64,000 nucleotides of DNA from positions 15,303-79,302 of the forward strand of contig JBIOXB010000063.1 of the NCBI GenBank assembly GCA_044869275.1. Reading direction: 5' to 3'. Shown piece by piece: positions 1 through 64,000 of the stretch; position 1 is the stretch's first letter; every line of letters begins with the position of its first letter. Below the pieces are notes generated by a model, which had not been told where the DNA came from, did not search any database, and saw nothing but the letters and a program-made list of their open reading frames with translations. Source of the stretch: a bacterium. Its GTDB lineage: Bacteria > Zhuqueibacterota > Zhuqueibacteria > Zhuqueibacterales > Zhuqueibacteraceae. The position numbers were made by a program, and so were the translations under genes.

Positions 1-3000
1 GCACGCCCACTTTCTCCAACATCGAGTATGTCCGCGTTTGGATCGACAGTGTGGAGATTTCGCAAAACCCTGCCTTCGTGCAAATCGCTGAGATCAATCT
101 CGTCAGCAATGAATGGAAGGAAATCGGCTTATCCAATCAAGACAGCACGCTCACGGGCATCACACCAAATGACAAGAAGTTCAGAATCAGCGTGGTCAAC
201 ACGGAAGAAAATCCGTTCGCGCCGGCAAGCGCGTGCGATCCCGGCGAAAACAGTTACATTTCTCCTCCCGGCGTGCAGCGCGAACGCGACCGCATCAACC
301 AAGTCTTGGCAAAAGAACAATCGCAAGTTTTGGACGTCGATAGCCTGGGCCGTGATCAAAGCACGGCGATCGCGCAAAAAACATTTTACCAGCCCTTGAG
401 CTTCGTTCATTATGCCCGCCTGAAAATGTTCATTTACGGCGCGGACAACAACAGCGACTTGATCCAGCCGGACAACTCGCAAATCGAATTTTACATTCGT
501 TTCGGCGCAGATGAGAAGAATTTCTACGAGTTTCGCACGCGCGTGTATTGCGGCTGGGATCAGCGCAATGAAATGGATATCGATCTGGCCGAGCTGACGA
601 ATTTCAAACGAACCAGCGCAACGGCAACACAGGTCATTGACAGCACCGGGGCGCTGCCGGTTCCGATCAGCGGCTATTATTACAAGACCATTCCCGGTCC
701 GGTCGCGGGGGCGGTGCAAGAGCTGCGCGTGCGCGGCAACCCGTCGCTTACCAATATTCGCACCTTGGTCGCGGCGGTGCACAATCGCAGCAAGGACAGG
801 CTTTTTTTCGGTGAAATTTGGATGGACGAGTTGCGGGCCTCGGGCGTGGAAAAGCAGAAAGGCATTGCCGCGCGCGCCCGCGCGGATTTGAAGGTGGCCG
901 ACTTCGCCAATATCAACGCCGAGATCGAGCAGCTCGATGCTGATTTTCACAACGTTTCCACCCGCTTCGGCACCGGCGACAACTCCCGGCGCTTGACGCT
1001 GGGCGGCAGCGTGCAGGCGGACAAATTGCTGCCGCAATGGCTGGGATTGTCTGCGCCAGTGAGCGCGAGCTATTCCGAAAGCAGATCCACCCCCAAATAC
1101 TTCCCCGGCAGCGACATCATCGTGCTGACTTCGGAACTGGATGACACCACGCTCTCGCGCATCGAATCTTACACCAACCAGATGGGATTCAACCTCACCC
1201 TGCGCCGGCGCGTGAAGTCGAGCAATTTTTTCATCAAGAATACGATCGACAATGTAGGGGCGGGGTTGAGCTATACGTATGCCGATGCGCACAACAGCAC
1301 GACCAAACTTTCCCGGCGCACGGGCTTCGCCGGCAATTTGGATTATGCCCTGGCCTTCGGCAACAACAATTTCATCAAGCCGTTTGCGTGGATCGGCAGG
1401 GCGCCGCTCTTAGGCATGTTGCGCAATACCAAGCTCTATTACACGCCCCAGCGCGTCGATGCGCGCATGCAAGCGACGAGCACCGACTCGCGCAGTCAGA
1501 CCCGTACTCTCAAGCCGGGCGCTGAGGGGGAAATACCCGGCCTGCTGGTGCGTCCGCCCACGGACTACAACGTGCAGCACAGCTTCGGCACTTCCTTCAA
1601 AATTCTTGAAAATCTAACTGCGGACTTCTCCCGCGCCTACAGCAGCAAAGTCCGTCCCGACACCCTCAATGTCACCGGGGCCAAAGCCGGCAAAATCGGT
1701 TTTGCCGAAGGCTTGCAGCGTTTCGCCGATGGCTACGCGGATTTGCTCAGCAGCACGCAGAGCTTCAACGCGCGCTATAACCCGACGCTGGTGAGCTGGA
1801 TGACCAACAGCGTCACCTATACCAGCTCTTTTCGTTACAACAACAACATCCAACAAGTCGATGTCGGGCGCAGTGCGGGCGTGAGCTCCACCTTCGGGGT
1901 GACCTCCTCGATCCGCTTGTCGCAATTTTTCCAGTCTTTACAAAACAAGCGCAAGACCGCGACGACGCCCACCGGCACACGCAGGCCGCCGGGGCGGACG
2001 GCCCCGGGCGAGCAGCCGCCGAAAGAAGAGGGTCAGGAAGAGGAAGGCGCGCCGCAGCGCCGGCCGCCGGGCGAGCAGCCACCAGGTGAGCAGCCTCCGG
2101 GCGACAAAGAAGCACCCAAGGCAGGAGAGAAAACCAAAGAGAAATCGCAGCCAGAGGAAAAAGGCGGCGGCGCAGGCATCAATCCCGTTTCGCTTTTCAT
2201 CAACACTCTGGCCAAGCTCCGGGACGTCCAGTTGAGTTTCAATCAGCGTGACAATCTCAACCACAACGCGCTGGCTTCGGGCGACATCAACGTGAGATAC
2301 ATGTTCGGCTTGGAACCCGATCCGGGCACGGGCACGGCGAGCAATTATACCGGCATCTTCCGCTCGACGACGAAGGGCAAAACGTTCAGCGCCGCCACGG
2401 GCGTGGACCTGACCCGGAACCTCAATTTGAATCTGAAGTTCGATTACGACGTGCAGGAAACCGAGACCAGCAATCGTACCGGCACGACTGCTATGTCCTA
2501 TTTGCAATTGGGCAGCGAGGGCAGCGGCATTCCCTTCCCGGAATGGACGATCACGTGGAACGGCCTGGAGAAATTCCCGCTGTTCAGACGCATCGCCAGC
2601 TCGGCCAGCGCCAGCACCAATATCGGCGGCAAAAAATCCACGGCGTGGAAAGATTCCACCTCCGGTTTGATTGGCGAGGATTTTTCCCTCAATTTCCGCC
2701 CGCTGATACGCTTGAATATCAACTGGAAAAACGGCATGGTCACCACCGCGCAGTACAACCAAGCCAGCGGCTACCGGCCCACCTATAACCCCATCGGCCA
2801 ACTGGACGAAGAAGGGTTTCTCGACACCTTCCAAAGCGCGGCGTTCAGCCGCACCAACGATCTCTCGTTCACGCATACCTATTCCAAACGCTCGGGCTTT
2901 CGCATACCGCTGCCGTTTCTCAGAAACAAAGAGCTGAAAAACAGCGTCGATCTCAGCATCAATTACACGCGCAGCCTCACCGAGAGCAGCGCCAAATACA

Positions 3001-3194
3001 GCCGGGATTCGCAGGAAGTGGTAAACAACTCCACCGCGCGCTGGGAATTCAGCCCGCGCGTCACCTACACCTTCAGCAACCGCGTCCGGGGCGGCGCACA
3101 TTTTCTGTATGGCAAGACCGAAAGCCGCCTGATTGGCAAGACCACCATCACCGAGCTTGGCATCGACGTGAACATTTCGATTCGCGGGCAGTAG
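1..3194 (+). CDS. Very large outer-membrane protein, SprA/Sov-like (T9SS translocon-like). 5' end truncated by the window start: the frame is open from nt 3. Contains a Pro/Glu-rich repeat insert (PPGEQ x3).
   Basis: Frame open from position 3 with no upstream stop. About 1,060 aa are visible, consistent with a large beta-rich secreted/OM protein with a low-complexity PE-rich insert (aa ~640-700). The SprA assignment rests on recalled family features and is not verified. The antisense ORFs 129..1292 and 1938..3236 are shadow frames. Confidence 0.45.
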   Translation, partial: TPTFSNIEYVRVWIDSVEISQNPAFVQIAEINLVSNEWKEIGLSNQDSTLTGITPNDKKFRISVVNTEENPFAPASACDPGENSYISPPGVQRERDRINQVLAKEQSQVLDVDSLGRDQSTAIAQKTFYQPLSFVHYARLKMFIYGADNNSDLIQPDNSQIEFYIRFGADEKNFYEFRTRVYCGWDQRNEMDIDLAELTNFKRTSATATQVIDSTGALPVPISGYYYKTIPGPVAGAVQELRVRGNPSLTNIRTLVAAVHNRSKDRLFFGEIWMDELRASGVEKQKGIAARARADLKVADFANINAEIEQLDADFHNVSTRFGTGDNSRRLTLGGSVQADKLLPQWLGLSAPVSASYSESRSTPKYFPGSDIIVLTSELDDTTLSRIESYTNQMGFNLTLRRRVKSSNFFIKNTIDNVGAGLSYTYADAHNSTTKLSRRTGFAGNLDYALAFGNNNFIKPFAWIGRAPLLGMLRNTKLYYTPQRVDARMQATSTDSRSQTRTLKPGAEGEIPGLLVRPPTDYNVQHSFGTSFKILENLTADFSRAYSSKVRPDTLNVTGAKAGKIGFAEGLQRFADGYADLLSSTQSFNARYNPTLVSWMTNSVTYTSSFRYNNNIQQVDVGRSAGVSSTFGVTSSIRLSQFFQSLQNKRKTATTPTGTRRPPGRTAPGEQPPKEEGQEEEGAPQRRPPGEQPPGEQPPGDKEAPKAGEKTKEKSQPEEKGGGAGINPVSLFINTLAKLRDVQLSFNQRDNLNHNALASGDINVRYMFGLEPDPGTGTASNYTGIFRSTTKGKTFSAATGVDLTRNLNLNLKFDYDVQETETSNRTGTTAMSYLQLGSEGSGIPFPEWTITWNGLEKFPLFRRIASSASASTNIGGKKSTAWKDSTSGLIGEDFSLNFRPLIRLNINWKNGMVTTAQYNQASGYRPTYNPIGQLDEEGFLDTFQSAAFSRTNDLSFTHTYSKRSGFRIPLPFLRNKELKNSVDLSINYTRSLTESSAKYSRDSQEVVNNSTARWEFSPRVTYTFSNRVRGGAHFLYGKTESRLIGKTTITELGIDVNISIRGQ

Positions 3195-3389
3195 AGGATG
3201 ATATGACCGTTTTCTTGGCTGAGGCTCCATTCGCATAAACTACCGGCGTCACGCCCTCTTTGTTTTTCAGGCACATGCCTGAGCGCGGAATGACAAACAC
3301 ACCTCAGCGCCGGGCTATTGTGGGGTGCCGTATAACCATGAGTTCCAGACCAATGAGATCTTGTATCTCAAACAACTGGAGAAGCACAA

Positions 3390-4327
3390 TGAAAGGCATG
3401 ATGTGGTGTGCAATCGTTTCGAGTACTCTGGTGCTGACTCTCTCATGCCGGCCAGAGTTGCAAGAAGCGAGATTCTCGAGCTTCCCACAGTCCAAACTTG
3501 ATGCGGTCAACTTCTTAATCGGCGACCTGAGTTTTGTTGCAAAGTACGGGACACTGCCAGACAAAGAGGTTGACGAGAAACTAAGAATCTCGGTCCACTT
3601 GGAGTTCGTTGAAAACTTATTGCGCGAAAAGGCGTCTGGCCATTTAAGCCCCCTTCAAAGAAAAGCGAGATGGCAGAATATCGATCGCTTGCAAGAGTAT
3701 CGGCGGAACGGGATTTTTCCCCGGAATTATGATTATCCGAGCCGAAGGAAACCTTGTTTTATTGATAAATATGGCAGGATTTGTGCCGTGGGCCATCTCA
3801 TTGAAAAAACCGTAAATAGAAAATTTGCCGAGGAACATAATGCCCGATTTCAGTATCAGACCATTTTTGAGATGCAGTCTGTAGAACTGGAAGGGTGGAT
3901 TTCTCAAAGTGGCCTGAGCAGAGATGAACTCGCCATGATTCAACCGACTTATGGATTCGAAGAAGAAAATGGCAAAGACAAAATCTCAAAGGAAGTGGAA
4001 GCCGTAGGCCTAGCTCTTACTGGTTCATCCGTCTTAATTAATAGCATATACATAGGCCAGCAGAAAAAGCATTTGCTCGCGGGATCCTTGGGCCTCTTGC
4101 TCGGCACCACGAGTCTTGCCACGGGATTGTCAGATAAATCCAATTACAGTGTTCCCGATATCGCATTGGGGACTGCAGCAATAGTGACGGGGATTTTGAA
4201 TTTGTCTTTGGGGAGGAAAGAAAACAAAAGCTCGAACCACCGAGAGCCCATGCCTCAAAAAGCTCAAATCGGCCTTGGGATGATACCGGTAGAAAATCGA
4301 TTCGGTGTGGGATTAAGCATGAGATAG
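3390..4327 (+). CDS. Hypothetical lipoprotein/membrane protein in a lower-GC islet.
   Basis: The N-terminus MKGMMWCAIVSSTLVLTLSC is a lipoprotein-type signal. The C-terminal region has 2-3 hydrophobic helices. Local GC is visibly lower than the flanks. No recognisable catalytic motif. Confidence 0.45.
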
Positions 4328-4401
4328 ATTCTTTGATTTGAACTTGGGCGTGATTCCAAACATCGTCAAATTAGTGCGACCCAATCAAACACTCATATTG
4401 C

Positions 4402-5418
4402 ATGCCCCGCGTTAAAAAGAAGAAAAAACACCCTCATTCACGGCACCCGCGCGCAACGACGGAAAAGGCCCGGTCGTCATTTCCAACCAGGATCTGGTTG
4501 ATGGTCGGCCTCGGTGTGCTTGCGGCTGTGGCCATTTTGTTACTGTGGAAAAATTGGTCCGCAACAAAATTTGCCATACCCTCTTTCAATGGTGAAAACG
4601 CTTTTGCCCTTTTGCAAAAGCAATGCGATTACGGCCCGCGCGTACCGGGCACGGCCGCCCATGACAGTTGCCGCGTTTTCTTAGTGAACGAGCTGAGCAA
4701 ATATGCCGACAACGCCGTTGAGCAAAGCTTCGAGCATCAATTCGAGCGCTATCCGCAGCCGGTGAAATTGACCAATATCGTCGCCGGTTTTCAACTGCAG
4801 GCACCTCGCCGTGTGCTGCTGTGCGCGCATTGGGATTCGCGGCCCTGGGCAGATCAAGAAAACGATTCTTCCAAACATGACGACCCCGTTCTGGGCGCGA
4901 ACGACGGCGCCTCGGGCGTGGCGGTGCTGCTGGAGATCGCACGCGCATTGAAAGCCTCGCCGCCGCCCGTCGGCGTTGATCTGGTTTTATTCGACGGCGA
5001 AGACAGCGGCACAAGCGGCGTACCGCGCTCGTTCGCCATCGGCTCACAACATTTTGCCCGCACGCAGGGCGCCCAATATCGGCCGCTGTTCGGCATTCTA
5101 TTGGACATGGTCGGCGACCGCGATTTGCAGATTTATCAAGAAGCCAATTCCGCGCGCTATGCGCGCGGCCTCGTTGACCGCGTCTGGCAGCTCGCACGCG
5201 AGCAGCAGGTGCAAGAGCTCATTCCCACCGTGCGCCATGAAGTCTTCGACGATCACTATCCGCTGATCGAAGCCGGCATCCCGGTGATCGATCTCATCGA
5301 TTTCGATTATCCGCATTGGCACACGCTCAACGACCTCCCGGAACAATGCAGTCCCGCCAGTTTGGAAAAAGTCGGAAAAGTCGTGCTTGCCGCGATTTAT
5401 GATCACCGCGCCTGGTGA
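4402..5418 (+). CDS. M28-family peptidase / glutaminyl-peptide cyclotransferase-like protein with an N-terminal membrane anchor.
   Basis: Motifs HWDSRPWADQ, ANDGASGVAVLLEIARAL and LVLFDGEDSG match the M28/glutaminyl-cyclase zinc-binding core. An N-terminal transmembrane helix is present. Confidence 0.8.
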   Translation: MPRVKKKKKHPHSRHPRATTEKARSSFPTRIWLMVGLGVLAAVAILLLWKNWSATKFAIPSFNGENAFALLQKQCDYGPRVPGTAAHDSCRVFLVNELSKYADNAVEQSFEHQFERYPQPVKLTNIVAGFQLQAPRRVLLCAHWDSRPWADQENDSSKHDDPVLGANDGASGVAVLLEIARALKASPPPVGVDLVLFDGEDSGTSGVPRSFAIGSQHFARTQGAQYRPLFGILLDMVGDRDLQIYQEANSARYARGLVDRVWQLAREQQVQELIPTVRHEVFDDHYPLIEAGIPVIDLIDFDYPHWHTLNDLPEQCSPASLEKVGKVVLAAIYDHRAW

Positions 5419-5513
5419 AGCCTTTCCTGCAAAGCATTCACGAAAAATCGTTTGAATCCCGCCGCGGAAGATGCTAAATTGCCGCGCATGAGAATGATCC
5501 CGGAACCAAGGTT

Positions 5514-6191
5514 GTGAAGCCCTTCACAAAGATATTGGTGTTGGGCGCATGCTGGGCGACCGCGGCCGCGGCCCAAGGCCTATCCTTGGAAATCGACTCT
5601 TTGCGCGTGGAGGCTGGCTATTTGCGCGCCGATTTTCACGCCGACAGCCTGCTGACCATGCGCCTGCTTGCAAATATGCGCCGGGGAGTCACCTCCTCCG
5701 TGCGTTTTCGCGTACAACTTTGGCGCAAGCGTTCCTGGCTGTTCAGCGGCGTCGTGTCGGAGCGCGCTTTTGAAATCAAAACGACGTTCGACGTGTGGGA
5801 GCAGCAATTTCTCCTGCAAACGCCGGACGAAAGGCGGCTGACCAAGTCGCTGGAATATGTCAAAGAGCGCTGGGAAAAACACCACGGCTTGCCGCTGGCC
5901 GATTCCACGCGCTGGCAAGGCAAACATCAATATTATATAGTGGTGGAGGCCAGCCTCGAGCCGGTATCGCGCGAATCGTTGCAAGAAATTCGCGGCTGGC
6001 TCTCGGGAGAAATGAAATCGATCACACAACGCGATTCGGCGAACGCTGCACCGCCGGAAAACAAGCGCGGCTTGCAGGACCGCGTTTTGGACACCGTGCT
6101 CGATTTCACCGGTTTGGGAGAACAGACGGCCTCGATCAAATCTGCCTTCTTTCGCATACGCGCAGATGGCGTCATCGTGTTCGAGAAATAG
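5514..6191 (+). CDS. Secreted DUF4390-like protein. Paralog of the 28502..29146 gene.
   Basis: Signal peptide MKPFTKILVLGACWATAAAAQ. Shares the pattern E[VI]K..[FY]D[IV]W.Q..L..PD....[FL]..V[EK] with ORF 28502..29146 (KTTFDVWEQQFLLQTPDE vs VKYDIWAQRYRLAFPDT). The family name is inferred from size and its context next to an NtrY-like kinase. Confidence 0.5.
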   Translation: MKPFTKILVLGACWATAAAAQGLSLEIDSLRVEAGYLRADFHADSLLTMRLLANMRRGVTSSVRFRVQLWRKRSWLFSGVVSERAFEIKTTFDVWEQQFLLQTPDERRLTKSLEYVKERWEKHHGLPLADSTRWQGKHQYYIVVEASLEPVSRESLQEIRGWLSGEMKSITQRDSANAAPPENKRGLQDRVLDTVLDFTGLGEQTASIKSAFFRIRADGVIVFEK

Positions 6192-6329
6192 CTTCCATGC
6201 TTATGTTCTTGAGCACGGCCCCTGGTCGAGGAGCTCGCGCTTGCGTCACGAGATTCCTTCTGCATGCCATGAGCACTCGTGCGTGCAAGCAACGCGGATG
6301 CCGTATTCAGCCTATTATCGAGGGAAATC

Positions 6330-7265
6330 ATGCTGCCAGCCTCCAAGCGCCTCGCCAGTTTCGATCTCGGAACCAATACCTTTCTCCTGTTGATCGCAGA
6401 GCTGCAGAACCATGGCCTCACGCCCATATTCGAAAAGGAAACCGTCGTGCGTCTGGGCAAGGGTGTCGATGCCGCCGGCAATCTCAACCCTGAGGCCATG
6501 CAGCGCGGTCTCGCCTGCTTGCGCGCATACGCCGATGATGCCCGCCGGCACGGTTGCGAGAAGATTCTGGCCGTCGGAACCAGCGCGTTGCGCGACGCCG
6601 CCAATCGCGACGTTTTTCTCGGGCGAGTGAAGGAAGAGACAGGCGTGGAAGTCCGCCTCATTTCGGGTGCGGAAGAGGCGCGCTTGACTTTTCTCGGAGC
6701 ACTTTCGAACAAAAAGAATTTGCCCGAGCCTATGGCGATCATCGACATCGGAGGCGGCAGCACGGAAGTGGTGCGGGGAACGCGGCAAGACATTCTCCAA
6801 GCGCGCAGCGCAGATATAGGCTCGGTGCGCCTGACGGAACGCTGGTTGAAACATGATCCGGTTTTGCCGGAAGAAATGGCGGCACTGCGGGTGCAAGCGG
6901 AACAAATCATGCGCAGCACCTGGCCGCGCGAAGAAATTCGCGAGACCGCGAGCCTGATCGGGACGGCAGGCACCATCACCACGCTTGCGGCCATGGCACA
7001 AAAACTCGCGCGCTACGATCCCGAGCGCATCGACGGCTACTTGATGACCGCGCAGCAGCTCGACGATCTCATTGTGCTGTTGGCGCGTCTTTCCCTCCCC
7101 GAACGCCAGAAACTTCCCGGCCTCAATCCCGCTCGCGCCGATGTCATTCTTGCCGGCGCTCTGATCTTGGAGGTCTTCATGAAGGATTATGGCTTTTCGC
7201 AATTGCTCGTCAGCGATCGTGGGCTGCGATATGGCGTGTTGCTGGAGCAAGCATCAAACGACTGA
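6330..7265 (+). CDS. ppx: Ppx/GppA family exopolyphosphatase / guanosine pentaphosphate phosphohydrolase.
   Basis: N-terminal ASFDLGTNTFLLLIAE (Ppx/GppA actin-like fold signature). Length ~310 aa. Confidence 0.8.
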   Translation: MLPASKRLASFDLGTNTFLLLIAELQNHGLTPIFEKETVVRLGKGVDAAGNLNPEAMQRGLACLRAYADDARRHGCEKILAVGTSALRDAANRDVFLGRVKEETGVEVRLISGAEEARLTFLGALSNKKNLPEPMAIIDIGGGSTEVVRGTRQDILQARSADIGSVRLTERWLKHDPVLPEEMAALRVQAEQIMRSTWPREEIRETASLIGTAGTITTLAAMAQKLARYDPERIDGYLMTAQQLDDLIVLLARLSLPERQKLPGLNPARADVILAGALILEVFMKDYGFSQLLVSDRGLRYGVLLEQASND

Positions 7266-7309
7266 AGTTACCACACCACTGCGGGTACAGCCATCAAGGT
7301 GACAGAGTA

Positions 7310-7960
7310 CTAGCGGTCACGACGCTGGAAGAGCTGCACCACCCATAATATGGTGTGGCGCTCAAAAGTCTTCTCAAAACCCTGCTGTTCGATGGCCGCC
7401 TGCACCTGGTGGGGAGAATGATAATAAGGGTGGAAAGAGTTGCGCAGCAATTTGAATACAGCAATGCCGGCATGGAAAACAAAACGTGCCAAAAAACTCG
7501 GGCGGGGATAGCTGACGGCATAAAGCCTCTTGGTTTTCGCGGCCGAACGCGCCACCAGTTCTTCGAAGTCATCGTAACAGCAAATCACTTTGTCGAGAAT
7601 GGCTACGTCAGCGGTGGAGGCCTGATCACACAGGGCGACGAAATCGCCCTGCCAGTATTGCGTGCGCGTGTTCAACCCCATGTCAGTGGATAATTGCTGC
7701 GCGGTTCGAATCATGTTTTCGGAGATATCGAACCCGGCGGCGCTGTCCGCGCCGTCCTGCAACAGTCTCAAATGCAACCCGCCCACACCGCAGCCGATTT
7801 CCAGAATGCTGGCGTGCTGCAGCAACCCACTGCGTTGAATGCCCTCCCTCAAATACTTCTGCTCCGGACGCAAGCCCTTCTTGCGGAAGTATTTTTCCGA
7901 CTTTCGTGCTTGTGTGTTGAAGAATTGATTGGTGCCATTCGTGGCGCAACAAGAAGACAT
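7310..7960 (-). CDS. Class I SAM-dependent methyltransferase.
   Basis: Motif I LEIGCGVGGL plus a downstream acidic residue (GFDISENMI). Confidence 0.7.
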   Translation of the reverse strand: MSSCCATNGTNQFFNTQARKSEKYFRKKGLRPEQKYLREGIQRSGLLQHASILEIGCGVGGLHLRLLQDGADSAAGFDISENMIRTAQQLSTDMGLNTRTQYWQGDFVALCDQASTADVAILDKVICCYDDFEELVARSAAKTKRLYAVSYPRPSFLARFVFHAGIAVFKLLRNSFHPYYHSPHQVQAAIEQQGFEKTFERHTILWVVQLFQRRDR

Positions 7961-8043
7961 GGTATTCTTTCCATCTTATGCAGCGTTTTAAGGAAGAGCA
8001 GCAATGGACTGTATTTCGTGAAGATTGTCGCTCGCACGGCAGC

Positions 8044-8943
8044 TCAATTTCCGGCTTTTTCAATCTTCACCCGCCATTGCGGCCCGGACGCGATTTGATG
8101 CTTCGCGGCAAAACTGTCCTGGTTGATCGCCAATCCAACATTGAGCAGGCTATTTAAATAAAGCAGCGGCTTGCCGATCGCCACTTCTCCAAACGTGTGC
8201 ACATAAGGCATTTGCCCTTGCCAAACCGTTTTTCCCTCATGTTGAATTTCCACACTGACGAATTCATTCAACTTCACCTCCAATTTTTCAAAAATCTGCT
8301 CAGGAATATTTGTCCAAATGTTGCCGTATTGCACGTCCAAAATGGGAATGGTGCCCCATACCGCTTTGCCCTGAAAGCGCGGCTTTTCATAGGATATCAT
8401 GACCACTTCTGGCGGCAGCGGCGGACCGACTTGTTCGAATGAAATCACGCCGGCGGCCAGGCGCGCGCCGGTGTAGGCATAAACATCCCGTCCATGAAAA
8501 GTGTAGGATTTTTCCGAACCCGCGAGCCGGTTGACCTTCTCATCGATTTGCCGCGCCTCGGCAATCCCCAGGTCTTCTGCGATCAAAGTCAAAGTGCCGT
8601 TATCTGGAGAAACGAAATAATGGCCAGTTTTGGTTTTGACCACAACCGATTTGCGCGTGGTGCCGACGCCGGGATCAACCACGGAGACGAACACGGTGCC
8701 GGCAGGCCAGTAGGGCGCGGTTTGTTTGAGCTGATATGCCGCCTCCCAAATGTTGTAGCTCGGGAGGTCGTGCGTCAGATCGAAGATTTTGAGGTTGTGA
8801 TCGACGCCAAACGCCACGCCTTTCATGCATGCGACCGCGCCGTCTTTCAAGCCGAAGTCGGACTGCAAGACAAGCGCCGATTGTGAACGCGCCGGCATGG
8901 CCCAAACCCAAACCATTAGCAGAAACAACCTGAGCGTGCTCAT
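8044..8943 (-). CDS. S-adenosyl-L-methionine hydroxide adenosyltransferase family (DUF62) protein with a predicted N-terminal signal peptide.
   Basis: LQSDFGLKDGAVACMKGVAFGVD matches the DUF62 N-terminal signature. It is preceded by MSTLRLFLLMVWVWAMPARSQSA, a signal-peptide-like leader. Confidence 0.7.
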   Translation of the reverse strand: MSTLRLFLLMVWVWAMPARSQSALVLQSDFGLKDGAVACMKGVAFGVDHNLKIFDLTHDLPSYNIWEAAYQLKQTAPYWPAGTVFVSVVDPGVGTTRKSVVVKTKTGHYFVSPDNGTLTLIAEDLGIAEARQIDEKVNRLAGSEKSYTFHGRDVYAYTGARLAAGVISFEQVGPPLPPEVVMISYEKPRFQGKAVWGTIPILDVQYGNIWTNIPEQIFEKLEVKLNEFVSVEIQHEGKTVWQGQMPYVHTFGEVAIGKPLLYLNSLLNVGLAINQDSFAAKHQIASGPQWRVKIEKAGN

Positions 8944-8994
8944 CTTCTTTCTCTTCCTCGAATATTCTTCATTCCAAGCGCGGGCCATTTTACG

Positions 8995-9966
8995 CTACAG
9001 CAGCCCCTGGTAAGCCACGAATACACTTTCGGCAGCGGCATTGCCGCCGCAAATCACCGCCACCGGGCATTTGCAGTTTTGCACCAGATTCTCGTATTGC
9101 ATCAAAGCCGCGATCACCGCTGCTCCCGCGGGTTCAACGAGCTGATTACATTCCTGCCACAGCCAGCGCATGGCGGCGATGATCATGTGGTCCTCGACCA
9201 GGACAATGTCATCGACGTAGCGTTGTGCGAGTCTCAACGTGCGGGCGCTCACGCTGCGCGGTGCGAGCGTGTCGGCAATGGTGCGGGTTTCGTGCAGCGC
9301 CGTCACTTTGCCCGCTTTCATGCTGGACAGCATCGATGCCGCTCCGGCGGGTTCAACGCCAATGACGCGGACTGAGGGCTTGCTCTGCTTCAATGCCGAG
9401 GCTACACCGCAGATCAATCCGCCTCCACCAATGCCGATTAAGACACTATCGATTTGCGGAACGTCTGCCAGCAGTTCCAGACCAAGCGTGCCCTGTCCAG
9501 CGATGGTAGCTTCTGCATCAAAAGCATGAACATAATGCCTGCCGGATTCTTCCGCATGCACGAGCGCCTGGACATTGGCGTCATCCCAATTGAGGCCATA
9601 TTTGAAAATCTCCGCGCCCCATTTTGCAATGCGGGCGCGGCGGTCTTCCGAAGCGCGCGCCGGCAAATAAACGATCGCTGGCGTCTTCAAACAATGCGCG
9701 ACATAGGCCAGTGCCAGGCCGTGATTCCCGCCAGAAGCCGTGATCACGCCACGGACGCGTTGCTCCGGCGTGAGCTGCAGCATGGTGTTGAACACACCCC
9801 GGGCTTTGAACGAGCCGCCCACTTGCAGATTCTCCAACTTGAGCTGCACGTGCGGAAAGCCGCTGTTGCTGAGGCGTGGCAGCGGCAGCAGCGGTGTGTG
9901 CCGGACATACGAAGCAATGCGCTGCCGCGCCGCGATAATTTTTTCCAACGAAATCTCGAACTCCAC
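8995..9966 (-). CDS. PLP-dependent threonine/serine dehydratase.
   Basis: GGSFKARG (PLP-lysine motif) and SGGNHGLALA (glycine loop) are typical of the threonine ammonia-lyase/serine racemase fold. Confidence 0.8.
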   Translation of the reverse strand: MEFEISLEKIIAARQRIASYVRHTPLLPLPRLSNSGFPHVQLKLENLQVGGSFKARGVFNTMLQLTPEQRVRGVITASGGNHGLALAYVAHCLKTPAIVYLPARASEDRRARIAKWGAEIFKYGLNWDDANVQALVHAEESGRHYVHAFDAEATIAGQGTLGLELLADVPQIDSVLIGIGGGGLICGVASALKQSKPSVRVIGVEPAGAASMLSSMKAGKVTALHETRTIADTLAPRSVSARTLRLAQRYVDDIVLVEDHMIIAAMRWLWQECNQLVEPAGAAVIAALMQYENLVQNCKCPVAVICGGNAAAESVFVAYQGLL

Positions 9967-10289
9967 TTTCGCTCTCCTGGTTTTTGGGCCGGGAAATAGT
10001 AGGCAAAATCACCGCAGCGAGCAATAAGAATTTCTTCGAGGGGTGGATCGAAACATGCAGGGGGAAATCTCGGAGGCGGCAGGTTGAAATCGCAGGAGGG
10101 TATTATTTTGGGTGCAGGCTCAAATTTGACATTGCTTCTGCACGCTCAAATTCCTATCATAGAAAAATCATCACCCCGAGCGAGGAGGGAGGAGATGCTC
10201 ATGTACGTCATCTGTTTGAAAACTCATGTTTCTAAAAACTCGGGGTGACGATCATATTTTTAAAGATGCGGAGGCTCGCTTTTCCGACT

Positions 10290-10403
10290 ACTGCGAAAGC
10301 CGGCGCATGCGATACTTGGGGTAACGCGCCTTGACGCGCACTGCAGAGACACCATAAACCACGGTCAACAGCGTAATGGCCGTGAGAAAGAGTGCGAAAG
10401 CCA
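10290..10403 (-). CDS. Possible 38-aa single-helix membrane peptide.
   Basis: Translated by hand in the minus frame: MAFALFLTAITLLTVVYGVSAVRVKARYPKYRMRRLSQ*. AAAGGAG lies 8 nt upstream of the ATG. Below the size cutoff of the supplied track. Speculative. Confidence 0.3.
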
Positions 10404-10546
10404 TGCCATGCTCCTTTCCGCAAGAAACCAGCTTCCTTATCGCTGTGATGTTGGCGACCTACAGCTTAGACGCTCGACCCTGAAAAAAAGTTTCGTCTGT
10501 GCCACTCCATTTGTAAGATTTCTCCGTCGAACGAAATGAGGCAATT

Positions 10547-11323
10547 ATGGATCTGGGATTGCAGCAGAAAGTTGTGATTGTGACCGGCGGCAGTCGCGGC
10601 CTCGGCAAAGGCATTGCCATGGGTTTGGCAAAGGAAGGCTGCCGCTTGGCGATGTGCGCGCGTGAGCAAAAACCCCTGGAAGCCGCGGCGCAGGAGATTC
10701 GAGATCAGGGTGTGGAAGTCTTGGCTTTGCCGCTCGATCTTACGCAGAAAGAAAGTGCGCAAGTACTGGTCGATGAAACTTGCCGGCGCTTCGGCCGCAT
10801 CGACGTCCTGGTCAATAATATCGGCGGCAATCGTCGCGGCCCGTTCGAGAGCCGTGCGGACGAAGAATGGGAGGAAATCCTCGACCTCAATCTCAAGGTC
10901 CACATTCGCGCCAGCCGCGCGGTGATTCCACACATGCGCCAGCATGGCGGCGGCGCCATCATATTCATTTCATCTGTCTTTGGAAGAGAATCCGGCGGTG
11001 AGGGATTATCGCTTTACAACACGACAAAATCGGGTGTGATTAGCCTTGCCAAAATCATGGCCGTGGAACTGGCGAAATACAACATCCGCGTCAACAGCGT
11101 GGCTCCCGGCTCGATTCGTTTTCCCGGCGGCAGTTGGGACAAGCGCGTGCAGCAAGATCCGCACGGCATGGCCGAGTTCGTCAAAAGGGAAATTCCCATG
11201 GGCCGGTTTGGCACGGTCGAAGAAGTGGCGAATGTCGTGGGATTCCTGGCGTCAGAACGCGCGAGTTGGGTGAGCGGAGCGTGTATCAACGTGGATGGGT
11301 GCCAGTCGCGATCATTGATTTAA
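10547..11323 (+). CDS. SDR-family oxidoreductase (3-oxoacyl-ACP reductase-like).
   Basis: TGGSRGLGKGIA (Rossmann TGxxxGxG) and a typical SDR length. RBS-like sequence upstream. Confidence 0.85.
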   Translation: MDLGLQQKVVIVTGGSRGLGKGIAMGLAKEGCRLAMCAREQKPLEAAAQEIRDQGVEVLALPLDLTQKESAQVLVDETCRRFGRIDVLVNNIGGNRRGPFESRADEEWEEILDLNLKVHIRASRAVIPHMRQHGGGAIIFISSVFGRESGGEGLSLYNTTKSGVISLAKIMAVELAKYNIRVNSVAPGSIRFPGGSWDKRVQQDPHGMAEFVKREIPMGRFGTVEEVANVVGFLASERASWVSGACINVDGCQSRSLI

Positions 11324-11465
11324 TGCCGCGCGATCGAGCAGGGAGACTGGATTCCTGGATTCCTGGATTATTGGAGTGTTGGAGTGGTAGAAAGGCATTA
11401 CTCCAATAATCCATAACTCCAATAATCCACCACTCCACCCATCCATGCGTTAAACTTCTCAATTC

Positions 11466-12611
11466 TCAATTAAACTTCGTGAAAGTCACTTCCAAATGCC
11501 TGGCCTGCCCCGTCGCGTGCTCCCATTGCACCAAAATCGGGCTTTGATACGTGCCGTGCACGATGCGGCTTTTGCCGTCGCTGGGGCTTTCGGAGACCAG
11601 CAGGCTCACGTGGCGTTTCATGCGCAAAAAGCGCGAGGCGGGCACGCGAATGAACGTCGAAAGAATCTTTTCCACCACCGACTCGCTCACGCCGAAAGCA
11701 TCCATCACTTCATTGAACAGGTGCACCAGATCGTATTTGGCATAATCCATGGTTTTGCTCGGGATCGCTTTGGGATCGAGCAGCATGTGTTTGCCTTGCA
11801 TGGCGACGAATTTCAAAGGATTGCGTAAGACCTCGGCAAGGTCGTGCCGCATCAACAAAGTCTCATATTCATTCACCGTCAATCCCGCATGCCGCTCGCT
11901 GGGCGGAAGCGCCAAATCAATCCGGCCTTTTTCCATGCCGAACTTGTGCGCCAACTCTTCGAGCTGCTCGAAAAAGCCGTAGCGCGGATCTTTGAGATTG
12001 ATGGAATCGATCGGATGCTTGGAAACCGGGATCGCAATCTTGTCCCGATGCACGACGGCCTCATCGTTGTAAAAAAGCGCGCGCGTTTGCCGCGTGCGAT
12101 GCCCGGTTTCGTGAATCCCGTCCAGGTCGATGAAATAAACCGGTTTGCCCGGGCGGTTGACGTAGGTCACGCAATTCTTCAGGCCCGAACCAATGAAGGT
12201 CAGATGCGAATCGCCGTTTCTAGGCTCGCACTTGCGCTGCTCCTCGCTCAGCTCCATGCGATGCTCCATCTGATCATGGCGGTAGTCCGCTTCCGGCGGA
12301 AAGAGCTTTTGGAAGGCGCGTATGAAAGGCGTGACGTGATCGCGGCTGTGCCGCAAGCGTGCGCACAGGCTCTGCTCCAGATAGCCGGCCGTGGTGTGAA
12401 AAGAACAATACACCACTTTGCGATAATCCGCCAGTGCGTCGCCCAATTCCGCGGCGAGGCGATGTGCGACATCGATGATATCAAAACGTGCACGCGGCAC
12501 GAGCGCCAGGGTGATTTCCTTTGGATGCGCAACCATTCCAGCTCTCCGATTGCCAGGGATAGAGATTTCTTTCATTTTCTCGATGTTGTTTCGTGCCCTC
12601 CAATCGGGCAA
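11466..12611 (-). CDS. Hypothetical protein with an N-terminal YjbQ/UPF0047-like segment.
   Basis: CSFHTTAGYLEQ resembles the UPF0047 signature H-T-[ST]-A-[SG]. The rest has no recognised motif. Weak call. Confidence 0.35.
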   Translation of the reverse strand: MPDWRARNNIEKMKEISIPGNRRAGMVAHPKEITLALVPRARFDIIDVAHRLAAELGDALADYRKVVYCSFHTTAGYLEQSLCARLRHSRDHVTPFIRAFQKLFPPEADYRHDQMEHRMELSEEQRKCEPRNGDSHLTFIGSGLKNCVTYVNRPGKPVYFIDLDGIHETGHRTRQTRALFYNDEAVVHRDKIAIPVSKHPIDSINLKDPRYGFFEQLEELAHKFGMEKGRIDLALPPSERHAGLTVNEYETLLMRHDLAEVLRNPLKFVAMQGKHMLLDPKAIPSKTMDYAKYDLVHLFNEVMDAFGVSESVVEKILSTFIRVPASRFLRMKRHVSLLVSESPSDGKSRIVHGTYQSPILVQWEHATGQARHLEVTFTKFN

Positions 12612-12943
12612 AACAAGGTAAACTTAGGATTTCTAAGCTGCAATGTCAAGTTCATCTTCGCCATATCGATGGAGAGATAACTTTCATACAAATCATTCAT
12701 GTAGATGAGATGGGCCGAAATTGCGGAAGGGAATTTCATGAACAATCCACGTAAACATGGAACCACCATTCAAACATAGCCGCCGCTTTCTTTTAGTGTG
12801 ACCGATCTGCAAAAAATGCCTTCGTGACGAAGGCACACTTACCAACTTATATTGTCACATGAAATTTTCCAAACAGTTTTTGGTGGGAAATTCAAACTGC
12901 AAAATCATCCGGTTCGGGCTCAGAACTTGATGCTGGAGAAGTT

Positions 12944-13105
12944 ATGGAGAAACGGAAGGATTTGAAAACAATGGACTGGACCTTCACCATGGGTGAGACC
13001 GTAATCAAGATCATGACCCGGCTGTTTGGGCTGATTCTCGCGGTAATGGCGGTGCAGTTCGTGATCAATGGGGTGAGGGATTCGTTTCCTGAAGTGTTTG
13101 CCTGA
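12944..13105 (+). pseudogene. Orphan C-terminal fragment of a MarC-family (UPF0056) membrane protein, 53 codons. Likely a gene remnant.
   Basis: Hand translation: MEKRKDLKTMDWTFTMGETVIKIMTRLFGLILAVMAVQFVINGVRDSFPEVFA*. The TRLFGLILAVMAVQFVINGV motif is the conserved C-terminal helix of MarC-family proteins. There is no room upstream for the missing ~150 aa, because a minus-strand gene ends at 12611. Confidence 0.45.
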
Positions 13106-13109
13106 ACTA

Positions 13110-13215
13110 CTCTTACTGCTACTCTCACTCGTGCTCTTACTCCTACTCTTACTCGCTTCTCAAATAGCGGAAAAGCGAGTAAGAGTAGGAGCAAGAGTTA
13201 GAGCAGGAGCAAAGG
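13110..13215. repeat. Long imperfect inverted repeat (stem ~28-38 bp, loop AAATAGCG) built from CTCTTACTC-type short tandem units. Candidate bidirectional terminator or REP-like element between convergent genes.
   Basis: Left arm gctcttactcctactcttactcgcttctc (13133-13161) pairs with right arm gaaaagcgagtaagagtaggagcaagag (13170-13197) with 2 mismatches. No U-tract. It generates the low-complexity ORFs 12892..13194 and 13098..13313. Confidence 0.6.
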
Positions 13216-13216
13216 A

Positions 13217-13687
13217 TTATTTTACCATTCCCGTTCTCACCGCAAGAATGAAATCCGTGTACGCCGGTGTGAAGCCCGCGTCACGCATGGCGGTCGCGAT
13301 CTGTCCGCGATGATAAGCGGCATGCAGGAACACATGCGTGAGAATATCGCCCACGGTGTTGTGCCATTCCTCGCCCTTCGTGTTTTTGTAAACCACGGTT
13401 TGTGCCAGCCGCGCTTCGGTCAAATCTTTCAAAAAAGCCTCCCACTTCGCGGTGAGCTCGGCAAAGTGTCTTTCACATTCCGCGAACGAAAACTCGGGCC
13501 AGACCGCGAGCGCCTGCTTTTCATTTTGTATGCGGTTGAGCCACAAGTACTCCGCCGCAATAATGTGCGCTAAAAATCTCAACGCCCGCGGCGGTGGTGC
13601 GGAGGCCTGTTTGAAAAAGGCCAGCACTTCGCGATTGGCCCACGCCTCGTAGGCGCCGAGTCGTTGAAAGTGTTGCAACATGTTCAT
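13217..13687 (-). CDS. DinB/YfiT-like (DinB_2) metal-dependent hydrolase-fold protein.
   Basis: HIIAAEYLWLNRI ... HVFLHAAYHRGQI follows the conserved His-containing helical pattern of the DinB superfamily. The likely start is MNMLQHF. Confidence 0.7.
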   Translation of the reverse strand: MNMLQHFQRLGAYEAWANREVLAFFKQASAPPPRALRFLAHIIAAEYLWLNRIQNEKQALAVWPEFSFAECERHFAELTAKWEAFLKDLTEARLAQTVVYKNTKGEEWHNTVGDILTHVFLHAAYHRGQIATAMRDAGFTPAYTDFILAVRTGMVK

Positions 13688-13823
13688 GTGGGCATCCTCG
13701 GGGTAGGGGTAGGGCTTCGCCGCGCAGACTTGCAATATGCAAACGAGATGCGTGAGAGGCCGGCGCCACGAAGTCCTCACGATCTACGATCTACCATCTT
13801 CTATCTTCAAGCTTCAGACCGGC

Positions 13824-14774
13824 TCACGCCCCGCCATTGGCAATTTCCAAGTCTCCGCCACATTTGAGATACAACACCGCCATGCGCACGGCCACGCCGT
13901 TGGTGACCTGATCGATGATGAGCGAGTATTCGCTGTCGGCCACATCGCTGGACAATTCCACACCGCGATTGATGGGACCGGGGTGCAAGATGACCACATC
14001 TTTCCTGGCCGCTTCCACGCGTGCGCGATCCAAACCAAAATAGGCCGCATATTCCCGCAACGACGGAAACAGACCGCTGCGCATGCGCTCGAGCTGCAGC
14101 CGCAGCACGTTCAAAACGTCCGCCCAGCGTAACGCCTCGTCGACATTCGTGAACAGGCGAATATCCTCTCCAAACGCTTCCATAAAATGGCGCGGCAGCA
14201 AAGTGGCCGGCGCGCACACGCCGACCTGCGCGCCCATTTTTTTCAGGCCGTGAATATTGCTGCGCGCCACGCGACTGTGCTGAATGTCTCCCACCAAGAC
14301 GACTTTGAGGTTTTCCAGCGTGCCGAATTTATCCTTCAAGGTCATCAAATCGAGCAGCGCCTGCGTGGGATGCTTGTGCTGCCCATCGCCGGCATTGATG
14401 ACGCCCGCTTCGATCCAATTGACCAGCAGGTGCGGCGCGCCGGCGGCATGGTGGCGGATCACTACCGTGTCGATTTTCATCGCTGCGAGGTTGCGCACGG
14501 TGTCGCGCAGGGTCTCGCCCTTGGCGACCGAGGAACCGGAGGAAGAGAAATTGATCGTATCCGCGGACAGGCGCTTTTCTGCCAGTTCGAAAGAGATGCG
14601 GGTGCGGGTGGAGTTTTCAAAAAAAAGATTGACGATGGTTTTGCCGCGCAGCGTGGGAACTTTGGGAATGGGACGGGAAAGAACTTCTTTGAAGTATTGA
14701 GCCGTTTTTAGAATGAGAGCGATTTCTTCTCGAGGAGTATTGGCCAAGCCGAGCAAGTGTTTCGAGATGACCAT
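13824..14774 (-). CDS. pyrB: Aspartate carbamoyltransferase catalytic subunit.
   Basis: STRTRISFE (carbamoyl-phosphate binding STRTR), HPTQALLD, and HLLVNWIEAGVINAGDGQHKHP (HPxQ). Confidence 0.9.
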   Translation of the reverse strand: MVISKHLLGLANTPREEIALILKTAQYFKEVLSRPIPKVPTLRGKTIVNLFFENSTRTRISFELAEKRLSADTINFSSSGSSVAKGETLRDTVRNLAAMKIDTVVIRHHAAGAPHLLVNWIEAGVINAGDGQHKHPTQALLDLMTLKDKFGTLENLKVVLVGDIQHSRVARSNIHGLKKMGAQVGVCAPATLLPRHFMEAFGEDIRLFTNVDEALRWADVLNVLRLQLERMRSGLFPSLREYAAYFGLDRARVEAARKDVVILHPGPINRGVELSSDVADSEYSLIIDQVTNGVAVRMAVLYLKCGGDLEIANGGA

Positions 14775-14845
14775 TTAGACCTCTATTTTGTGTCGCGGTT
14801 TGTAAAACCGCGACGGACGGAGCAGCGGTTTTTTCATGCAAAAGC

Positions 14846-15436
14846 TCAAGCCGATCCTTCCTCCAAAACTTCAACCAAATCCACACCGTCCACGCCATCG
14901 ACGTTTGCCAATTTGACCCGGACTTCCTCGCCTGCGGTCGTCATGATTTCCTTGCCGGTAAAATCCGCGCGTACCGGCAACTCGCGATGCCCGCGATCGA
15001 TGATCACCGCCAACCGGATTTTCGCGGGGCGGCCGAAGTCCATCAGCGCGTCCAACGCCGCGCGGATCGTGCGTCCGGTGTACAGCACGTCGTCGACAAG
15101 AATCACTACCTTGCCTTCGAGGTCGAAAGGAATGTCCGTGGCTTGCACGCGCGATTTTTTCATGCGATGCAGCGAGCCGCGCTGGTTGTACGACAGGTCG
15201 TCGCGGTACAACGTCACGTCCAGCGTGCCCAGCGGCAGCTTGCGGCCTTCAAATTGCTCGATCTTTTCGATCAAGCGCTGCGCCACTTCCACGCCGCGCG
15301 TACGAATCCCCACGAACACGAGGTTTTCGACCCCGCGGTTGGATTCGATGATCTCGTTCGCCAGGCGAGCCAGGGTGCGGTTCAATCCCGGCGCGTCCAT
15401 GATCTCGGCTTTGAATCGGTTGGGCGTGGTTCTCAT
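14846..15436 (-). CDS. pyrR: Bifunctional pyrimidine operon regulator / uracil phosphoribosyltransferase PyrR.
   Basis: VVILVDDVLYTGRTIRAALDAL (PRPP-binding motif). The N-terminus aligns to B. subtilis PyrR (AEIMDAPGLNRTLARLANEIIE). Directly upstream of pyrB. Confidence 0.9.
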   Translation of the reverse strand: MRTTPNRFKAEIMDAPGLNRTLARLANEIIESNRGVENLVFVGIRTRGVEVAQRLIEKIEQFEGRKLPLGTLDVTLYRDDLSYNQRGSLHRMKKSRVQATDIPFDLEGKVVILVDDVLYTGRTIRAALDALMDFGRPAKIRLAVIIDRGHRELPVRADFTGKEIMTTAGEEVRVKLANVDGVDGVDLVEVLEEGSA

Positions 15437-15610
15437 CCTTTGCTGAGGTGCGTGAGTGCGAGGTTGCGAGCGTTTTTTGGTGCGGTTGGCGTAAGCATAA
15501 AAAAAGCCTTCTCCTAAGACGCCCGCGAGCGTCGCCAGCGGCAAGGAAAAAGGCTTAAGATGAACTCGCATAAGCGAACAAATATTACAGTTTTTTTATA
15601 AGAGTGTCAA
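15437..15610 (-). promoter_or_regulatory. pyr leader. A sigma-70-like promoter (TTGACA-17-TAATAT, minus strand, 15581-15609) is followed by a GC-rich hairpin carrying a PyrR-binding-loop-like motif, then a U7 tract and a possible 21-codon leader ORF whose stop overlaps the pyrR ATG.
   Basis: Minus-strand sequence: ttgacactcttataaaaaaactgtaatat ... aagcctttttccttgccgctggcgacgctcgcgggcgtcttaggagaaggcttttttt ATG... The right arm GUCUUAGGAGAAGGCU resembles the PyrR binding-loop consensus (..GUCCAGAGAGGCU..). Leader ORF: MLTPTAPKNARNLALTHLSKG*, with an ATGA overlap onto pyrR. Confidence 0.55.
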
Positions 15611-16712
15611 GAGGAATCTCGGGAGGGGAACTCAAACGAACTGGCTCGCTACTTTTGGAGTTTGAGCCTTGGGCTTTGGAATTCAATCCTGTTAAGTTGC
15701 GTTTGAACGGCGGATAGACTACTCCGGCCTCGGTGATGATACCCGCAATCAATTCATGCGGCGTGACATCGAAAGCGGGGTTGTAAACCTGGCTGCCCTC
15801 CGGCGCCGTGCGCCTGCCAAAAGCATTGGTGATTTCTTCCGGCTGGCGCTCTTCGATCGGGATTTCTTGACCCGAAGCGATCGCAAAATCGATCGTCGAA
15901 ATCGGCGCAGCGACGTAAAACGGAATACCATGATGTTTCGCATTGACCGCCAGCGAATACGTCCCGATCTTATTGGCGGTGTCGCCGTTGGCGGCAATGC
16001 GATCCGCGCCCACGATACAGAAGTCGATGTGATTCCGCTGCATATAAAACGCGGCCATGTTGTCGCAAATCAACGTGCAGGGAATGCCCTCCTGCTGCAA
16101 CTCCCACATGTTCAGGCGCGCGCCTTGCAGCAAGGGCCGGGTCTCGTCAACGATCACGTGCAACTTTTTGCCTTGCGCATGCGCGGTGAATAAGACCCCG
16201 AGGGCGGTTCCAAAGTCGGCGGTAGCCAGTGCGCCGGTGTTGCAATGCGTCATCGCGGTGGCTTGCGATGGCACCAATTCCGCGCCGTGCCGGCCCAGGG
16301 CACGGCAGGTTTGGCGGTCCTCTTCAAAAATCTCGAGCGCTTCCCGCTGCAGGGCCGCGCGCACGGCAGAAAGCGGCTGCCCGCGATGTGCTTGCGCCAC
16401 CGCCAGCATGCGATCCAATGCCCACCCGAGATTCACGGCCGTGGGCCGTGTGCGCCGCAGAAATGCGACATCGTGCGCGAGCTGCGCAAAGAAACCCTCG
16501 TGAGCCTCATCACCCGCGGACTGTGCGCTCAACAAGACACCGAACGCGCCGGCAATGCCGATGGCCGGCGCACCGCGCACGCGCAAGCTTTTGATCGCTT
16601 CGGCCAAAATCTCGAGTTGATCGATTTCCAGGTAAACCAATTCTCCGGGCAGGCGCGTTTGATCGATCATGCGGATTTTATCGTTGTGCCAGGTGATCGT
16701 GGGGAGTGGCAT
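15585..16712 (-). CDS. mtnA: S-methyl-5-thioribose-1-phosphate isomerase (eIF-2B alpha/beta/delta family).
   Basis: N-terminal WHNDKIRMIDQTRLPGELVYLEI and RVRGAPAIGIAGAFGV are characteristic of MtnA/eIF2B-like proteins. ~375 aa. Confidence 0.85.
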   Translation of the reverse strand: MPLPTITWHNDKIRMIDQTRLPGELVYLEIDQLEILAEAIKSLRVRGAPAIGIAGAFGVLLSAQSAGDEAHEGFFAQLAHDVAFLRRTRPTAVNLGWALDRMLAVAQAHRGQPLSAVRAALQREALEIFEEDRQTCRALGRHGAELVPSQATAMTHCNTGALATADFGTALGVLFTAHAQGKKLHVIVDETRPLLQGARLNMWELQQEGIPCTLICDNMAAFYMQRNHIDFCIVGADRIAANGDTANKIGTYSLAVNAKHHGIPFYVAAPISTIDFAIASGQEIPIEERQPEEITNAFGRRTAPEGSQVYNPAFDVTPHELIAGIITEAGVVYPPFKRNLTGLNSKAQGSNSKSSEPVRLSSPPEIPLDTLIKKL

Positions 16713-17229
16713 GGTTTCCTCATTTCATGATGACCACAACCGCAACGCGCGCTGTGGTCGGCCAAGCTGTTTACGTTTCACGGATTACGCCTCACGCGAT
16801 TCTCGCGGGGTAAAACGTAACGCCTCATAAAACGTCTGCCATTCTCAATAAAATGAATTTTCTCCCAAAGTCAATGGCGCGTCATTTGCAATTTTCCCGC
16901 CAAATTTCTCATTGACAAACGCTGGCCGAATGTGTAATTTCAACAAAGGATTTGGGAAATGGAGGCTGGGTTTTTTAAAGTTGGAGCATCGGCCGCCCTT
17001 TCCCAATTTCTGTTTTTAATCCTGGTTCAGAAATGAACACCACGGTTATGGGCCGTCCGGTATGCGTCATGATGAAACGCTTTATCATTCATGCCCGGCC
17101 ATAGCCCCGAGTCGTTTTAGTTTTTTTCCACGCGGTGACGGAGAGAGGACCCGTTGGCAAATGAACAGACGTACTCGGTGCCGGAGGCAGCCCGCATAAA
17201 TCCCGCAAAAGGCTGGAAGGAGGAGCGGG

Positions 17230-18216
17230 TTGACACTGAAAGAAATCATTGAGCCGATTAAAGACGATCTGGCGGAATTCGAGCACGAGTTCAGGTCCAT
17301 GCTCAAATCCGACGTGTTTTTGATCGATCAAGTCGTGCGCTATTTGGTGGCGCAGCGCGGCAAGCGCCTGCGGCCGATTCTGGTGCTGTTAATCAGCCGC
17401 CTGAACGGTGCGCCACCTTCGCCGAAACGTTTGAAAGCCGCAGCCATTCTCGAATTGCTGCATACCGCCACGCTCGTACACGACGACGTCGTTGACGAAG
17501 CCGACCGCCGGCGGGGCTTCCCGTCCATCAATTCCATTTGGAAAAACAAAGTCTCGGTGTTGATGGGCGATTATCTGTTTTCCAAGGCCCTGCTGGCGAT
17601 GTTGCACATTGGCGATATGCATGCGTTTTCCATCATTTCTCACACCGCCGAGCGCATGAGCTCGGGCGAGCTTCTGCAGCTCGAGCGCCGCCGCGATTAT
17701 TGGATGGAAGAGGAGATTTATTTTCGATTGATCGCCGACAAAACCGCGGCGCTCATTTCCGCGGCGTGCCAGCTCGGCAGTTTGGCCGGCGAGCTTTCCA
17801 TGGACGAGATCGCACGCATGGGCCAGTTCGGCGAAAAGGCCGGCATTGCTTTTCAAATTCGTGATGATTTGCTCGACTTGCTCGGCGAGGAGAATCACAC
17901 GGGTAAGTCCGTGGGCAATGATATTCGTGAAAACCAAATTACCTTGCCGCTGCTGCATGCGTTAAAGAAAGCGGATAAAAGCGCGGCGAAAAGCGTGATT
18001 CGACTGGTGCGGCGCGGCGCGAGCTGGCGTGCGCGCAAAAGCGATTATCGCCGCATTGTGGAATTCATTGAAAGCCACGGCGGTGTCCACTATGCCAGCG
18101 AAACTGCGCAGCGGCTCGCCGGCGAAGCGGTCCGGCTGCTGGAGCCTTTTCATCAATCACCCTACAAAATCGCATTGACAAACCTGGTGCACTTCGTCAC
18201 GGCGCGGGAACATTAG
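17230..18216 (+). CDS. Trans-polyprenyl diphosphate synthase (IspB/hepta-octaprenyl type).
   Basis: First DDxxD motif LHTATLVHDDVVDEADRRRG and second motif FQIRDDLLDL. Confidence 0.85.
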   Translation: MTLKEIIEPIKDDLAEFEHEFRSMLKSDVFLIDQVVRYLVAQRGKRLRPILVLLISRLNGAPPSPKRLKAAAILELLHTATLVHDDVVDEADRRRGFPSINSIWKNKVSVLMGDYLFSKALLAMLHIGDMHAFSIISHTAERMSSGELLQLERRRDYWMEEEIYFRLIADKTAALISAACQLGSLAGELSMDEIARMGQFGEKAGIAFQIRDDLLDLLGEENHTGKSVGNDIRENQITLPLLHALKKADKSAAKSVIRLVRRGASWRARKSDYRRIVEFIESHGGVHYASETAQRLAGEAVRLLEPFHQSPYKIALTNLVHFVTAREH

Positions 18217-18224
18217 ACTTCAGG

Positions 18225-19361
18225 ATGAAAAAACTGCCTCTGGTCTGCAAGATACGGAAATCCGACCCGACCCGCACATTCCTCCAGGCGGCGCTGCTGC
18301 TCAGTGGACTGGGCTGCCACGCGCCGGAAATTCACACGGCGCGGCGGGTACGCGTGATGATGGACACCGCGGCGGCAATCAGCATCTATCTGCCCGACGC
18401 ACGCTTCGAAGCGCGCGCGCTTGCCGATATCGATACGGCGTTTCAAGAAATGGCCCGCCTCGATTCTCTCCTGTCGTTTTATCGCGAAGACAGCGAAGTG
18501 GGGGCTCTCAATCGCTGGGCGGCAATGCTGCCCGATGATGCGCCGGAAAACGCCGGGGCTTTTGCCGTCTCGGCGGAAATGGACACGTTGCTGCGCACGG
18601 CCGTGCGCATCAGCGGGATTACTTCGGGCGCGTTCGATGTCACCATCGCACCGTTGATGCAGCTCTGGGGATTCGGCACCGCGGCGTTGCGGTTGCCGGC
18701 GGCGGAGGAGATTCAAGCGAAATTGGCCCTGGTGAATTTTCGCCATCTGCTTCTGGAAGCGGCCGCGCCTTCATTCACGAATGGGAGACACACGGGCACA
18801 GTGGTGCGCTGGCGGCGCAGCGGCATGGGCATCGACCTGGGCGGCATTGCGAAGGGCTATATTCTCGAGCGCGGTTTGCAGGTATTGCAAGCGCGCGGGT
18901 ATCAAGATGCCATGTTGGAAGCGGGTGGTGATTTGTGTGCCATCGCCTCGCCGCTCACGGCAGGACAGCGGCACATCTGGATTCGCCATCCGCGGCAGGA
19001 AGACCAGCTTTTTGCGCGTTTCCGCATGAGCGGCGGCGCCGTTTCGACCAGTGGCGATTATGAAAGATACTTTGAAGAAAACGGCCGTCGCTATCATCAC
19101 ATACTCGATCCGCGCACGGGTTATCCTGCCGGTACCGATTCTGCCGGCCGTACCACGGTCAGCGCGACCGTGACCGGGCCCAGCGCGTTGATCACCGACG
19201 CTTTCTCCACCGCCATGTTTGTCCTGGGTCCGGAGCGGGCCGTAGCCCTGGCAGATAGCCTGCCCGAGATCGAAACCGTGATCCTCTATCAAGAAAATGG
19301 CCGGCTGCAGTGGCGGGCTTCACGAGAACTGGCCGGCAAGCTGGAGATGATTTCGAATTGA
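18225..19361 (+). CDS. apbE: FAD:protein FMN transferase (ApbE family) lipoprotein.
   Basis: Lipobox LLLSGLGC. The conserved central/C-terminal ApbE blocks are present (GIAKGYILERG, ..TSGDYERYFE.., ITDAFSTAMFVLG). Confidence 0.8.
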   Translation: MKKLPLVCKIRKSDPTRTFLQAALLLSGLGCHAPEIHTARRVRVMMDTAAAISIYLPDARFEARALADIDTAFQEMARLDSLLSFYREDSEVGALNRWAAMLPDDAPENAGAFAVSAEMDTLLRTAVRISGITSGAFDVTIAPLMQLWGFGTAALRLPAAEEIQAKLALVNFRHLLLEAAAPSFTNGRHTGTVVRWRRSGMGIDLGGIAKGYILERGLQVLQARGYQDAMLEAGGDLCAIASPLTAGQRHIWIRHPRQEDQLFARFRMSGGAVSTSGDYERYFEENGRRYHHILDPRTGYPAGTDSAGRTTVSATVTGPSALITDAFSTAMFVLGPERAVALADSLPEIETVILYQENGRLQWRASRELAGKLEMISN

Positions 19362-19406
19362 GGCGAGCGAACAAAGAAACTTTTGATTGATGGTTGAGGA
19401 GAACGT

Positions 19407-20342
19407 ATGCCGCGTACACTGGTAACCGGCGGCGCCGGATTCCTGGGATCTCATTTGTGCGAATACCTCTTGAAAAAGGGCCACGAGGTGATCGCCATGG
19501 ATAATCTCATCACCGGCACCACCGCGAATATTGACCATTTGCAGGGCGAGGGCTTTGCTTTCGTGAAGCATGACGTCACCGAGTACATTTTCATTTCAGG
19601 AAAGATTGATTATGTCTTGCATTTCGCTTCGCCCGCCAGTCCGGTGGATTATCTGCAATATCCCATTCAGACTTTGAAAGTCGGCGCTATGGGCACGCAC
19701 AAAGCGCTGGGATTGGCGAAAGACAAGGGTGCGACCTTTTTGCTAGCTTCCACTTCGGAAGTTTACGGTGACCCGCTCGAGCATCCACAGCGGGAGGATT
19801 ACTGGGGCCACGTCAATCCCGTGGGCCCGCGCGGCGTCTACGACGAAGCCAAGCGTTTTGCGGAAGCCATCACCATGGCCTATCATCGCACGCATGGCGT
19901 CGATACCAAGATTGTGCGCATCTTCAACACCTACGGTCCGCGCATGCGACCGAACGACGGCCGCGCCATTCCCGCATTCGCGCCACAAGCTTTGCGCCAT
20001 GAGCCGATCACGGTTTTCGGCGACGGTTCGCAAACTCGCAGCTTTTGTTACGTGGACGACCTGGTCGAAGGCATTCACCGCTTATTGCTATCCGATCATC
20101 ACCAGCCGGTCAATATCGGCAATCCGCACGAGATGACGATTCGAGAAATGGCGGAAACCATCATCCGCATCACCGGCAGCAGAAGCAAAATCGTGGAAAA
20201 ACCCTTGCCCGTGGACGATCCGAAAATCCGCCAACCGGATATCACGCTGGCGAAAAAGCTGCTGGGCTGGAGTCCGACCATCGATCTGCAGACCGGATTG
20301 GAAAGAACCATCGCGTGGTTTCGGCAGACGATGGGCGCATGA
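19407..20342 (+). CDS. UDP-glucuronate decarboxylase (UDP-xylose synthase), extended SDR.
   Basis: [12 protein letters not shown] (Rossmann), [11 protein letters not shown], and STSEVYGDP (catalytic YxxxK region). ~311 aa, typical of UXS. Confidence 0.85.
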
Positions 20343-20382
20343 CACAATTTGAATTTGCAATTCTCCCCTTCGCATTTTTAAA

Positions 20383-21477
20383 TTGAGTCTAAGGGCAGTT
20401 TTGACGAGTACCTTGCATACGCGGGTGGTTTTTTCGCCCGAAAAAATCTTGATTCTGCGCCTGAGCTCGATCGGCGACGTCGTGCTGATTTCTCCAGTGC
20501 TGCGCGGCTTGCGCCGGCAGTTTCCGCACGCTGTCATCGATGTGGTAGTCAAGGAGGAATTCGCCGATCTCGTGCGCTATCACCCCTCCGTCAATGCGGT
20601 GCACGTGGTTCGCGCGAAATCTGGCATGCGCGGCTTGTGGCAGCTCGGGCAGGAACTCCGCCGTCGCGGATACGGCACCGTGCTCGATTTACACCGCAAT
20701 TTTCGCACGACATTGCTCGGTCTCCTGTGCGCGGCGCCGCAGCGGCTAGGCCATCGCAAACACCGGGTGCGGCGCTGGCTGTATGTGCGCTTCAAAGTCA
20801 ACACCATGGCGGAGACGCCGCCGATCGTACAACGTTATTTGCGCGCCGCCGCACCGCTGGGCGTGCGGGATGACGGCGAAGGCACGGATATTTTCTGGGC
20901 GCAGCTACACGAAGCAGAAGCGCAAGCCGCGCTGCTGGCCGCGGGCTGGAGACACGATCAAAAACTGATTGGTTTGGCGCCGGGCGCGGGTTACTTTACC
21001 AAGCGCTGGCCTCCAGAGTATTTCTCTGAGCTGATTCATACCCTCCTGCGAGATGGTCAAGAAACAGCCTTCGCGATTTTAGGCGGCCCAGAAGACTGTG
21101 ATCTGGGAAAAATCATGCGCGGGCAACCCCAGGGCCGCATTCTGGACCTGACCGGCCGCTGTTCGTTGCTCGCTTCGGCGGCAATCATCAAGCGCTGCCA
21201 GTTGTTGGTGGCCAATGATTCCGGCTTGATGCACATTGCCGAAGCCGTCCGCACGCCGCTGCTGGCATTGTTCGGCTCGACCACGAAGCCGTTGGGTTTT
21301 TTTCCCCAGCGCTCGTCTTCCCGTGTGCTGGAAAATTCGAAATTGCATTGCCGGCCTTGCAGCCACCTGGGCTATCATGCCTGCCCGCAAGGGCACTTTC
21401 GTTGTATGCGGGAGATTGCACCGGCAGAGGTTTATCAAGTAATACAGACCATGATGGCTGAGTCGCTCAGCCTCTAG
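20383..21477 (+). CDS. Glycosyltransferase family 9 (ADP-heptose:LPS heptosyltransferase-like).
   Basis: ILILRLSSIGDVVL, LIGLAPGAG, and LLVANDSGLMHIAEAVRTPLLALFG are the canonical GT9 blocks. Confidence 0.8.
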   Translation: MSLRAVLTSTLHTRVVFSPEKILILRLSSIGDVVLISPVLRGLRRQFPHAVIDVVVKEEFADLVRYHPSVNAVHVVRAKSGMRGLWQLGQELRRRGYGTVLDLHRNFRTTLLGLLCAAPQRLGHRKHRVRRWLYVRFKVNTMAETPPIVQRYLRAAAPLGVRDDGEGTDIFWAQLHEAEAQAALLAAGWRHDQKLIGLAPGAGYFTKRWPPEYFSELIHTLLRDGQETAFAILGGPEDCDLGKIMRGQPQGRILDLTGRCSLLASAAIIKRCQLLVANDSGLMHIAEAVRTPLLALFGSTTKPLGFFPQRSSSRVLENSKLHCRPCSHLGYHACPQGHFRCMREIAPAEVYQVIQTMMAESLSL

Positions 21478-21568
21478 CATCTTTGCCGATCTCATTTGGA
21501 GGCTCGCTATCTCCAAGTCAACATCACTGCCACGGCCGCCGCGCACGCAGTCTGCAGAAAAAGAGGCC

Positions 21569-21922
21569 TTGACCAAACAAACGGCTCAGCGCGCCGCGCA
21601 ACTAGCACTGGAAAAAAAGGCCGCCGACATCAAGATGCTCCAGCTGCGCCCGTTGACCACGATTGCAGATTATTTTGTGCTCTGCACCGGCACGACTGAT
21701 ACCCACGTGCGGGCCATCGCCGATCACATCGCCGAGCAAATGGAACAGGAGCAGGTCAAGCTCTGGCATATCGAGGGCCGCGAGCGCGCGCATTGGGTCT
21801 TGCTGGATTACGTCGATTTCGTCGTGCACGTTTTCCAGCCTGAAACACGCCAATATTACGGCCTGGAGCGTTTGTGGGGTGATGCGGAGACGCAGGAAAT
21901 TCGGGACGAAAATGGTCTTTGA
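21569..21922 (+). CDS. rsfS: Ribosome silencing factor RsfS (Iojap).
   Basis: ADYFVLCTGTTDTHVRAIADHI...WVLLDYVDFVVHVFQPETRQYYGLERLW is the Iojap/RsfS signature. 117 aa. Confidence 0.85.
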   Translation: MTKQTAQRAAQLALEKKAADIKMLQLRPLTTIADYFVLCTGTTDTHVRAIADHIAEQMEQEQVKLWHIEGRERAHWVLLDYVDFVVHVFQPETRQYYGLERLWGDAETQEIRDENGL

Positions 21923-21937
21923 ATAGTTCATATTCAT

Positions 21938-21973
21938 GGCAATTGTCAATTGACAGTTGACAATTAATAATTG
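21938..21973. promoter_or_regulatory. Palindromic TTGTCAA-TTGACAA operator-like motif with overlapping TTGACA boxes, immediately upstream of argS.
   Basis: ggcaattgtcaattgacagttgacaattaataattg. TGTCAATTGACA (21944-21955) is a perfect 12-bp palindrome. A related TTGTCAACTTGACAA occurs at 50525-50539. Confidence 0.5.
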
Positions 21974-22063
21974 ATAGCTCATGCTGGCGATCCGGTTATA
22001 TGGCTTTTTGCAAATCATGCCGAAGCTCAAGCTTGGGCAACGCTACCACGGAAGGTCGAAGAA

Positions 22064-23713
22064 ATGCCAATGGACGCTGAAAAATATCTGCGTGAAGCTG
22101 TCGCCGCAGGATTGAACAAACTGGGCTGGCCCGCGGAAACGATTGTGCTCAGCCGCCCCCGCCAGGAAGGCTTCGGCGACTTCGCCACCACGGTCGCGAT
22201 GGCGCTCGCAAAGTCGCTCAAGCAATCGCCCAGAAGCATTGCGGAAAAGTTGGCCACCGCACTGGAATATGATCACAGCCTGCTCGCGGAAATCAGCATC
22301 GACGGCCCGGGCTTCATCAACTTCCGGCTGGGTGAAGGCTATTGGCAAAGCCAGGTGGCAGAAGTTTTACAGCAACGCGAGAATTACGGCCGCAGCGCAT
22401 GGGCCGCTGGCCGCAAATGCAACTTTGAATTCGTCAGTGCCAACCCCACCGGCCCGCTCAATGTCGTCAATGCGCGCGCCGCTGCGCTCGGAGACGTGAT
22501 GGCCAGTCTCATGCAAGCCGCGGGCGCGACCGTCACGCGCGAATACTATATCAACGACGCCGGCCAGCGCGTGAAAGCGCTGGGCTATTCCGTGAGCGCG
22601 CGTTACATGGCGCGCTTCGGCAAAGACGAGCCTTTCCCCGAAGACGGTTATCACGGCGAATACGTCAAGGATCTCGCCCAGCGCTTGCAGGAGGAATTTG
22701 GCGATCGCTTCGTCTCATGGTCGGTGGAAGAGCGCAGCGAAAAATTCACCGCGCTGGCGCTGGCGCGCATGACCGCCGCGCAGAGAGAAGTGCTCGACGG
22801 ATATCGAGTGCATTACGACGTTTGGTTCAGCGAACAAAGCCTGCTCTCCGACAGGCGCGAGGAAGAAGTGCTGCGGATTTTGCGCGAGAAAAATTTCACT
22901 TATACCAAGGACGGCGCGCTGTGGTTTGCCTCTTCCCAATTCGGCGACAGTGAAGACCGGGTGCTGGTGAAAAAGGACGGCGAGCCGACGTATTTTCTCG
23001 GCGATATCGCGTATCACATGGACAAATACCGCCGCGGTTTCACGCATTTGATCGATTTGTGGGGACCGGACCATCACGCGCACATCACACGGGTGAAAGC
23101 CGCGCTGGCAGCGCTGGGCTGTGCGCCGGGCAGCTTCGAAGTCTATATCATCCAGCAAGTGAACCTGCTGCGCGGCGGCGAAGTGGTGAAGATGTCGAAG
23201 CGCAGCGGCAATATCATAGAAATGCGCGAGCTGCTCGACGAAGTCGGGGTCGATGCGGCGCGCTACTTCTTCTTGATGCGCAAGCTGGATACGCCGATGG
23301 ACTTTGATCTCGATCTCGCCAAGAAACAAACTGACGAGAATCCGGTTTTCTACGTGCAATACGCGCACGCGCGCGTCTGCAATATCCTGGCTTTTGCCGC
23401 AGAACAGGGCGTGCAAGTCGGTGCCGCTTACGACGCGGGCTTGCTTAAAAAGCCGGAAGAACTATCCTTGCTCAAGCAGCTGTCGGAATTTCCCGAGGTG
23501 GTTACGAAAGCCGCGCAGGCGCTCGAGCCGCATCGCTTGACGATTTATTTGCACGAGCTGGCAAGCGCGTTTCACTCGTTTTATCATCATCATCGCGTGG
23601 TTACGGAAGACCGGGCTTTGACGCAGACGCGTCTGCATCTGGTCGAAGCCGTGCGCATTGTTCTGGGCAATGCTCTGCGCCTATTGCACGTCGCCGCGCC
23701 TGAAAAAATGTGA
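22064..23713 (+). CDS. argS: Arginine--tRNA ligase.
   Basis: HIGH-class motifs (ANPTGPLNVVNARAAALGD, HLGH-type region), KMSKRSGN (KMSK), and the anticodon-binding C-terminus. Confidence 0.9.
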   Translation: MPMDAEKYLREAVAAGLNKLGWPAETIVLSRPRQEGFGDFATTVAMALAKSLKQSPRSIAEKLATALEYDHSLLAEISIDGPGFINFRLGEGYWQSQVAEVLQQRENYGRSAWAAGRKCNFEFVSANPTGPLNVVNARAAALGDVMASLMQAAGATVTREYYINDAGQRVKALGYSVSARYMARFGKDEPFPEDGYHGEYVKDLAQRLQEEFGDRFVSWSVEERSEKFTALALARMTAAQREVLDGYRVHYDVWFSEQSLLSDRREEEVLRILREKNFTYTKDGALWFASSQFGDSEDRVLVKKDGEPTYFLGDIAYHMDKYRRGFTHLIDLWGPDHHAHITRVKAALAALGCAPGSFEVYIIQQVNLLRGGEVVKMSKRSGNIIEMRELLDEVGVDAARYFFLMRKLDTPMDFDLDLAKKQTDENPVFYVQYAHARVCNILAFAAEQGVQVGAAYDAGLLKKPEELSLLKQLSEFPEVVTKAAQALEPHRLTIYLHELASAFHSFYHHHRVVTEDRALTQTRLHLVEAVRIVLGNALRLLHVAAPEKM

Positions 23714-23730
23714 CAGAAAGGCTTTGACTT

Positions 23731-24645
23731 ATGAGTTTGCTCGTGGTTGGGTCAATCGGATTGGATACCATTCAAACCCCGTTCGGCCATATTGATGACG
23801 CCGTCGGCGGCACCGCCGTTTTTTGCGGCGTGGCGGCCAGTTACTTTACGGGCGTGAATTTGGTGGGCGTGGTGGGCGAAGATTTCCCCGAAGCCGAACT
23901 GGATTTTTTGCGCCGGCGCGGCATCGCGCTCGACGGCCTGGAAATCAAACCCGGCAAGAGCTTTCGCTGGGGCGCGAAGTATCATCTCGATTTGAATACA
24001 CGTGAGACCCTGTTCACACACTTGAACGTGTTCGAATCCTTCCAGCCGAAAATTCCGGAAAAATATCGCGACACGCCGTTCGTTTTCCTCGGCAACATCG
24101 GGCCGGATTTGCAGTTGGAGGTTTTGAACCAGGTGAAAAATCCGAAATTCGTCGCGCTCGACACCATGAACTATTGGATCGAAGGCGCGCCCGAAGCGCT
24201 GGCGCGGGTGTTGAAACGCATCGAGGTGCTGCTGGTGAATGATTCGGAGGCGCGCCTGCTCGCGCGCGAGCCCAATCTCGTCAAAGCCGCGCGCCAGATT
24301 CGCGATCTCGGCCCCAAGATCATCATCATCAAAAAAGGCGAGCACGGCGCCGTCATGGTGAGCGACGACAACTACTTTTGGGCGCCGGCTTTTCCGCTGG
24401 AAAATGCTTTTGACCCTACGGGCGCGGGCGATACGTTCGCCGGCGGATTCATGGGGTACATCACCAAGGCGGGAAAATACAACGACGAAACCTTGCGGCA
24501 AGCCGTGGTGTACGGCAGCACCTTCGCCAGTTTTTGCGTGGAAAAATTCAGCCTCGAGCGCATTCGCGATTTGAGCTGGGAGGAAATCCACCGGCGCTTC
24601 GCCGAATTTCAAGCCATGACGGGCTTTACCAGGCCCTGGGAGTGA
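23731..24645 (+). CDS. PfkB-family carbohydrate/nucleoside kinase.
   Basis: C-terminal DPTGAGDTFAGGFMGYI (ribokinase-family anion-hole motif). Confidence 0.8.
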   Translation: MSLLVVGSIGLDTIQTPFGHIDDAVGGTAVFCGVAASYFTGVNLVGVVGEDFPEAELDFLRRRGIALDGLEIKPGKSFRWGAKYHLDLNTRETLFTHLNVFESFQPKIPEKYRDTPFVFLGNIGPDLQLEVLNQVKNPKFVALDTMNYWIEGAPEALARVLKRIEVLLVNDSEARLLAREPNLVKAARQIRDLGPKIIIIKKGEHGAVMVSDDNYFWAPAFPLENAFDPTGAGDTFAGGFMGYITKAGKYNDETLRQAVVYGSTFASFCVEKFSLERIRDLSWEEIHRRFAEFQAMTGFTRPWE

Positions 24646-24742
24646 GCGCCCTCTTTCCGTTCGAGATTTTCCAGCTTGACTTTCCCGCCGCGAACAATTA
24701 TTTTCTTTCGCACAACGACGCACCAAATACGAGGGCCCTGCC

Positions 24743-25351
24743 ATGACTTTAATCATTGATATTTCTCCTCCCCCAGCGCCGCCTCTGCCCAAGGGGAACA
24801 AATGGCCTGCGCAAGGCAAGTGGACATATGAAGATTTCCGCCGCCTGCCGGATGACGGTTTGCGATATGAGATTATCGAGGGGGTATTATATATGTCGCC
24901 CGCGCCGCGAACCAAACATCAAAGATGTGTGCTCAAGCTGGCATACAGATTTGAACAATATAACGAGAAGCACAAAGCCGGGGAAGTCTTCATCTCTCCC
25001 ATAGACGTGTACTTTTCCACTTCAACTACCGTCGAACCGGACATTATTTTCATCTTGCAACCGCGCGTATCGATTGTGCAAGAAGAAAAAATCGTGGGCG
25101 CGCCCGACCTCGCGGTCGAAGTGCTTTCACCCTCGACCGCACACGTCGATCGCGGCAAGAAATTTCAGATTTACGCCCAGGCCGGCGTGCGCGAATATTG
25201 GATCGTCGATACCGAGGCGCGTACGGTCGAGCTTTATGTGCTGCGCGCAGGTGTTTATGTGTTGCTGGGGAAGCACGGCGCGGGTGGGACTGCGCGCTCG
25301 GAGGTTTTGCCCGGTTTTGAGGCAAAAGTAGACGAGATTTGCCCGCCATAG
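24743..25351 (+). CDS. Uma2-family (DUF820) PD-(D/E)xK endonuclease-like protein.
   Basis: YEIIEGVLYMSPAP ... GAPDLAVEVLSPSTAHVDRGKKFQIYAQAGVREYWIVD matches the Uma2 restriction-endonuclease-like pattern (D..E.K). Confidence 0.75.
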   Translation: MTLIIDISPPPAPPLPKGNKWPAQGKWTYEDFRRLPDDGLRYEIIEGVLYMSPAPRTKHQRCVLKLAYRFEQYNEKHKAGEVFISPIDVYFSTSTTVEPDIIFILQPRVSIVQEEKIVGAPDLAVEVLSPSTAHVDRGKKFQIYAQAGVREYWIVDTEARTVELYVLRAGVYVLLGKHGAGGTARSEVLPGFEAKVDEICPP

Positions 25352-25485
25352 ACTACAGTCATTCGATTGGTCGCTGCTGCTTCAACTTCGTACTTTGATT
25401 TCTTCACTCCTACGCCGCTCTTGCTCCGCCGCCATTCGTGCTTGAAAACTTCGACGATACTCATCCTGTCGAAAGGAGTCCCGCC

Positions 25486-26607
25486 ATGACGGCTTTCCTC
25501 AAAACCGCCGAGAGCTATCAGCCCAACGCGCGTACACTGCCGCAGCGCTATTTTGCCACGCCGGAAATCTTTGCACAAGAAAAGGAACATATTTTCACGC
25601 GGCAATGGCTTTGTGTGGGCCATCAAAATCAAATCGTGGAACCGGGAAGCTTTTTTCTGCAAGAGGTGTTGGGCGAAAGTTTGATCATTCTCCGCGATCA
25701 AACGGGGACGGTGCGCAGCTTTTACAATCTCTGCCGGCACCGTGGCACACGCTTGTGCGAAAACAGCAGCGGGCGCTTCAGCCAAAGCATGCAATGCCCA
25801 TATCATGCCTGGACCTACGGCCTCGACGGCCGCTTGCTCGGCGCGCCGCACATGGATCATATCGCGGGCTTTGACAAGGCGGAACATGGGTTGCAGGCAG
25901 CGCACGTGGCGTTGTGGGAGGGTTTTATTTTCGTCAATCTCGCCCCGCAACCTCAGCCCTTTGCCACCGCATTTGCGCCGGTGCTCGGCAAGTTCGAGCA
26001 TTGGAATATTCCTCCACTGCATGCGGCAAAGCGGCTCACATATGACGTGCGCGCAAATTGGAAACTGATTTTTCAGAATTATTCCGAATGCTATCATTGC
26101 CCGCTGGTGCATCCGGCGCTGGCCAAGCTCACGCCTTACGATCAAGGCGAGAACGATTTGGTGGAAGGGCCGTTTTTAGGAGGATTCATGCCCATCCCCA
26201 AAGCCGGCAGCATGACCATGAGCGGCAAGGCTTGCGGCGTGCCGGTGGGCGACATTCGCGACGAGGATGAGCATCGCGTTTATTATTATTCGATCTTCCC
26301 CAACATGTTATTGAGCTTGCATCCAGATTATGTGATGTATCACACGCTCTGGCCGCAGTCGCCCGAACGTGTGCTCATTCATTGCGACTGGCTCTTTCAT
26401 CCCGATTCCTTTGCTGATTCGAATTTCAATCCACACGACGCCATCGAGTTTTGGGACATGACCAACCGCCAGGATTGGCACGTGTGCGAAATGAGCCAGG
26501 CCGGAATTTCTTCGCGCCAATATCGGCCCGGATTTTATTCTCCGCGCGAAAGCATCCCCGCAGCGTTCGACCGGGAGTACTTGAAAGCGCTGCAGTCGCC
26601 GCTTTAG
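25486..26607 (+). CDS. Rieske [2Fe-2S] non-heme iron oxygenase, alpha-subunit-like.
   Basis: CRHRGTRLC...CPYHAW (Rieske CxH-x17-CxxH). The downstream mononuclear-iron region (NYSECYHCPLVHP) is present. Confidence 0.8.
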   Translation: MTAFLKTAESYQPNARTLPQRYFATPEIFAQEKEHIFTRQWLCVGHQNQIVEPGSFFLQEVLGESLIILRDQTGTVRSFYNLCRHRGTRLCENSSGRFSQSMQCPYHAWTYGLDGRLLGAPHMDHIAGFDKAEHGLQAAHVALWEGFIFVNLAPQPQPFATAFAPVLGKFEHWNIPPLHAAKRLTYDVRANWKLIFQNYSECYHCPLVHPALAKLTPYDQGENDLVEGPFLGGFMPIPKAGSMTMSGKACGVPVGDIRDEDEHRVYYYSIFPNMLLSLHPDYVMYHTLWPQSPERVLIHCDWLFHPDSFADSNFNPHDAIEFWDMTNRQDWHVCEMSQAGISSRQYRPGFYSPRESIPAAFDREYLKALQSPL

Positions 26608-26608
26608 C

Positions 26609-26845
26609 TCAGCTTTCATTCTCCACTTGTTTCAGAATGGCGGCCGCATGCTCGCTTTCCACGCCTTGCTGTTGACTTTGCTGGCGCAGCCAGGCCATGA
26701 AATGATTTGCCGTTTCCGCCCGTGAGCCGCCCTGGTGGAGATTGTGCTGAATGAATCCCAACACGCACGCATAATCGCGCTCCGCGGTACAGGCCTCGAA
26801 CAGCCTCAGGCCTTTAGCGAACAGAGCTTTGTCTTCATGGCTCAT
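26609..26845 (-). CDS. Small hypothetical protein (78 aa) downstream of the histidine kinase.
   Basis: ORF only. No motif recognised. Confidence 0.25.
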   Translation of the reverse strand: MSHEDKALFAKGLRLFEACTAERDYACVLGFIQHNLHQGGSRAETANHFMAWLRQQSQQQGVESEHAAAILKQVENES

Positions 26846-27044
26846 GATGATAGCGTCCTCACTGTGACCTGTTCAGACTGTCTTCGCGACCAAAGAGGCA
26901 ATCCAGATGCGCGAAACCGTCCGCGCATTTGTCGATGCCACCAGCTGGTAGGCGTGTCGAGACGCTCCGACGGGGCGTCTCTACGCGGATGGCATGGATT
27001 TCTGCGTTATCCGTGTCAATCCGCCAAATCCGTGTCATCCGTGT

Positions 27045-28505
27045 TCAAGCCGGCAGCGAAATTACAAATTGTGTTCCCTTCCCCACCCCACTGGCGGCCA
27101 CGATGCTTCCTTGATGCTCTTCGACAATCCGCTTCACGATCGCCAACCCCAAACCCATGCCTGATTTTTTGGTGGAAAAATATGGCTCAAAGATTTTTTT
27201 CATATTCTCCGGTGGAATGCCCGGACCGGTGTCGGCGACGCTCAATGCAACGGTGTTTTTTGCCGCGCCCGCGTGAGTTCGGATGGTGACTTTCGCATGG
27301 GGAGAAGACTGCAGGGCATTGGCAATCAAATTGACCAAAACACGGCGCAGCGCTTCAATATCAAAATCAATTTGAGGCAGAGAGGGATCTAGATCAAGCT
27401 CGACGGCGCGCGTGGCATGCAAACGCGCCACTTCTTTGATCAAATCATTGAGCTGGCCGGGCGCGCGATGCAATTCCGGCATGCGCGCGAATTCGGAAAA
27501 CTCACGCACCAGGCGGCGCAGCTTTTCAATTTCCTCAGTGATAATGCCGCCGCACTCCGCCAGCATTTTTTGATAGTCTTCGCTCTCTCCGCGATACTCG
27601 TCCTGCATTTGCTGCACCATCAACTGCATCGGCGTGAGCGGGTTTTTGATTTCGTGCGCCAGCACCCGCGCCATCTCGCGCCACGCCGCCAGTTTTTCCA
27701 GGCCGATGAGTTTTTCCTGCTGCTGCTGCAAATCATTCACCATGGCATTGAAGGCTCTGCCCATTTCGCCGACTTCGTCTTGCGCGCGAATAGTGACGCG
27801 CTGCTGCCAGTCACCCAGTGCGAGGCGGCGTGTACCCGCGGCCAATTCCTCCAGCGGGGCGGTGATGCGGCGCGCGAGATACCAGCCGGCGAGGCCCGCC
27901 AGCAAAAGCATGGGCGCGTAAATCGCAAGAAACACCAGCCACAAGCTTTGCTGCCAGCGTCCTTTTTCCAAATCGATCAAATTGAAATATTGGGACGCGT
28001 GCAGAATATTCGCAGTCTGCTGCCGTAATGCCGGAGCCAGCGTACGCTGTCCCACGGCGATTGCTCCGGGCGGCACGGCCTGCATGAGACGAATGGCGGT
28101 GGAATCACTGCCGGCCTCGAGCGCGGTGTCCGCCGGTAGGGTAGCAAGATTAAAAGACAACAAAAAAGAGGGCGAGGCATCTTGCGGCAGAATCCTGCGA
28201 ATGCCGCCGGCAGCGTCGAGGATTGCCAGCACGTGGGCGGGTTCACGCCAGGGCAGCGAGTCAACGCGCTGCTCGCGCCACGAAACGGCGAAGGCACGAA
28301 GATCGCGGGCAAGCTGTGCGCGTTCGTGCGCATAATTCCTTTGCGCGGCTTGCACCGCCGCCTCCAATCCGGCCGCGATTTCCGCATTCACGCCGAGGCT
28401 CAACGTTTTGTTCAGCAAGCTTTGAATGAGCAGGGCCATCGCGAGCGCGGGCAGAAGCGTCAAGGTGAGAAATGTGAAAACGAATTTTGCGCGCAGCGTT
28501 CTCAT
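27045..28505 (-). CDS. Membrane sensor histidine kinase, NtrY/AtoS-like (TM-HAMP-HisKA-HATPase).
   Basis: HisKA H-box ARVLAHEIKNPLTPMQL. N, G1 and G2 boxes (GPGIPPENMKKIFEPYFSTK, GMGLGLAIVKRIV). Two or more N-terminal transmembrane segments. Confidence 0.85.
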   Translation of the reverse strand: MRTLRAKFVFTFLTLTLLPALAMALLIQSLLNKTLSLGVNAEIAAGLEAAVQAAQRNYAHERAQLARDLRAFAVSWREQRVDSLPWREPAHVLAILDAAGGIRRILPQDASPSFLLSFNLATLPADTALEAGSDSTAIRLMQAVPPGAIAVGQRTLAPALRQQTANILHASQYFNLIDLEKGRWQQSLWLVFLAIYAPMLLLAGLAGWYLARRITAPLEELAAGTRRLALGDWQQRVTIRAQDEVGEMGRAFNAMVNDLQQQQEKLIGLEKLAAWREMARVLAHEIKNPLTPMQLMVQQMQDEYRGESEDYQKMLAECGGIITEEIEKLRRLVREFSEFARMPELHRAPGQLNDLIKEVARLHATRAVELDLDPSLPQIDFDIEALRRVLVNLIANALQSSPHAKVTIRTHAGAAKNTVALSVADTGPGIPPENMKKIFEPYFSTKKSGMGLGLAIVKRIVEEHQGSIVAASGVGKGTQFVISLPA

Positions 28506-29146
28506 GGCAGGCCGGCCCCTCGCAACGGCGGCGAAACCGCCCACTCGGAAAGGCCGTGCGCGCGCTGTTCGCCGCCGAAAAAAAAGGAGATCAGATCGTT
28601 CAAATTCAGACTGAACCCGGAACGGCCTGCCTCTGCGGCCGAGGTTCCGCCTTCGAAATCATTTGAAGTGATGCGTTGCAGGAGCTGCCTGCTTTGTTCC
28701 GCGCTGATGGCGACCACTGCGACCCGCAAGCGCAGCCGGTAGACTGTCGCACCGTCGCGCATCATGCCCTGAAAAAACGCCGTCGTTTGAAAATCTCTCA
28801 ATATCTTTTCCACCTCGGTAAAGGTCGCGGCGAAACGAACGGTGTCCGGAAACGCCAGGCGATAGCGCTGCGCCCAAATGTCGTATTTCACTTCAACCGC
28901 TTGCAGTGCGCGCGCTTTTTCTTTGCCGTCAACCATCAGACGAAAATCGTGTTGCACAATCGCCGGCAAGCCGCTGCGAATGGTACTTACAATTTTTGGT
29001 GCAAACAAGTTTTCGAGCTGCACGCGTGCCAGGATTTTTTCGCCTTGCGGCATAGCAGTCAGGCCGCGAATCTTAGGCTGTTGCGCGCCCAGCGGCCAGG
29101 CAAGGCAGAAGATCAAGCAGAAAACTGTTGTCAGCGGGCGGCGCAT
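28502..29146 (-). CDS. Secreted DUF4390-like protein, translationally coupled to the kinase (ATGA stop/start overlap).
   Basis: Signal peptide MRRPLTTVFCLIFCLAWPLGAQQ. Paralogous to 5514..6191. The stop TGA overlaps the kinase ATG (ccATGAgaacg on the minus strand). Confidence 0.55.
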   Translation of the reverse strand: MRRPLTTVFCLIFCLAWPLGAQQPKIRGLTAMPQGEKILARVQLENLFAPKIVSTIRSGLPAIVQHDFRLMVDGKEKARALQAVEVKYDIWAQRYRLAFPDTVRFAATFTEVEKILRDFQTTAFFQGMMRDGATVYRLRLRVAVVAISAEQSRQLLQRITSNDFEGGTSAAEAGRSGFSLNLNDLISFFFGGEQRAHGLSEWAVSPPLRGAGLP

Positions 29147-29150
29147 GCGT

Positions 29151-30536
29151 TTAGAAAGTATGTCCCAAAGCAATGTGAAAACGGAAATCGTCGCGGTCAA
29201 GCGGGTAGGCGAAATCGCAGCGCAACAATCCGATGACGGGCAGTTTCAAACGGAAACCGTAACCGGCCGACATAAAGAGCTCTTTTCCGGTTTCCGTATT
29301 TTCGAAATCGTTGATGTGGCCGGCGTCAAAAAACAGCGCCGCGCTCAGGGAAGGATTCTGCGGCGCACCGGCGAGAGGGAAACGCATTTCGATTTGGCCG
29401 AGCGCCATGTCAGTGCCCCAGCCCAGCGGCGTCAAGCTGCGCTCGGCATAGCCGCGCACGGAATAAGCGCCACCGAGGTAAAAACGCTCATAAAACGGCG
29501 CCGTTTCCGAAACGCGGCCGGCTTTGGCACGCACTGCCAGCACGTTTCTACCGAAAGCGCGATAGCCGCGTGCGTCAAAAATGTAGCGGCTGAAATCGTT
29601 GAAATCAGGCCCGGAATTTTTGAAGGTGCTTTCAAATTGCATGGCAGCCCACAATCCGTGGCGCGGAAAGGCGGGGTGGTCGCGGGTATCAAGCTGCAAG
29701 CGCAAAAATGCACTATTGCTTTTTGCGCGCGGCTCGGTCACCAGCGGCGGTGGCAGAGCGGTAATCGTGCTGTCCGTCGCAGCCAAACGCACCTCCGGCG
29801 CAGGCGTCCACGTGTTGAAATTGAGCCCAAGAGAGACATAGCGCGACCAGCCGCGATGGCCGGAGAACGCCAGCAGCAGATTGTCGTTCTGGACTTCCTG
29901 TATCGCTTCTTCGCTGTCTATATAATGAATAAAATTCTGATTGAAGGCTCCCAGCTTCAACTGGAAATCCAGGTTCGATCCGAACAGCTCTTGCTCGCGA
30001 TAATGCCAGTAGAAGCCCACGGTGCGGTCGGCGAAGATGAAGCGGCCGCCGCCGATGCCGCCGCCGCCGAAGAGATTGTCGAAGCGCACGCCGATCGGGA
30101 TCAAATACCAGCCTTCCAGCTCGCTGAAACCGCCGGCGATTTCCAGCCAGGGCCAGCGGCGCTCCTCGATTTCGATCACCATCACCACCTGGCCCGGCGC
30201 GCTGCCCGGCTTGGAGCTGAATTCGACGCGCTTGAAGAAATTGGTGGCCACGAGCGCGTCGTAATTCTGCGCGATCATTTCCGGCGTGATCGCCGCGCCT
30301 TCTTTCATGTTCAAATAGCGGCGAATCACCTGCGGTTTGGTTTTGGTCGCGCCCTGGATTTCGATGCGCTCGATGATGAGGGCTTGGTGGACCGTTTGAA
30401 TGGAGTGGGAGACGGGGAGACTGGGAGAAGGATGCGGCGCAGGCGTTTGCTGCGCGAAAGCCATCAAAGCTGGAATGATGAAGATAGTTATGAATTCCAG
30501 CAAGAAGATGTTTCTTTTTCGTTGCAATAAGTTCAT
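29151..30536 (-). CDS. Omp85-family (BamA/TamA-like) outer-membrane protein with one POTRA domain.
   Basis: Signal peptide plus a POTRA-like segment (IERIEIQGATKTKPQVIRRYLNMKEGAAI). The C-terminal beta-barrel ends ...FRFHIALGHTF (terminal aromatic). The stop lies 4 nt from the DUF4390-like start. Confidence 0.75.
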   Translation of the reverse strand: MNLLQRKRNIFLLEFITIFIIPALMAFAQQTPAPHPSPSLPVSHSIQTVHQALIIERIEIQGATKTKPQVIRRYLNMKEGAAITPEMIAQNYDALVATNFFKRVEFSSKPGSAPGQVVMVIEIEERRWPWLEIAGGFSELEGWYLIPIGVRFDNLFGGGGIGGGRFIFADRTVGFYWHYREQELFGSNLDFQLKLGAFNQNFIHYIDSEEAIQEVQNDNLLLAFSGHRGWSRYVSLGLNFNTWTPAPEVRLAATDSTITALPPPLVTEPRAKSNSAFLRLQLDTRDHPAFPRHGLWAAMQFESTFKNSGPDFNDFSRYIFDARGYRAFGRNVLAVRAKAGRVSETAPFYERFYLGGAYSVRGYAERSLTPLGWGTDMALGQIEMRFPLAGAPQNPSLSAALFFDAGHINDFENTETGKELFMSAGYGFRLKLPVIGLLRCDFAYPLDRDDFRFHIALGHTF

Positions 30537-30696
30537 GAAACAGAATCTAGTGAAAATATACCACACTGTAGCTTCATAGCCGCTGTCGACTGCGCGAATT
30601 TGACCTCAAATGGCCTATTTTGTTTGTGTTGTTCGGATGACAAAACAGGTTTCATCACATTTTTGCTATTTTCATGCCAAAAAACATGTTGAGACT

Positions 30697-31197
30697 TTAC
30701 TTTTTCATCCGCCTCGTGGTCTTGCGTTTTCTCTCATAGGCTGCCCGAGGATCAGCAACTTTCTGCAGGCTTCCGCTCTCTGCAGAAAGTCTGTAGGTGC
30801 TCAAAGCCTTCTTCCGCGACTTGGCAATGGCTTCTTCCTGTAGAATGTCGTCCAAATACCACCACCAATGGGAGCGGTCGTAACGGCCTTCACGATAACG
30901 ACGAAGCATCCCCTTGCCGGAACCAAGCAGAAGTAATGCTGCCGCTCTGATCTCACGATCAAGTTTTGCCAGGTCCCTCTTTTGAGATTTATCGAGTGCC
31001 TGTGGCGCGTTTTCCAAGATATTTTGCAGCTCACTGCGATGCCAAAGTAACGCATGGACATCGTCAGAAACGTCGAGAATAGCATCCTCTGCTGAAGGCG
31101 GAATCGTTCCCGGTAGGAAGTCAGTCAACCAGGACAGAAGACACGTCGCGCGTTTATGAAGAGCTTGCTTTGAGTTTTTTGGTGAGCGCATATTCAT
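30697..31197 (-). CDS. Hypothetical protein (166 aa) in a ~50% GC islet, immediately downstream of the DUF4258-like gene.
   Basis: ORF with a basic C-terminal tail. No motif. TAG-ATG adjacency with the upstream gene. Confidence 0.35.
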   Translation of the reverse strand: MNMRSPKNSKQALHKRATCLLSWLTDFLPGTIPPSAEDAILDVSDDVHALLWHRSELQNILENAPQALDKSQKRDLAKLDREIRAAALLLLGSGKGMLRRYREGRYDRSHWWWYLDDILQEEAIAKSRKKALSTYRLSAESGSLQKVADPRAAYERKRKTTRRMKK

Positions 31198-31530
31198 CTA
31201 CCATGGTGACCAAATGAGTTCGATCTTTGCTTGCCTTAATAAGTAGTTGAGACCGGCATTTGCGATAAAACCTGTTTTTACGTAGGTTGGGTACGTGTCC
31301 GGACTCCAGGCTACAAAAACATTGTTGCGCGGGTTTAGAAATGCAATTGTTCTCCCCTCAGTTTCATATTGTCCAACGTAGCTGTGCTTGCTGATAGTCT
31401 TTTCCGCCTCTTTCATTGTCACACCATGTCTCTGCAATTTGAGATGAAGAAGATGATGGAATCTTCCCAGAGCAAAGTCGCGCTTGACATTATCGATTAA
31501 CTCGTCAATCTGCGCTTCCGTCCACGACAT
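31198..31530 (-). CDS. DUF4258-like small protein (putative toxin-like).
   Basis: HHLLHLKLQRHGVTMKEAEKTI...GRTIAFLNPRNNVFVAWSPDTYPTYVKTGF fits the DUF4258 pattern H..eR..eRgI..e.....i......gR........v.vV.....vit.f. Assignment from memory, not verified. Confidence 0.4.
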   Translation of the reverse strand: MSWTEAQIDELIDNVKRDFALGRFHHLLHLKLQRHGVTMKEAEKTISKHSYVGQYETEGRTIAFLNPRNNVFVAWSPDTYPTYVKTGFIANAGLNYLLRQAKIELIWSPW

Positions 31531-31594
31531 TTACTTTCTTTCTCCCATTTTCCCTCTCACCCACTCGCCCCGTTCTCCCTGTTATCTCCCTCTC

Positions 31595-34327
31595 TCATTT
31601 CTCCCCTAGACGCTCCAACGCCGCCAGCGCCTCTGGTACGTGCTCGCCCCAAGGGAAGCGGTCGAGGTATTCTTGATAACGCTGGCGGGCTTCGGAGGTG
31701 CGGCCAGCGGCCTCAAGGGCGTGGCTAAGTTTGAATATATAACGCGATAAGCGGAAAGGTCGCTGCTCGAGTTGAATACCAATCTTATATTCCGCTATCG
31801 CGTGTTCAGGTTGATTGAGATTTTCAGAATAAATGTCTGCTATACTAATGTGCGGTCCCGCGTACTCCTGATCGAGAGTAATAGCTTTTTGAAATTCTTC
31901 TAATGCAGCCTCGTAGTCGCCTTTTCTTAGCAAAGTGACCCCGAGATGGGCATGTGCCCACTCCAAATCTTCCTTTAATTCAATCGCTCGGCGTAAACAA
32001 ATTTCTGCTTCTTTAGAGTTTCCTAAATCATTGTAAGCCCTACCCAAGTTTCCCCAAAGCCATGCTTCATTGGGTGCTAATGTTAGACACTTCATACAAT
32101 GCTCGATTGAGATTTCAGGATTTCTGGCCTGTCGAAATGCCCAAGCAAGTAATCCTCTTAACTCAAAATCAACTGGGTTCTCATTTACTAAAGGCTCAAG
32201 AAATAAAATTGTTCTCTCTGAAAGCCGCAGACCAATGAGAAATATGGCAAATACGCTAAATGCTTTCGCCTTCTGACTATACACACGTTCAAAAAGCACT
32301 GGCAGTGCTCTGGTATCGGTTTTGCATTCAAGTGATAAAACGACAAGCATTTCTTCATATACTTTTCCAAACCATGCACTTTCTAAATCCTTGCTTAACT
32401 TTTGAATGAGAATTATGACCAATACATCAACAAATTTTCGATCAATTTCTTTCGCATAAACTGCACACTTCGCCGCCAGATACGGATCCCTCTTCATCAC
32501 CTCCCTCACCACTTCCGTCGCATTATCAAGCAACCCGCACACAAACACCAAAACTTCCGCCCATTCCGGATCGCCCACATGCTTCAGCACATATTCCAAG
32601 GATTGATGCAACGCCACTTCCCGCGCAAAGAAATACTCCTGCACAGCTTGATGAAAGAATCCCGTCTGCCCGGCACTTTCGCGCAACAGGCCGTGATAGA
32701 GAAATTCGCGATTGAGTGCCGCAACATTGAGATTGTCAGGTGCCTCTTTCTTGTTTTGCAATTCAGCGAGACGGGCAGACATCGCGGCGGCAGCCTCGTC
32801 CGCCGAAAGCAATGTGCGGCTAGTGCCCAGCCGCCATGCCAGCGCCGAGAGAATCTCCTTTTCTACGCGCACCGAGCCTGCGCCTTTCACGCGCGCCCAT
32901 TCGCTCAAATAGCGGTCGATAAAACGGTCAAAAAGCTGGGCGCGGTTTTGGGGCGGGTCGTCGCCAGCGCGCAGCTCATCGGCGAGCATCGTGAGCATGA
33001 GTGGATTGCGGCAAAGGTCGCGGGTGTATTCGTCCAGGCCTTTCCATGCAGCTTGCGCTTGGTCCGCACCGATTTCAATCTCTAGAACTTTGGAGGCATT
33101 GAAGCTGCCCAATCGCTCCAATTGAAATGTCACAAATTCGTGACGCAACTCGTCGCGATAGACGCCCGGCCGGCAGGTGACCACAAAGCGGTTTTGCGGA
33201 ATCTCATTGAGGAGATGGTGGATTTGATGTACGACTTCGTCATATGCCTCGCCGACTTCATTCAGTCCATCAAACAAAAGCAAACAGCCGCCGGCGGCGA
33301 GGCGCTTGCGTACGTCAACATCGTGCACGCCGCGCACGCTGGCGGTGAGGAGGCGCCAGAGGCCGTGTTTTGCATCTCCGCTGGAGATCGTGGGATACGC
33401 CGAGAGATCGAGGAAGATAGGCAGGTTGAAATCTTCCGGCTCATTCAGCCCTGGTTGCTGGCCTTCGCCGCGCCACACCGCATACTCAGCGGCCAGCTTT
33501 TTGAGCGAAGTGGTTTTGCCTGCGCCCGGCTCGCCGAGAATGAGCAAACGCGGAAACATTTTGACCGCGTTGCTCACTTTCATGTTGCGCGGCCGCTCGG
33601 CTTCCACCTCTTCGAGAAAAAGCGGGGGCAAATTGAGCGTGCGTAGGCGCAGCGGCCGAGCGGTTTTCTGTAACTCGGTTCGGCAATAGGCGAGATGTTC
33701 TGCAAAAGCGGAGAGGGGCGGTGCCTCTACCGGTCGTTCACCCGCAGTGGCCGGCCGGTGGCCGGCAGCGGGCACCAACTTCAATAACCAATCGGTAAGG
33801 TGATGCCGCAGCAGCGCGGCAAAATGCTCGGGGTCGCGATAAAGCGAGTAGAGTGCAAGATGCCCGGCTTCCACCTGTTTCTTGAACTCCAGAACTTTTT
33901 GCAATTGCGGGCCGGGATCGGTGAGAAAATCCGGATGCACCTCACGGAAATACAGCATGATCTCCGGCGCGCGCTCTTTGGCAAAGCGTTCACGAGCGAG
34001 GTTGAATTCTTCCAACGTGCCTGACTCTGCCTCACCGCTGGGCAAACCGAATCGCCGCCATAAAATGCCGAGGAATAAATCGCATTCTCGCACGAGGCGG
34101 TTGATCAATTCCTGGCTGCGCCCCATGCCGGGCGTGGCATGCGTTTCCCAGCCGACAGGCTCGAGATCGTAACCCTGTTTGTGCGCCACCGGCCGCAAGC
34201 TGAGGATTTCGTCGCGCGCTTTATCGCGCTCGGGCATGACGTCGCCGGGCGAGGCGATGAAAATTTTAAGCAATTGGATGGTTCGGCCGGGCATGGACGA
34301 TCTCAATACAAGTTCTCGTACTGCCAC
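31595..34327 (-). CDS. STAND NTPase, bacterial NLR-like: DUF4062-like N-terminal domain, NACHT ATPase, helical region, C-terminal TPR repeats.
   Basis: N-terminal LKIFIASPGDVMPERDKARDEI (DUF4062-like). Walker A GEPGAGKTT. Walker B LLLFDGLNEV. C-terminal TPRs (WLWGNLGRAYNDLGNSKEAEICLRRAIEL...). An alternative start at MPGRT is 11 codons in. Confidence 0.75.
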   Translation of the reverse strand: MAVRELVLRSSMPGRTIQLLKIFIASPGDVMPERDKARDEILSLRPVAHKQGYDLEPVGWETHATPGMGRSQELINRLVRECDLFLGILWRRFGLPSGEAESGTLEEFNLARERFAKERAPEIMLYFREVHPDFLTDPGPQLQKVLEFKKQVEAGHLALYSLYRDPEHFAALLRHHLTDWLLKLVPAAGHRPATAGERPVEAPPLSAFAEHLAYCRTELQKTARPLRLRTLNLPPLFLEEVEAERPRNMKVSNAVKMFPRLLILGEPGAGKTTSLKKLAAEYAVWRGEGQQPGLNEPEDFNLPIFLDLSAYPTISSGDAKHGLWRLLTASVRGVHDVDVRKRLAAGGCLLLFDGLNEVGEAYDEVVHQIHHLLNEIPQNRFVVTCRPGVYRDELRHEFVTFQLERLGSFNASKVLEIEIGADQAQAAWKGLDEYTRDLCRNPLMLTMLADELRAGDDPPQNRAQLFDRFIDRYLSEWARVKGAGSVRVEKEILSALAWRLGTSRTLLSADEAAAAMSARLAELQNKKEAPDNLNVAALNREFLYHGLLRESAGQTGFFHQAVQEYFFAREVALHQSLEYVLKHVGDPEWAEVLVFVCGLLDNATEVVREVMKRDPYLAAKCAVYAKEIDRKFVDVLVIILIQKLSKDLESAWFGKVYEEMLVVLSLECKTDTRALPVLFERVYSQKAKAFSVFAIFLIGLRLSERTILFLEPLVNENPVDFELRGLLAWAFRQARNPEISIEHCMKCLTLAPNEAWLWGNLGRAYNDLGNSKEAEICLRRAIELKEDLEWAHAHLGVTLLRKGDYEAALEEFQKAITLDQEYAGPHISIADIYSENLNQPEHAIAEYKIGIQLEQRPFRLSRYIFKLSHALEAAGRTSEARQRYQEYLDRFPWGEHVPEALAALERLGEK

Positions 34328-34501
34328 CTCAAGTACGGATCTTTGTGTGATTTTTTAAGCGCGTCATTCAGCAGGGGTCTGGTGTGGCACTAAGTTGACT
34401 CCCGACTTGGGTTGAGTACGAAATGCCGCACAAGATTCTTTCAGAATGACAGTGCTGGGTGTAGCATTAACCAATCGTTGTAGCGCAGCCATGACAATGC
34501 G

Positions 34502-35266
34502 TTAATCTTTCACCGCGACAAAAAGCCCTCGGTTTTTCATAAGGCCGTTTTCGAGAAATCGGGCATGAAAACCTTCTTTTGCGAGGATCTGCAAGAACTT
34601 GTCTTGATCGAACAGCGTCAAGATATGATGGTCGCTATAGTGGCGGACACCCTGCTTGGTTCCGACCAAATAGTGGAAATCAAGTATGGCAAAATCCCCT
34701 CTGCGCCGGCTGGTGTTCATGCGGGTAATTGTCACGCCCTCGTCGTTCTGCGTGAGCGAGTGAATCGCGCCGGTGGCATATCTTTCCCTGGCCACAAACG
34801 GCTCGAGCAGGAGAACTCCACCGCTCACCAGATGCCGGGAAAAATTCCGGAGCGCTTGCTGCAGTTTTGAGTAGCTATGCAAATACCCAATCGAACTAAA
34901 CAGGCAAAGCAGCACGTCAAATTTTGGGCGGAGGCGAAACAACAACATATTCCCCCTTGCCAACACAATTCCGGGGAGCTTTTTCCGCGCCAATTTAAGC
35001 ATGGCCGGGCTGAGGTCCACGCCGGTCACGGCATAGCGCGCGCGCAAGTACTTGAGATGTTCGCCAGTGCCACAAGCGACGTCCAGCAGCCTTTTGCCTG
35101 GAGATCTTTTGTGCTTGATGATCAGCCGGTGCAATTTTTCGCATTCGGCGCGATAGTCTTTCCATTGGTAAATCACATCATAATAGGGCGCGAGCCGGTC
35201 GTACATCATGTTTTGAGACTTCATCTTATTCCTGGATCGAACAGTGAGATTCGGTTTGCAGCCCAT
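34502..35266 (-). CDS. Class I SAM-dependent methyltransferase.
   Basis: LLDVACGTGEHL (motif I), VTGVDLSPAM (motif II). Confidence 0.75.
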   Translation of the reverse strand: MGCKPNLTVRSRNKMKSQNMMYDRLAPYYDVIYQWKDYRAECEKLHRLIIKHKRSPGKRLLDVACGTGEHLKYLRARYAVTGVDLSPAMLKLARKKLPGIVLARGNMLLFRLRPKFDVLLCLFSSIGYLHSYSKLQQALRNFSRHLVSGGVLLLEPFVARERYATGAIHSLTQNDEGVTITRMNTSRRRGDFAILDFHYLVGTKQGVRHYSDHHILTLFDQDKFLQILAKEGFHARFLENGLMKNRGLFVAVKD

Positions 35267-35391
35267 CCCAAAACCTTGTTATGCCATGCTGGAAACATCC
35301 CGGGAGATTCAGTATCAGCTATAGCAACAGGAACTGTACTGGATTCAACCAAGATCCCTGCCGGACGACAAGCCCGGGTTGGGCCAGGCTT

Positions 35392-37332
35392 CTAGTCAAG
35401 CGCGCGTTTCACATCCGGCACCAGCCCGCCGTTGTGCATGATGCTCGTCATCACCACCGGCAGGGGCTGGCCGTGATACGTTTTACCGTGAAGTGTCACC
35501 GTTCCGGCCTCCAGATCGACTTGCAGGGCATCACTATCACTTACGTCATGATAAAACGCCTCCTCGCGCACGATCAGAAACGGCAGCGCCTCATTCACGA
35601 GATTGCGCTTGTGAATGTAGGCAAAGCTTTTGGCGATGACCGCGCGCACCCCCGCGCCTTTGAGCGCCCACACTGCATGTTCGCGGCTGGAGCCGCTGCC
35701 CCAACCCTCGCCGGCGACGATGATGTTCTCGCCGTTCGCCACACGCTGCACAAAGTCAGGCCGAAAATGAACAAAGGCTTTTTGTCCGATATCTTTGAGA
35801 TCGGAAAGATGGCAGAACTCGCCGGCGATGATCGCATCCGTGTCGATGTGATCACCAAAGAGCTGCGCCTTGCCCGTTATCGCATGTGAGGCACCAGTCT
35901 GTGCGTGGCCATTTTTCTGAGCTATGCTCTCGCCCTGCACAGCATGAGGCATTTGATAAACCACAGCGGGCAGGTGACGTCGTGAGGCAATCAGTTTTTC
36001 AAAGCGATCACGATCGATCGTTTCAAACCAGCGGCGGGGGTCGGAAACCCTCATGTCGAATGCTGAGGCAGCCACCGTTGCGGCCGAAGCCAGCCAGGCG
36101 AGACTGCCTTTGCCCATGCGGTTGTGAAAATTACGATTCTGCGACGACAGCCAGACTTCACCCGGCTGTGCGCGATCGCTGGCGATGCCGAGGCACATGC
36201 TGCAGCCCGGCTCGTTTACGTGAAAACCGGCGCGGCGATAGACTTCGAGCAGGCCCGCGTTCTGCAAATTATTTGCGACTTCAAGGCTGCCCGGCACGAC
36301 GAGGCGGTTTGAGGTTTCTCGCGCATGACAGCCTTCGGCCATGGCCCTTTCCAAAACCAGCGCGGCCAGAATCAACTCTTCCTGGGTGGTGGTGCATGCG
36401 CCGATGAAACAACCGTCCAGTTGCTGGCCCGCGCTCTCTTGAATGCTGAAAACATTGTCGGGAGAAAAAGGCTTGGCCACTTGCGGCGCCATATTGTTCA
36501 AGTCAATGCGAAAGGTTTCGACATAATTTGCCTGCGCATCTGCCTCAAACCACCAGCCGCCCTCGCGGAATTGCGGATCGCGGCGCTGTCTCATGGTTTG
36601 CATCACCTGGCCGTCCGCCGGAAAGATGCCGTTGAGGCCGCCGAACTCCGCGGTCATATTGGCAATGGTGAAACGAAAGTCTGTAGATAACTCTTCGAGA
36701 TGATCGCCGGTGAATTCCACGGTGCGTTCCATGGCAACGGTATTGCGTCCCAGCTGGCCGAGGGTTTTGAGAATGACGTCTTTGCCGGTCAAACCGAACG
36801 GCAGGCGCCCGGCATAATGCACGCGAATCGCTTCCGGCACTTGCACCCACGAGCGCCCGAGCACCATGGCTGCGACGATGTCGGCCCCCCCGAGGCCAAT
36901 GGCCAGCGCCGCCATGCCGCCGTGTGAGCTGGTGTGTGAATCCGCGCCCAGCACAATTTCACCGGGGCGCACCAACTGCCGGAAGAATTCCGTGTGCATG
37001 ATGGTTTGATTCGCGTCGAAAAAATATTTGAGCCGCGCTTCTTGCGCAAAGCTGCGCGAAAGCCGTACGAGATTTTGCGTACGCTGGTCGTGCGCCAGCG
37101 TGCCTCCGTCGACGGTGTGATCGAGCGCGAGATAGAAGCGGTCTTTATCTGCCAGCGCCGGCCGGCCCAATGCCTCATAGGTCATGTTCATGCCGTTCCA
37201 CGCCAGCTCACTGGCGATGGTCCAATCGACGCGAACGTTTAAAATGTCTCCGGCTTGCACAAAGTCTTTGTTCCAGCTCAGGGCGTGCTGTAGCAGGATT
37301 TTTTCCGTGAGGGTCATACCTAAACTTCTCAT
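35392..37332 (-). CDS. Aconitase-family hydro-lyase with fused large (LeuC-like) and small (LeuD-like) subunit domains.
   Basis: 646 aa. The N-terminal aconitase catalytic region has Fe-S ligand cysteines (GACTTTQ, GCSMCLG). C-terminal swivel domain: GENIIVAGEGWGSGSSREHA. Confidence 0.7.
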   Translation of the reverse strand: MRSLGMTLTEKILLQHALSWNKDFVQAGDILNVRVDWTIASELAWNGMNMTYEALGRPALADKDRFYLALDHTVDGGTLAHDQRTQNLVRLSRSFAQEARLKYFFDANQTIMHTEFFRQLVRPGEIVLGADSHTSSHGGMAALAIGLGGADIVAAMVLGRSWVQVPEAIRVHYAGRLPFGLTGKDVILKTLGQLGRNTVAMERTVEFTGDHLEELSTDFRFTIANMTAEFGGLNGIFPADGQVMQTMRQRRDPQFREGGWWFEADAQANYVETFRIDLNNMAPQVAKPFSPDNVFSIQESAGQQLDGCFIGACTTTQEELILAALVLERAMAEGCHARETSNRLVVPGSLEVANNLQNAGLLEVYRRAGFHVNEPGCSMCLGIASDRAQPGEVWLSSQNRNFHNRMGKGSLAWLASAATVAASAFDMRVSDPRRWFETIDRDRFEKLIASRRHLPAVVYQMPHAVQGESIAQKNGHAQTGASHAITGKAQLFGDHIDTDAIIAGEFCHLSDLKDIGQKAFVHFRPDFVQRVANGENIIVAGEGWGSGSSREHAVWALKGAGVRAVIAKSFAYIHKRNLVNEALPFLIVREEAFYHDVSDSDALQVDLEAGTVTLHGKTYHGQPLPVVMTSIMHNGGLVPDVKRALD

Positions 37333-37584
37333 AAGCGCTACCCCGTTTGGGTTGGTTCTGCTTGCCTCTTATAAATGTGACTGCCACGAAGGTGGGAATC
37401 TCCTCGCCCCTGCGACGAAGCCGGGAAGTTTCCGCATTCGCAGGAATACCATATGAATGAATCTCCACGTCGATTTTAAACTACATATTTTTCCCGCTCC
37501 GAGCAATTGTAAATTTTTGTAGTGCGTGTTCCAGAATTCTCTTGCAGGAGCGGCTAAATTTATGCGATTTTGGGCGACGATTAT

Positions 37585-37695
37585 CTTGACAATGTTAAGT
37601 TAAAATCGCGTCCTCACAATTTGTCATCCCGAAATTTCGGGATCTTCCCTGGGTTTGTGTGCAAGCCTCATGAGAAGAGTCCTACGGAATGACAT
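37585..37695 (+). repeat. Copy 1 of a ~110-bp structured intergenic element (TTGACAA leader, then nested hairpins).
   Basis: cttgacaatgttaagttaaaatcgcgtcctcacaatttgtcatcccgaaatttcgggatcttccct...cggaatgacatg. It contains the perfect palindrome ATCCCGAAATTTCGGGAT at the position where copies 2 and 3 have GATGCCGTAGGCATC and GATGCTGTAAGCATC. Confidence 0.6.
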
Positions 37696-37815
37696 GCGCT
37701 GGGATGCGCTGACGAGACTGGCCGCACGCTCTAAACATGAGACCGAATAACACGCATGCAACTTCGCAGAATGGCGTGCGTACAGATTGGCTGACACTTG
37801 CACGGGAGGAAAAAC

Positions 37816-38091
37816 ATGTTGGAATTGATCGCGCTCTTTGTAGTCATCACGCTGGCGTACGTGGCGCTCAAAATGCTGCTGCTCATTTTCAAGGTGGGCT
37901 TTTGGGCATTGACGCTGCCGTTGCAGGTTTTGCTGGGTGTGGTCGCGGCGCTCGTCGCCGTGGTCCTGATCCTGCCGCTGGCATTGATGGCGGGATTGTT
38001 CGGGCTGGTGCTGGCACCCCTGGCCCTGCTTTTGCCGTTGTTCCCTATTCTCTTGATTGCCGGCGGGCTCTATTTGCTGCTGAAATCATGA
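37816..38091 (+). CDS. Small (91 aa) highly hydrophobic membrane protein with 3 predicted helices, heading STPK cassette 1.
   Basis: GGGAGG RBS 6 nt upstream of the ATG. MLELIALFVVITLAYVALKMLLLIFKVGFWALTLPLQVLLGVVAALVAVVLILPLALMAGLF.... Confidence 0.45.
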   Translation: MLELIALFVVITLAYVALKMLLLIFKVGFWALTLPLQVLLGVVAALVAVVLILPLALMAGLFGLVLAPLALLLPLFPILLIAGGLYLLLKS

Positions 38092-38316
38092 TTGCGATCC
38101 GGCCGGGGTGATGCTTGACATTTCTGAGAAAAATCTGTAACATTCGCCTGTCAGGATTACGCAAGAGGGCCGGACACCTCCTACCTAACTATCGCATAAA
38201 CTCGATTCCACTTTTTTCATCGTCGGCCGGGGGCCGTAACTGTCCTTTCTCACTGGACCCGGATCAAGCCCGGCGACGCCTGAGGTCTCGACCAGACACA
38301 ACAATGGGGCAGGATC

Positions 38317-41238
38317 ATGATCGGCCAGACGATTTCACATTACCAAATCATCGAAAAGCTCGGCCAGGGCGGCATGGGAAAGGTGTATAAAGCCTTCGAC
38401 ACCAAGCTCATCCGCACTGTCGCACTCAAGTTTCTGCCCGAGGAGGTGACCCGCGAGCCAGAGTCTATCGATCGCTTCATTACCGAAGCGCAAGCCGCCT
38501 CTGCGCTGGATCATGCCAATATCTGCGCCATTCACGAGATCAACGAAACCGAAGACGGGCAGATGTACATTGTGATGGCCTGCTATGAGGGCGAGACGCT
38601 CCAGCAGAAAGTCAGGAGCGGACTCCCATCGTTTGAAAGCGCGATCGAAATAGCTCTGCAAATTGCCCGCGGGCTGGAACGGGCACACGAGGCCGGCATT
38701 ATTCATCGCGACATCAAGCCGTCGAATATCATCATCACCAAGCGTGGCGAGGTCAAGATCATTGATTTCGGCCTGGCCAAGCTGACCATGGGGCAATCGC
38801 GCTTGACCAAGAGTGGCAACATGCCGGGCACACTGGCCTATATGTCCCCGGAACAGGTGCAGGGACAGCCGGTTGATTATCGCACGGATCTCTGGTCGCT
38901 GGGGGTGATCATGCACGAAATGCTGACCGGGCAATTGCCGTTCCGCGGCGAGAATGAGGCCGCCGTCGTCTATGCCATCGTCAACGAACCATTGCAGCCG
39001 ATCACGCATTTGCGCGAAGATATTCCCGTGGAATGGGCGAACCTCATTGGCAAGTGCCTGGAAAAGGATTTGTCGCTGCGCTACCTCGGCGCCGGCGAAG
39101 TCATTGCCGATGTGCTCCGGCTGAAAAGGCGGGCGGAAAAGCACGAAGGGGCGGAGCGAGGCAAAGAAAGCCGTACGCTGTCTGCCATCATGTTCACCGA
39201 CATGGTGGGTTACAGCGCACTCACCCAAAAAAACGAAGAGCTGGCGCTCGCGCTTCTCGACGAACACCGGCGGCTATTGCGGCCGTTGTTTCACGAGCAC
39301 GGCGGAAAAGAAATCGAAGCCGTCGGCGACGCTTTTTTTGTGGAATTTGCCAGCGCTTTGCAGGCCACGCGCTGCGCTGTCGGCATTCAAAGAAAATTAT
39401 TTGAGCGCAATCGCGAGGCCTCCGCCGACCGGCGCATCAAGCTTCGTATCGGCCTGCATATTGGTGACGTGGTGCACACCGGCAAGCACGTGCACGGTGA
39501 CGGCGTCAACATCGCCGCCCGCCTGGAGCCACTGGCGGCCCCAGGTGGAATTTGTCTCTCTCAAGATGTGGTGCGGCAAATTCAGAACAAAATCGGGCTG
39601 CCGCTGCGCAAACTGGGACGTGGCGAGTTGAAGAACATCGAGACGCCGCTGGAGGTTTACCGCATCGTTTTGCCCTGGGAGCGGAAACGGGCGCCTTTGC
39701 TTGAAAAGCTCAGCTTTGTTTTGCAACAGCGCAGGGCCTATGTGTATCGCTTCACCGCCATGGTGCTCGTCGCTGTCCTTCTGCCCGTGGCTGTTTATTT
39801 GGAATGGGGCCCCAAAACAGATTCACCTTCTCCCGACCTGAAACGGATCGCCGTGCTGCCTCTGACCAACATTAGCTCCGACCCGCACGATGAATACTTT
39901 GCGGAGGGCATGACCGAGGAGCTGATTGCCACGCTCTCGCGCGTCGGCCAATTTCGAGTGATCGCCCGCAATTCGGTGATGCGATACAAAGCGAGCAGCA
40001 AAACCACGGCAGAAATCGGGGCAGAGTTGCAAGTGGGAACGGTATTGACGGGCAGCGTGCGCAAATCCGGCAACTCTTTGCGCATTGCCGTGCAGCTCGT
40101 GGAAGCGCGCCGGCAGGAGCCTTTGTGGTCGCAGCAATATGACCGCGAATTCCAAGACATCTTTGCCATTCAAAGTGACATTGCCCGAAGCGTCGTGGAA
40201 GCCTTGCGGGTGAGGTTGGTTGACGATGAAGAGCTGCGTCTCGCAAGGCGGTCGCCGCGCAACATGGAAGCCTACACCCTCTACTTGCGCGGGCTTTATC
40301 ACTGGAACAAGCGAACGGCGAGCGACATCAAAAAGGGAATGGATTATTTCCATCAAGCGCTGGCAAAAGATTCAACCTATGCCCAGCCGTATGCCGGCTT
40401 GGCCGATTCTTACACGGTATTGGGAACGGTCGAATATGGCGAATTGCCGGCGGCGCAAGCGATGCTGCAAGCCAGGGAGGCGGCAGAGAAGGCGCTGGCA
40501 TTGGACCCGCAATGCGCCGAAGCACACGCCGCACGCGCGAACCTGTTTTATTCGTATGAATGGGATTGGCAGAATGCCGAGCGCGAATTCACGCGTGCCC
40601 TCGATCTGAATCCCAATTACGCGATCGCCCACCATTGGTATGCGCACTATTTATGCTCGCAGGGTCGGCTCAAGGAAGCCATGTTAGAGATCAGACACGC
40701 CCAAGAATTGGACCCGCTCTCCTTGATCATCAACACGGCAGTGGGAATGGTCTTCTATTACCAGCGCCAGCCCGAGCTGGCACTGGCGCAATTGCACAAA
40801 ACTCTGGAATTGGACTCCAGCTTCGCCGCCGCACTGTTGCAATTGGGAGTGGTGCACGTATATCAGCACCAGGCGGAAGAAGCCATGGCGGCATATCAAA
40901 GAGCCATAAATCTGATTGGCGCCAACCCCATCTCACTGAGTTTGCTGGCGCATGCCCAGGGCGTGTTCGGACGGCGCGCAGAGGCGAACAAGATTCTCAG
41001 TGAGTTTCGTAAACCTTCGATGCGCCGCTATGTTTCGGCTTCAGATATGGCGCTCGTTTATTTGGGATTGGGCGACAAAGATCAAGTTTTCGTCTGGCTG
41101 GATAAGGCGTGCGTCGAGCGTTCAAATTATCTCATTTATCTCAATGTGGAACCGTTGGTTGACAGCCTGCGTGAAGATCCGCGCTTCGCTGCTCTGTTGC
41201 AGAGGGTGGGAGTGCCTCGTTTGGTCAAATCATTGTGA
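38317..41238 (+). CDS. Multidomain Ser/Thr protein kinase fused to a class III adenylate/guanylate cyclase domain, a transmembrane helix, a TolB-N-like domain and C-terminal TPR repeats.
   Basis: Kinase motifs: GQGGMGKVYKA, HRDIKPSNI, DFG, SPE. Cyclase motifs: FTDMVGYSALT, VGDAFFVEF, RIGLHIGDV, GDGVNIAARLE. TM: MVLVAVLLPVAVYL. TolB-N-like: IAVLPLTNISSDPHDEYFAEGMTEELI. An upstream TTGACA-17-TAACAT promoter lies at ~38116. Confidence 0.85.
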   Translation: MIGQTISHYQIIEKLGQGGMGKVYKAFDTKLIRTVALKFLPEEVTREPESIDRFITEAQAASALDHANICAIHEINETEDGQMYIVMACYEGETLQQKVRSGLPSFESAIEIALQIARGLERAHEAGIIHRDIKPSNIIITKRGEVKIIDFGLAKLTMGQSRLTKSGNMPGTLAYMSPEQVQGQPVDYRTDLWSLGVIMHEMLTGQLPFRGENEAAVVYAIVNEPLQPITHLREDIPVEWANLIGKCLEKDLSLRYLGAGEVIADVLRLKRRAEKHEGAERGKESRTLSAIMFTDMVGYSALTQKNEELALALLDEHRRLLRPLFHEHGGKEIEAVGDAFFVEFASALQATRCAVGIQRKLFERNREASADRRIKLRIGLHIGDVVHTGKHVHGDGVNIAARLEPLAAPGGICLSQDVVRQIQNKIGLPLRKLGRGELKNIETPLEVYRIVLPWERKRAPLLEKLSFVLQQRRAYVYRFTAMVLVAVLLPVAVYLEWGPKTDSPSPDLKRIAVLPLTNISSDPHDEYFAEGMTEELIATLSRVGQFRVIARNSVMRYKASSKTTAEIGAELQVGTVLTGSVRKSGNSLRIAVQLVEARRQEPLWSQQYDREFQDIFAIQSDIARSVVEALRVRLVDDEELRLARRSPRNMEAYTLYLRGLYHWNKRTASDIKKGMDYFHQALAKDSTYAQPYAGLADSYTVLGTVEYGELPAAQAMLQAREAAEKALALDPQCAEAHAARANLFYSYEWDWQNAEREFTRALDLNPNYAIAHHWYAHYLCSQGRLKEAMLEIRHAQELDPLSLIINTAVGMVFYYQRQPELALAQLHKTLELDSSFAAALLQLGVVHVYQHQAEEAMAAYQRAINLIGANPISLSLLAHAQGVFGRRAEANKILSEFRKPSMRRYVSASDMALVYLGLGDKDQVFVWLDKACVERSNYLIYLNVEPLVDSLREDPRFAALLQRVGVPRLVKSL

Positions 41239-41268
41239 CAGGCCTTAATAGAATGCTTCTTGCACGTC

Positions 41269-42777
41269 ATGACTTCTGAACTCGAAAAAATGGAGAGCAT
41301 TTTCGAGCTGGCCGATCTGCTTGGCCGGCAGAATGATTTTCAGGAAATCCTGCGCCTGGTGGCACAGAAGGCAGCGAGCTTGTTGCAAGCCGAAACCGCT
41401 TCGATCATGATGATCAATCCGCAAACCCGGCACACGGTCAAGACGATTCTGCAAGAAGGTGATGGCGTGGAGGATCAGCGTTATCATACGGTGCACACGC
41501 ATGTCGGCGGCTGGGTGATCAAGCAGCAACAGCCTTTTGCCAGTGCCGATCTCAAAACCGATGCACGTTTTGCCAAGAAGCTCTTCGAGCATTCTCCCGT
41601 CGCCGCGGTGCTGGCCGCGCCGTTGCGCAGCGAGGGTGTGGTGCTCGGCGCTTTGATCCTGATGAATGCCGCAGCGGCGGTGCTGGAAACACAGCTGGCG
41701 GCGCTGCAAAAATTCGCCGCCGTGGTCTCGCCATTTTTGCGCAATGTACAAAAGCTGCAGCAGTATTTCGATGCCCCTTTGCCGGAAACCGCATTGTTGT
41801 CGAAATACGAAGCCGCGGGCTTGCTGGGCAAAAGCCGGAAGTACGTCGGAATGCTCAAGGCCATGGAGGCCGCTGCGCGTTGCGAGGTGCGCGTGTTGCT
41901 GGAGGGGCAAAGCGGGACCGGCAAGGAATTGATCGCCAAAGCCATCCATCGTTTCAGCCCGCGCGGCGGCCGGCCTTTTATCGCCATCGATTGCGGCGCG
42001 ATTGCGGAGCATCTGATCGAGAGTGAGCTCTTCGGTCACGTGAAAGGAGCCTTCACCGGCGCCAGCAGTGAGCGCACCGGCTTGCTGGAAGAGGGCCATC
42101 ACGGCACGCTGTTCATGGACGAGATTGCGAATCTTTCCTTGGAGATGCAGGCCAAGTTTATGCGCGTGCTGCAAACCGGCGAAATCCGGCCCGTGGGCGG
42201 AAATAAAACCCGGCTGGTCGACGTGCGTATTATTTCCGCGAGCAGCACCCCGCTGCGAAAATTGGTGGAGGCGCAAAAATTCCGTGAAGATTTGTTTTAT
42301 CGCCTGCACGTGTATCCGGTGCAGGTGCCTGCGCTCGATGAGCGCCAGGAGGATATTCCTCTTCTGGCCAATTATTTTTTGAAGAAATTCGCCGCGCAGC
42401 AGGGCAAGAAAGTGGAAGCCTTTCACGAAGAAATCGCGGAGTTCATGCAACAACGCCACTGGGCCGGCAATGTTCGCGAGTTGGAAAACTTCGTGGAACG
42501 CCTGGTTACCATGGTCACGCCGGAAACCACCGTCTTGGAGCATGCGCATCTGCCCGCCGAGCTGCAAAAAGAAATGAAGAAGTTCGCGGGCGCTTTGCCA
42601 GAGCCGGCGGCCAGCAAATCCCTGAACGAGTTCTTGTCCGAATATGAAGAGCAAGTGCTGCGGCAAGCTTTGCGAGCGCACGGCTGGAATCAATCCAAGA
42701 CCGCACGCGCGTTGAAAATCTCCGAACAAACTTTGCGCTATAAAATGGGGAAGATGGGAATTGCGAGGGGTTCGTAA
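41269..42777 (+). CDS. Sigma-54-dependent transcriptional activator (EBP) with an N-terminal GAF domain instead of a receiver domain, an AAA+ core and a C-terminal Fis-type HTH.
   Basis: GESGTGKE (Walker A), GAFTGA (sigma-54 contact loop), an ESELFGH-type motif, C-terminal QSKTARALKISEQTLRYKM. The N-terminal ~170 aa show a GAF-like pattern. Confidence 0.9.
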   Translation: MTSELEKMESIFELADLLGRQNDFQEILRLVAQKAASLLQAETASIMMINPQTRHTVKTILQEGDGVEDQRYHTVHTHVGGWVIKQQQPFASADLKTDARFAKKLFEHSPVAAVLAAPLRSEGVVLGALILMNAAAAVLETQLAALQKFAAVVSPFLRNVQKLQQYFDAPLPETALLSKYEAAGLLGKSRKYVGMLKAMEAAARCEVRVLLEGQSGTGKELIAKAIHRFSPRGGRPFIAIDCGAIAEHLIESELFGHVKGAFTGASSERTGLLEEGHHGTLFMDEIANLSLEMQAKFMRVLQTGEIRPVGGNKTRLVDVRIISASSTPLRKLVEAQKFREDLFYRLHVYPVQVPALDERQEDIPLLANYFLKKFAAQQGKKVEAFHEEIAEFMQQRHWAGNVRELENFVERLVTMVTPETTVLEHAHLPAELQKEMKKFAGALPEPAASKSLNEFLSEYEEQVLRQALRAHGWNQSKTARALKISEQTLRYKMGKMGIARGS

Positions 42778-43143
42778 AGCAAAGGTTGGTACTGTCATGA
42801 CCAGCCTCATGCAAAAATCCGCGTTTTTTCTGCGAAGCAAACTCCACTAAAAACAGGTCTTCTTTTCTCCGCAAGTTTTTTGCGAACTTCTTTCTTGATT
42901 TACTCACTTTCAACCGAGCTATCCTCTCCCGCTGCTTCGTTGTTCCTGCCGAACTTAAAAGCCTTCAACCCACATCATTCCCCGTGGCATGATCTTCGAA
43001 TGTCATGTTCGCGTGCAACACGATGATCTCAGCGCAATTTCGCTCACAGGTGAGCGGTCCGTCAAATCTCCACGCGAGAGCGTGATAATTTCATCCCATG
43101 CGGGCATGGTCGAATCAATTGCATCACACAGTGCGAGGGCCAG

Positions 43144-44562
43144 ATGGAATGCTATCCCCAAAACTTCGAAACCCAAGCTTGGCAAGCAATCGCTGCTCCA
43201 GAAGCATGGCAAGAAGATCAGCGGACGCGCATGCATCCGGAGCTGGTGACACGCTTACTGCACAATGCCGCACCGCTCTTGCAGTTTGCGGACTGGCGCG
43301 TAACCAAGACCGGTCTGGGTTACGCTGAAACCGAGCTGCCACTCACGGTGAACACGACCAACCAACATGGCACACATCAAGCAGGTTTACTGTTGGCTGC
43401 CGCCGACTACACCGGTGGCGTCGCCATGGGCTCGTTGTTTCACGGTGTTCCGGTGATCGGCGTTCATCCGCAAACGGGTGAATTTGGCGCGGCGCTGTGG
43501 TCGTTTCAAGTCAATATGCGCTGGTTGCGCCCGAGCTGCCACACTTTGATCTGCAAGGCTTCCATAGCAGAAGAAAAGTGCCAGCAAATCGTCGCACGTT
43601 TTTTCGCGGGCAAGCGCATTATCGAGACGATCACGATTCAGATGGAAAACGATGGTGTGCCTGTCGCGCAAGCTGAATTCACCTACTGGGCGCGTGATGC
43701 CCGCCTGCTCAAAGAGGAAGCTTACCATGAAGAGAAAATTCACGTGCTCTACGATCACAAGATCAAATCCTCGGCGCTTTTGATCGCCGCTTTGCGCGCC
43801 ATGGAACAAGAAAAGCCCGCGCCTGAGCGGCTTTTTCACGATGCGCTTTCCCCCCAAATAATCGATGATCAGGCGCGGGTGCTGGCGAAGAGATTCTGCC
43901 AGCGCTTGCCACAGTTGCAATCACTCGTGGCTCTGCGCACGCAACACCTCGACACCTGTTTGCAGTCATTTCATGCCAGCGGCGGGCGGCAAGCCTTGCT
44001 GCTGGGGGCGGGTCTGGACTTGCGACCATTGCGTTTGCAGCTACGGGGGGTGAAGTGGTATGAATTGGATTTGCCCGCGATGCTTGCGCTGCGCGAGAAG
44101 CATCTCCACAGACTCGGCCTTGCCAGCCTGCCCGACCGGCGTCTGGTCGAGATAGACTTGCTCAACCATGACCTGGCACAACGCATGGCGGAGACACCCG
44201 GTTTTGACGCAACCCAGCCAACCTTCGTCATCTGGGAAGGCGGCTCCATGTATTTCAATCGTGCAGACTTCAACAAAATCCTCACCGGCCTTCGGCCATT
44301 GCTGCGGCATGAAAAATCCGAGGTTTGGATGGACTATGTTGACGAGAAGGTGATTGCGGGCATCACCGGCTGTGCGGCGGTCGAAGCGTTCATGGAAGGG
44401 ATGCAATGTTTGGGGGAGCCTTTTATCCATGGTCTCGACCCCGCCGCTCATGGCGCCACAAAACTCGGCCTGGAACTGATTTCCGACGAGCCGGCGGCGC
44501 AATTCGTCAGCACCGACGATCCAATTTATGAACTCTATCGTTTTGCCCGGCTGCGCCGGTGA
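43144..44562 (+). CDS. Fusion of a PaaI-like hotdog-fold thioesterase domain and a class I SAM-dependent O-methyltransferase (LCM/TIGR00027-like).
   Basis: N-terminal NQHGTHQAGLLLAAADYTGGVAMG (hotdog HGG-type motif). C-terminal ALLLGAGLDLRP...VIWEGGSMYF (leucine carboxyl methyltransferase-like SAM fold). The likely true start is MHPEL at 43228. Confidence 0.55.
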   Translation: MECYPQNFETQAWQAIAAPEAWQEDQRTRMHPELVTRLLHNAAPLLQFADWRVTKTGLGYAETELPLTVNTTNQHGTHQAGLLLAAADYTGGVAMGSLFHGVPVIGVHPQTGEFGAALWSFQVNMRWLRPSCHTLICKASIAEEKCQQIVARFFAGKRIIETITIQMENDGVPVAQAEFTYWARDARLLKEEAYHEEKIHVLYDHKIKSSALLIAALRAMEQEKPAPERLFHDALSPQIIDDQARVLAKRFCQRLPQLQSLVALRTQHLDTCLQSFHASGGRQALLLGAGLDLRPLRLQLRGVKWYELDLPAMLALREKHLHRLGLASLPDRRLVEIDLLNHDLAQRMAETPGFDATQPTFVIWEGGSMYFNRADFNKILTGLRPLLRHEKSEVWMDYVDEKVIAGITGCAAVEAFMEGMQCLGEPFIHGLDPAAHGATKLGLELISDEPAAQFVSTDDPIYELYRFARLRR

Positions 44563-44587
44563 TCGACATTCAATCACGGAGACGAAA

Positions 44588-45493
44588 ATGAACAGCGCGA
44601 ACGCCTCACTCACCGGCGCCCCTCCGCCGGAGCCAGTCCAGAAATACAATTGGCGAAATCTCCTATTCGTCGCTCTCTCCCCTCTGGTCGCGATAGCAGG
44701 TCTGCTGCTTTATTTGCCGAAATATGGTGTGCAGCGTGGCGATCTGTACAACTTCTTACTCATGTACGTGTTTACCGGCCTTTCCATTTCCGCCGGTTAT
44801 CATCGCTGCTTTGCGCACCACAGTTATCGCTGTCACACACTTGTAAAGTTGTTCTATCTCCTGTTTGGCGCCGCCGCCTTCCAAAACTCGGTGATCCGCT
44901 GGTCCGCCTATCACCGTCGGCACCATCGTTTCACGGATGAGCAGGAAGATCCTCACAACATCAGAGAAGGATTCTTTTGGGTATACTGGGGGTGGGTGGT
45001 GCATCACGACCAGCCCTCACGAAACCAATTCACAGTGCGCGACCTGGAAAAAGACAAGCTGATCATGTGGCAGCATCAATATTACCTGCCGATCGCTCTC
45101 CTCATGGGCTTGGTGTTGCCAGCGTTGCTCGGTGCAGTGCTAAGCAATGCGCTGGGCGGTTTGCTGTGGGGTGGCGTGCTGCGCACTGTGATTTCACAAC
45201 ACGCCACTTTTCTGATCAATTCGGCCTCGCACTGCTTTGGCACACAACCTTATTCGAAAAAAGACTCCTCACGTGATTGCTGGTGGCTGATGTTCGTCTC
45301 TTTTGGCGACAGCAAGCATAATTTCCACCACACCTTTGCGGGCGACTATCGCAACGGCTTGAAATGGTATGAATGGGATCCTTCCAAATGGTTCATCCGT
45401 GGTTTGAGTATGCTGGCCTTGACTTCGCATCTGCATCGCACACCCGCTGATCGCATCGCCCGGGCGCGGAAGCGGATTGAGGAAGGAAGATAA
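44588..45493 (+). CDS. Membrane acyl-CoA/acyl-lipid fatty acid desaturase (delta-9-like).
   Basis: Three histidine boxes: HRCFAHH, HRRHHRF, HNFHHTF. Multiple transmembrane segments. Confidence 0.85.
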   Translation: MNSANASLTGAPPPEPVQKYNWRNLLFVALSPLVAIAGLLLYLPKYGVQRGDLYNFLLMYVFTGLSISAGYHRCFAHHSYRCHTLVKLFYLLFGAAAFQNSVIRWSAYHRRHHRFTDEQEDPHNIREGFFWVYWGWVVHHDQPSRNQFTVRDLEKDKLIMWQHQYYLPIALLMGLVLPALLGAVLSNALGGLLWGGVLRTVISQHATFLINSASHCFGTQPYSKKDSSRDCWWLMFVSFGDSKHNFHHTFAGDYRNGLKWYEWDPSKWFIRGLSMLALTSHLHRTPADRIARARKRIEEGR

Positions 45494-45532
45494 CCGATGC
45501 CCTGCAACCTTGACAAGCAAGAGAATGGCGTG

Positions 45533-46645
45533 ATGCGCCCTCGTTTCGTCGGAAGTATCGGCGATTTATTGCAACAGAAGCCGAACAGGCCATTGCTGCG
45601 ATTTGCTCCAGCAAAATGGCTGCGCGGCGGACACCGCCAGACCCTTCTTGGATATCTGATGCCTGGGGCACAAAAGCCTCGCCAGACACGCTTGCACCTC
45701 GTGCCAGTGGGCGGTGGTGATCACATTGTACTGTGTGAAAATCTTCCCCACTTTGAAGAACCGGTGCGAGGAATAGTGCTGTTGATGCACGGGTTGGGAG
45801 GCGAAGCGAATTCTCCCTACATGCTGCGCATATCCTCGCGATTAAGGCAAAACGGCTTTGTCACTTTTCGCATGAACCATCGCGGTGCCGGTGAGGGTCG
45901 CGGCTTCGCAAAGGAGCTTTATCACGCGGGCAAGAGTGAGGACCTTGCCGCGGCGCTGGCAAAGATCGTGGCGCTTTATCCCCGGTTGCCTCTGTTGATG
46001 CTTGGTTTCTCACTCAGTGGTAACATCCTGCTCAAGCTTTTGGGGGAAAATCTGCATCCGCTTCCCCCAAGCCTGTGCGCAGCCATCGCTATTAATCCGC
46101 CAATCGACCTGGCCAAGTGTACGGCCTCTCTGCGCCGCCTGCCCAACCGCATCTACGATTACCATATTGTGCGTGCGCTCAAGAAAGTAATCAAAATGCG
46201 GCAACGCGACTATCCCGCGTTCCCTCAGATACCGTTGCCCCGATGCCTCACGATGCGCGAGTTCGATGAAATCTGCTCGGCGCCGCTGTGCGGCTTCAGA
46301 TCTGCGGCGGATTATTATGAAAAATGCAGTGCCAAGCAATTTTTGGCGGGCATTCGCCTCCCCACGCTCATCCTGGCAAGCGCTGATGATCCGTTTATTC
46401 CCAAAGAGTCATTCGAAGATCTGCCTGTAAACGACTTCATTACCCTGCACATAACCGATACGGGTGGGCACCTGGGATTTGTTTCTCATGAAAAGACAGT
46501 GCATGGGCACCAGCGCTGGATGGACTATGCTGTGACGGCCTATACGCAACATTGCATTGAATGGCACGCCGAAATTCAGGGAGAGGATCAGGCGGAAGCA
46601 TACGCCGCTTGCTTTCAAAACCCGGTTTTACTTTCACATTCCTAA
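45533..46645 (+). CDS. Alpha/beta-fold hydrolase, YheT/ABHD-like.
   Basis: N-terminal WLRGGHRQTLLGYL (YheT-type start). Nucleophile elbow GFSLSGN. ~370 aa. Confidence 0.75.
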   Translation: MRPRFVGSIGDLLQQKPNRPLLRFAPAKWLRGGHRQTLLGYLMPGAQKPRQTRLHLVPVGGGDHIVLCENLPHFEEPVRGIVLLMHGLGGEANSPYMLRISSRLRQNGFVTFRMNHRGAGEGRGFAKELYHAGKSEDLAAALAKIVALYPRLPLLMLGFSLSGNILLKLLGENLHPLPPSLCAAIAINPPIDLAKCTASLRRLPNRIYDYHIVRALKKVIKMRQRDYPAFPQIPLPRCLTMREFDEICSAPLCGFRSAADYYEKCSAKQFLAGIRLPTLILASADDPFIPKESFEDLPVNDFITLHITDTGGHLGFVSHEKTVHGHQRWMDYAVTAYTQHCIEWHAEIQGEDQAEAYAACFQNPVLLSHS

Positions 46646-46661
46646 CCTCAGGAGGTTGTCT

Positions 46662-47888
46662 ATGAAGTTCAAACTGTTCACCCTCAATCTGGTCCTTTTG
46701 TTCTTTCTGCAAATGGGCTGCAACAAGGACCTGCCGCTTTCACCGGATTTCAACGCGATGCAGGAATCGCAAGATTTCGAATCCCAGGACCTGCTGTCCG
46801 ATCAAGTTGCCGTGGGGAACCTCACCGTCATGACGCGCAACATTTACGTCGGCACCAACGTCGATTTGGTTTTGGGGGCGCAAAGCCCGGAAGAGGTGCC
46901 GGTGTTGGTGGCGCAGGCGTTTCAAACGCTGCTCGCCACCGACTTTCGTGAACGCGCGCAGGCGCTCGCCGACGAAATTAAACAGAATCGCCCCCATCTC
47001 ATCGGCTTGCAGGAGGTCTCGACCATCCGCACGCAATCGCCGGGTGACGCAGTGATCGGCGGTACCATCCCTGCCCAAAACGTGCTGTTTGATTACCTGG
47101 CCATCCTGCTTGAGGCTTTGCGCGCACGCGGCCTGAATTATCGCGTCGCCGGCATTATCGCCAATGCCGACGTCGAGGTGCCGATGCTGGTGGATCCCAG
47201 TACCATGGCCTTCGACGACGTCCGCCTCAGCGACTACGACGTGGTGCTCGCGCGGCATGACGTCAGCGTTTCAGACGTAATCCAGGCCAATTATCAAACC
47301 ATGCTCACGGTGCCATCTTTGGGCGCGCAAATTCCCCGCGGCTTTGTGGCCGTGACGGCCAGCGTCGGCAGCAATCGCATCCGCTTTGTCAATACTCACC
47401 TCGAACCGGCCTCGATTCCGGAATTGCTGCCGATTCAACTGGCTCAGGCGCAAGAGCTGGCTGCCGCGCTGCAAAATGAACGTCTGCCTGTGGTTTTGGT
47501 GGGCGACCTGAACACGCAAGCGATCACCGGCGCCACGTATCAATTTCTTGCCACGCAAGGCTATGTCGACGTCTGGACGCAAAAAAGGAATCGTGATGAA
47601 GGCGAGGGCAACACCTGCTGTCACGCTGCCGACTTGCGCAACACCACGGTGCACCTCGACCAGCGCATCGACTTGATTCTGGCGAAAAACAGCACGGAGG
47701 ACGATGATCGCGCGCTGCAGGACGGCGACGATCGCTTCTTCAAAGGCGTAGTGGCGAGAGTGGTGGGCGACGAGCTGCGCGATCGCACGCCTTCCGGCCT
47801 GTGGCCCTCGGACCACGCCGGAGTGGTGGCGCGCTTTCGCACGAATGAAGCACACGACGAGGTTCTGGCGATGACCACGGCGGAATAG
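46662..47888 (+). CDS. Endonuclease/exonuclease/phosphatase (EEP) family lipoprotein.
   Basis: Lipobox LQMGC after the signal peptide. EEP motifs LIGLQEV, VVLVGDLN, WPSDHAGVVARF. GGAGG RBS upstream. Confidence 0.75.
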   Translation: MKFKLFTLNLVLLFFLQMGCNKDLPLSPDFNAMQESQDFESQDLLSDQVAVGNLTVMTRNIYVGTNVDLVLGAQSPEEVPVLVAQAFQTLLATDFRERAQALADEIKQNRPHLIGLQEVSTIRTQSPGDAVIGGTIPAQNVLFDYLAILLEALRARGLNYRVAGIIANADVEVPMLVDPSTMAFDDVRLSDYDVVLARHDVSVSDVIQANYQTMLTVPSLGAQIPRGFVAVTASVGSNRIRFVNTHLEPASIPELLPIQLAQAQELAAALQNERLPVVLVGDLNTQAITGATYQFLATQGYVDVWTQKRNRDEGEGNTCCHAADLRNTTVHLDQRIDLILAKNSTEDDDRALQDGDDRFFKGVVARVVGDELRDRTPSGLWPSDHAGVVARFRTNEAHDEVLAMTTAE

Positions 47889-48024
47889 AGTGGCTTTTCT
47901 TTCACCTCTCGCCGCGCTGTTGCCCCGGGGGAAGCTTCATGAGGCAACAGCGCGGCCTTTCATCAAACCGCGGAATTTGCTTCAACCGGACAAGACAGGA
48001 TTTCGAAACGCAGGAAGCCCGATC

Positions 48025-48648
48025 ATGGCGAAAAACACTTCACTCCCTTCGACCACAAGCAGCGCCCAGGTTGCGGACCTATTTGCGCGAAAAATTTCGC
48101 GCGCCGATTTTCTCAAGCGATTGTTTCTGCTCTCCGGCGCCGCCTGGACGGCTTGCACACCGCTCCGTATCGCGTTGAAGACTTATCCCGACCGCTTCGA
48201 TGCCGATCACGAGCTGAGAGAAAAACTGTTACAGGCGTTTGTGGCGGCCGTGATTCCGGGCGTTCCTCTCGACGCCACACATAGCACGCGTATGCTCACC
48301 GACGATTTTTATCCATTTCATTCCTATTGCGGCTTTTTTACGGCAGATCTGGCGCAAAGAAGTATGAAGCTTTATAGCCATGATCGTTTTGACCAGCTTT
48401 CAATCGAGCAACGCACACAAGTCATCCAGCATGGATTGCAGGCGGACGCCACCACTGCCCGACTGTATCAAGCCGCGATCTACATGACGCAACTTTCGTT
48501 CTATGCAAGCATTTATGACGACAAAGCTGGCTGCACTCTGATTGATTTTCACGGCACGAACGCAGGCTTTCCCGCGGCAGAAGTGTGTTATACGAATAGA
48601 GAGATGCCGTTAGCGCAAGAGGCAACAAGCGACGGCAACCCTCCGTGA
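48025..48648 (+). CDS. Gluconate 2-dehydrogenase subunit-3-like small protein with a twin-arginine signal.
   Basis: SRADFLKRLFLLSGAAWTA (Tat motif S/T-R-x-x-F-L-K). ~207 aa. Confidence 0.65.
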   Translation: MAKNTSLPSTTSSAQVADLFARKISRADFLKRLFLLSGAAWTACTPLRIALKTYPDRFDADHELREKLLQAFVAAVIPGVPLDATHSTRMLTDDFYPFHSYCGFFTADLAQRSMKLYSHDRFDQLSIEQRTQVIQHGLQADATTARLYQAAIYMTQLSFYASIYDDKAGCTLIDFHGTNAGFPAAEVCYTNREMPLAQEATSDGNPP

Positions 48649-48692
48649 CCCCTGGAGGTCTCAGATTCTTGTAACTTCAGGTACATATTAAA

Positions 48693-48915
48693 GGCAAAAC
48701 TATTCGGGGCAAAACAATTAAACACAAAAGAAACTTTGAATAGTTTTACCATTAATAGTTTTGCCATTTGGGGAAAACACCTGATCGTCACAATTTCTCT
48801 AAAACATAGGAAGTTTGAAATGAACAGTGATTTACGACTAACGATTTGCGATTTCGGATGTTGATGTATCCTGCGTAAATCGACAATCGTAAATCGGCAA
48901 TCGTAAATCAACGGC
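48693..48915. repeat. AT-rich 285-bp spacer with dyad and tandem repeats: GGCAAAACTATT / AATAGTTTTGCC inverted pair, and 3 tandem 14-mers CGTAAATC(G/A)(A/G)C(A/G)(A/G)(T/C) with an inverted copy upstream.
   Basis: cgtaaatcgacaat | cgtaaatcggcaat | cgtaaatcaacgg at 48874-48914. gatttacg (the reverse complement) at 48830-48837. ggcaaaactatt at 48693 vs aatagttttgcc at 48763. Confidence 0.6.
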
Positions 48916-48933
48916 ATTGCACGAGAGGCCATC

Positions 48934-50487
48934 ATGAGGACGCTCAAAACCGAAGTACTCGTCATCGGCAGCGGCTTCGGCGCGGCAGCGCCCGCCCTGC
49001 GTTTGAGCCAGGCAGGTTTTCAGGTGCTGATGCTCGAAAAGGGCAGAAATATTGTTCCTCAGAATGATTTCAAACAGTCACAAGACCCGAAATATCTCCT
49101 GCAATATCTCAAAGGCATATCCAGCGCCACGGTTGGTTTTACCTATGCTGAAGGGCTCGGAGGAGGTTCGGGATTTTATGAAATGGTTTCGTTGCGCGCC
49201 CCCAGTGTCGCGTTCGAACAGCAGGACGAGCATGGCCTCCTATGGCCAGGCGGGATTGCGCGCCAGGGTCTGGAGGCTTACTACGATCTGGCGGAGCAAA
49301 TGCTGAATGTCGAACAGATCGCCGTTGACGAAATCCCAAAATCCGGCGTCGTGTTTTCTTTGTTGATGAAGAATCTCGGCTACTCTTGCGATCGTGCGCG
49401 CTATGCGGTAAAGGGCTGTGTCGGCAGTGGCTTCTGTATTTCGGGATGCATTTTTGGCGCGAAACAGTCCCTGCACTACAACTATTTGCCGCAAGCGCAA
49501 CGCGCCGGTATGGAGATTCTCACTGATACTGAGGCATTGAACATTCGTGCACTCGGTAACGATCATAAAGCCACACGCGCCTACCGGCATATGGCCGCGC
49601 TGCCTTATCGCTATGCAGTGCATTGCCGTAGTGACCAGCGCCGCGAACAGTTTGTCGTGCATGCCAAGCTGGTGATTCTGGGCGGTGGCACCGTGGGCAC
49701 CGCCAAGCTGTTGCTCAACTCGCAGGAACATCTGCCGTTGCTCAGCATGCACGTGGGTAAAAACATTACCACCAACGGCAGCGTTAAGGTCGCTGCCCTG
49801 CTGCCGGAAGGATTCATCGCAGGCGATATGTTGAGCGGCAGGTCCCATCCCGGCATGATCAGCTATGAGTTTTTGGAACCTATGGGTCTCACGATTTCGT
49901 GCGCCAAGCCTTTGCCGCTGCAATTGCTCACGGGCGCGCGCATCATGCTCGAGGGCGACCCGCGCCAGCCGGCGTATTGGGGAGAAGCGAACGTGGCATT
50001 GATGAAGCTCTATCGCCGCCGCATGGTCATTCTCTATGCCCTGGGCCTGACGCCGCCGCGAGCCGAGATCCGGCGCAACGGTTCGTCTGATTTCGAGGTT
50101 CATCTCGATCTCGATCATGATCTGCGCGGCTATCATCGGCGCACCAAGGGCCTCCTGCAATCGATCTTGTTGCACAATGGCTGCAAGCTGCTCAATGATC
50201 GTCCCCTCGATCGCGAAGGTCGAGAGTATGATGATCTGCATTTTTCCACCACGCACATGACCGGTTCCTGCCGCATGGCTGATCATAAACGGCACGGAGT
50301 GGTGGACGCCCACGGCGAGGTTTTTGACTACCCCGGCTTATTCGTCACCGACGGCGCCGCCATTCCGACTTCACTGGCGGTGAATTCGAGCCTGACCATT
50401 CTCGCCAATGCCGAGCGCATTGCCGCGCACTTAGTGAGGTGGTATAAATGCGAGGGGAGCAAGGCCTCTGCCCGCGTGGCAGAATAA
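48934..50487 (+). CDS. GMC-family FAD-dependent oxidoreductase (dehydrogenase flavoprotein subunit).
   Basis: N-terminal VLVIGSGFGAAAPALRLSQAGFQVLMLEKG (FAD-binding GxGxxG). C-terminal GMC region with catalytic His (HMTGSCRMADH, VFDYPGLFVTDGAAIPTS). Confidence 0.85.
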   Translation: MRTLKTEVLVIGSGFGAAAPALRLSQAGFQVLMLEKGRNIVPQNDFKQSQDPKYLLQYLKGISSATVGFTYAEGLGGGSGFYEMVSLRAPSVAFEQQDEHGLLWPGGIARQGLEAYYDLAEQMLNVEQIAVDEIPKSGVVFSLLMKNLGYSCDRARYAVKGCVGSGFCISGCIFGAKQSLHYNYLPQAQRAGMEILTDTEALNIRALGNDHKATRAYRHMAALPYRYAVHCRSDQRREQFVVHAKLVILGGGTVGTAKLLLNSQEHLPLLSMHVGKNITTNGSVKVAALLPEGFIAGDMLSGRSHPGMISYEFLEPMGLTISCAKPLPLQLLTGARIMLEGDPRQPAYWGEANVALMKLYRRRMVILYALGLTPPRAEIRRNGSSDFEVHLDLDHDLRGYHRRTKGLLQSILLHNGCKLLNDRPLDREGREYDDLHFSTTHMTGSCRMADHKRHGVVDAHGEVFDYPGLFVTDGAAIPTSLAVNSSLTILANAERIAAHLVRWYKCEGSKASARVAE

Positions 50488-50523
50488 ATGCACCCGCGGC
50501 AGTTCATGTCTGTGATTACGGGA

Positions 50524-50632
50524 TTGTCAACTTGACAACGCAATGTTAAAGCCGCACCTCCTCAACTTGTCATGCCGTAGGCATCTTCCCTAGTTTTCGC
50601 GCAGCTTTTCGGGAAGATTCATACAGCATGAC
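50524..50632 (+). repeat. Copy 2 of the structured intergenic element.
   Basis: attgtcaacttgacaacgcaatgttaaagccgcacctcctcaacttgtcatgccgtaggcatcttccctagttttcgcgcagcttttcgggaagattcatacagcatgacc. Confidence 0.6.
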
Positions 50633-50712
50633 CAACAAAAGGAGCGCACCAAAACCAACGTAGTACTGCCAAGCCAGTAATACTCATTCAGAACCACGCG
50701 TGGAGAAACAAA

Positions 50713-51477
50713 ATGCGACCCCAAATTCATCACAGGGCTATGCTGCTCTTGCTAGGAGTTTTGCCTCTGCAAGTCGATCTCGCGCCGCAGGATAGTGGCA
50801 ACACCACCGTTCAGCTCTACGGCGGGCTCGGACAATATGCTTTGGTCAACCGCGGCTGCGAAGGCCAAGTGCTCAGCAAGCATGCCATTCCATTTCAGGA
50901 ATTGAGCGCCGGGGTTGAGCACAAAACTGCCTCGCCTGTGCGTCTGGGTATCAGAAGCAGCTATATTCTTGACAAAAAGGAAACGTTTTCCGGTGAAAGT
51001 TACTATGATCCCTCACGCCAGGCGTATTTCTCACGGACCGAATTCGTTGCTCGGGAGAATCTCACGATCAATCCCTATCTCAATTTGGAGTGGAAGCCCA
51101 TCGGCATCGGCGGCGGGTACTTCTGGTCGCGTTCTCCTCTTACTGCAGGCGAGAATTCCGAGGATGTAGACTCACCCCTCAGTGCATATCTTCGTTTGGG
51201 AAGCCGGCGCGCGCTCTATTTCAGCTCGTCTTTTCTGCACCATATTCCAGTTTATACCGGCGGTTACTTCCAGCTCGGATTGGGCTCCGGCAAGAATCCC
51301 AACTTCGATTGGTGGCTGGGATGGGGATTTGCCGGTCCGTATGACGGACCCGATATTGCGCTCTTCAAATCTGATATTCGATTACAAAGGCATTTCACGC
51401 TTAATGTGCTCGGACGCGCGGGCTTTACCGAAGGCATCTCGGAAAGCGCCATTGGCATCGGGTTGACATATCGGTGA
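50713..51477 (+). CDS. Secreted hypothetical protein, possibly an outer-membrane beta-barrel.
   Basis: Signal-peptide-like N-terminus. Alternating hydrophobic, Gly/Tyr-rich C-terminal half ending ...GIGLTYR. No family recognised. Confidence 0.4.
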   Translation: MRPQIHHRAMLLLLGVLPLQVDLAPQDSGNTTVQLYGGLGQYALVNRGCEGQVLSKHAIPFQELSAGVEHKTASPVRLGIRSSYILDKKETFSGESYYDPSRQAYFSRTEFVARENLTINPYLNLEWKPIGIGGGYFWSRSPLTAGENSEDVDSPLSAYLRLGSRRALYFSSSFLHHIPVYTGGYFQLGLGSGKNPNFDWWLGWGFAGPYDGPDIALFKSDIRLQRHFTLNVLGRAGFTEGISESAIGIGLTYR

Positions 51478-51648
51478 GAATCTCGATATCCAGCGGATAG
51501 AGGGCACATGAATACCCAGAACTCATAGTTGTTCAGCTGTAAACGGATTAAGCGGATTGAGCAGATGATGGTTTGGGGACGAATCCTTGATTATCCGTTT
51601 AATCCGCTCAATCCGCTTACTAAGACAAAAGCTAAAAAGAGTACGCAA

Positions 51649-52146
51649 ATGAGAACAACAGGACTTTCATCATTGCCATTACTTCTCGTTCTCATGCTGA
51701 GACTTGAAGTTGCTGCGCAGGATTTGTCAAATGTCGCACCCGGCGATCTGATTCGCGTCGCCATTCTCAAAGACCCACATCATAAGAAGACTGGCATTTG
51801 TGATTCTCTGCACAGCGACGCAATCTACATGACGCTGGAAAACTCTGGAAAGCACGGCAGAGTACCTCTCGCCACAATCGCCAGCCTGGAGGTCTGCGTG
51901 GGAACGAAACAAAAAGCTTGGGCCGGGGCGGGAGTTGGGCTCTTAATCGGGACATTGGCAGGAGGCGTCATTGGCGCTGTGGTCGCGAGTGCGTCCAATG
52001 ATCCATATGCAGGTCTTGCCATCCCCGCAGGGTTGATTATAGGAGCGCCGTCAGGATTTCTGGTGGGTGCGGTCGCCGGCTCGCTGATCAAGAGCAAGCA
52101 ATGGGTTGAAGTACCGCTGACGACGGGCCGCAGAGGCAAAAAGTGA
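51649..52146 (+). CDS. Secreted protein with a glycine-zipper membrane segment.
   Basis: Signal peptide MRTTGLSSLPLLLVLMLRLEVAAQ. GAGVGLLIGTLAGGVIGAVVASA...GLIIGAPSGFLVGAVAGS (GxxxG repeats). Confidence 0.4.
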   Translation: MRTTGLSSLPLLLVLMLRLEVAAQDLSNVAPGDLIRVAILKDPHHKKTGICDSLHSDAIYMTLENSGKHGRVPLATIASLEVCVGTKQKAWAGAGVGLLIGTLAGGVIGAVVASASNDPYAGLAIPAGLIIGAPSGFLVGAVAGSLIKSKQWVEVPLTTGRRGKK

Positions 52147-52467
52147 AATTCAAAATCAATCACATTCAAGAATTGCGCGCCGGGATTGGGCACGGAATCG
52201 CCTCGAGGTTGCGGCGGGGTATCAGAAGCGGCGATGTTCATGACAAAGAGCAAGTGTCTACGGGCGAGAATCGGCGCGCTTGACATTCTCCTCTAAAAGC
52301 TGCTATATTTACCTGTGAGGAACCTGCAGTCAAGTGGTTTTTTTCCCCTTCCTTCCCGCAACGACTCAGTTTTATTTTGCTTGTTATAGACAGCCAGAGC
52401 CGGCCTCGTCGCCAGCTTCAGCAAGTTTCTGAACTGCAATAGCTATTTCTATTTTTACGGAAGCGCC

Positions 52468-54687
52468 ATGATCGGCCAAACCATTTCACATTACAGAATT
52501 TTGGAAGAGCTAGGCCGTGGCGGCATGGGCGTGGTGTACAAAGCCCTCGATACCAGGCTCAACCGCACCGTTGCGCTCAAATTTCTCCCGCCGGATTTAA
52601 CGCGCGATCAGGAAGCCATTGATCGTTTTATCAACGAGGCGCAAGCGGCTTCGGCGCTCGATCACACGAATATCTGCACCATTTACGAGATCAACGAGAC
52701 GGAAGTTGGGGACATGTTCATTTGCATGGCTCACTATGCCGGTGAAACGCTGCAACAAAAAGTGGCCAATGGCCGGTTGTCAGTGGCCAGTGCAATTGGC
52801 ATTGCCTTGCAGGCGGCCCAAGGCTTGGAGAGAGCGCATGAGGCCGGCATCACGCATCGCGATATCAAGCCTTCCAACCTCGTCATCACTTCGCGCGGCG
52901 AGGTCAAGATCATTGATTTCGGTCTGGTCAAGCTGGCCGAACCTTCCCGTTCAACCAAAGCTTCGGGGACCGTGGCTTATATGTCGCCGGAGCAGGTACA
53001 AGGCAAACCGGTGGATCAGCGCACGGACATTTGGTCACTCGGCGTTGTGCTCTATGAAATGCTCACCGGACGATTGCCCTTCCTCGGCGAAAGCGAGCAA
53101 GTGGTGATGTATGCCATTGTCCATGAAGACGCCGGCCCGATCCCGGTGGCATCGGGGGGCAGCGGCGTGCCCATGGCATTGGAACAAATCGTCAACACCG
53201 CCATGGCAAAGAATCCCGACGAACGCTACCAGCATGTGGAGGAGATGATTGCCGCCCTGCGCGCGCTCAAGCACAAGCTCGAATCCGGGCAGTTCAACGC
53301 AGCTCAAGCTGCCATCGCGGTGTTGCCTTTTGTAGATCTGAGCCCGCAAAAAGATCAAGAGTACTTTTGTGACGGCATGACCGAGGAACTCATCGCCGCC
53401 TTGGCGAAGATCGAAGGCTGGCGGGTGGTTTCAAAAACCTCGGCATTTGCGTGCAAAGGGAAAGAACAAGATCTCCGCAGGGTCGGTGAGTTGCTCGGCG
53501 TCAAATATGTTCTTGAAGGCAGCGTGCGCAAGGCCGGTGATAGGCTGCGTATCGCAACGCAGCTTACCAACGTCGCCGACGGCTTTCCGCTTTGGTCGGA
53601 GCTTTATGATCGCCAGCTGCACGACGTGTTCGCCATTCAGGATGATATCGCCAAGGCGATTGTCAACAAGCTGAGGCCGGCGGGAGAGCTGGCGCCCCGG
53701 CAGGTGGTGCGTTACACGCAAAGCCCTGCCGTTTACAATTTGTATTTACAGGGGCGCTTTCACTTGAACAAGCGCACTGAAGCCGGTCTGCAAAAAGGCG
53801 TAGCCTTTTGCGAGCAAGCCATTGCTCTGGAGCCGGCCTATGCTCCGGCGTACGCGGGCCTGGCGGACGGTTTTGCCTTACTCGGCTTTCAGGGCTTTGT
53901 GGCGCCCAAAGAAACGATACCCAAAGCCAAAGCCGCAGCCGAAAAGGCGCTGGCCATTGACGAGTCTCTGGCCGAGGCGCATACCTCGCTCGGGTGCATT
54001 CGGGCCGTGTATGATTGGGATTGGGATGCATCCGCCCACGAATTTGAGCGGGCTATCGCCCTCAATCCCAACTCTGCAATGGCACATTATTGGTATGCCG
54101 TGTGGTATTTGTTGCTCACCGGCCAGTTCGATCTGTGTTCCACTGAAATCAAAAAAGCGCAAGAGCTGGATCCGTTGTCCATGGTTTTGCGCGCGGGCAT
54201 TGGTTGGCAGCTTTACTTTGCGCGGCAGTTCGAGCAGGCGGCGCAGGCACTCGAGCGCGCTTTGGAAATGGATGAATACTACGTTTTTGCCCGTGACCTG
54301 CTCGGCCAGGTCTACGCGCAGCTCGGCAGGTATCAGCAGGCTATCACTGAGCTTGAACACGCCGTCGCTCTTTCCCGCGGCTGCGCGCTGAGCCTGCGCG
54401 CGCTGGGCCATGCTTATGGCCTTGCCGGCAAACGCGCGGAAGCGCAGCACGTGCTCGACGAATTGCTGGTGCGCGGACAGCGCAGCTATGTCTCGTCGTA
54501 CGATATTGCGCTGGTTTATGCCGGCATGGGAGACAAAGATCAGGCTCTCACCTGGTTGGAAAAGGCCTACGGGGAGCACAACGGTTGGCTGGGCTTTCTC
54601 AACGTGGAGCCGCGGCTCGACAATTTGCGCGAGGAGGCGAGATTCGCGGTGCTGCTCAGAAACGTGGGATTGCATGAGTTTCTATGA
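52468..54687 (+). CDS. Ser/Thr protein kinase with a TolB-N-like domain and C-terminal TPR repeats. Paralog of 38317..41238 but lacking the cyclase domain.
   Basis: Kinase motifs GRGGMGVVYKA, HRDIKPSNL, DFG. TolB-N-like IAVLPFVDLSPQKDQEYFCDGMTEELIAAL. TPR block. The N-terminus MIGQTISHY[QR]I[IL]E[KE]LG[QR]GGMG is near-identical to the paralog. A TTGACA-18-TATATT promoter lies at 52280-52309. Confidence 0.85.
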   Translation: MIGQTISHYRILEELGRGGMGVVYKALDTRLNRTVALKFLPPDLTRDQEAIDRFINEAQAASALDHTNICTIYEINETEVGDMFICMAHYAGETLQQKVANGRLSVASAIGIALQAAQGLERAHEAGITHRDIKPSNLVITSRGEVKIIDFGLVKLAEPSRSTKASGTVAYMSPEQVQGKPVDQRTDIWSLGVVLYEMLTGRLPFLGESEQVVMYAIVHEDAGPIPVASGGSGVPMALEQIVNTAMAKNPDERYQHVEEMIAALRALKHKLESGQFNAAQAAIAVLPFVDLSPQKDQEYFCDGMTEELIAALAKIEGWRVVSKTSAFACKGKEQDLRRVGELLGVKYVLEGSVRKAGDRLRIATQLTNVADGFPLWSELYDRQLHDVFAIQDDIAKAIVNKLRPAGELAPRQVVRYTQSPAVYNLYLQGRFHLNKRTEAGLQKGVAFCEQAIALEPAYAPAYAGLADGFALLGFQGFVAPKETIPKAKAAAEKALAIDESLAEAHTSLGCIRAVYDWDWDASAHEFERAIALNPNSAMAHYWYAVWYLLLTGQFDLCSTEIKKAQELDPLSMVLRAGIGWQLYFARQFEQAAQALERALEMDEYYVFARDLLGQVYAQLGRYQQAITELEHAVALSRGCALSLRALGHAYGLAGKRAEAQHVLDELLVRGQRSYVSSYDIALVYAGMGDKDQALTWLEKAYGEHNGWLGFLNVEPRLDNLREEARFAVLLRNVGLHEFL

Positions 54688-54805
54688 ATATTTGACTCTT
54701 GATGAGGCGGCGATGGTCAAGCCCAATTGGAGGATGGATTCCTCCATCATGGTTGCTGGTTGAGCGGATAGGGCGTTGTTTTTCCGGTCGCGATTCACGA
54801 GATTT

Positions 54806-54923
54806 GAGTCATTGACTATCTTAACACTGATAAGCTAAAATCTCGCCATCTCAATCTGTCATGCTGTAAGCATCTTCCCCAGGTTGCGTGCAGGCATCTT
54901 GGGAAGATTCCTGCGGAATGACA
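54806..54923 (+). repeat. Copy 3 of the structured intergenic element, sitting between STPK2 and its GAF-sigma-54 activator.
   Basis: cattgactatcttaacactgataagctaaaatctcgccatctcaatctgtcatgctgtaagcatcttccccaggttgcgtgcaggcatcttgggaagattcctgcggaatgaca. Confidence 0.6.
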
Positions 54924-55107
54924 AATAATAGGGGTTTGTGAGGCCAACTTAAGATTGTCAAACTACGAAGCGTTGAGAAAAGTTCGTGCTGGCACTGCAG
55001 GCTTTCGCATGCTGCAAAGAGACAGATAACTGTATCGGCGGGTCAAGGGATTTCGCTCAACAATCCAAGGATCCCTCGATCCATTTATCCCTATCCACGT
55101 CATTGCC

Positions 55108-56697
55108 ATGGAACCAGAGAAACTGGAACACCTGCTCGAGCTGGCCGCCATTCTCGGCCAACAGAATGATTTTCAAGAGACCCTGCGCGTGGTGGCGCAG
55201 AAAGCGGCCAGTTTGCTGAACGCAGAAATCGCCATCATTGCCATGATCAACCCGCAAACCCGGCACACCGTGAAAACCCTCGTGCGCGAAGGCCGGGAAA
55301 ACGAAGCGGTGAAATGGCATGCCGTGCAAACTTACGTGAGCGGGTGGGTGATCAAAAACCAAAAACCTCTGGTGAGCGCAGACCTCAAAGCCGACCCGCG
55401 CTTCGCCAAAAACCTGTTCGAGGGCATCCCGGTCAAGTCGGTTCTGGCCGTCCCCCTGCGCGCCGAAGGCCTTACGCTCGGCGCCCTCATTTTGTTGGAT
55501 ATCAAACCGCTTCAGCCGCCTAACACCAAACACGAGCAACCCGCGATAGCAATTCAACCAAGATCAAGCATCCAGAATCAAGTATCGAGGACCGAGCCGC
55601 TCGACCACGCGTTATCCTATCTCGAAAGATTCGCCACCATCGCCGCGCCTTACCTGCGCAACGTGCAAAAAATCCAACAATATTTCGAGGCGCCCATCCC
55701 CGAGGCCACGTTGCTGGCAAAATACGCAGCGTTCGGCCTGCTGGGCAAAAGCAAAAAGTTCGTAGAGCTGCTGCAAGCCGTCGAAGCCGCTGGGCGCTGC
55801 GACGTGCGGGTTTTGTTGGAAGGCGAAAGCGGCACCGGTAAAGAGTTGATTGCCCGGGCCATTCATCGGCTCAGTAATCGCAGCGATCGACCCTTCATCG
55901 CTATTGACTGCGGCGCCATTCCCGAAAACTTGATTGAGAGCGAGCTCTTTGGCCACGTGAAAGGCGCCTTCACCGGCGCAAGCACTGAACGTAAGGGTCT
56001 GTTGGAAGAAGCCGAGGGCGGCACCCTGTTCATGGACGAAATAAACAACCTGCCCATGGAGATGCAAGCCAAGTTCATGCGCGTGCTGCAAGAGGGGGAA
56101 GTGCGCCCATTGGGAAGCAACAAAACGCGGCATGTCGATGTTCGCATTATTTCGGCGAGCAGCCTTTCATTGCGCGCGTTGGTGGAAGAGCAGAAATTTC
56201 GCGAAGATTTGTATTACCGTCTGCACGTCTATCCCGTTCACGTCCCTTCATTGGACGATCGTCAAGAAGACATTCCGCTTCTGGCCGGCTATTTCCTCAA
56301 AAAGTTTGCCGCCCAGCAGCGGAAACAAGCAGCGTCGTTTCACGAGGAAATGCTGGATTTCCTGCAGGAGCGCCATTGGGCCGGCAACATCCGCGAGCTG
56401 GAAAACTTTGTCGAGCGCCTGGTCGTGCTGGCGCCGCCAAACACGACGATCTTGGATCATGGCATTCTGCCTGAAGATCTGAGCAAGGAATTGAAGAAAA
56501 TTTCAGCGCGTTATGAATCTCGAGCCGTAATAAAATCTCTCCAGGAAAGTTTATCAGAGTTTGAAAAACAATTCATATGTCAGGCCTTGATCGCCAACAA
56601 CTGGAACCAGGTCAAAACCGCACGTCAATTGAAGATTGCCGAACAGACGCTGCGTTACAAGATGGGGAGGCTGGGGATCGAGAGGCCGAGCGGGTGA
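55108..56697 (+). CDS. Sigma-54-dependent activator with an N-terminal GAF domain. Paralog of 41269..42777.
   Basis: GESGTGKE, GAFTGA, C-terminal HTH (QVKTARQLKIAEQTLRYKM). The N-terminus LEHLLELAAILGQQNDFQETLRVVAQKAASLL aligns to EBP1. Confidence 0.9.
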   Translation: MEPEKLEHLLELAAILGQQNDFQETLRVVAQKAASLLNAEIAIIAMINPQTRHTVKTLVREGRENEAVKWHAVQTYVSGWVIKNQKPLVSADLKADPRFAKNLFEGIPVKSVLAVPLRAEGLTLGALILLDIKPLQPPNTKHEQPAIAIQPRSSIQNQVSRTEPLDHALSYLERFATIAAPYLRNVQKIQQYFEAPIPEATLLAKYAAFGLLGKSKKFVELLQAVEAAGRCDVRVLLEGESGTGKELIARAIHRLSNRSDRPFIAIDCGAIPENLIESELFGHVKGAFTGASTERKGLLEEAEGGTLFMDEINNLPMEMQAKFMRVLQEGEVRPLGSNKTRHVDVRIISASSLSLRALVEEQKFREDLYYRLHVYPVHVPSLDDRQEDIPLLAGYFLKKFAAQQRKQAASFHEEMLDFLQERHWAGNIRELENFVERLVVLAPPNTTILDHGILPEDLSKELKKISARYESRAVIKSLQESLSEFEKQFICQALIANNWNQVKTARQLKIAEQTLRYKMGRLGIERPSG

Positions 56698-56745
56698 TTG
56701 GATTACTGGATTATGGTATTGTTGGCGGTGTTTAGGGGTGTTATT

Positions 56746-57123
56746 TTATACCAATGGAAAATTGAAGCACATAAAGTCGGAATAGGGGAAAATAGCCATG
56801 ATGGAATACACGCGCTTAAGGACAAGGCTTCCAGTCGAATGATTTCGAGATGGGCGGTGAGCGCCAGCCAATCCCCAAAGTTCAGACCAACGTGGCTGGT
56901 CATTCACGCGCAAGCCCTTGGTCAGGCCGACGTCGAGCACGTGGCGATTGTGGTGGGTGGCGACCGAGATCGCAGTGATCCCTCCTTCCACCACGCCGTA
57001 CCCTTGAAAAGGATAGCGGTCGAGTTTAAATACCTGCAACTCGCCGAGATTTGCGAGAGATTGTCCGGAGTCCTGGATCAGAAACTCCCGCACCGTCTTG
57101 CTGCACAATTGTAGACTGTCCAC
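56746..57123 (-). pseudogene. Possible gene remnant in the lower-GC island boundary.
   Basis: 125-aa ORF with no start context or motif, in a ~50% GC block. The opposite strand carries a similar orphan ORF (56698..57114). Either may be a fragment. Confidence 0.2.

Positions 57124-64000: not shown

Follow-up and report, generated by a model that had tools for sequence, protein, structure and literature searches.

DUF4062 has been described in three 2026 preprints as a TIR-like NADase that depletes NAD+ in anti-phage defence, and all bacterial DUF4062 systems characterised to date are anti-phage and act via NAD+ depletion. These domains carry a conserved catalytic glutamate (E97 in KpSwz, E1008 in TEP1 and E108 in PsAvs2), and the NIR genes that encode them are enriched near defence genes. 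Bacterial NLR-like receptors have become central to research on the origin of innate immunity, and DUF4062/NIR was recognised as a NADase shared with human TEP1 only in 2026. In PsAvs2 with its DUF4062 effector (bioRxiv 10.64898/2026.09.04.749371), a NADase with the conserved glutamate is followed by a STAND NTPase and a TPR-type sensor. The protein analysed here has the same tripartite layout, and the mechanism expected for it is that of the PsAvs2-type NIR proteins: a phage protein would be sensed, the receptor would oligomerise, NAD+ would be depleted and the infection would be aborted.

The locus lies in a 64-kb window, the whole stretch of bacterial DNA that was analysed (64,000 nucleotides). 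Three minus-strand open reading frames, originally reported in a preliminary description made from the sequence alone, were verified at 31595-34327, 31198-31530 and 30697-31197. The frame of the first gene is open upstream to a GTG at 34327, giving a protein of 910 aa. The ATG at 34294 is the likely start rather than this GTG, because the database entry for the protein (P0001) is 899 aa long and all orthologues begin with MPG. Residues are numbered from the GTG, as in the 910-aa version. The features of the locus are as follows.

31595..34294, minus strand: NLR-like STAND gene, 899 aa from the ATG at 34294
33995..34267, minus strand: predicted DUF4062/NIR (TIR-like NADase) effector domain (PF13271), Pfam aa 21-111, 33.7 bits against a cut-off of 24.7
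34007-34009, minus strand: codon of E107, the invariant catalytic-Glu equivalent, in the motif SGTLEEF
33083..33547, minus strand: NACHT NTPase domain (PF05729), Pfam aa 261-415, 42.6 bits against a cut-off of 26.7
33509-33535, minus strand: Walker A, GEPGAGKTT, within NACHT
33254-33283, minus strand: Walker B, LLLFDGLNEV, within NACHT
31715..32494, minus strand: AT-rich, replaceable sensor patch of helical region and TPRs, aa 612-871, GC 0.409, GC3 0.346
31595..31714, minus strand: conserved 3' tail "T", the last TPR and C-terminus, aa 872-910 plus stop
31654-31682, minus strand: invariant 29-nt core of the tail, one exact match in the window and none expected by chance
31531..31594, minus strand: purine-rich 64-nt spacer from the NLR stop to the s110 start
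31198..31530, minus strand: s110, 110 aa, member of a small protein family and first gene of a mobile two-gene cassette
30697..31197, minus strand: s166, 166-aa helical protein, second cassette gene; its HWWW...D motif is invariant and its C-terminus disordered

Pfam places DUF4062, NACHT and TPR in that order, the layout of effector, STAND NTPase and repeat sensor. The NLR-like STAND architecture of the preliminary description was thus upheld: DUF4062 and NACHT score above their cut-offs, and several TPR families match over aa 730-895. Degeneracy of the Walker motifs was not seen, since the key residues (G265, P267-T272, L350, L351 and D353-E357) are invariant in an alignment of 43 homologues, of which 41 retain a full-length frame and TPR signatures. 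A search with PADLOC, which had been proposed as a check, was productive for the N-terminal domain: PDC-S60, the sole PADLOC match, aligns with aa 18-187 (E 1.4e-29), over positions 3-173 of a 906-position profile. No named defence-system model in PADLOC, Avs types included, or in NCBIfam matched the whole protein; the NCBIfam EruA NACHT model scored 63 bits against a cut-off of 1000, a partial similarity.

The N-terminal domain is predicted to be a TIR-like NADase effector. A profile of 17 N-terminal domains matches solved DUF4062 structures (TEP1, E 1.1e-8; KpSwz, E 3.1e-8). Consistent with this prediction, E107 is unchanged in 43 orthologues and in the 17 diverse DUF4062 domains, and it falls in the alignment column that bears E97A of the deposited KpSwz mutant chain.

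The preliminary description had also noted an AT-rich stretch within the gene, and this holds at the scale of the window: the lowest 600-nt GC of the whole 64 kb is 0.407, at 31801-32500 (window mean 0.549, sd 0.040). Outside the patch, GC and GC3 are 0.578 and 0.655 in the core of the gene and 0.658 and 0.692 in the tail. The resulting within-gene GC3 range of 0.29-0.72 is the largest among 41 long ORFs of the window, every other ORF having a range of 0.26 or less. The drop in GC affects all three codon positions. The patch spans the helical pre-TPR stretch and most of the TPRs, whereas the final TPR lies outside it and is conserved. The dip in GC3 is common to most orthologues and is therefore a family trait, not the one-off recombination scar of a single genome that it had been taken for. 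An exhaustive search with the patch alone found no foreign donor family.

About 60 orthologues from KSB1/Zhuqueibacterota were compared. Purifying selection on the core is strong (dN/dS ~0.055, dS ~1.2). In the patch dN is 0.51, with dN/dS still below 1, and dS in the tail is 0.41 versus 1.2 in the core. Mean pairwise identity is 0.435 in the patch versus 0.87 in the core. Some alleles have cores that are 95-98% and tails that are 84-98% identical, but patches that are just 28-39% identical: for core, patch and tail respectively, identities are 98%, 39% and 93% between P0008 and P0020, 98%, 35% and 98% between P0020 and P0029, and 95%, 28% and 93% between P0005 and P0040. P0004 and P0011 display the reverse pattern, with a core identity of only 84% and a patch identity of 79%. 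Patch and core distances are weakly correlated (Spearman rho 0.15) in comparison with distances between the conserved parts (rho 0.44-0.51).

At the DNA level the boundaries are abrupt. Between L001 and L013, identity falls from 0.87-1.00 in the core to 0.53-0.70 across codons 612-871 and recovers to 0.93 thereafter, with sharp breakpoints at codons ~612 and ~872. Synonymous-codon identity is elevated beside both junctions (0.72 and 0.81 versus a baseline of ~0.58). No second copy of the patch was found in the 64-kb window by blastn (word size 7, E<=1). Collectively, these sequence comparisons indicate that codons 612-871 make up a separate AT-rich module exchanged as a whole between alleles, and that purifying selection acts very strongly on the effector, the NACHT core and the last ~40 codons. 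The suggestion of a rapidly exchanging sensor module is thus borne out, a C-terminus uniform among homologues having not been found, and the proposed comparison of alleles for C-terminal swapping revealed wholesale patch replacement with sharp breakpoints.

Many genomes of the lineage have retained the gene, and it lies in several different contexts. It is an old receptor of the lineage rather than a sporadic islet gene, with a core dN/dS of ~0.055 at a dS of ~1.2. The idea of a defence islet stands for the NLR-like architecture and fails on two counts, as the gene is not sporadic and the small genes beside it are not specific partners. In-frame stops interrupt a few alleles (codon 575 of L012, codon 880 of L002), and in L022 the gene is split within the patch; these alleles may be decaying copies or MAG errors. 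Core conservation this strong across a whole lineage is atypical of defence genes and is also compatible with a non-defence signalling role.

We propose, with a probability of about 0.68, that the gene encodes a chromosomal NLR-like STAND immune receptor of KSB1/Zhuqueibacterota, with a DUF4062/NIR NADase effector, a NACHT switch and a helical/TPR sensor whose patch module is swapped between alleles, and that s110-s166 is one mobile cassette. The role in anti-phage defence, the trigger and the depletion of NAD+ are inferred from analogy with described systems; a literature search turned up no phage-protection experiment on this family. In the proposed mechanism, the C-terminal sensor would bind a phage- or infection-derived protein, autoinhibition would be released, and the NACHT domains would oligomerise and bring the NADase domains together. 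NAD+ would then be hydrolysed, and the infected cell would arrest or die by abortive infection. Homologous recombination is the most likely means of swapping patches, the two crossovers falling in the conserved core and in the likewise conserved 3' tail. The locus can be viewed as a natural experiment in which one conserved effector-NACHT scaffold carries dozens of very different sensors with precisely defined junctions. It provides material for mapping which sensor recognises which phage component, for building chimeric receptors and for studying how specificity evolves without disturbing autoinhibition. It further suggests that an uncultured phylum about which little is known maintains a long-lived "core" immune receptor, and not only sporadic defence islands.

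The strongest competing explanation is that the receptor is not antiviral and is instead a polymorphic sensor for self/non-self (kin or allorecognition) or other lineage-specific signalling, comparable to fungal HET-type NLRs with hypervariable TPR/WD repeats; such an alternative was raised for bacterial NACHT sensors by Doré et al. (PMC10907252). The housekeeping-like conservation of the core, with its low dN/dS at near-saturated dS, the retention of the gene in many genomes and several contexts, and the lack of a named defence system covering the whole protein are all consistent with this explanation, and very divergent patches on near-identical scaffolds would also be expected from balancing selection on recognition alleles. 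It is nevertheless considered unlikely, given that every characterised bacterial DUF4062 system is anti-phage through NAD+ depletion, that NIR genes are enriched near defence genes and that nothing at the locus indicates a secreted or surface-exposed partner.

A second explanation dispenses with module exchange and attributes the patch to relaxed constraint or to very fast in-place divergence under AT-biased mutation. Saturation of dS makes rates hard to compare, stop codons lie in or near the patch of some alleles, and GC is lower at all three codon positions, as this account would have it. However, the patches of pairs with 95-98% identity across 600 core residues differ by 61-72%, whereas in other pairs a core identity of just 84% goes with a patch identity of 79%, and the DNA breakpoints at either end of the patch are sharp. 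Further, patch dN/dS is below 1 and 41/43 homologues are full-length with TPR signatures. In-place divergence is therefore disfavoured and is judged quite improbable.

The two small genes behave as a unit of their own. The TAG of s110 directly abuts the ATG of s166, as had been noted. Their GC contents are 45% and 50% and not ~50% for both. The 110-aa protein had been called DUF4258-like, an assignment that was rejected: s110 has no Pfam family at E<=1, none of 11 members of its family matches DUF4258 (PF14076) at E<=10, and hhalign of s110 against a genuine DUF4258 protein from L018 gives a probability of 0.3%. Its predicted fold has three helices and a 4-5-stranded sheet, and the model may resemble RelE, MqsR, colicin D/E5 and CDI RNase toxins. 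At least 104 homologues of s166 were found, none with a Pfam domain; the s166 model has a pLDDT of 64.5. Members of this family often occur in several copies per contig and always adjoin an s110 homologue. The two genes stay together in four different contexts and also occur as tandem triplicates. Like type II toxin-antitoxin pairs, s110 and s166 are two small, adjacent, co-oriented genes that are multicopy and mobile as a unit, and the pair is most probably a selfish, toxin-antitoxin-like module that the NLR does not need as a partner.

This distribution largely refutes the idea that the NLR, s110 and s166 form a single three-gene defence system in which s110 is a DUF4258-type toxin effector or partner. 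The three genes do share a strand, with a 64-nt spacer in which no terminator is predicted and with stop-start adjacency of the small genes; the s110 model may resemble RNase toxins, and in L016 the pair again lies downstream of an orthologue. There, however, three other cassettes intervene between the NLR and the pair. The pair is absent beside most orthologues, among them those in 12 genome loci, other cassettes take the same position in other genomes, and in L018-L021 the pair lies between sucC and sucD, in as many as three tandem copies and without an NLR in the vicinity. Together with the failed sequence tests for DUF4258, these observations leave the three-gene system with only a slight probability.

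Cassettes in related genomes are organised around the tail of the NLR gene. In related loci, 48 tail copies were mapped, and a copy precedes each downstream cassette. Arrays contain up to five or more ~1-kb cassettes, separated by tails and shuffled in order between arrays; most cassettes have one or two genes, and several resemble toxin-antitoxin pairs. The locus in the window represents the one-cassette state. The unit of tail, spacer, s110 and s166 is common to the window and L016, where the spacer is conserved at the point at which the last tail copy meets s110; in other genomes this position is taken by different cassettes. The tail is thus the repeat ahead of each downstream cassette in related genomes, as well as the probable 3' anchor of recombination. 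Folding of the tail was no better than that of shuffled sequences on either of the two strands (z -0.96 to +1.34), and the repeat is not attC-like because it has no significant hairpin. No inverted repeats were found in L006:11500-16500, tail copies included, and no recombinase was seen among called genes within ~6 kb of the arrays.

The tail arrays suggest that cassettes are assembled and shuffled around an immune gene without known integron machinery. It is possible, though doubtful, that the last ~100-130 nt of the NLR gene are a dedicated docking site of an undescribed cassette system, similar to integrons in its outcome though lacking an attC hairpin and a recognisable integrase, in which each ~1-kb, mostly toxin-antitoxin-like cassette carries a copy of the tail and inserts, excises or is reshuffled there. 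The same repeat would then be the 3' anchor of sensor exchange, and receptor specificity and cargo would be mobilised via one sequence, possibly by a trans-acting recombinase that recognises an invariant 29-41-nt core. Such a mechanism, if there is one, would represent a recombination hotspot of a new kind.

The proposed receptor differs from PsAvs2-type proteins in several respects. Its NTPase is a Pfam NACHT with no Avs-type PADLOC match, its sensor is unrelated to known terminase and portal sensors as far as tested, and its gene is chromosomal and specific to KSB1/Zhuqueibacterota. The sharply bounded, replaceable patch and the tail repeat are described for none of those proteins. The single- or two-gene DUF4062 systems Swarozyc (KpSwz), Evangelion, Vulcan and Vesta share the effector fold and catalytic motif, their "E-Y region" corresponding to E107-F108 here, but lack NACHT, have other auxiliary domains and are often on plasmids or mobile elements. 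In human TEP1, NWD1, NWD2 and NPHP3, DUF4062 likewise adjoins a NACHT ATPase that is followed by C-terminal repeats; these eukaryotic proteins carry repeats of the WD40 or other types, as well as additional domains such as TROVE, and orthology is not implied. The bNACHT proteins and EruA share the NACHT core but are unlike this protein in effector and sensor; the EruA score of 63 bits is far below the cut-off of 1000.

A conserved NTPase scaffold with a fast-diversifying C-terminal sensor is also found in NACHT-CLec proteins diversified by diversity-generating retroelements (DGRs; Doré et al. 2024, PMC10907252) and in fungal and plant NLRs with hypervariable repeats, whereas here a ~780-nt module is replaced as a whole between conserved anchors, rather than altered by retroelement mutagenesis or inter-repeat shuffling. 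Targeted hypermutation by a DGR or similar element has a negligible probability here, despite distant DUF4062-NACHT-FGE/SUMF1 relatives that resemble the DGR-diversified class and a weak bAvd-like gene upstream of the orthologue in L013, since no template-repeat copy of the patch is present in the 64-kb window, the variable stretch of ~780 nt far exceeds the length of DGR variable regions, the differences show no restriction to particular bases, the sensor fold is TPR and not C-type lectin, and no reverse transcriptase gene is called in annotated orthologue neighbourhoods. Finally, the arrays resemble integron cassette arrays, Xer/dif module arrays and gene-3'-end integration hotspots in their tandem ~1-kb cassettes, conserved ~100-130-nt repeat and variable order. 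The repeat here differs from theirs: it has no significant hairpin, consists of coding sequence from the 3' end of the NLR gene and precedes rather than follows its cassette.

The locus comprises a minus-strand gene encoding an NLR-like protein (NLR) and, 3' of it, two small genes encoding the proteins s110 and s166. Residue numbers of NLR are counted from the GTG codon.

Features of the locus
31595-34327, minus strand: NLR ORF, 910 aa from the GTG start
31198-31530, minus strand: s110 ORF, 110 aa
30697-31197, minus strand: s166 ORF, 166 aa
NLR aa 21-111: DUF4062 (Pfam, above threshold)
NLR aa 261-415: NACHT (Pfam, above threshold)
NLR aa 730-895: TPRs (Pfam, above threshold)
NLR aa 12-611: core, GC 0.578, GC3 0.655
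NLR aa 612-871, nt 31715-32494: patch, GC 0.409, GC3 0.346
NLR last 39 codons: tail, GC 0.658, GC3 0.692
31654-31682: invariant core of the tail

The start of NLR is most likely the ATG at 34294, since the identical database protein has 899 aa and all orthologues begin with MPG. The DUF4062-NACHT-TPR architecture described from the sequence alone was recovered by Pfam, and the key residues of the Walker A (GEPGAGKTT) and Walker B (LLLFDGLNEV) motifs were invariant among 43 aligned homologues. The genes on either side resemble housekeeping genes: downstream lie an Omp85-like gene and one for a histidine kinase, upstream a methyltransferase gene and a member of the aconitase family; no tRNA genes were found in the window. 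On the plus strand, a 550-aa ORF at 28878-30530 lies antisense to the Omp85-like gene (minus strand, 29151-30566); it is most likely spurious, a shadow of that GC-rich gene.

DUF4062, also termed NIR or TIR-like domain, was established by three 2026 preprints as an NADase responsible for NAD+ depletion in several anti-phage systems, including Swarozyc, Evangelion, Vulcan, Vesta and an Avs2 protein with a DUF4062 effector (bioRxiv 10.64898/2026.09.04.749371), and as the active domain of human TEP1. A single-sequence search of the PDB with the N-terminal domain of NLR returned no match; a profile built on 17 such domains of the NLR family and its distant relatives was needed, and matched the solved domains of TEP1 (E 1.1e-8) and KpSwz (E 3.1e-8). 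Residue E107, in the motif SGTLEEF, is invariant in the family and aligned to an Ala in the KpSwz chain. Because the deposited KpSwz structure is an E97A mutant and the Ala at that column is this substitution, E107 is, by alignment, the equivalent of the catalytic Glu. A catalytically dead NLR, suggested by the KpSwz alignment, in which the catalytic Glu seemingly lay one residue after the conserved Thr, was rejected on the same ground. NLR has its full architecture with both the catalytic and the NTPase motifs intact. Similarity to the PADLOC candidate PDC-S60 was confined to the N-terminal domain, the NCBIfam EruA model matched partially in the NACHT region and far below its cut-off, and no literature was found on either; searching the PDB by sequence with the NACHT core gave nothing useful. 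We infer an anti-phage function, in which the patch would bind a trigger, NACHT would oligomerise and NAD+ would then be depleted. The main rival is a polymorphic sensor with a recognition role that is not antiviral.

The mean GC content of the window was 54.8%, and its minimum over 600 nt (40.7%) fell inside the NLR gene, in accordance with the AT-rich stretch noticed earlier in the C-terminal TPR/sensor region. GC3 within NLR ranged from 0.29 to 0.72, the widest range among 41 long ORFs of the window, all others spanning at most 0.26. Since the shift of the patch was strongest at third codon positions, amino-acid composition alone is insufficient as an explanation. The preliminary description had read this stretch as a recombination scar from an exchanging sensor module. 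A GC3 dip was also seen in most orthologues (0.27-0.47 in six; weaker in L003 and L008), and the dip is thus a lasting feature of the pool of patches; the patch is indeed replaced between alleles, but the single scar does not hold. The AT-richness may stem from an imported composition, from AT-biased mutation where turnover is high, or from an absence of biased gene conversion where divergence is too great for internal recombination. Other low-GC stretches of the window (3260-4327, 12600-13200, 57100-57800, 59009-59638 and 63200-64000; 600-nt GC 0.43-0.46), among them a 355-aa ORF (47% GC) and a 209-aa ORF (GC3 0.46), may be further accessory insertions.

Comparison of homologues demonstrated that the scaffold is under strong purifying selection and that the sensor module, which has sharp boundaries, is replaced as a whole.

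Pairwise identity of the proteins in each region, mean (range)
N-terminal domain: 0.80 (0.70-1.00)
aa 200-610: 0.87 (0.69-0.99)
Patch, aa 625-860: 0.435 (0.27-0.92)
Tail: 0.85 (0.42-1.00)

Identity between pairs of homologous proteins
P0008/P0020: core 98%, patch 39%, tail 93%
P0020/P0029: core 98%, patch 35%, tail 98%
P0005/P0040: core 95%, patch 28%, tail 93%
P0004/P0011: core 84%, patch 79%, tail 95%

At the codon level (eleven loci, ten distinct alleles), the core had a dS of about 1.2, a dN of 0.067 and a dN/dS of 0.055; the core is accordingly old and strongly constrained by purifying selection, and the gene is not one that spread recently. In the patch, dN was 0.51. Distances in the patch were nearly independent of those in the core (Spearman rho 0.15, versus 0.44-0.51 between conserved parts). 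The proposal of a rapidly exchanging sensor module was thereby borne out, with cores 95-98% identical carrying patches 28-39% identical, bounded at codons 612 and 871. DNA identity between L001 and L013 was 0.87-1.00 in the core outside the linker at aa 172-211, 0.53-0.70 over codons 612-871, and 0.93 thereafter. Synonymous-codon identity just outside the two junctions was 0.72 and 0.81 against a baseline of about 0.58, as expected of recombination anchors that are repeatedly homogenised. A second variable stretch, at 33724-33843 (aa 172-211) between DUF4062 and NACHT, had a conservation of 0.55-0.56 versus about 0.9 on its flanks and a DNA identity of 0.57-0.69 between the same two loci; it is probably a flexible linker.

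No silent donor copy of the patch was found in the window, and in an exhaustive protein search with the patch alone only family members covered it whole, the output being otherwise swamped by generic TPR proteins. No foreign donor family for the AT-rich module emerged from this search. Patch exchange would therefore be explained most simply as replacement between alleles of the lineage through homologous recombination. Divergence of the patch in place, by which near-identical cores would have come to carry such dissimilar patches without exchange, is disfavoured. DGR mutagenesis, reported to diversify NACHT-CLec/FGE sensors in multicellular bacteria (Doré et al. 2024, PMC10907252), is likewise disfavoured, as no template copy of the patch was found in the window.

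In related genomes, the 3' end of the gene is also the repeat unit that separates the cassettes of downstream arrays. The final 106 nt of NLR recurred in L006 as three further downstream copies, spaced 961-998 nt apart and 90-93% identical, while the cassettes between them were just 61-83% identical. L005, L013, L016 (four tails) and L022 showed the same pattern, as did ten loci recovered by scanning metagenome contigs for the invariant core of the tail, for a total of 48 mapped tail copies; the core was absent from viral contigs. On the left, the repeat ends at aa ~865-877, which is where the 3' junction of the patch lies. In most arrays a tail copy preceded each cassette of about 1 kb, and the last cassette usually had none behind it; an additional tail copy that led to no recognised cassette was present in L022 and L031. 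The cassette repertoire was small and its order differed between arrays: a 96-aa plus 138-aa pair (the commonest), DUF3800, a 147-aa protein with DUF5678, PemK with an 81-aa protein (flanked by two tails in L013), and s110 with s166. The s110-s166 cassette is probably of toxin-antitoxin nature. The 96-aa and 138-aa pair, encoded on the strand opposite NLR, was by far the commonest cassette after a tail (L006:12720-15393; L002, L003, L013, L022, L024-L033); a HEPN/MNT assignment for it was unsupported, with no Pfam, PADLOC or NCBIfam match and only weak PHROG matches of unknown function. The window represents the one-cassette state, in which NLR and its tail are followed by a 64-nt purine-rich spacer, s110 and s166. 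The final unit in L016 has this tail and spacer as well.

The dS of the tail was just 0.41, and the tail is constrained or homogenised at the DNA level. Tail copies were slightly more similar within an array (0.909) or within a cassette type (0.908) than otherwise (0.875). These small effects would fit a tail that travels with its cassette together with local homogenisation, and discriminate between no models. No recombinase was seen among the genes neighbouring the arrays.

The s110 stop codon abuts the s166 ATG without a gap, as the described TAG-ATG adjacency implied. The reading of s110 as DUF4258-like failed: none of 11 family members matched DUF4258 at E<=10, hhalign against a genuine DUF4258 protein gave 0.3% probability, and s110 had no Pfam, PADLOC or NCBIfam match. 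The s166 family, with at least 104 members and frequently several per contig, has no Pfam domain; s166 is helical, bears an invariant HWWW...D motif and has a low-confidence model (pLDDT 64.5). A three-gene system of NLR, s110 and s166 is disfavoured, although the pair also closes the array downstream of another NLR orthologue in L016: the pair was not found beside the NLR orthologues in 12 genome loci, and in L018-L021, where no NLR is near, a pair of this type separates sucC from sucD. The proposed defence islet of NLR and the small genes is disfavoured with it. The pair is independent of NLR and moves as a unit and is, for these reasons, probably a selfish two-gene module. At the four loci (L018:6001-8539, L019, L020 and L021), the pair is co-oriented with the genes for the succinyl-CoA synthetase beta (sucC) and alpha (sucD) subunits, and hardly any intergenic sequence separates them; in L018 and L019 three diverged copies stand in tandem, and none of the copies has an NLR tail repeat.

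A protein search recovered about 60 full-length homologues of NLR, of ~900 aa, 65-80% identity and one common architecture, all named ones from candidate division KSB1; a genome scan recovered 12 loci, including MAGs of Candidatus Zhuqueibacter, which is classified in Candidatus Zhuqueibacterota, and Coneutiohabitans. The plasmid collection held just distant NACHT matches (<30% identity) and no close relative, and the phage collection no relatives. Synteny with the window was retained in L012 only (aconitase 87%, methyltransferase 72%), the remaining orthologues lying in at least four other contexts. The L012 orthologue (L012:10013-12724) has an in-frame stop at codon 575, that of L002 has one at codon 880, and that of L022 (L022:6001-8706) breaks within the patch into two ORFs of 722 and 143 aa; decay, a genuinely split gene or errors in the MAGs could account for these interruptions. 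On a short contig, L004 carries tandem NLR paralogues (L004:34-2163 and 2302-4947; 62% and 74% identical to the window protein). Small genes immediately precede some NLR orthologues, namely a 23S_rRNA_IVP or weakly bAvd-like four-helix protein gene (L013:5484-5858) and BrnT/BrnA toxin-antitoxin genes (L015:5573-5908 and L023:5329-5902), which suggests that small modules are attracted to both sides of NLR. In the distant relatives P0064-P0077 and P0084-P0085 (25-31% identity over at most ~70% of the query), NACHT, mostly with DUF4062, is joined to a C-terminal FGE-sulfatase/SUMF1 domain, as in the type of sensor reported to be DGR-diversified.

A limited literature search found no description of a discrete replaceable patch with conserved anchors, nor of a gene 3' end serving as the repeat of a cassette array. 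Integron attC sites form hairpins, whereas the tail repeat had no significant hairpin on either strand; it is therefore not attC-like, and the integron reading was rejected. NLR itself adds a new member to the class of NLR-like receptors that have a NIR effector, which was defined only recently.

Follow-up and report, generated by a model that had tools for sequence, protein, structure and literature searches.

MITE-like intergenic repeats in a Zhuqueibacterota genome and its relatives centre on an inverted pair of hairpins resembling Ssn nuclease targets

The Ssn-related motifs (SRMs), which include the NTS/dRS3 repeats of Neisseria, and the single-domain GIY-YIG nucleases that act on them form a system described only in 2025 (Chenal et al. 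2025; PMC11893778). Ssn nucleases bind and cut SRM hairpins only as single-stranded DNA, not as RNA; for the NTS (CGTCATTCCCGCGMAVGCGGGAATCYRG) both activities have been demonstrated experimentally, and NTS repeats flanking a gene lower the transformation rate in Neisseria (PMC11893778). The published search sequence for SRMs is HGTCWYN(0-2)YYVSBRHN(0-5)WNVSBRGN(0-2)RNCYNB (PMC11893778). Our literature searches on GIY-YIG proteins in connection with REPs, REPINs, intergenic repeats or UPF0213 retrieved nothing relevant besides this paper.

We analysed a 64,000-nt stretch of Zhuqueibacterota DNA (hereafter the window) that carries several copies of an intergenic repeat. A profile of three copies locates them with nhmmer on the plus strand at 37573–37699 (copy 1, E = 6e-35), 50516–50639 (copy 2, 1e-35), and 54805–54929 (copy 3, 5e-38), with 77% mean column identity, and a 21-base gapped core pattern finds three matches in the window as against 0.00 expected from 100 shuffles. 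The three plus-strand copies reported in the initial annotation are thus real, and their distances to the downstream plus-strand start codons (122, 81, and 185 nt) are about those it gave, but the element is longer than its ∼110 bp: it is a non-coding palindromic unit of ∼144 bp, whose terminal inverted repeats are decayed in copies 2 and 3. Aligned to the 144-nt consensus, copy 1 (37585–37694, plus strand; covariance model R1 61.4 bits, E 1.3e-16) begins with a perfect left terminal inverted repeat (37585–37602), also detected by the terminal-repeat scan, and continues through the left arm to a 73-nt core (37622–37694), beyond which neither right arm nor right terminal repeat can be recognised; its left hairpin is longer (ATCCCGAAATTTCGGGAT). 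Copy 2 (50531–50674, plus strand; 67.3 bits, E 2e-18) is a full-length 144-bp unit with its core at 50568–50633 and decay at both terminal repeats. Copy 3 (54820–54962, plus strand; 79.4 bits, E 4e-22), also full-length at 143 bp, has its core at 54857–54923, terminal repeats with 4 and 3 mismatches, and the flanking 4-mers CTAT/CTAC. A decayed core relic with no strand assigned (34362–34451; 24.5 bits, E 2.6e-5, with support from the half-site scan and the sequence) lies between a NACHT-TPR gene (31595–34327, minus strand) and a methyltransferase gene (34502–35266, minus strand), and retains an intact right half-site, TGTCATTCTGAAAGAATCTTG, on the minus strand (34434–34450). Weaker evidence (16 bits, E 0.011, and the sequence) marks a possible, strongly decayed core relic, likewise without assigned strand, at 35282–35370, in the intergenic region from the methyltransferase gene to an aconitase-family gene. 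The covariance model finds no copies in the rest of the window. Rfam gave no match at the gathering threshold anywhere in the window, and at the E-value threshold the best E for copy 3 was 3.2. By eye, no convincing sigma-54 or sigma-70 promoter was seen downstream of the copies; the left-end TTGACA lacks a –10 box 16–18 nt away, and in the TGGC..TTGC-like strings that follow copies 1 and 3 the spacing is wrong for sigma-54 promoters.

The 67-nt core, TGTC[ATGCY-GNA-RGCAT]CTTCCC..spacer..GGGAAG[ATTCC-NNN-GGAAT]GACA, comprises two half-sites of the form TGTC-AT[NNN-loop-NNN]AT-CTTCCC that point towards each other with a spacer of ∼20 nt between them, each with TGTCAT upstream and ATCTTC downstream. 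Both the outer pair TGTCAT/ATGACA and hairpin B (ATCTTCCC-N20/21-GGGAAGAT) are present as the initial annotation had them. The compensatory change that it noted in hairpin A (54861–54873 in copy 3) also stands, with ATGCC..GGCAT in copy 2, ATGCT..AGCAT in copy 3, and ATCCC..GGGAT in copy 1, but the stem had been drawn too long: it has 5 bp (ATGCY/RGCAT), and the added outer G/C is unpaired. A mirror hairpin C (ATTCC-NNN-GGAAT; 54907–54919 in copy 3) on the right side of the element had been overlooked.

Compensatory change maintains the pairing in larger sets of copies as well. Across 35 copies, 97.1% of the cells in the small hairpins are paired and five pairs have changed on both sides, covariation values attained by none of 500 shuffles; the signal persists in 150 aligned matches, where nine pairs show two-sided changes (116 such cells). 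Stem position 3 is UA in 104 of these matches, CG in 30, and GC in 11, and stem position 5 is UA in 125 and CG in 16. While these two positions vary with pairing maintained, GTCAT and ATCTTCCC, which flank the hairpin in each half-site, do not vary between distant lineages or between different surrounding shells, although the shells themselves diverge; as the collections were searched with core-derived patterns, conservation at the positions so forced is uninformative. A single long hairpin was also considered as the conserved structure, but only 85.3% of its cells are paired and its covariation is no better than that of shuffles, so that covariation speaks for three local hairpins. On the SRM reading, the outer stem and the one formed by CTTCCC/GGGAAG would follow from the inverted placement of two conserved half-sites. 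Both strands of the element fold about equally well, and both score with the covariance model. Readings of the element as a tRNA-like structure, a ribozyme, an integron attC site, or an IS200/IS605 end were dropped on anatomical grounds, because the junction leaves no nucleotide unpaired, each loop has 3 nt, RYYYAAC/GTTRRRY is absent, and the flanking 4-mers vary between copies while matching within each copy.

Each half-core shares with SRMs, and with the NTS in particular, a GTCAT-hairpin-ATC signature: (C/T)GTCAT, a stem starting with AT, a loop, a stem ending with AT, then C. The right arm of copy 3 read on the reverse strand, TGTCATTCCGCAGGAATCTTC, when set beside the NTS has the same GTCATTCC..GGAATC. 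The half-sites are short hairpin-forming inverted repeats (stems of 5–9 bp, covarying at positions 3 and 5), and they carry an orienting non-palindromic flank (HGTCWY upstream, RNCYNB downstream). Like SRMs, they are multi-copy and intergenic, and in relatives they flank a gene for a single-domain GIY-YIG protein of ∼95 aa on both sides; this protein has GIY-YIG homologues whose genes are bordered by pattern-positive SRMs. The differences are that the stems here have 5 bp as compared to the published 7–9, that the units are tight inverted doublets with a ∼20-nt spacer, that the doublet is enclosed in a 144-bp unit that has terminal inverted repeats and target-site duplications, and that the host lineage belongs to the FCB group (Zhuqueibacterota/KSB1/CLD3-like). 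The published SRM pattern requires stems of at least 7 bp and therefore misses the window copies (no match in the window, while NTS controls match). The window and its relatives extend the motif to a little-studied lineage of the FCB group, where short stems and tight inverted doublets hide it from the published pattern, and the candidate nuclease/hairpin pairs may be of use for single-stranded DNA tools.

The link to GIY-YIG nucleases is found in relatives, where the core directly flanks genes for a 96-aa nuclease, often as tandem arrays. Core-fetched loci contain five GIY-YIG genes, and four of these have the core on both sides within 200 nt. Contexts fetched from the protein side, independently of the core, show the link too: cores adjoin the gene in all seven (L160, L161/162, L163/164, L165, L168, L170/171, and L172), on both sides in five. 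The 96-aa protein has a single GIY-YIG domain (PF01541, E 2e-15, residues 5–80), in keeping with the size and domain content of Ssn proteins (one GIY-YIG domain, <150 aa), and among solved structures it comes closest to UPF0213 proteins (E 6e-7). A GIY-YIG protein encoded on a Rhizobium plasmid shares 49% identity with it (E 6e-12), and the gene for that protein carries SRMs matching the published pattern on both sides; for a Sphingobium homologue, 42% identical, the pattern matches upstream of the gene, and a near-identical hairpin lies downstream of it. Neither the window nor the pieces fetched from the closest MAG, 18 in all, yielded a GIY-YIG (ssn) gene to tblastn (E <1e-3), and the further homologues P0059 and P0011 are located outside that MAG; that the present genome encodes a cognate GIY-YIG nuclease is therefore our assumption.

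The repeat also bears the marks of mobile DNA. Some 18 copies, all intergenic, occur in a related MAG, a genome scan retrieved 38 loci in a few FCB-group MAGs, and a metagenome scan at least 120. In the related MAG, units of 143–144 bp end in a perfect 18-bp terminal inverted repeat, CTTGACAATGTTAAGTTA, which is perfect at both ends in five relatives. Both flanks can be read in 14 copies, and in 8 of them the flanking 4-mers are identical and correspond to a 4-bp YTAR duplication; six of these eight cases are non-palindromic, and all of those are direct, with none of the inverted type. Near-identical subfamily members (L014, L021, and L027) have different duplications. A site occupied by a full element with TTAA on either flank in the related MAG (L028, 7569–7712) is empty in the orthologous part of the window (7973–8040, no strand assigned). 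Relative to the downstream gene, copies in the related MAG are oriented the same way in eight cases and the opposite way in nine. The initial annotation had preferred a functional element to a mobile one and had named random orientation together with target-site duplications as what would indicate a MITE; both are found in the relatives, along with the terminal repeats, and that preference is not supported. YTAR duplications of 4 bp are made by IS5-group elements, according to ISfinder descriptions. Bacterial MITEs such as the Correia elements and those derived from IS5-type elements resemble the present units in length (∼144 bp), lack of an open reading frame, 18-bp terminal inverted repeats, short duplication, intergenic location, and presence/absence polymorphism. 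Unlike them, the element is most conserved at its centre rather than at its ends, and the same centre recurs in shells with unrelated ends: the core is found inside at least two unrelated shells that differ in terminal repeats and in duplication (YTAR versus TA). Nor was an autonomous partner found: the window and 1.2 Mb of fetched loci hold only small units and no autonomous IS with the 18-bp terminal repeat. The 144-bp unit could be moved by a DDE transposase that works on its terminal repeats, or else by the nuclease system. A further likeness is to the NIME arrays of Neisseria, in which dRS3 repeats separate RS elements (PMC1797815): both are short-spaced hairpin repeats in tandem arrays adjoining genes. 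Here the array unit is a hairpin doublet (periods of 88, 105, and 131 nt in L073, L087, and L160), whereas the window holds dispersed single units only.

We consider it likely, with a probability of roughly 0.72, that the copies are a MITE- or REPIN-like mobile DNA repeat centred on an inverted pair of SRM hairpins, the target of an Ssn-type nuclease. By analogy with NTS and SsnA of Neisseria, each hairpin would form when the DNA becomes single-stranded, as in replication, repair, or DNA uptake, and a small single-domain GIY-YIG nuclease would bind the hairpin and cut beside it. The same analogy suggests that binding and cutting of these particular hairpins would take place on single-stranded DNA; the predicted target of the cognate GIY-YIG protein, for example that from L160 or L073, is TGTCATGCTGTAAGCATCTTCCC. 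A nuclease that reads the hairpin would explain why the GTCAT and ATCTTCCC flanks are invariant while stem positions 3 and 5 covary, and accords with the protein-bound DNA hairpin or cruciform that the initial annotation had offered as an alternative. Since a protein reading a DNA hairpin gives the same covariation signal as a structured RNA, covariation in an intergenic repeat need not be annotated as RNA, and the presence of the motif inside units bearing signs of transposition gives a concrete handle on how such repeats spread. A bolder version, which we hold to be doubtful, is that the inverted doublet is itself mobile but non-autonomous and relies on the GIY-YIG nuclease, in a counterpart of the REPIN/RAYT arrangement. 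Insertion of the doublet into the tips of single-stranded hairpins might then account for its place in the exact middle of two or more unrelated palindromic MITE shells; alternatively, the doublet might generate the YTAR duplications itself. Either route, if real, would be a mechanism of transposition and dissemination not yet described for the Ssn family.

The unrelated shells count against the SRM-centred reading to the extent that they suit a hairpin pair carried as a passenger in units that ordinary transposases move. The elements could accordingly be ordinary MITEs moved by a DDE transposase, their hairpins having no protein partner, the compensatory changes arising from template-switch correction of quasi-palindromes during replication, and the GIY-YIG link reflecting selfish homing-type nuclease genes that land in repeats. 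The terminal inverted repeats with the 4-bp YTAR duplication, the second shell with its TA duplication, other terminal repeats, and same core, the empty site, and the random orientation all suit this account, yet template switching leaves the invariant GTCAT and ATCTTCCC flanks across lineages and shells unexplained, the half-site resembles an NTS experimentally bound and cut by an Ssn nuclease (PMC11893778), and no autonomous IS with these terminal repeats was found in the 1.2 Mb of fetched loci; we regard it as unlikely. REPs or REPINs serviced by a RAYT (an IS200/IS605-type Y1 transposase) offer a parallel in architecture to a replicating inverted doublet of small hairpins, recognised as hairpin DNA, intergenic, arranged in tandem mosaic arrays, and flanking a single small nuclease gene. 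The flanked gene here encodes a GIY-YIG rather than a Y1 HUH protein, and these units make target-site duplications, which REPs do not, so that membership in that class is extremely improbable.

In the initial annotation the copies were suggested to be a shared cis-regulatory module for the kinase/EBP regulon, and a structured 5′ leader RNA or operator co-regulating the Ser/Thr kinase and sigma-54 activator cassettes would indeed account for covarying hairpins and for three good window copies that all lie on the plus strand, 81–185 nt upstream of plus-strand genes. Three U-G intermediates and no C-A mismatch at the covarying pair on the defined strand point the same way, in numbers too small to carry weight. 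Three of three in one orientation is, however, a 1-in-4 chance under random orientation, and neither the 8-to-9 orientation count in the related MAG nor the equal folding and scoring of both strands is what a leader or operator would predict. The genes next to the copies there are unrelated to one another; EBP genes adjoin 2 of the 17, each time by the 3′ end, and no copy lies near a kinase gene or upstream of an EBP gene. The empty Rfam result and the by-eye promoter reading of the downstream sequence also speak against it. We therefore find the regulatory proposal very hard to credit, and suggest that the copies in the window stem from old insertions, now partly decayed, that probably have no dedicated role in kinase/EBP regulation. 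Whatever their origin, copies might have been co-opted locally, whether to stabilise mRNA, to act as roadblocks, or to set recombination or transformation boundaries on either side of the kinase/EBP island. This seems improbable to us, the sample being very small and the ends of copies 1 and 2 decaying, but it has points in its favour: the effect of flanking NTS on Neisseria transformation (PMC11893778), where NTS clusters have been proposed to act in a similar way; the confinement of all five copies and relics in the window to 34.3–55.0 kb; and the retention of copy 2 at its orthologous site in the related MAG (L031, 5076–5193), where the flanking gene is only 86% identical.

The three copies belong to a mobile DNA repeat rather than to an RNA or operator specific to one regulon, and the repeat is a variant of the recently described pairing between single-domain GIY-YIG nucleases (Ssn) and their hairpin repeats, the Ssn-related motifs (SRM). 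A profile built from the three window copies themselves recovers all of them on the plus strand, at 37573–37699 (copy 1, E 6e-35), 50516–50639 (copy 2, E 1e-35), and 54805–54929 (copy 3, E 5e-38), with a mean column identity of 77%; a 21-base gapped core pattern likewise has three matches in the window and none in 100 shuffles. The initial annotation of three plus-strand copies upstream of plus-strand genes is thus borne out, at distances of 81–185 nt from the ORFs, while its element length of ~110 bp was too short: copies 2 (50531–50674) and 3 (54820–54962), both on the plus strand, are full-length units with decayed ends, and units in a relative measure 143–144 bp. Copy 1 keeps a perfect left end and has lost its right arm. 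Two decayed intergenic copies of the core, the 67-nt centre of the unit, were retrieved by the core covariance model at 34362–34451 (E 2.6e-5) and 35282–35370 (E 0.011). No family matching the window element was found in Rfam. At 50524–50538 the left end of copy 2 adjoins its first seven bases repeated in inverted form, TTGTCAA-C-TTGACAA, which looks like what is left of the right end of a neighboring insertion or an earlier one. TTGTCAA and TTGACAA are paired in a similar way at 21943–21963.

When one genome was scanned for each species, the core turned up at 38 sites in a few uncultured FCB-group genomes, namely M3-S_metawrap_bin.56 (hereafter M3-S), K_2_bin.52, Candidatus Zhuqueibacter pondensis, and two Calditrichia MAGs; a single match in Stenotrophomonas is probably due to chance. 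M3-S is related to the window organism (genes 76–86% identical at the nucleotide level), and the two share copy 2 at an orthologous site. Its unit carries an 18-bp terminal inverted repeat, CTTGACAATGTTAAGTTA, that is perfect at both ends in five copies. Both ends are present in 15 M3-S copies, one of which loses its right flank at a contig end; among the 14 that could be compared, identical YTAR 4-mers flank the unit in eight and differ by one base in five. All six cases with a non-palindromic 4-mer are direct repeats, with none of the inverted type. Since near-identical subfamily members are flanked by different 4-mers, these are target-site duplications and not element sequence. One occupied site (L028) matches an element-free intergenic stretch of the window at 7973–8040.

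The initial annotation had read the copies as a shared cis-regulatory module of a kinase/activator regulon, a reading to be abandoned if copies elsewhere proved randomly oriented and flanked by target-site duplications. Such 4-bp duplications are what M3-S displays, and its copies, all intergenic by crude ORF calls, are oriented with the downstream gene in eight cases and against it in nine. As for the proposed regulon, two of the 17 M3-S copies lie at the 3′ ends of sigma-54 activator genes, and no copy precedes an activator or kinase gene. The window copies are most likely old insertions whose ends are decaying and whose cores are still largely intact. Several M3-S insertions lie inside short tandem heptamer runs such as AATCACT/TAGTGAT and GTGTAAC (L033 5650–5700 and 5850–5904; L016 2210–2260 and 2405–2460; L014 4848–4905); these heptamers are another type of intergenic repeat and may supply the YTAR target. 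Two MAGs share an identical stretch with a Zhuqueibacter-type unit (L004, JBOHQX010000148; L008, JBOHQZ010000967), which could reflect a transfer in the very recent past, contamination common to both, or mis-binning.

What the initial annotation had right is that the structure is real. The core reads TGTC[ATGCY-GNA-RGCAT]CTTCCC, ~20 nt, GGGAAG[ATTCC-NNN-GGAAT]GACA, and on paper folds into a perfect four-way junction. The nested inverted repeats and the C-to-T/G-to-A compensation claimed earlier are present in the sequence, although the stem of the left hairpin A is actually 5 bp, and the mirror hairpin C on the right (ATTCC-NNN-GGAAT) had been missed. With more copies the covariation signal persists: in an alignment of 35 distinct cores from the window and related genomes, the three-hairpin structure pairs 97.1% of cells and five pairs change on both sides, values reached by none of 500 shuffles. 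A single long hairpin, considered as the conserved structure, pairs 85.3% of cells, with covariation no better than in shuffles. Among 150 metagenome matches, the covarying pairs cluster at positions 3 and 5 of the stem in both small hairpins (e.g. UA 104/CG 30/GC 11 and UA 125/CG 16); hardly any variation is seen in the outer stem or in CTTCCC/GGGAAG, several of the invariant positions being forced by the search patterns. In alignment A4 the sequences were fitted to the structure of the model; most sites entered it on both strands, so that its cell counts are not independent. The hairpin structure is probably read by a protein.

Across units it is the core that is conserved and not the ends. 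The units of K_2_bin.52 have ends CTAAATTGAGCGATT around the shared core, and those of Zhuqueibacter, ~330 nt long, have ends GTCATTGCGAG...CTCGCAATGAC around it. A second MITE-like shell encloses the hairpin doublet in metagenome Ga0247727 and others (L103, L153, L157, L081, L117, L079, and L052), with ends of ~27 nt, TATACTGCTTCAGGGTTAATTTGTAAT... (TATACTG... in one metagenome); at least three of its copies show a TA duplication. A conserved centre inside unrelated ends is unusual for MITEs and suggested that the centre has a function.

That function may involve a nuclease. Scanning metagenomes with a half-core pattern yielded at least 120 loci, among them a short contig (L073) in which a tandem array of core units brackets a 96-aa ORF consisting of a single GIY-YIG domain (PF01541, E 2e-15); the nearest solved relatives of this protein are UPF0213 proteins. 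The core-fetched loci listed contain five of these GIY-YIG genes; in four of the five, cores lie no more than 200 nt away on each side. Because these loci were chosen for core content, we ran a separate test from the protein side, fetching the genomic contexts of homologues (1493 in the protein database at E <1e-5, mostly on short contigs) and searching them with the core model. A core adjoins the gene in all seven independent contexts, on both sides in five, and often as tandem arrays: Zhuqueibacter (L160), a CLD3 genome (L161/162), a JGI contig (L163/164), Adhaeribacter (L165, weakly scoring, with only the upstream core adjoining the gene), a Spirosoma plasmid (L168, upstream side only), L170/171, and L172. 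For many homologues the contig is very short or stops ~70 nt away from the gene (L170, L171). In Ca. Zhuqueibacter pondensis (L160, 1433–2554), the core array and GIY-YIG gene have a gene for a reverse transcriptase (RVT_1) immediately upstream, and an additional core lies at 1333–1418.

As described in the main text of Chenal et al. 2025 (PMC11893778), Ssn proteins are single-domain GIY-YIG proteins of ~94 aa (CDD cd10448) whose genes are flanked by SRM hairpin repeats, and which bind and cut beside the hairpin only in ssDNA, with no action on dsDNA or RNA; the Neisseria SRM (NTS, CGTCATTCCCGCGMAVGCGGGAATCYRG) is part of the classical dRS3 repeat. The pairing set out there is exactly the kind seen here. 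The half-sites share with SRMs the order GTCAT, stem from AT, loop, stem to AT, C, as in the right arm of copy 3 on the reverse strand (TGTCATTCCGCAGGAATCTTC). The L073 protein is 42–49% identical to the products of GIY-YIG genes on Rhizobium and Sphingobium plasmids (E 6e-12 to 9e-8). The Rhizobium gene has pattern-matching SRMs on both sides in inverted orientation; upstream of the Sphingobium gene the pattern is matched once, and a near-identical hairpin follows the gene. Membership is nonetheless incomplete, and the published degenerate SRM pattern, which requires longer stems, has no match in the window. Compared with that main text, our loci add a tight inverted doublet, 5-bp stems, a surrounding unit that has terminal repeats as well as target-site duplications, and an FCB-group lineage. 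They offer first evidence of SRM doublets inside units with transposition signatures, and new nuclease/hairpin pairs from an uncultured phylum. The tandem core arrays also resemble neisserial intergenic mosaic elements (PMC1797815).

We propose that each half-site (TGTC, small hairpin, CTTCCC) would form a DNA hairpin when its strand is single, and would be read by an Ssn-type nuclease through its invariant flanks and stem shape. Such reading would explain invariant flanks around covarying stems with no need for RNA, and the outer and central stems would exist because two half-sites are inverted. Within the window no gene for a cognate nuclease can be seen, and the nuclease step is for that reason inferred. 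The 144-bp unit itself most likely moved by cut-and-paste or by copying, with the 4-bp YTAR duplication left behind; either a DDE transposase or the nuclease system may be responsible. IS5-group elements make 4-bp YTAR duplications.

The gene context given in the initial annotation also holds: the window has two cassettes (38316–42777 and 52467–56697) in which a GAF-sigma-54 activator comes after a Ser/Thr kinase that carries TPR repeats. They are paralogous at the DNA level in several blocks of 70–76% identity, and kinase 1 differs from kinase 2 in having an additional adenylate/guanylate cyclase domain. The sole public contig encoding activator 2 (L001, from Logan SRR30692717) corresponds to window 54856–64000; it begins within copy 3, the repeat at which its assembly broke. 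Next to a gene of the encapsulin family (Linocin_M18), on its downstream side, is a 2078-aa ORF with only a weak Peptidase_C70 match (window 57791–58777; L001 4048–10284).

Follow-up and report, generated by a model that had tools for sequence, protein, structure and literature searches.

Whether a cyclic nucleotide made by a receptor kinase is read by the transcriptional activator encoded next to it is the question raised by a gene pair in a bacterium of the Zhuqueibacteraceae (GenBank assembly GCA_044869275.1, contig JBIOXB010000063.1). The pair lies in a 64,000-nucleotide stretch of DNA (positions 15,303 to 79,302 of the forward strand), which is the window within which all positions below are counted. 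The original prediction proposed that STPK1, a kinase fused to a class III nucleotidyl cyclase, signals through its cyclase product to the GAF domain of the adjacent sigma-54 activator, EBP1. The relevant features are as follows.

38115..38143, + strand: match to a sigma-70-type promoter consensus (TTGACA-17-TAACAT), some 175 nt before STPK1; weak and consensus-only (3 sites against 2.9 expected)
38317..41238, + strand: STPK1, receptor-type bifunctional protein of 973 aa (open reading frame and translation, Pfam; identical protein on record as P0001)
38341..39084, + strand: Hanks-type Ser/Thr kinase domain of STPK1, aa 9-256 (Pfam Pkinase, E 2.5e-56; motifs)
39184..39633, + strand: class III nucleotidyl cyclase domain of STPK1, Pfam Guanylate_cyc aa 290-439 (full domain about aa 285-460)
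39736..39813, + strand: predicted single membrane helix of STPK1, aa 474-499 (hydropathy scan)
39829..41211, + strand: predicted extracytoplasmic sensor module of STPK1, TolB-N-like at about aa 505-630 and TPR at about aa 650-965 (TIGR02800, TPR Pfam families)
41269..42777, + strand: EBP1, 502-aa GAF / sigma-54 AAA+ / HTH_8 activator (Pfam)
41335..41727, + strand: GAF domain of EBP1, aa 23-153 (Pfam GAF, E 5.6e-14; family alignments)
41824..42321, + strand: sigma-54 interaction (AAA+) domain of EBP1, aa 186-351 (Pfam Sigma54_activat, E 1.4e-63)
52468..54687, + strand: STPK2, paralogous kinase-TolB-like/TPR protein of 739 aa that lacks both the cyclase and the membrane helix
55108..56697, + strand: EBP2, paralogous GAF/sigma-54 activator of 529 aa, 65% identical to EBP1

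Anatomy of the two cassettes

From N to C terminus, STPK1 consists of a Hanks kinase, a class III cyclase, a membrane helix, a TolB-N-like region and TPRs; Pfam, TIGR02800 and hydropathy thus bear out the claim that a cyclase lies between the kinase and a membrane-anchored TolB-N-like/TPR module. By its motifs, STPK1 is a Hanks-type Ser/Thr kinase with a complete active-kinase set (G-loop aa 16-21, GQGGMG at 16; VALK at 35, with K38; HRD 130-132; DFG 150-152; SPE 177-179), and kinase activity is predicted. The hydrophobic segment sits just C-terminal of the cyclase and is preceded by RRAYVYR, from which an N-in topology is predicted; hydropathy scans place a helix at the equivalent position in 53 of 56 kinase-cyclase-TolB/TPR homologues. 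Beyond the helix, aa 510-630 resemble the N-terminal stretch of the TolB profile TIGR02800 (E 3.6e-6), with HilA/CadC-type matches as well, and TPR Pfam families occupy the C-terminal third of the protein. Homologues of STPK1 carry the JGI name 'TolB-like protein'.

The EBP1 start codon at 41269 lies exactly 30 nt past the STPK1 stop, as had been stated, no above-chance terminator was found between the two genes, and they are probably co-transcribed. The downstream gene also proves to encode the GAF-sensor activator that had been described: judged by its domains and motifs, EBP1 is a sigma-54 enhancer-binding protein (EBP), with Sigma54_activat behind the GAF domain, Walker A at 213 (GQSGTGKE), GAFTGA at 260, Walker B at 281 (LFMDE) and a C-terminal HTH_8 (E 2.4e-12).

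A second, paralogous cassette lies in the same window. STPK2 was said to be cyclase-less, which Pfam confirms, and its kinase motifs are complete, as in STPK1; its TolB-like/TPR module is 43% identical to that of STPK1 and, because the membrane helix is also missing, is predicted to be cytoplasmic. The EBP2 GAF domain has a 28-aa insertion and keeps every family-invariant GAF position. Catalytic motifs are complete in both kinases and both EBPs of the window.

The cyclase domain and its predicted substrate

Guanylate_cyc (PF00211) matches STPK1 with 56.1 bits against a gathering cut-off of 21.9 (E 4.6e-15), and the best solved relatives of the domain are class III cyclases (3mr7, E 4e-32; Ma1120, E 3e-18). 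The cyclase motifs claimed from the sequence are found: FTDMVGYS at 293, EAVGD at 334, RIGLHIGDV at 377 and GKHVHGDGVNIAARLE at 389. D295 (FTD) and D338 (GD) are the metal-binding aspartates, and N398 and R402, aligned to A164 and R168 of Ma1120, are the transition-state residues. A cyclase is present in 60 of the 120 best STPK1 homologues, which come chiefly from Ignavibacteria, Bacteroidota and KSB1-like MAGs, and the kinase-cyclase fusion is a large uncharacterised family. Each of these four residues is kept in 59 of the 60 cyclase-bearing homologues at an overall identity of only 45-48%, and AIMFTDMVGYS, GDAFFVE and HGDGVNIAARLEP are nearly invariant; the pattern is that of strong purifying selection on the domain, which looks catalytically competent, being complete by residues.

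The catalytic core had been called intact, which stands for the metal-binding and transition-state residues and does not stand for the substrate pair. E334 (codon 39316-39318) and H391 (codon 39487-39489) align to K101 and D157 of Ma1120; the alignment of substrate-specifying residues, proposed together with the prediction, finds no Lys/Asp pair for ATP, so that STPK1 lacks the adenylate cyclase signature. The Glu of the guanylate cyclase signature is present at the first position, and His stands at the second, where Cys, Ser, Thr or Gly is usual. Among the 60 homologues the first position is Glu in 57 and the second is His in 36, Asn in 12, Tyr in 6, Gln in 3, Lys in 2 and Glu in 1. The K101E substitution in Ma1120 lowers adenylate cyclase activity by 92% at pH 7.5 and raises guanylate cyclase activity 3.6-fold, and D157H alone lowers both activities; the same study reports a Dictyostelium guanylate cyclase with His as its second base-specifying residue (PMC4215837). 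Because the base-specifying pair is Glu334/His391 and not Lys/Asp, GTP (with cGMP as product) is predicted over ATP, and the STPK1 cyclase looks guanylate-cyclase-like, not cAMP-forming.

Instead of acting as an enzyme in vivo, the domain could mediate dimerisation or transmit the signal from membrane helix to kinase. Dimerisation is obligatory for class III cyclase domains, the STPK1 domain lies on the necessary signal path between helix and kinase, the base-specifying pair is non-canonical, and a related architecture encoded beside another EBP (locus L091, Pkinase-cyclase-AAA_16-TPR) has a degenerate cyclase, with N for the first metal Asp and ED for GD. A purely structural module would, however, have no need of catalytic residues, and the retention of the metal Asp pair, Asn and Arg within nearly invariant motifs makes this explanation highly improbable.

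Several known protein classes resemble STPK1 in part. Animal receptor guanylate cyclases of the GC-A/NPR-A type likewise combine a single-pass receptor with an extracellular sensor, a protein-kinase fold and a class III cyclase with Glu at the first base-specifying position. The STPK1 order is reversed (kinase-cyclase-membrane helix-sensor from the N terminus), its kinase keeps all catalytic motifs whereas that of GC-A/NPR-A is a pseudokinase, its sensor is TolB-like/TPR and its second specificity residue is His rather than Cys; the likeness implies no common descent of the fusion. Kinase/cyclase fusions are already known as curated annotation: TIGR03903 (NCBIfam/TIGRFAMs), 'TOMM system kinase/cyclase fusion protein', also has an N-terminal Ser/Thr kinase, a class III cyclase and TPRs, an architecture that the L091 protein resembles. 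STPK1 was rejected as a member, scoring 150 bits against an equivalog cut-off of 705.75 for a profile of 1267 positions, and TIGR03903 members are not known to carry a membrane helix or a TolB-like domain. No functional study of TIGR03903 was found in the literature searched. Cyclase-TolB-like-TPR proteins belong to the same cyclase subfamily as STPK1 (3mr7, as above; TIGR04510 matches aa 286-448), and three of them (P0064, P0091 and P0096) share its C-terminal module, with 50-53% identity over 70% of STPK1. Unlike STPK1 they have no kinase domain, and 3mr7 has the canonical Lys/Asp pair. TIGR04510 bears the name 'putative peptide modification system cyclase'.

The GAF domain and the neighbours of the activator family

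A relay in which the STPK1 cyclase product is bound by the EBP1 GAF domain and turns the activator on or off, with or without a contribution from phosphorylation, has precedents in its logic: in Anabaena CyaB1/CyaB2, PDE2/5/6/10 and Leptospira Lcd1, a GAF domain reads a cyclic nucleotide (cNMP) that a class III cyclase makes. The output of those proteins is an enzyme, whereas EBP1 is a sigma-54 activator whose cNMP binding is only putative. By profile, the EBP GAF family is similar in sequence class to these readers, and its best structural matches include GAFs of the PDE/cyclase type (the cAMP-binding Lcd1 GAF 5w10, E 9e-9; PDE5, PDE6 and PDE10). This similarity is generic, since the same profile also matches the haem-binding GAF of DevS and the ligand-free GAF 4mcw, and GAFs encoded near kinase-cyclases also match PtsP GAFs; the Nlh1 GAF is matched too (E 1e-6).

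The PDE and CyaB GAFs and Lcd1 carry the NKFDE motif or a close variant, and mutation of any NKFDE residue abolished cGMP binding by PDE2 GAF-B (PMC11977230). Absence of such pocket residues had been set beforehand as evidence that would count against the relay, and the motif is absent from both EBPs of the window: at the positions of PDE5 N286, K287, F295, D299 and E300, EBP1 reads N-A-V-Q-L (1/5) and EBP2 D-I-P-A-L (0/5). Across 40 family members, N occurs in 24, K in 9, F in 22, D in 18 and E in none. R291 and T293, which contact the base in CyaB2 GAF-B, align to T43 and S45 in a weak alignment, and these positions vary in the EBP family. The family has signatures of its own, in EBP1 QNDFQE at 21, NPQTRHTVKT at 50, GWVIK at 81 and DARF at 98.

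Genomic context bears on the relay from both directions. Besides the close spacing and the catalytically complete cyclase, the gene pair itself speaks for it, as kinase-cyclase and GAF-EBP are kept together in P0003 and P0004, at 78% and 63% identity respectively. In P0006, a close STPK1 relative, an internal deletion has removed the cyclase core and left the last ~45 residues of the domain, yet an EBP with 66% identity to EBP1 still follows; like cassette 2, P0006 argues against the relay. Farther afield, another GAF protein lies within 2.5 kb of the kinase-cyclase at three of six distant loci: L097 and L004 have a GAF-PP2C beside or near it, and L098 has a GAF histidine kinase 11 nt downstream. 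The GAFs of these neighbours carry N-K..F..D-Q, and their proximity could mean a cyclase-GAF link, which would tell against a kinase-only reading. The other three distant loci have no GAF neighbour, nor does P0064.

A census of the EBP family covered 86 other loci, of which the 57 with at least 2.5 kb of upstream sequence were counted for neighbours; the loci are not phylogenetically independent, many coming from metagenome Ga0247727, so that shared ancestry inflates the counts. A Ser/Thr kinase gene without a cyclase ends at most 1 kb upstream on the same strand in 27 of the 57, about half of these loci have no adjacent kinase, and a kinase open reading frame occurs somewhere in 47 loci of the family. 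The commonest neighbour of the EBP family is thus a kinase gene, usually without a cyclase. Any cyclase domain is found in only 3 of the 86 loci, and none in the other 83 even with a broadened HMM. One of the three is the degenerate L091 cyclase. The others are Reg_prop/Y_Y_Y-HisKA-HATPase-REC-Guanylate_cyc sensors encoded immediately upstream of the EBP in L010 and, as a tandem pair, in L009, and no kinase was found within 10 kb of the EBP in L009. These independent cyclase-bearing neighbours favour the relay, and a hybrid HK-REC-cyclase in this position suits a cyclic-nucleotide input better than a kinase input; their predicted substrate residues, however, are R/D and disagree with the E/H of STPK1. 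No GAF column distinguishes cyclase-paired from kinase-only-paired EBPs.

A cyclic nucleotide is diffusible, which limits what genomic context alone can say against the relay. Across about 90 related loci the EBP usually neighbours a kinase that has no cyclase, so the relay from STPK1 to EBP1 is possible without being favoured; with the anatomy, the competent-looking cyclase and the conserved pair on one side, and the cyclase-less neighbours, EBP2, P0006 and the missing NKFDE on the other, we regard it as unlikely.

Kinase and activator as a possible unit

The kinases next to the EBPs vary in their C-terminal modules, with TolB/TPR in 20, followed by NB-ARC or AAA_16 with TPR, a PD40 propeller or TPR only; the kinase domain is their common element and the sensor part varies by locus. 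Kinase-domain and neighbouring-GAF pairwise identities correlate over 29 adjacent pairs (Mantel r 0.69, inflated by shared ancestry; 0 of 2000 permutations reach it), compared with 0.74 for GAF against AAA+ inside one protein, and kinase and EBP diversified together. MAGs labelled KSB1, Calditrichota and Cytophagia also contain the pair of kinase and GAF-EBP genes.

Our preferred reading, which we hold tentatively and at a little under even confidence, is that STPK1-EBP1 is one of two paralogous cassettes of a Hanks kinase with a dedicated GAF/sigma-54 activator, in which the cyclase gives the receptor an accessory second output. The TolB-like/TPR module, predicted to lie outside the membrane in STPK1 and in the cytoplasm in STPK2, would sense a signal that changes how the kinase dimerises. 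The kinase would then phosphorylate the N-terminal GAF region of its own EBP, with the invariant NPxTxxTxKT segment as candidate site, and phosphorylation would relieve or impose GAF control of the AAA+ ring and hence of sigma-54 transcription of target genes. The EBP1 GAF domain is a candidate reader of the STPK1 nucleotide, and the comparative data do not single EBP1 out. No precedent for a Hanks kinase phosphorylating a GAF-EBP was found in the literature searched.

The kinase and activator might also have no direct link, with the EBP1 GAF domain sensing an unrelated metabolite, as NifA senses 2-oxoglutarate and NorR senses NO, and the kinase merely co-expressed or part of the EBP regulon. 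NifA (334 bits for EBP1 and 353 for EBP2) and NorR, both metabolite- or gas-sensing GAF-EBPs, are the best NCBIfam matches, the roughly half of family loci with enough upstream sequence that have no adjacent kinase fit such independence, and the genes downstream of the EBP differ between relatives, with no conservation. NifA identity (TIGR01817) is rejected, though, at 333.7 and 352.6 bits against an equivalog cut-off of 528.85; a regulon relation predicts sigma-54 promoters upstream of kinase genes, where they are not enriched; and tight same-strand pairs recur with varied sensor modules and correlated divergence. We consider the absence of a direct link quite unlikely. EBP1 is identical in its GAF, AAA+, HTH_8 architecture to NifA, NorR, FhlA and Aquifex Nlh1/Nlh2; the EBP1 family differs from them in its own invariant signatures, QNDFQE and NPxTxxT, and in having a Hanks kinase as genomic partner rather than nif, nor or hyc genes.

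A bolder and distinctly doubtful extension would join both outputs: STPK1 would fire phosphorylation and cGMP, and EBP1 would be a coincidence detector needing NPxTxxT phosphorylation together with nucleotide in a non-NKFDE GAF pocket. The kinase/GAF-EBP pair would then be an unrecognised 'Hanks-kinase two-component system' with a dedicated sigma-54 factor, widespread in KSB1/Calditrichota-type bacteria, into which cyclases have been plugged repeatedly (as kinase-cyclase fusion and as HK-REC-cyclase).

In Myxococcus xanthus, Hanks kinases feed sigma-54 activators or other transcription factors, among them FHA-domain EBPs and Pkn8/Pkn14-MrpC (PMC6213207; Jelsbak et al. 2005, cited in PMC4320627). 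Those EBPs read phosphothreonine through the FHA domain, whereas no FHA family is among the Pfam matches of EBP1 or EBP2 (E <= 0.01), and the Myxococcus kinases and EBPs form no conserved two-gene operon, unlike the kinase-EBP cassette. Bacterial Hanks-type kinases are generally described as having no dedicated transcription factors (PMC6213207). A conserved operon of kinase and GAF-EBP would be an exception to this, and would offer a kinase-to-sigma-54 pathway that is simple and open to testing, in phyla that have been little studied. Only a handful of bacterial cGMP signalling systems are known; if the product is cGMP, Glu-type receptor-kinase cyclases, present in half of the 120 best STPK1 homologues, would widen bacterial cGMP signalling considerably. 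Two cassettes in one genome, together with the natural cyclase-deletion variant P0006, are built-in controls for separating kinase from cyclase output.

Two kinase/activator cassettes and their surroundings

The window carries two cassettes in which a Ser/Thr kinase gene is followed by a gene for a sigma-54 activator with a GAF domain (EBP), namely STPK1/EBP1 and, downstream, STPK2/EBP2.

Features of the two cassettes
38317-41238, + strand: STPK1, ORF of 973 aa
STPK1 aa 9-256: protein kinase domain (Pfam, E 2.5e-56)
STPK1 aa 290-439: class III cyclase domain, Guanylate_cyc (Pfam, E 4.6e-15; 56 bits, gathering score 21.9)
STPK1 aa 474-499: single membrane helix (hydropathy scan)
STPK1 aa 510-630: N-terminal part of TolB (TIGR02800, E 3.6e-6)
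STPK1 C-terminal third: TPR, many Pfam families
ATG at 41269, 30 nt past the STPK1 stop codon: EBP1, 502 aa, with GAF (aa 23-153), sigma-54 AAA+ (aa 186-351, E 1.4e-63) and HTH_8 domains (Pfam)
52468-54687: STPK2, second cassette
55108-56697: EBP2, second cassette

ORF, Pfam, motif and spacing data confirm the genes and domains originally predicted at STPK1/EBP1. The kinase motifs of STPK1 are complete (G-loop at 16, VALK with K38, HRD at 130, DFG at 150, SPE at 177), and residues 504-816 resemble the C-terminal modules of HilA/CadC-type regulators in a family profile match. Walker A, GAFTGA and Walker B motifs are found in the AAA+ domain of EBP1, and no terminator above chance lies between the two genes. 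EBP1 and EBP2 are 65% identical over their full length and have NifA and NorR as best NCBIfam matches, below the equivalog cut-offs. Identity between STPK1 and STPK2 is 59% for the kinase domains and 43% for the TolB-like/TPR modules. STPK2 lacks a cyclase, as expected, and also a membrane helix, which had escaped the original prediction; its kinase runs directly into the TolB-like/TPR module, and this predicts a cytoplasmic location for the module, in contrast to the predicted extracytoplasmic one of its STPK1 counterpart.

Other features of the window
51-3194: protein with SprA_N (type IX secretion)
16875-16890: closest match to the sigma-54 -24/-12 element across the window, TGGCGCGTCATTTGCA, with 1 mismatch
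31595-34327, - strand: 910-aa STAND-type protein with DUF4062, NACHT and TPR
37816-38091: 91-aa, very hydrophobic ORF directly upstream of STPK1, no Pfam match
43144-50487, EBP1 strand, downstream of EBP1: LCM-type methyltransferase, fatty-acid desaturase, alpha/beta hydrolase, Exo_endo_phos, a protein of unknown function and GMC oxidoreductase
56698-58777, directly after EBP2: 138-aa ORF that matches no family, plus an encapsulin shell protein (Linocin_M18, E 2e-19)

The SprA_N protein points to an FCB-group organism, and related MAG contigs, labelled KSB1, Calditrichota and Cytophagia, are consistent with this. In a relative whose STPK1 homologue is 78% identical, the STAND-type protein is split into two genes (571 and 318-330 aa) and the position of the 91-aa ORF is kept (L002/L003); a sigma-54-like sequence inside this ORF (TGGCCCTGCTTTTGC at 38021) is probably a chance match. 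The cluster downstream of EBP1 looks lipid-related, and its genes are not conserved beside the EBP in the 78% relative or in other relatives. The 138-aa ORF and encapsulin could be EBP2 targets; no convincing sigma-54 promoter was seen at their locus. Scanning the window for -24/-12 elements gave 60 matches with at most 2 mismatches against 47 +/- 7 expected, and the best of these is intergenic and precedes a row of polyprenyl synthetase/ApbE/epimerase/heptosyltransferase genes. At 29-67 kinase/EBP loci, no region is enriched in sites: upstream of the kinase 1 was seen where 1.5 were expected, in the spacer between kinase and EBP 2 for an expected 1.0, and downstream of the EBP 6 for an expected 4.0. 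These promoter scans yielded no assignable regulon. Pfam searches of ~45 ORFs in the window found no cNMP_binding domain, cNMP phosphodiesterase or second cyclase.

The STPK1 cyclase and its family

Among solved structures the STPK1 cyclase is closest to 3mr7 (E 4e-32) and to Ma1120 of Mycobacterium avium (E 3e-18), both class III cyclase domains, and residues were assigned through the Ma1120 alignment and the published roles of K101, D157, A164, A167 and R168 (PMC4215837). The catalytic core, which the original prediction called intact, does retain the metal-binding aspartates D295 and D338 and the transition-state residues N398 and R402, whereas its base-specifying pair is E334/H391 and not the Lys/Asp of adenylate cyclases. 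The K101E substitution in Ma1120 lowers adenylate cyclase activity by 92% at pH 7.5 and raises guanylate cyclase activity 3.6-fold, and a Dictyostelium guanylate cyclase has His at the second specificity position (PMC4215837). Among 60 cyclase-bearing homologues (45-80% identical overall), D295, D338, N398 and R402 each occur in 59 and Glu334 in 57, while the second specificity position is H in 36, N in 12, Y in 6, Q in 3, K in 2 and E in 1; the AIMFTDMVGYS, GDAFFVE and HGDGVNIAARLEP blocks are nearly invariant. Judged from sequence, it is very probable that this domain has enzymatic activity, and a preference for GTP over ATP is predicted by inference.

These 60 homologues are half of the 120 best database matches to STPK1; 56 have the order kinase-cyclase-TolB/TPR, with a membrane helix ahead of the TolB/TPR module in 53 of the 56. 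Most family members are ~965-975 aa long, share 45-48% identity with STPK1 and are labelled as Ignavibacteria, Bacteroidota, KSB1 or just "bacterium". Three relatives lack the kinase (P0064, P0091, P0096), and the cyclase-less homologues divide into 25 with a membrane helix and 36 without. STPK1 differs from the NCBIfam family TIGR03903, "TOMM system kinase/cyclase fusion protein", for which it scores 150 bits, far below the cut-off of 705.75.

The nearest cyclase-less relative of STPK1 is P0006.

L094:6517-9003: P0006, followed by a GAF-EBP

P0006 is 66% identical to STPK1 in the kinase and 62% from ~aa 420 onward; it keeps the membrane helix and the last ~45 residues of the cyclase domain, with LKEIQNKSELPRRESGHGKLKNT aligned to STPK1 420-441, and the catalytic core is gone. 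This retained tail indicates that at least this cyclase-less relative arose by loss. Domain-wise identities had suggested insertion of a cyclase into a kinase-TolB/TPR ancestor, a reading set aside once P0006, with its cyclase tail, proved to be a deletion derivative; for the clade as a whole the change may have gone either way. Its downstream EBP is 66% identical to EBP1, equalling the EBP of the cyclase-bearing P0004 in similarity, so that P0006 reads as a natural "cyclase knockout" that retains its GAF-EBP. Under the originally predicted cNMP relay, the EBP1 GAF domain would read the product of the STPK1 cyclase; retention of the EBP after this deletion argues against it, as does the second cassette without a cyclase. 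No GAF columns convincingly separate cyclase-paired from kinase-only-paired EBPs.

The GAF domain of the activators

A PDB search with the EBP1 GAF sequence alone was marginal (best E 0.013), and a 40-sequence profile was used instead. This profile matches 4mcw, the GAF domain of an HD-GYP protein (E 1e-10), the cAMP-binding Lcd1 GAF 5w10 (E 9e-9), the GAF domains of PDE5, PDE6 and PDE10, that of the Aquifex EBP Nlh1 (E 1e-6) and haem-binding DevS GAFs. Such mixed matches place the EBP GAF in the broad PDE/FhlA sequence class, membership of which does not point to a particular ligand. The NKFDE motif is reported to mark cNMP-binding GAF domains, and mutation of any of its residues abolishes cGMP binding in PDE2 (PMC11977230). 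The expected cNMP-binding pocket is not borne out at these positions, where alignment to PDE5 GAF-A gives N-A-V-Q-L in EBP1 and D-I-P-A-L in EBP2; among 40 EBP family members N occurs in 24, K in 9, F in 22, D in 18 and E in none. The missing motif counts against the relay. The NKFDE motif itself makes no ligand contact, and Lcd1 has N-R-F-D-L at the aligned positions, so its absence makes the relay less likely without refuting it. The base-contacting residues of CyaB2 map onto the EBP1 GAF only through a weak alignment.

Kinase and activator as a conserved pair

The gene pair is conserved among close relatives of STPK1: downstream of both P0003 (78% identity; two assemblies) and P0004 (63%) lies an EBP with 67-83% identity to EBP1. 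No EBP follows six more distant kinase-cyclase genes (~41-49% identity). Another GAF protein lies near three of these six, on contigs of Ignavibacteria/Bacteroidota type.

GAF proteins near distant kinase-cyclase genes
L097, 4603-5910: GAF-PP2C (SpoIIE) phosphatase, 91 nt upstream
L004, 4351-5655: GAF-PP2C (SpoIIE) phosphatase, 2.3 kb upstream
L098, 9137-10312: GAF histidine kinase, 11 nt downstream, with a LuxR-type response regulator

These GAF neighbours speak for a relay. Their domains are only ~20% identical to the EBP1 GAF, with GW..K, D.RF and a conserved KT in common; they carry N-K..F..D-Q, and the structures they match in the PDB are generic ones (4mcw, PtsP, PDE5, DevS). No GAF neighbour occurs at P0064 (kinase-less cyclase-TolB/TPR) or P0075 (a cyclase-less kinase from Eisenbacteria).

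The EBP GAF has nearly invariant and distinctive signatures (LGQQNDFQE, MINPxTxxTxKT, GW..K, D.RF), and searching with them gave 7 genome and 80 metagenome loci, or 86 after L007, from the 78% relative, was set aside. A single-sequence phmmer scan found cyclases in 0/86, which was discarded as too insensitive since Pfam showed one in L091; family and broadened HMM scans replaced it. With the Pfam and HMM re-scans, cyclase domains occur in three of the 86 loci and nothing further was found.

EBP loci with cyclase domains
L009, 55-9644: two tandem Reg_prop/Y_Y_Y-HisKA-HATPase-REC-Guanylate_cyc hybrid sensors immediately upstream of the EBP; no kinase within 10 kb
L010, 4247-8911: one such sensor directly upstream of the EBP; a kinase-TolB/TPR gene farther upstream
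L091, 2514-6977, - strand: 1488-aa Pkinase-Guanylate_cyc-AAA_16-TPR protein, divergent from the family EBP

The L009/L010 sensors (1548-1624 aa) are Bacteroides-type hybrid two-component proteins with a beta-propeller and a class III cyclase as output in place of an AraC HTH. Their position directly upstream of a family EBP favours the relay; the specificity pair of their cyclases is Arg/Asp, against Glu/His in STPK1, and this disagreement in predicted specificity, together with the cyclase-less majority of EBP loci, tells against it. The L091 cyclase is degenerate (first metal Asp to Asn, GD motif to ED), and the protein resembles the TIGR03903 architecture. On balance, it is possible but rather unlikely that the EBP1 GAF reads the STPK1 cyclase product.

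Kinases are the more regular companions of the EBP. Upstream sequence of 2.5 kb or more is available at 57 loci. Counted from stop-to-stop ORFs on short metagenome contigs, and across loci that are non-independent with many from one sample, a Ser/Thr kinase ORF in the same orientation ends no more than 1 kb ahead of the EBP in 27 of these 57, and some kinase ORF is present somewhere in the locus in 47. A TolB/TPR module occurs in 20 of the 27 adjacent kinases, and the remainder bear NB-ARC or AAA_16 plus TPR, a PD40 propeller, or TPR only; the sensor modules vary and the kinase domain is therefore the common element. Kinase-domain and GAF identities are correlated across 29 adjacent pairs (Mantel r 0.69, 0/2000 permutations), to which shared ancestry contributes, and the GAF-AAA+ correlation inside one protein is 0.74.

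Literature searches found no functional description of the STPK1-type or TIGR03903 architecture, and nothing specific on a bacterial kinase-cyclase-TolB/TPR protein or on Hanks-kinase control of a GAF-EBP. The individual domains are all known; neither their combination nor the pairing of kinase with EBP seems to have been described before. Most likely, what is conserved as a functional unit is a Hanks kinase together with a GAF/sigma-54 activator. We infer that the most economical mechanism would be for the kinase to phosphorylate the EBP directly, which is quite possible but falls somewhat short of probable. The cyclase is best read as a genuine second output, probably GTP-preferring, of a single sub-lineage among these receptor kinases.

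Follow-up and report, generated by a model that had tools for sequence, protein, structure and literature searches.

This locus raises the question of whether a Hanks-type Ser/Thr kinase and a sigma-54 activator (enhancer-binding protein, EBP) encoded side by side form one signaling unit and, if so, where that unit acts. The window, by which we mean the whole stretch of 64,000 nt that was analyzed, contains two such cassettes (Table 1). As the initial annotation had claimed, their four plus-strand open reading frames form two pairs with the same order and orientation, and both kinases begin MIGQTISHY[QR]I[IL]E[KE]LG. The kinase domains are 59% identical, the C-terminal 457 amino acids 43%, and the EBPs 65% over their full length; at the DNA level the cassettes share 71-76% identity, far above chance. 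STPK1 with EBP1 and STPK2 with EBP2 are paralogous pairs. A block upstream of STPK1, GCTTGACATT...TAACAT, aligns both with the orthologue in locus L003 and with the site before STPK2, and judged by this alignment the two promoter-like sites are paralogous as well; the kinase and EBP genes were duplicated as a unit that included a TTGACA-type promoter. The further claim that each cassette is headed by small membrane or secreted genes and a repeat copy needs correction. In cassette 1 repeat copy A lies upstream of a small membrane-protein gene; in cassette 2 the copy in question is 1.8 kb upstream with two unrelated secreted-protein genes between. The heading genes of the two cassettes are not homologous.

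Table 1. Features of the two cassettes and their surroundings (window coordinates)
Feature	Position	Strand	Remarks
Repeat copy A	37563-37705	+	upstream of gene 37816-38091; missing from the orthologous site in L003
Small membrane-protein gene	37816-38091		upstream of STPK1
Sigma-70-type promoter-like site	38115-38143	+	before STPK1; TTGACA-17-TAACAT, 10/12 matches
STPK1	38317-41238	+	cassette 1 kinase, 973 aa; Hanks kinase aa 9-256, class III cyclase aa 290-439, membrane helix aa 479-497, TolB-N-like aa ~510-630, TPR
Class III nucleotidyl cyclase domain of STPK1	39184-39633	+	Pfam Guanylate_cyc, E 4.6e-15, 56.1 bits vs cutoff 21.9
EBP1	41260-42777	+	cassette 1 activator, 505 aa from TTG; alternative ATG at 41269
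NPxTxxTxKT, GAF of EBP1	41416-41445	+	counterpart of the EBP2 motif
GAFTGA of EBP1	42046-42063		aa 263-268
Repeat copy B	50510-50645	+	upstream of gene 50713-51477; partial counterpart at L002 1-92
Secreted-protein gene	50713-51477		3′ of repeat copy B
Sigma-70-type promoter-like site	52280-52309	+	before STPK2; TTGACA-18-TATATT with TG extension, 11/12 matches
STPK2	52468-54687	+	cassette 2 kinase, 739 aa; Hanks kinase aa 9-255, followed immediately by TolB-N-like (from aa 283) and TPR
Insertion with repeat copy C	54739-55107	+	369 nt, between STPK2 and EBP2; core ~54798-54935
EBP2	55108-56697	+	cassette 2 activator, 529 aa
NPxTxxTxKT, GAF of EBP2	55249-55278	+	Thr-rich motif, invariant in 24 homologues
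GAFTGA of EBP2	55963-55980		aa 286-291
Encapsulin gene	57791-58777	+	3′ of EBP2
Giant open reading frame	from 58903		runs past the window end

Both activators combine a GAF domain with Sigma54_activat (PF00158; 214 and 232 bits, cutoff 20.2), AAA_lid_14, and a Fis-type HTH_8 (PF02954; 46.8 and 37.1 bits, cutoff 22), and both carry a GxSGTGKE Walker A motif and the GAFTGA signature; by these domains they are predicted to be bacterial enhancer-binding proteins of the AAA+ NtrC/NifA superfamily. The GAF domain does occupy the N terminus in place of a receiver, as had been noted, and neither a Response_reg nor an FHA match was obtained in EBP1 or EBP2. A resemblance to the CARF activator RtcR was discarded, the match being limited to the AAA+-HTH part of RtcR, without CARF. 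The GAF domain of EBP2 contains a lineage-specific insert of 33 amino acids (aa 132-164), and the exact EBP2 protein also occurs on a Logan contig. The Thr-rich motif NPxTxxTxKT, a candidate phospho-acceptor or ligand site, closely follows strand beta-1, where the confidence of the AlphaFold model is low; the motif may alternatively be structural or ligand-binding and not a site of phosphorylation.

The kinases match Pkinase (PF00069) with E values of 2.5e-56 and 1.1e-51 (191 and 176 bits). STPK1, STPK2, and 15 of 15 paired homologues possess the Gly-rich loop, the VAxK lysine, HRDxKxxN, DFG, and an activation loop ending in [AS]PE; the motifs read GxGxxG, VALK, HRDIKPSN, and DFG in STPK1. The C-terminal module of the kinases (IAVLPF...EYF..GMTEEL, followed by TPRs) had been called TolB-N-like, and here the evidence is divided: the NCBIfam TolB model matches STPK1 residues 510-630 with its N-terminal portion at E 3.6e-6, which lends weak support, and a Pfam search returned no TolB_N match. 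The C-terminal regions of the NCBIfam HilA/EilA and CadC models match the same module in part, a likeness to membrane kinases and regulators with TolB-N-like and TPR sensors (HilA/EilA- and CadC-like proteins, cyclase-TPR proteins). Unlike in those proteins, the module of STPK2 and of its counterparts in loci L002 and L014 is preceded by no membrane helix and is thus not periplasmic; STPK2, in which we found neither a membrane helix nor a cyclase domain, is therefore presumably soluble, with a cytoplasmic TolB-N-like/TPR part. The initial annotation mentions neither the cyclase and membrane helix of STPK1, nor the lack of both in STPK2, nor the repeat insertion in cassette 2. Anti-phage kinase systems (PD-T4-6, MADS mad6, BREX PglW) were considered and rejected: the PADLOC and NCBIfam matches do not extend beyond the generic kinase domain (aa ~1-295), and the MAD6 match reaches 155 bits where 460 are required.

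That the two genes belong together is argued by their relatives. At 15 of 23 evaluable related loci the gene immediately upstream, in the same orientation, encodes a Hanks kinase, and additional loci are cut off by a contig edge that leaves the C-terminal part of a kinase. The pair occurs in Calditrichota, KSB1, unclassified metagenome-assembled genomes (MAGs), and metagenomes, as well as in P0029 and P0054, which are more distant members of the family; in a dozen loci the intergenic gap is at most 75 nt or the genes overlap (21 nt in W1, where EBP1 follows the STPK1 stop codon; an overlap in L017; 0 nt in L021; a 20-nt overlap in L035). With Ser/Thr kinases making up about 4% of the flanking genes, the binomial probability of this adjacency is about 7e-16, a value to be read with the loci not being fully independent, the pairing being found in at least 10 separate clades. 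Similarities of kinase and GAF domain are correlated (Mantel r = 0.74, 0 of 5000 permutations; r = 0.72 without orthologue pairs), and judged by these sequences the kinase tree agrees with the GAF tree. The kinase motifs are intact in 17 of 17 paired kinases. What changes is the sensor part, which is swapped among TM-TolB-N/TPR, NB-ARC/TPR, and PD40 propeller/TPR while kinase and EBP stay constant. Synteny in relatives, on which the initial proposal depended, is seen in MAG JBOHQX01, the closest relative (~80% nucleotide identity), which keeps both cassettes and their upstream genes in order. Since the pair recurs with short or overlapping gaps and the domain similarities correlate, the sequences support a functional unit of kinase and GAF-EBP, and the two cassettes belong to a gene-pair family that is conserved in Calditrichota/KSB1-like bacteria and so far seemingly undescribed.

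On balance we lean, with modest confidence, toward the view that each cassette is a two-gene operon with two-component-like logic, in which the Hanks kinase is the input, a NifA-type sigma-54 activator with GAF as its regulatory domain is the output, and the kinase controls its cognate EBP directly. The kinase would sense a signal through its C-terminal module, periplasmic in STPK1 and cytoplasmic in STPK2, and would then act on the EBP, most likely by phosphorylating Thr in the GAF domain or in the linker between GAF and AAA+, with NPxTxxTxKT as the candidate site. Phosphorylation would lift GAF repression of the AAA+ ATPase and so turn on sigma-54 promoters. Since their recognition helix is the same, EBP1 and EBP2 could channel two inputs to one regulon. 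The arrangement resembles NtrB-NtrC in that genes for a sensor kinase and a sigma-54 activator share an operon and are passed on and duplicated together while the sensors vary; it differs in that both the histidine kinase and the Asp receiver are absent, and what would be phosphorylated, on Ser/Thr, is a GAF domain or a linker. In myxobacteria, Hanks-type kinases reportedly feed into sigma-54 EBPs, both families being expanded, and the EBPs there are said to read phospho-Thr through an FHA domain. A coupling of Hanks-type kinases to EBPs would be common to those networks and the present cassettes, but here the EBPs carry GAF and no FHA domain, kinase and EBP form a one-to-one operon, and the phylum is Calditrichota/KSB1-like. 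More tentatively, and with appreciable doubt, we speculate that one-to-one pairs of this kind are a widespread, undescribed system in which NPxTxxTxKT replaces the receiver Asp as phospho-acceptor and several paralogous pairs per genome, here two whose DNA-recognition helices do not differ, converge on one regulon; if this is true, eukaryote-like kinases with interchangeable sensors directly drive sigma-54 transcription.

A close parallel in architecture is NifL-NifA, and it suggests a different relation between the partners. Like NifA, FhlA, NorR, and Aquifex Nlh1, the EBPs consist of GAF, AAA+ (GAFTGA), and a Fis-type HTH without a receiver; their best full-length NCBIfam alignment is to NifA, and the best PDB fold match of the GAF domain is the NifA GAF (8jrc), Nlh1 (4g3k) also being listed. 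Actual NifA identity was rejected, the scores of 333.7 and 352.6 bits falling far short of the TIGR01817 cutoff of 528.85 and no nif genes being present in the window. As in nifL-nifA, a sensor gene stands directly upstream in one operon, co-transcribed with a GAF-AAA+-HTH activator, and the kinase might accordingly bind GAF or AAA+ stoichiometrically without phosphorylating the EBP, its activity serving autophosphorylation or other substrates; co-inheritance is compatible with any direct physical partnership. Here, however, a Hanks Ser/Thr kinase stands upstream in place of a PAS/histidine-kinase-like anti-activator, and its catalytic residues, needless for a pure binding partner, are strictly kept in every paired kinase, while the GAF domain, unlike that of NifA, carries its own invariant NPxTxxTxKT. 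We regard such partner switching as unlikely.

A separate matter is where the EBPs act. The genes downstream are as the initial annotation described them: 3′ of EBP1, and beginning 366 nt from its end on the same strand, lie genes for an LCM methyltransferase, a fatty-acid desaturase, an alpha/beta hydrolase, an EEP-family protein, and a GMC oxidoreductase; encapsulin follows EBP2 after 1.1 kb, also on the same strand. From this proximity it had proposed that each cassette controls its neighbor, EBP1 the lipid-modification cluster and EBP2 the encapsulin/giant-protein island, and a T9SS-secreted protein gene does follow the EBP in a few other loci. The proposal fares poorly, and we would give it little credence, about as little as partner switching. 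Similarity to JBOHQX01 ends within ~15 nt of each EBP stop codon, and neither the lipid cluster nor encapsulin adjoins the cassettes there; L002 has a GH42-like gene ~1.1 kb 3′ of EBP2 at the place of the encapsulin and giant genes, and no downstream gene family is conserved across 28 loci. Our scan bears out the earlier failure to find a canonical sigma-54 promoter near either cassette: no GG-N10-GC site of adequate quality occurs in 42778-43143 or 56698-57790, none was found at a conserved place across 30+ loci, and the window contains no rpoN. Finally, EBP1 and EBP2 have exactly the same HTH recognition helix (EQTLRYKM), which argues for a common DNA target and not for separate ones. The targets are probably non-adjacent.

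In cassette 1 a second messenger could conceivably replace phosphorylation, the STPK1 cyclase making cAMP or cGMP that is bound by the GAF domain of EBP1. The cyclase domain matches PDB 3mr7 at E 1.4e-31, its FTD, GDA, and VNIAAR segments align with 3mr7 and Ma1120, and it keeps what we take to be the two metal-binding Asp and the transition-state Asn/Arg; it adjoins a GAF-EBP gene, and the top structural matches include a cAMP-bound GAF (Lcd1, 5w10). Against this, the purine-specifying Lys/Asp of 3mr7 and Ma1120 are Glu334/His391 in STPK1, and likewise in the L003 orthologue, so that neither canonical substrate pair (Lys/Asp for ATP or Glu/Cys-Ser-Gly for GTP) is present and both product and activity are uncertain. 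The cyclase is moreover restricted, among related loci, to the STPK1/L003 lineage, and the same GAF subfamily with the same invariant residues occurs in cyclase-less pairs. Such a link seems to us more improbable still.

Equally improbable is that kinase and EBP have no functional link, their adjacency reflecting common descent within genomes rich in kinases and the GAF domain sensing a small ligand of its own. In its favor, kinases are abundant in these loci, tandem ones included, some family members lack an adjacent kinase (L004, L033), and the top 150 family representatives include no kinase-EBP fusion; but the adjacency is ~15-fold over local kinase density, outlasts GAF divergence to 37-45% identity amid completely different flanks, and involves genes that overlap or nearly abut. 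The missing neighbors and the lack of fusions also count against our preferred reading, as do the loci where the adjacent kinase has another orientation (L005, L012, L018), the failure to tie a sigma-54 promoter or rpoN to the module, and the presence in a locus of non-adjacent kinases that are just as similar, the subfamily being not restricted to neighbors of EBPs.

The repeat element is a mobile insertion unrelated to the cassette and not a part of the module. The window holds three strong copies and one weak, with more in L002 and L003; no Rfam family matched, and terminal inverted repeats are not clear. In the manner of MITE/REP-like mobile repeats, the copies are dispersed, they are present or absent at orthologous sites (copies A and C), and there is a target-site duplication: the 369-nt insertion, which sits at the EBP2 start codon, is bordered by a 5-bp direct repeat, ATGGA, at 54734-54738 and 55108-55112. 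The third copy lies in the 420-nt gap between STPK2 and EBP2; in the orthologous locus L002, where the insertion is lacking, the gap is 73 nt. Within the insertion, at 54812-54841, lies a promoter-like TTGACT-18-TAAAAT directed toward EBP2, and the insertion may thus give EBP2 a promoter of its own.

The two kinase/activator pairs noticed in the initial annotation are real paralogues. Each joins a Hanks-type Ser/Thr kinase (STPK) to a sigma-54 enhancer-binding activator (EBP): Pfam finds Pkinase and TPR repeats in STPK1 and STPK2, and GAF, Sigma54_activat, AAA_lid_14, and HTH_8 in EBP1 and EBP2, with no receiver domain in either activator, so that GAF does stand in place of a phospho-receiver, as had been claimed. 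The GAFTGA motif, Walker A, and HTH are intact in both EBPs. STPK1 and STPK2 are 59% identical in the kinase domain and 43% identical over the C-terminal 457 residues, and both begin with the reported MIGQTISHY[QR]I[IL]E[KE]LG; the EBPs are 65% identical over their full length, and the DNA of the two cassettes is 71-76% identical over long stretches. The paralogy reaches upstream past the kinase start codons. Because the predicted sigma-70-type promoters of the two cassettes occupy corresponding positions and can be aligned, both mutually and with the cassette 1 orthologue, the duplicated unit comprises promoter, kinase, and EBP. On its upstream side the STPK2 promoter adjoins a 103-nt fragment (52165-52267), 75% identical to 50894-50996 inside the gene for a 254-aa secreted protein, which is what remains of a partial duplication; in the cassette 2 orthologue, L002, a 165-aa gene between the secreted-protein gene and the fragment upstream of STPK2 is partly deleted.

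Coordinates of the two cassettes, their predicted promoters, and the strong copies of the repeat element
Feature	Position	Strand	Remark
STPK1	38317-41238	+	ORF, 973 aa
EBP1	41260-42777	+	ORF, 505 aa
STPK2	52468-54687	+	ORF, 739 aa
EBP2	55108-56697	+	ORF, 529 aa
Sigma-70-type promoter match TTGACA-17-TAACAT	38115		before STPK1; one of two best matches in regions 5' of kinases
Sigma-70-type promoter match TTGACA-18-TATATT	52280		before STPK2; one of two best matches in regions 5' of kinases
Repeat copy A	37563-37705	+	core
Repeat copy B	50510-50645	+	core
Repeat copy C	54798-54935	+	core

The pairing is kept in related genomes. Homologous loci were sought with a GAF-domain alignment of EBP1 and EBP2, to keep generic AAA+ similarity from dominating the matches, and their neighboring genes were read by tblastn and ORF analysis. 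Five loci came from the genome collection, two of them (from one unclassified MAG, JBOHQX01) being orthologues of both cassettes and three belonging to Calditrichia, Calditrichota, and KSB1 MAGs; a further 26 came from the metagenome collection. In 15 distinct loci the gene immediately 5' of the EBP, on its strand, encodes a Hanks kinase, and the gap between the two genes is at most 75 nt, or negative, in about a dozen. Given an STPK share of ~4% among genes in the flanking DNA, adjacency in 15 of 23 evaluable loci has a binomial P of ~7e-16, for loci that are not independent and that represent at least 10 separate clades. The identity matrices of kinase and GAF domains from 16 pairs are correlated (Mantel r 0.74, reached by 0 of 5000 permutations; 0.72 with the two orthologue pairs left out), and so both genes have been inherited and duplicated together. 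Judged as comparative genomics, the conserved pairing is solid.

Individual loci depart from this arrangement in several ways. The kinase gene is divergently oriented at L012 and downstream of the EBP at L005 and L018, and at L010 the contig ends within the C-terminal part of the kinase. At L019, L020, L022, and L024 an ORF at the contig edge bears TPRs and groups with the kinases, with other genes inserted before the EBP in the last three. L004 clearly has no adjacent kinase, and none is seen in ~1.9 kb of sequence upstream at L028. In P0029, a distant family member from the representative library, the kinase and EBP genes share a 20-nt overlap; a second distant member, P0054, has the order kinase, small gene, EBP; and P0040, also from that library, has no kinase. 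Two tandem Hanks kinases precede a single GAF-EBP gene in L007, L008, and L016, an arrangement suggesting that one activator can receive input from more than one kinase. Por_Secre_tail proteins are encoded beside the EBP in several related loci, and the window has a SprA-like gene (type IX secretion) at its start (51-3194, +); both fit a source organism of the FCB group (Calditrichota/KSB1-like). The GAF-EBP subfamily is small, with 44 representative clusters below 1e-30, and a protein homologue search with the GAF region returned only 14 fragments. No fusion of a kinase to a GAF-EBP, of the Rosetta-stone kind, occurs among the top 150 representatives; the long matches are multi-GAF histidine kinases or HD proteins.

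We propose that each cassette encodes an operonic sensor-kinase/activator pair that combines a Hanks kinase with a GAF-type EBP and would be analogous to NtrB-NtrC in function. It is most likely that the kinase acts directly on its cognate EBP through Thr phosphorylation, which would relieve GAF repression of the AAA+ ring. One rival makes the kinase a binding partner in the manner of NifL, without phosphorylation of the EBP. The whole EBP protein aligns best to the NifA model, at a score far below the NifA cutoff. Modeled with AlphaFold (pLDDT 76, pTM 0.72), the N-terminal region of EBP2 has a GAF fold; among PDB structures it is closest to the GAF domain of NifA, and the GAF of Aquifex Nlh1 and several ligand-binding GAFs also appear. 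Every catalytic motif is kept in all paired kinases. For Thr phosphorylation, a candidate acceptor is the invariant family motif I-x-M-I-N-P-x-T-x-x-T-x-K-T, which closely follows strand beta-1 where confidence in the model is low, although this Thr-rich motif could just as well bind a ligand or have a structural role. A 33-residue insert rich in Ser, Thr, Pro, and Gln (aa 132-164) is also present in EBP2 and its orthologue and absent elsewhere.

A second rival, a cyclic-nucleotide link, could apply to cassette 1 only. The kinase domain and TPR repeats had been described correctly, and what had been overlooked is that STPK1 contains a class III nucleotidyl cyclase domain (aa 290-439, positions 39184-39633; Pfam; PDB 3mr7, E 1.4e-31) and one membrane helix (aa 479-497), in the order kinase, cyclase, TM, TolB-N-like, TPR. 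STPK2 has neither a cyclase domain nor a hydrophobic segment, and its TolB-N-like module begins directly after the kinase domain (aa 283); from its sequence, then, STPK2 must be soluble and its predicted "sensor" cytoplasmic. The same soluble layout is found in its orthologue L002 and in the homologue L014. Metal-binding Asp residues are retained in the STPK1 cyclase, as is the Asn/Arg pair; it has Glu334 and His391, as does its orthologue, where solved relatives have the Lys and Asp that specify the purine. The putative substrate of this domain, which sits between the Hanks kinase and the membrane helix, would be ATP, GTP, or none. The label "TolB-N-like" itself is weakly supported, by a partial NCBIfam TolB match (E 3.6e-6) accompanied by partial HilA/EilA and CadC matches, and the segment has no match among PDB sequences. 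Across the paired kinases the sensor part is interchangeable: TM with TolB-N-like/TPR, soluble TolB-N-like/TPR, NB-ARC/TPR of the STAND type, or PD40 beta-propeller/TPR.

A third view, put forward in the initial annotation, is that each cassette controls the adjoining operon, a lipid-modification cluster in one case and an encapsulin/giant-protein island in the other. It is unsupported, and several observations stand against it. The nearest relative, JBOHQX01, has ~80% nucleotide identity and intact upstream synteny at both cassettes (NACHT, methyltransferase, aconitase, small membrane protein, STPK1, EBP1; and 254-aa secreted protein, STPK2, EBP2), and the similarity stops within ~15 nt of each EBP stop codon. 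Beyond that point, EBP1 of the relative is followed by an amidohydrolase, a Rho-like protein, and other genes, and EBP2 by a GH42-like gene ~1.1 kb away; a related GH42-like gene (42% amino acid identity) appears in the window's genome only after the encapsulin and a 2078-aa protein. No downstream gene family is common to the 28 loci, in which only local synteny within one close clade is found. The HTH recognition helix is the same in EBP1 and EBP2 (EQTLRYKM), from which we infer that both recognize similar DNA; they may converge on one regulon. An acceptable sigma-54 promoter was found neither at either proposed target nor at a consistent position across loci, whether by pattern search (TGGCAC-N5-TTGCW, up to 2 mismatches), by scoring the window and all loci with a weighted GG-N10-GC pattern, or by a scan of the intergenic regions downstream of the EBPs; the first two bear out the earlier remark that no canonical promoter could be found at either target. 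The pattern gave 60 matches against 47 expected. The lipid cluster and encapsulin island should not be called regulated by the cassettes in annotation of the window. The last rival is that kinase and EBP only hitch-hike, with no functional link.

Near-misses at 54990 (TGGCAC..GCTTTCGCA), 57520 (TGGCAC-N11-TTGCA), and 43107 (TGGTCG-N6-TTGCA) were set aside for wrong spacing. The best sigma-54-like sites in the window, both near chance level, are TGGCGCGTCATTTGCA (16875-16890, +), in a 517-nt intergenic region 5' of a polyprenyl synthetase gene (17230), and TGGCATGAAAATAGCA (30679-30664, -), ~98 nt 5' of an Omp85-family gene (29151-30566, -). The encapsulin shell gene is family-1-like (57791-58777) and is followed by the gene for the 2078-aa protein (58903 to beyond 64000; 4048-10284 in L001), whose sole Pfam match is a weak Peptidase_C70 (AvrRpt2-like) near residue 1600; in the related MAG this pair is not adjacent to EBP2, and the GH42-like gene is there instead.

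Sigma-54 activators are classically switched by His-Asp phosphorelay, small ligands, or anti-activators. GAF-type EBPs (NifA, FhlA, NorR, Nlh1) are already known, as is STPK input into sigma-54 networks through the myxobacterial FHA-EBPs. Substrates of bacterial STPKs are usually hard to assign, and clean one-kinase/one-substrate pairs are rare. We found no description of a conserved one-to-one STPK and GAF-EBP operon in the literature searched, which is weak negative evidence. If our proposal is true, enhancer-dependent transcription would have a fourth, eukaryote-like input, in which a conserved operon ties a Hanks kinase firmly to a GAF activator that lacks a receiver, and little-studied phyla would have provided a clean one-kinase/one-substrate pair; two purified proteins suffice for a direct test of the system. 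Membership of the cassettes in a defense system was rejected, PADLOC matches being domain-level only. A 910-aa DUF4062, NACHT, and TPR protein of the STAND type is encoded 5' of cassette 1 (31595-34327, -) and kept in L003, the cassette 1 orthologue; its N-terminal 170 residues match the PADLOC candidate defense model PDC-S60.

The repeat element had been regarded as part of the head of each cassette, a view that did not hold. Its ~140-nt core, present in three strong copies, holds a long imperfect palindrome (TGTCATGCCGTAGGCATCTTCCC ... GGGAAGATTC..ATGACA), and each copy is in + orientation 70-175 nt 5' of a + strand gene. Copy C lies within an insertion of 369 nt (54739-55107) that sits precisely at the start codon of EBP2 and is bordered by a 5-bp direct repeat, ATGGA, with the original GGAGG-ATG of EBP2 stranded upstream (54730-54738); the kinase-EBP gap in L002, which lacks the insertion, is only 73 nt. 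Copy A is likewise absent at the orthologous site in L003. Because copies A and C are missing at orthologous sites and the direct repeat flanks the copy C insertion, the element is mobile, MITE/REP-like, and not a cassette component; the same absences led us to drop it as an EBP enhancer site. Copy C contains a TTGACT-18-TAAAAT match directed towards EBP2, so EBP2 may now own a separate promoter. The repeat has no Rfam match at gathering or E-value thresholds, and a known RNA was dropped as an explanation, the Rfam matches being chance miRNA-hairpin ones only. A weak copy lies at 34354-34501. Other intergenic inverted repeats, in which short motifs recur in tandem (TGGATTCC repeats and GGCAAAAC..ATTAAA among them), occur at 11348-11445, 13134-13197, 48690-48768, and 51532-51636, the third of which has a counterpart in L003 at 3180-3253.
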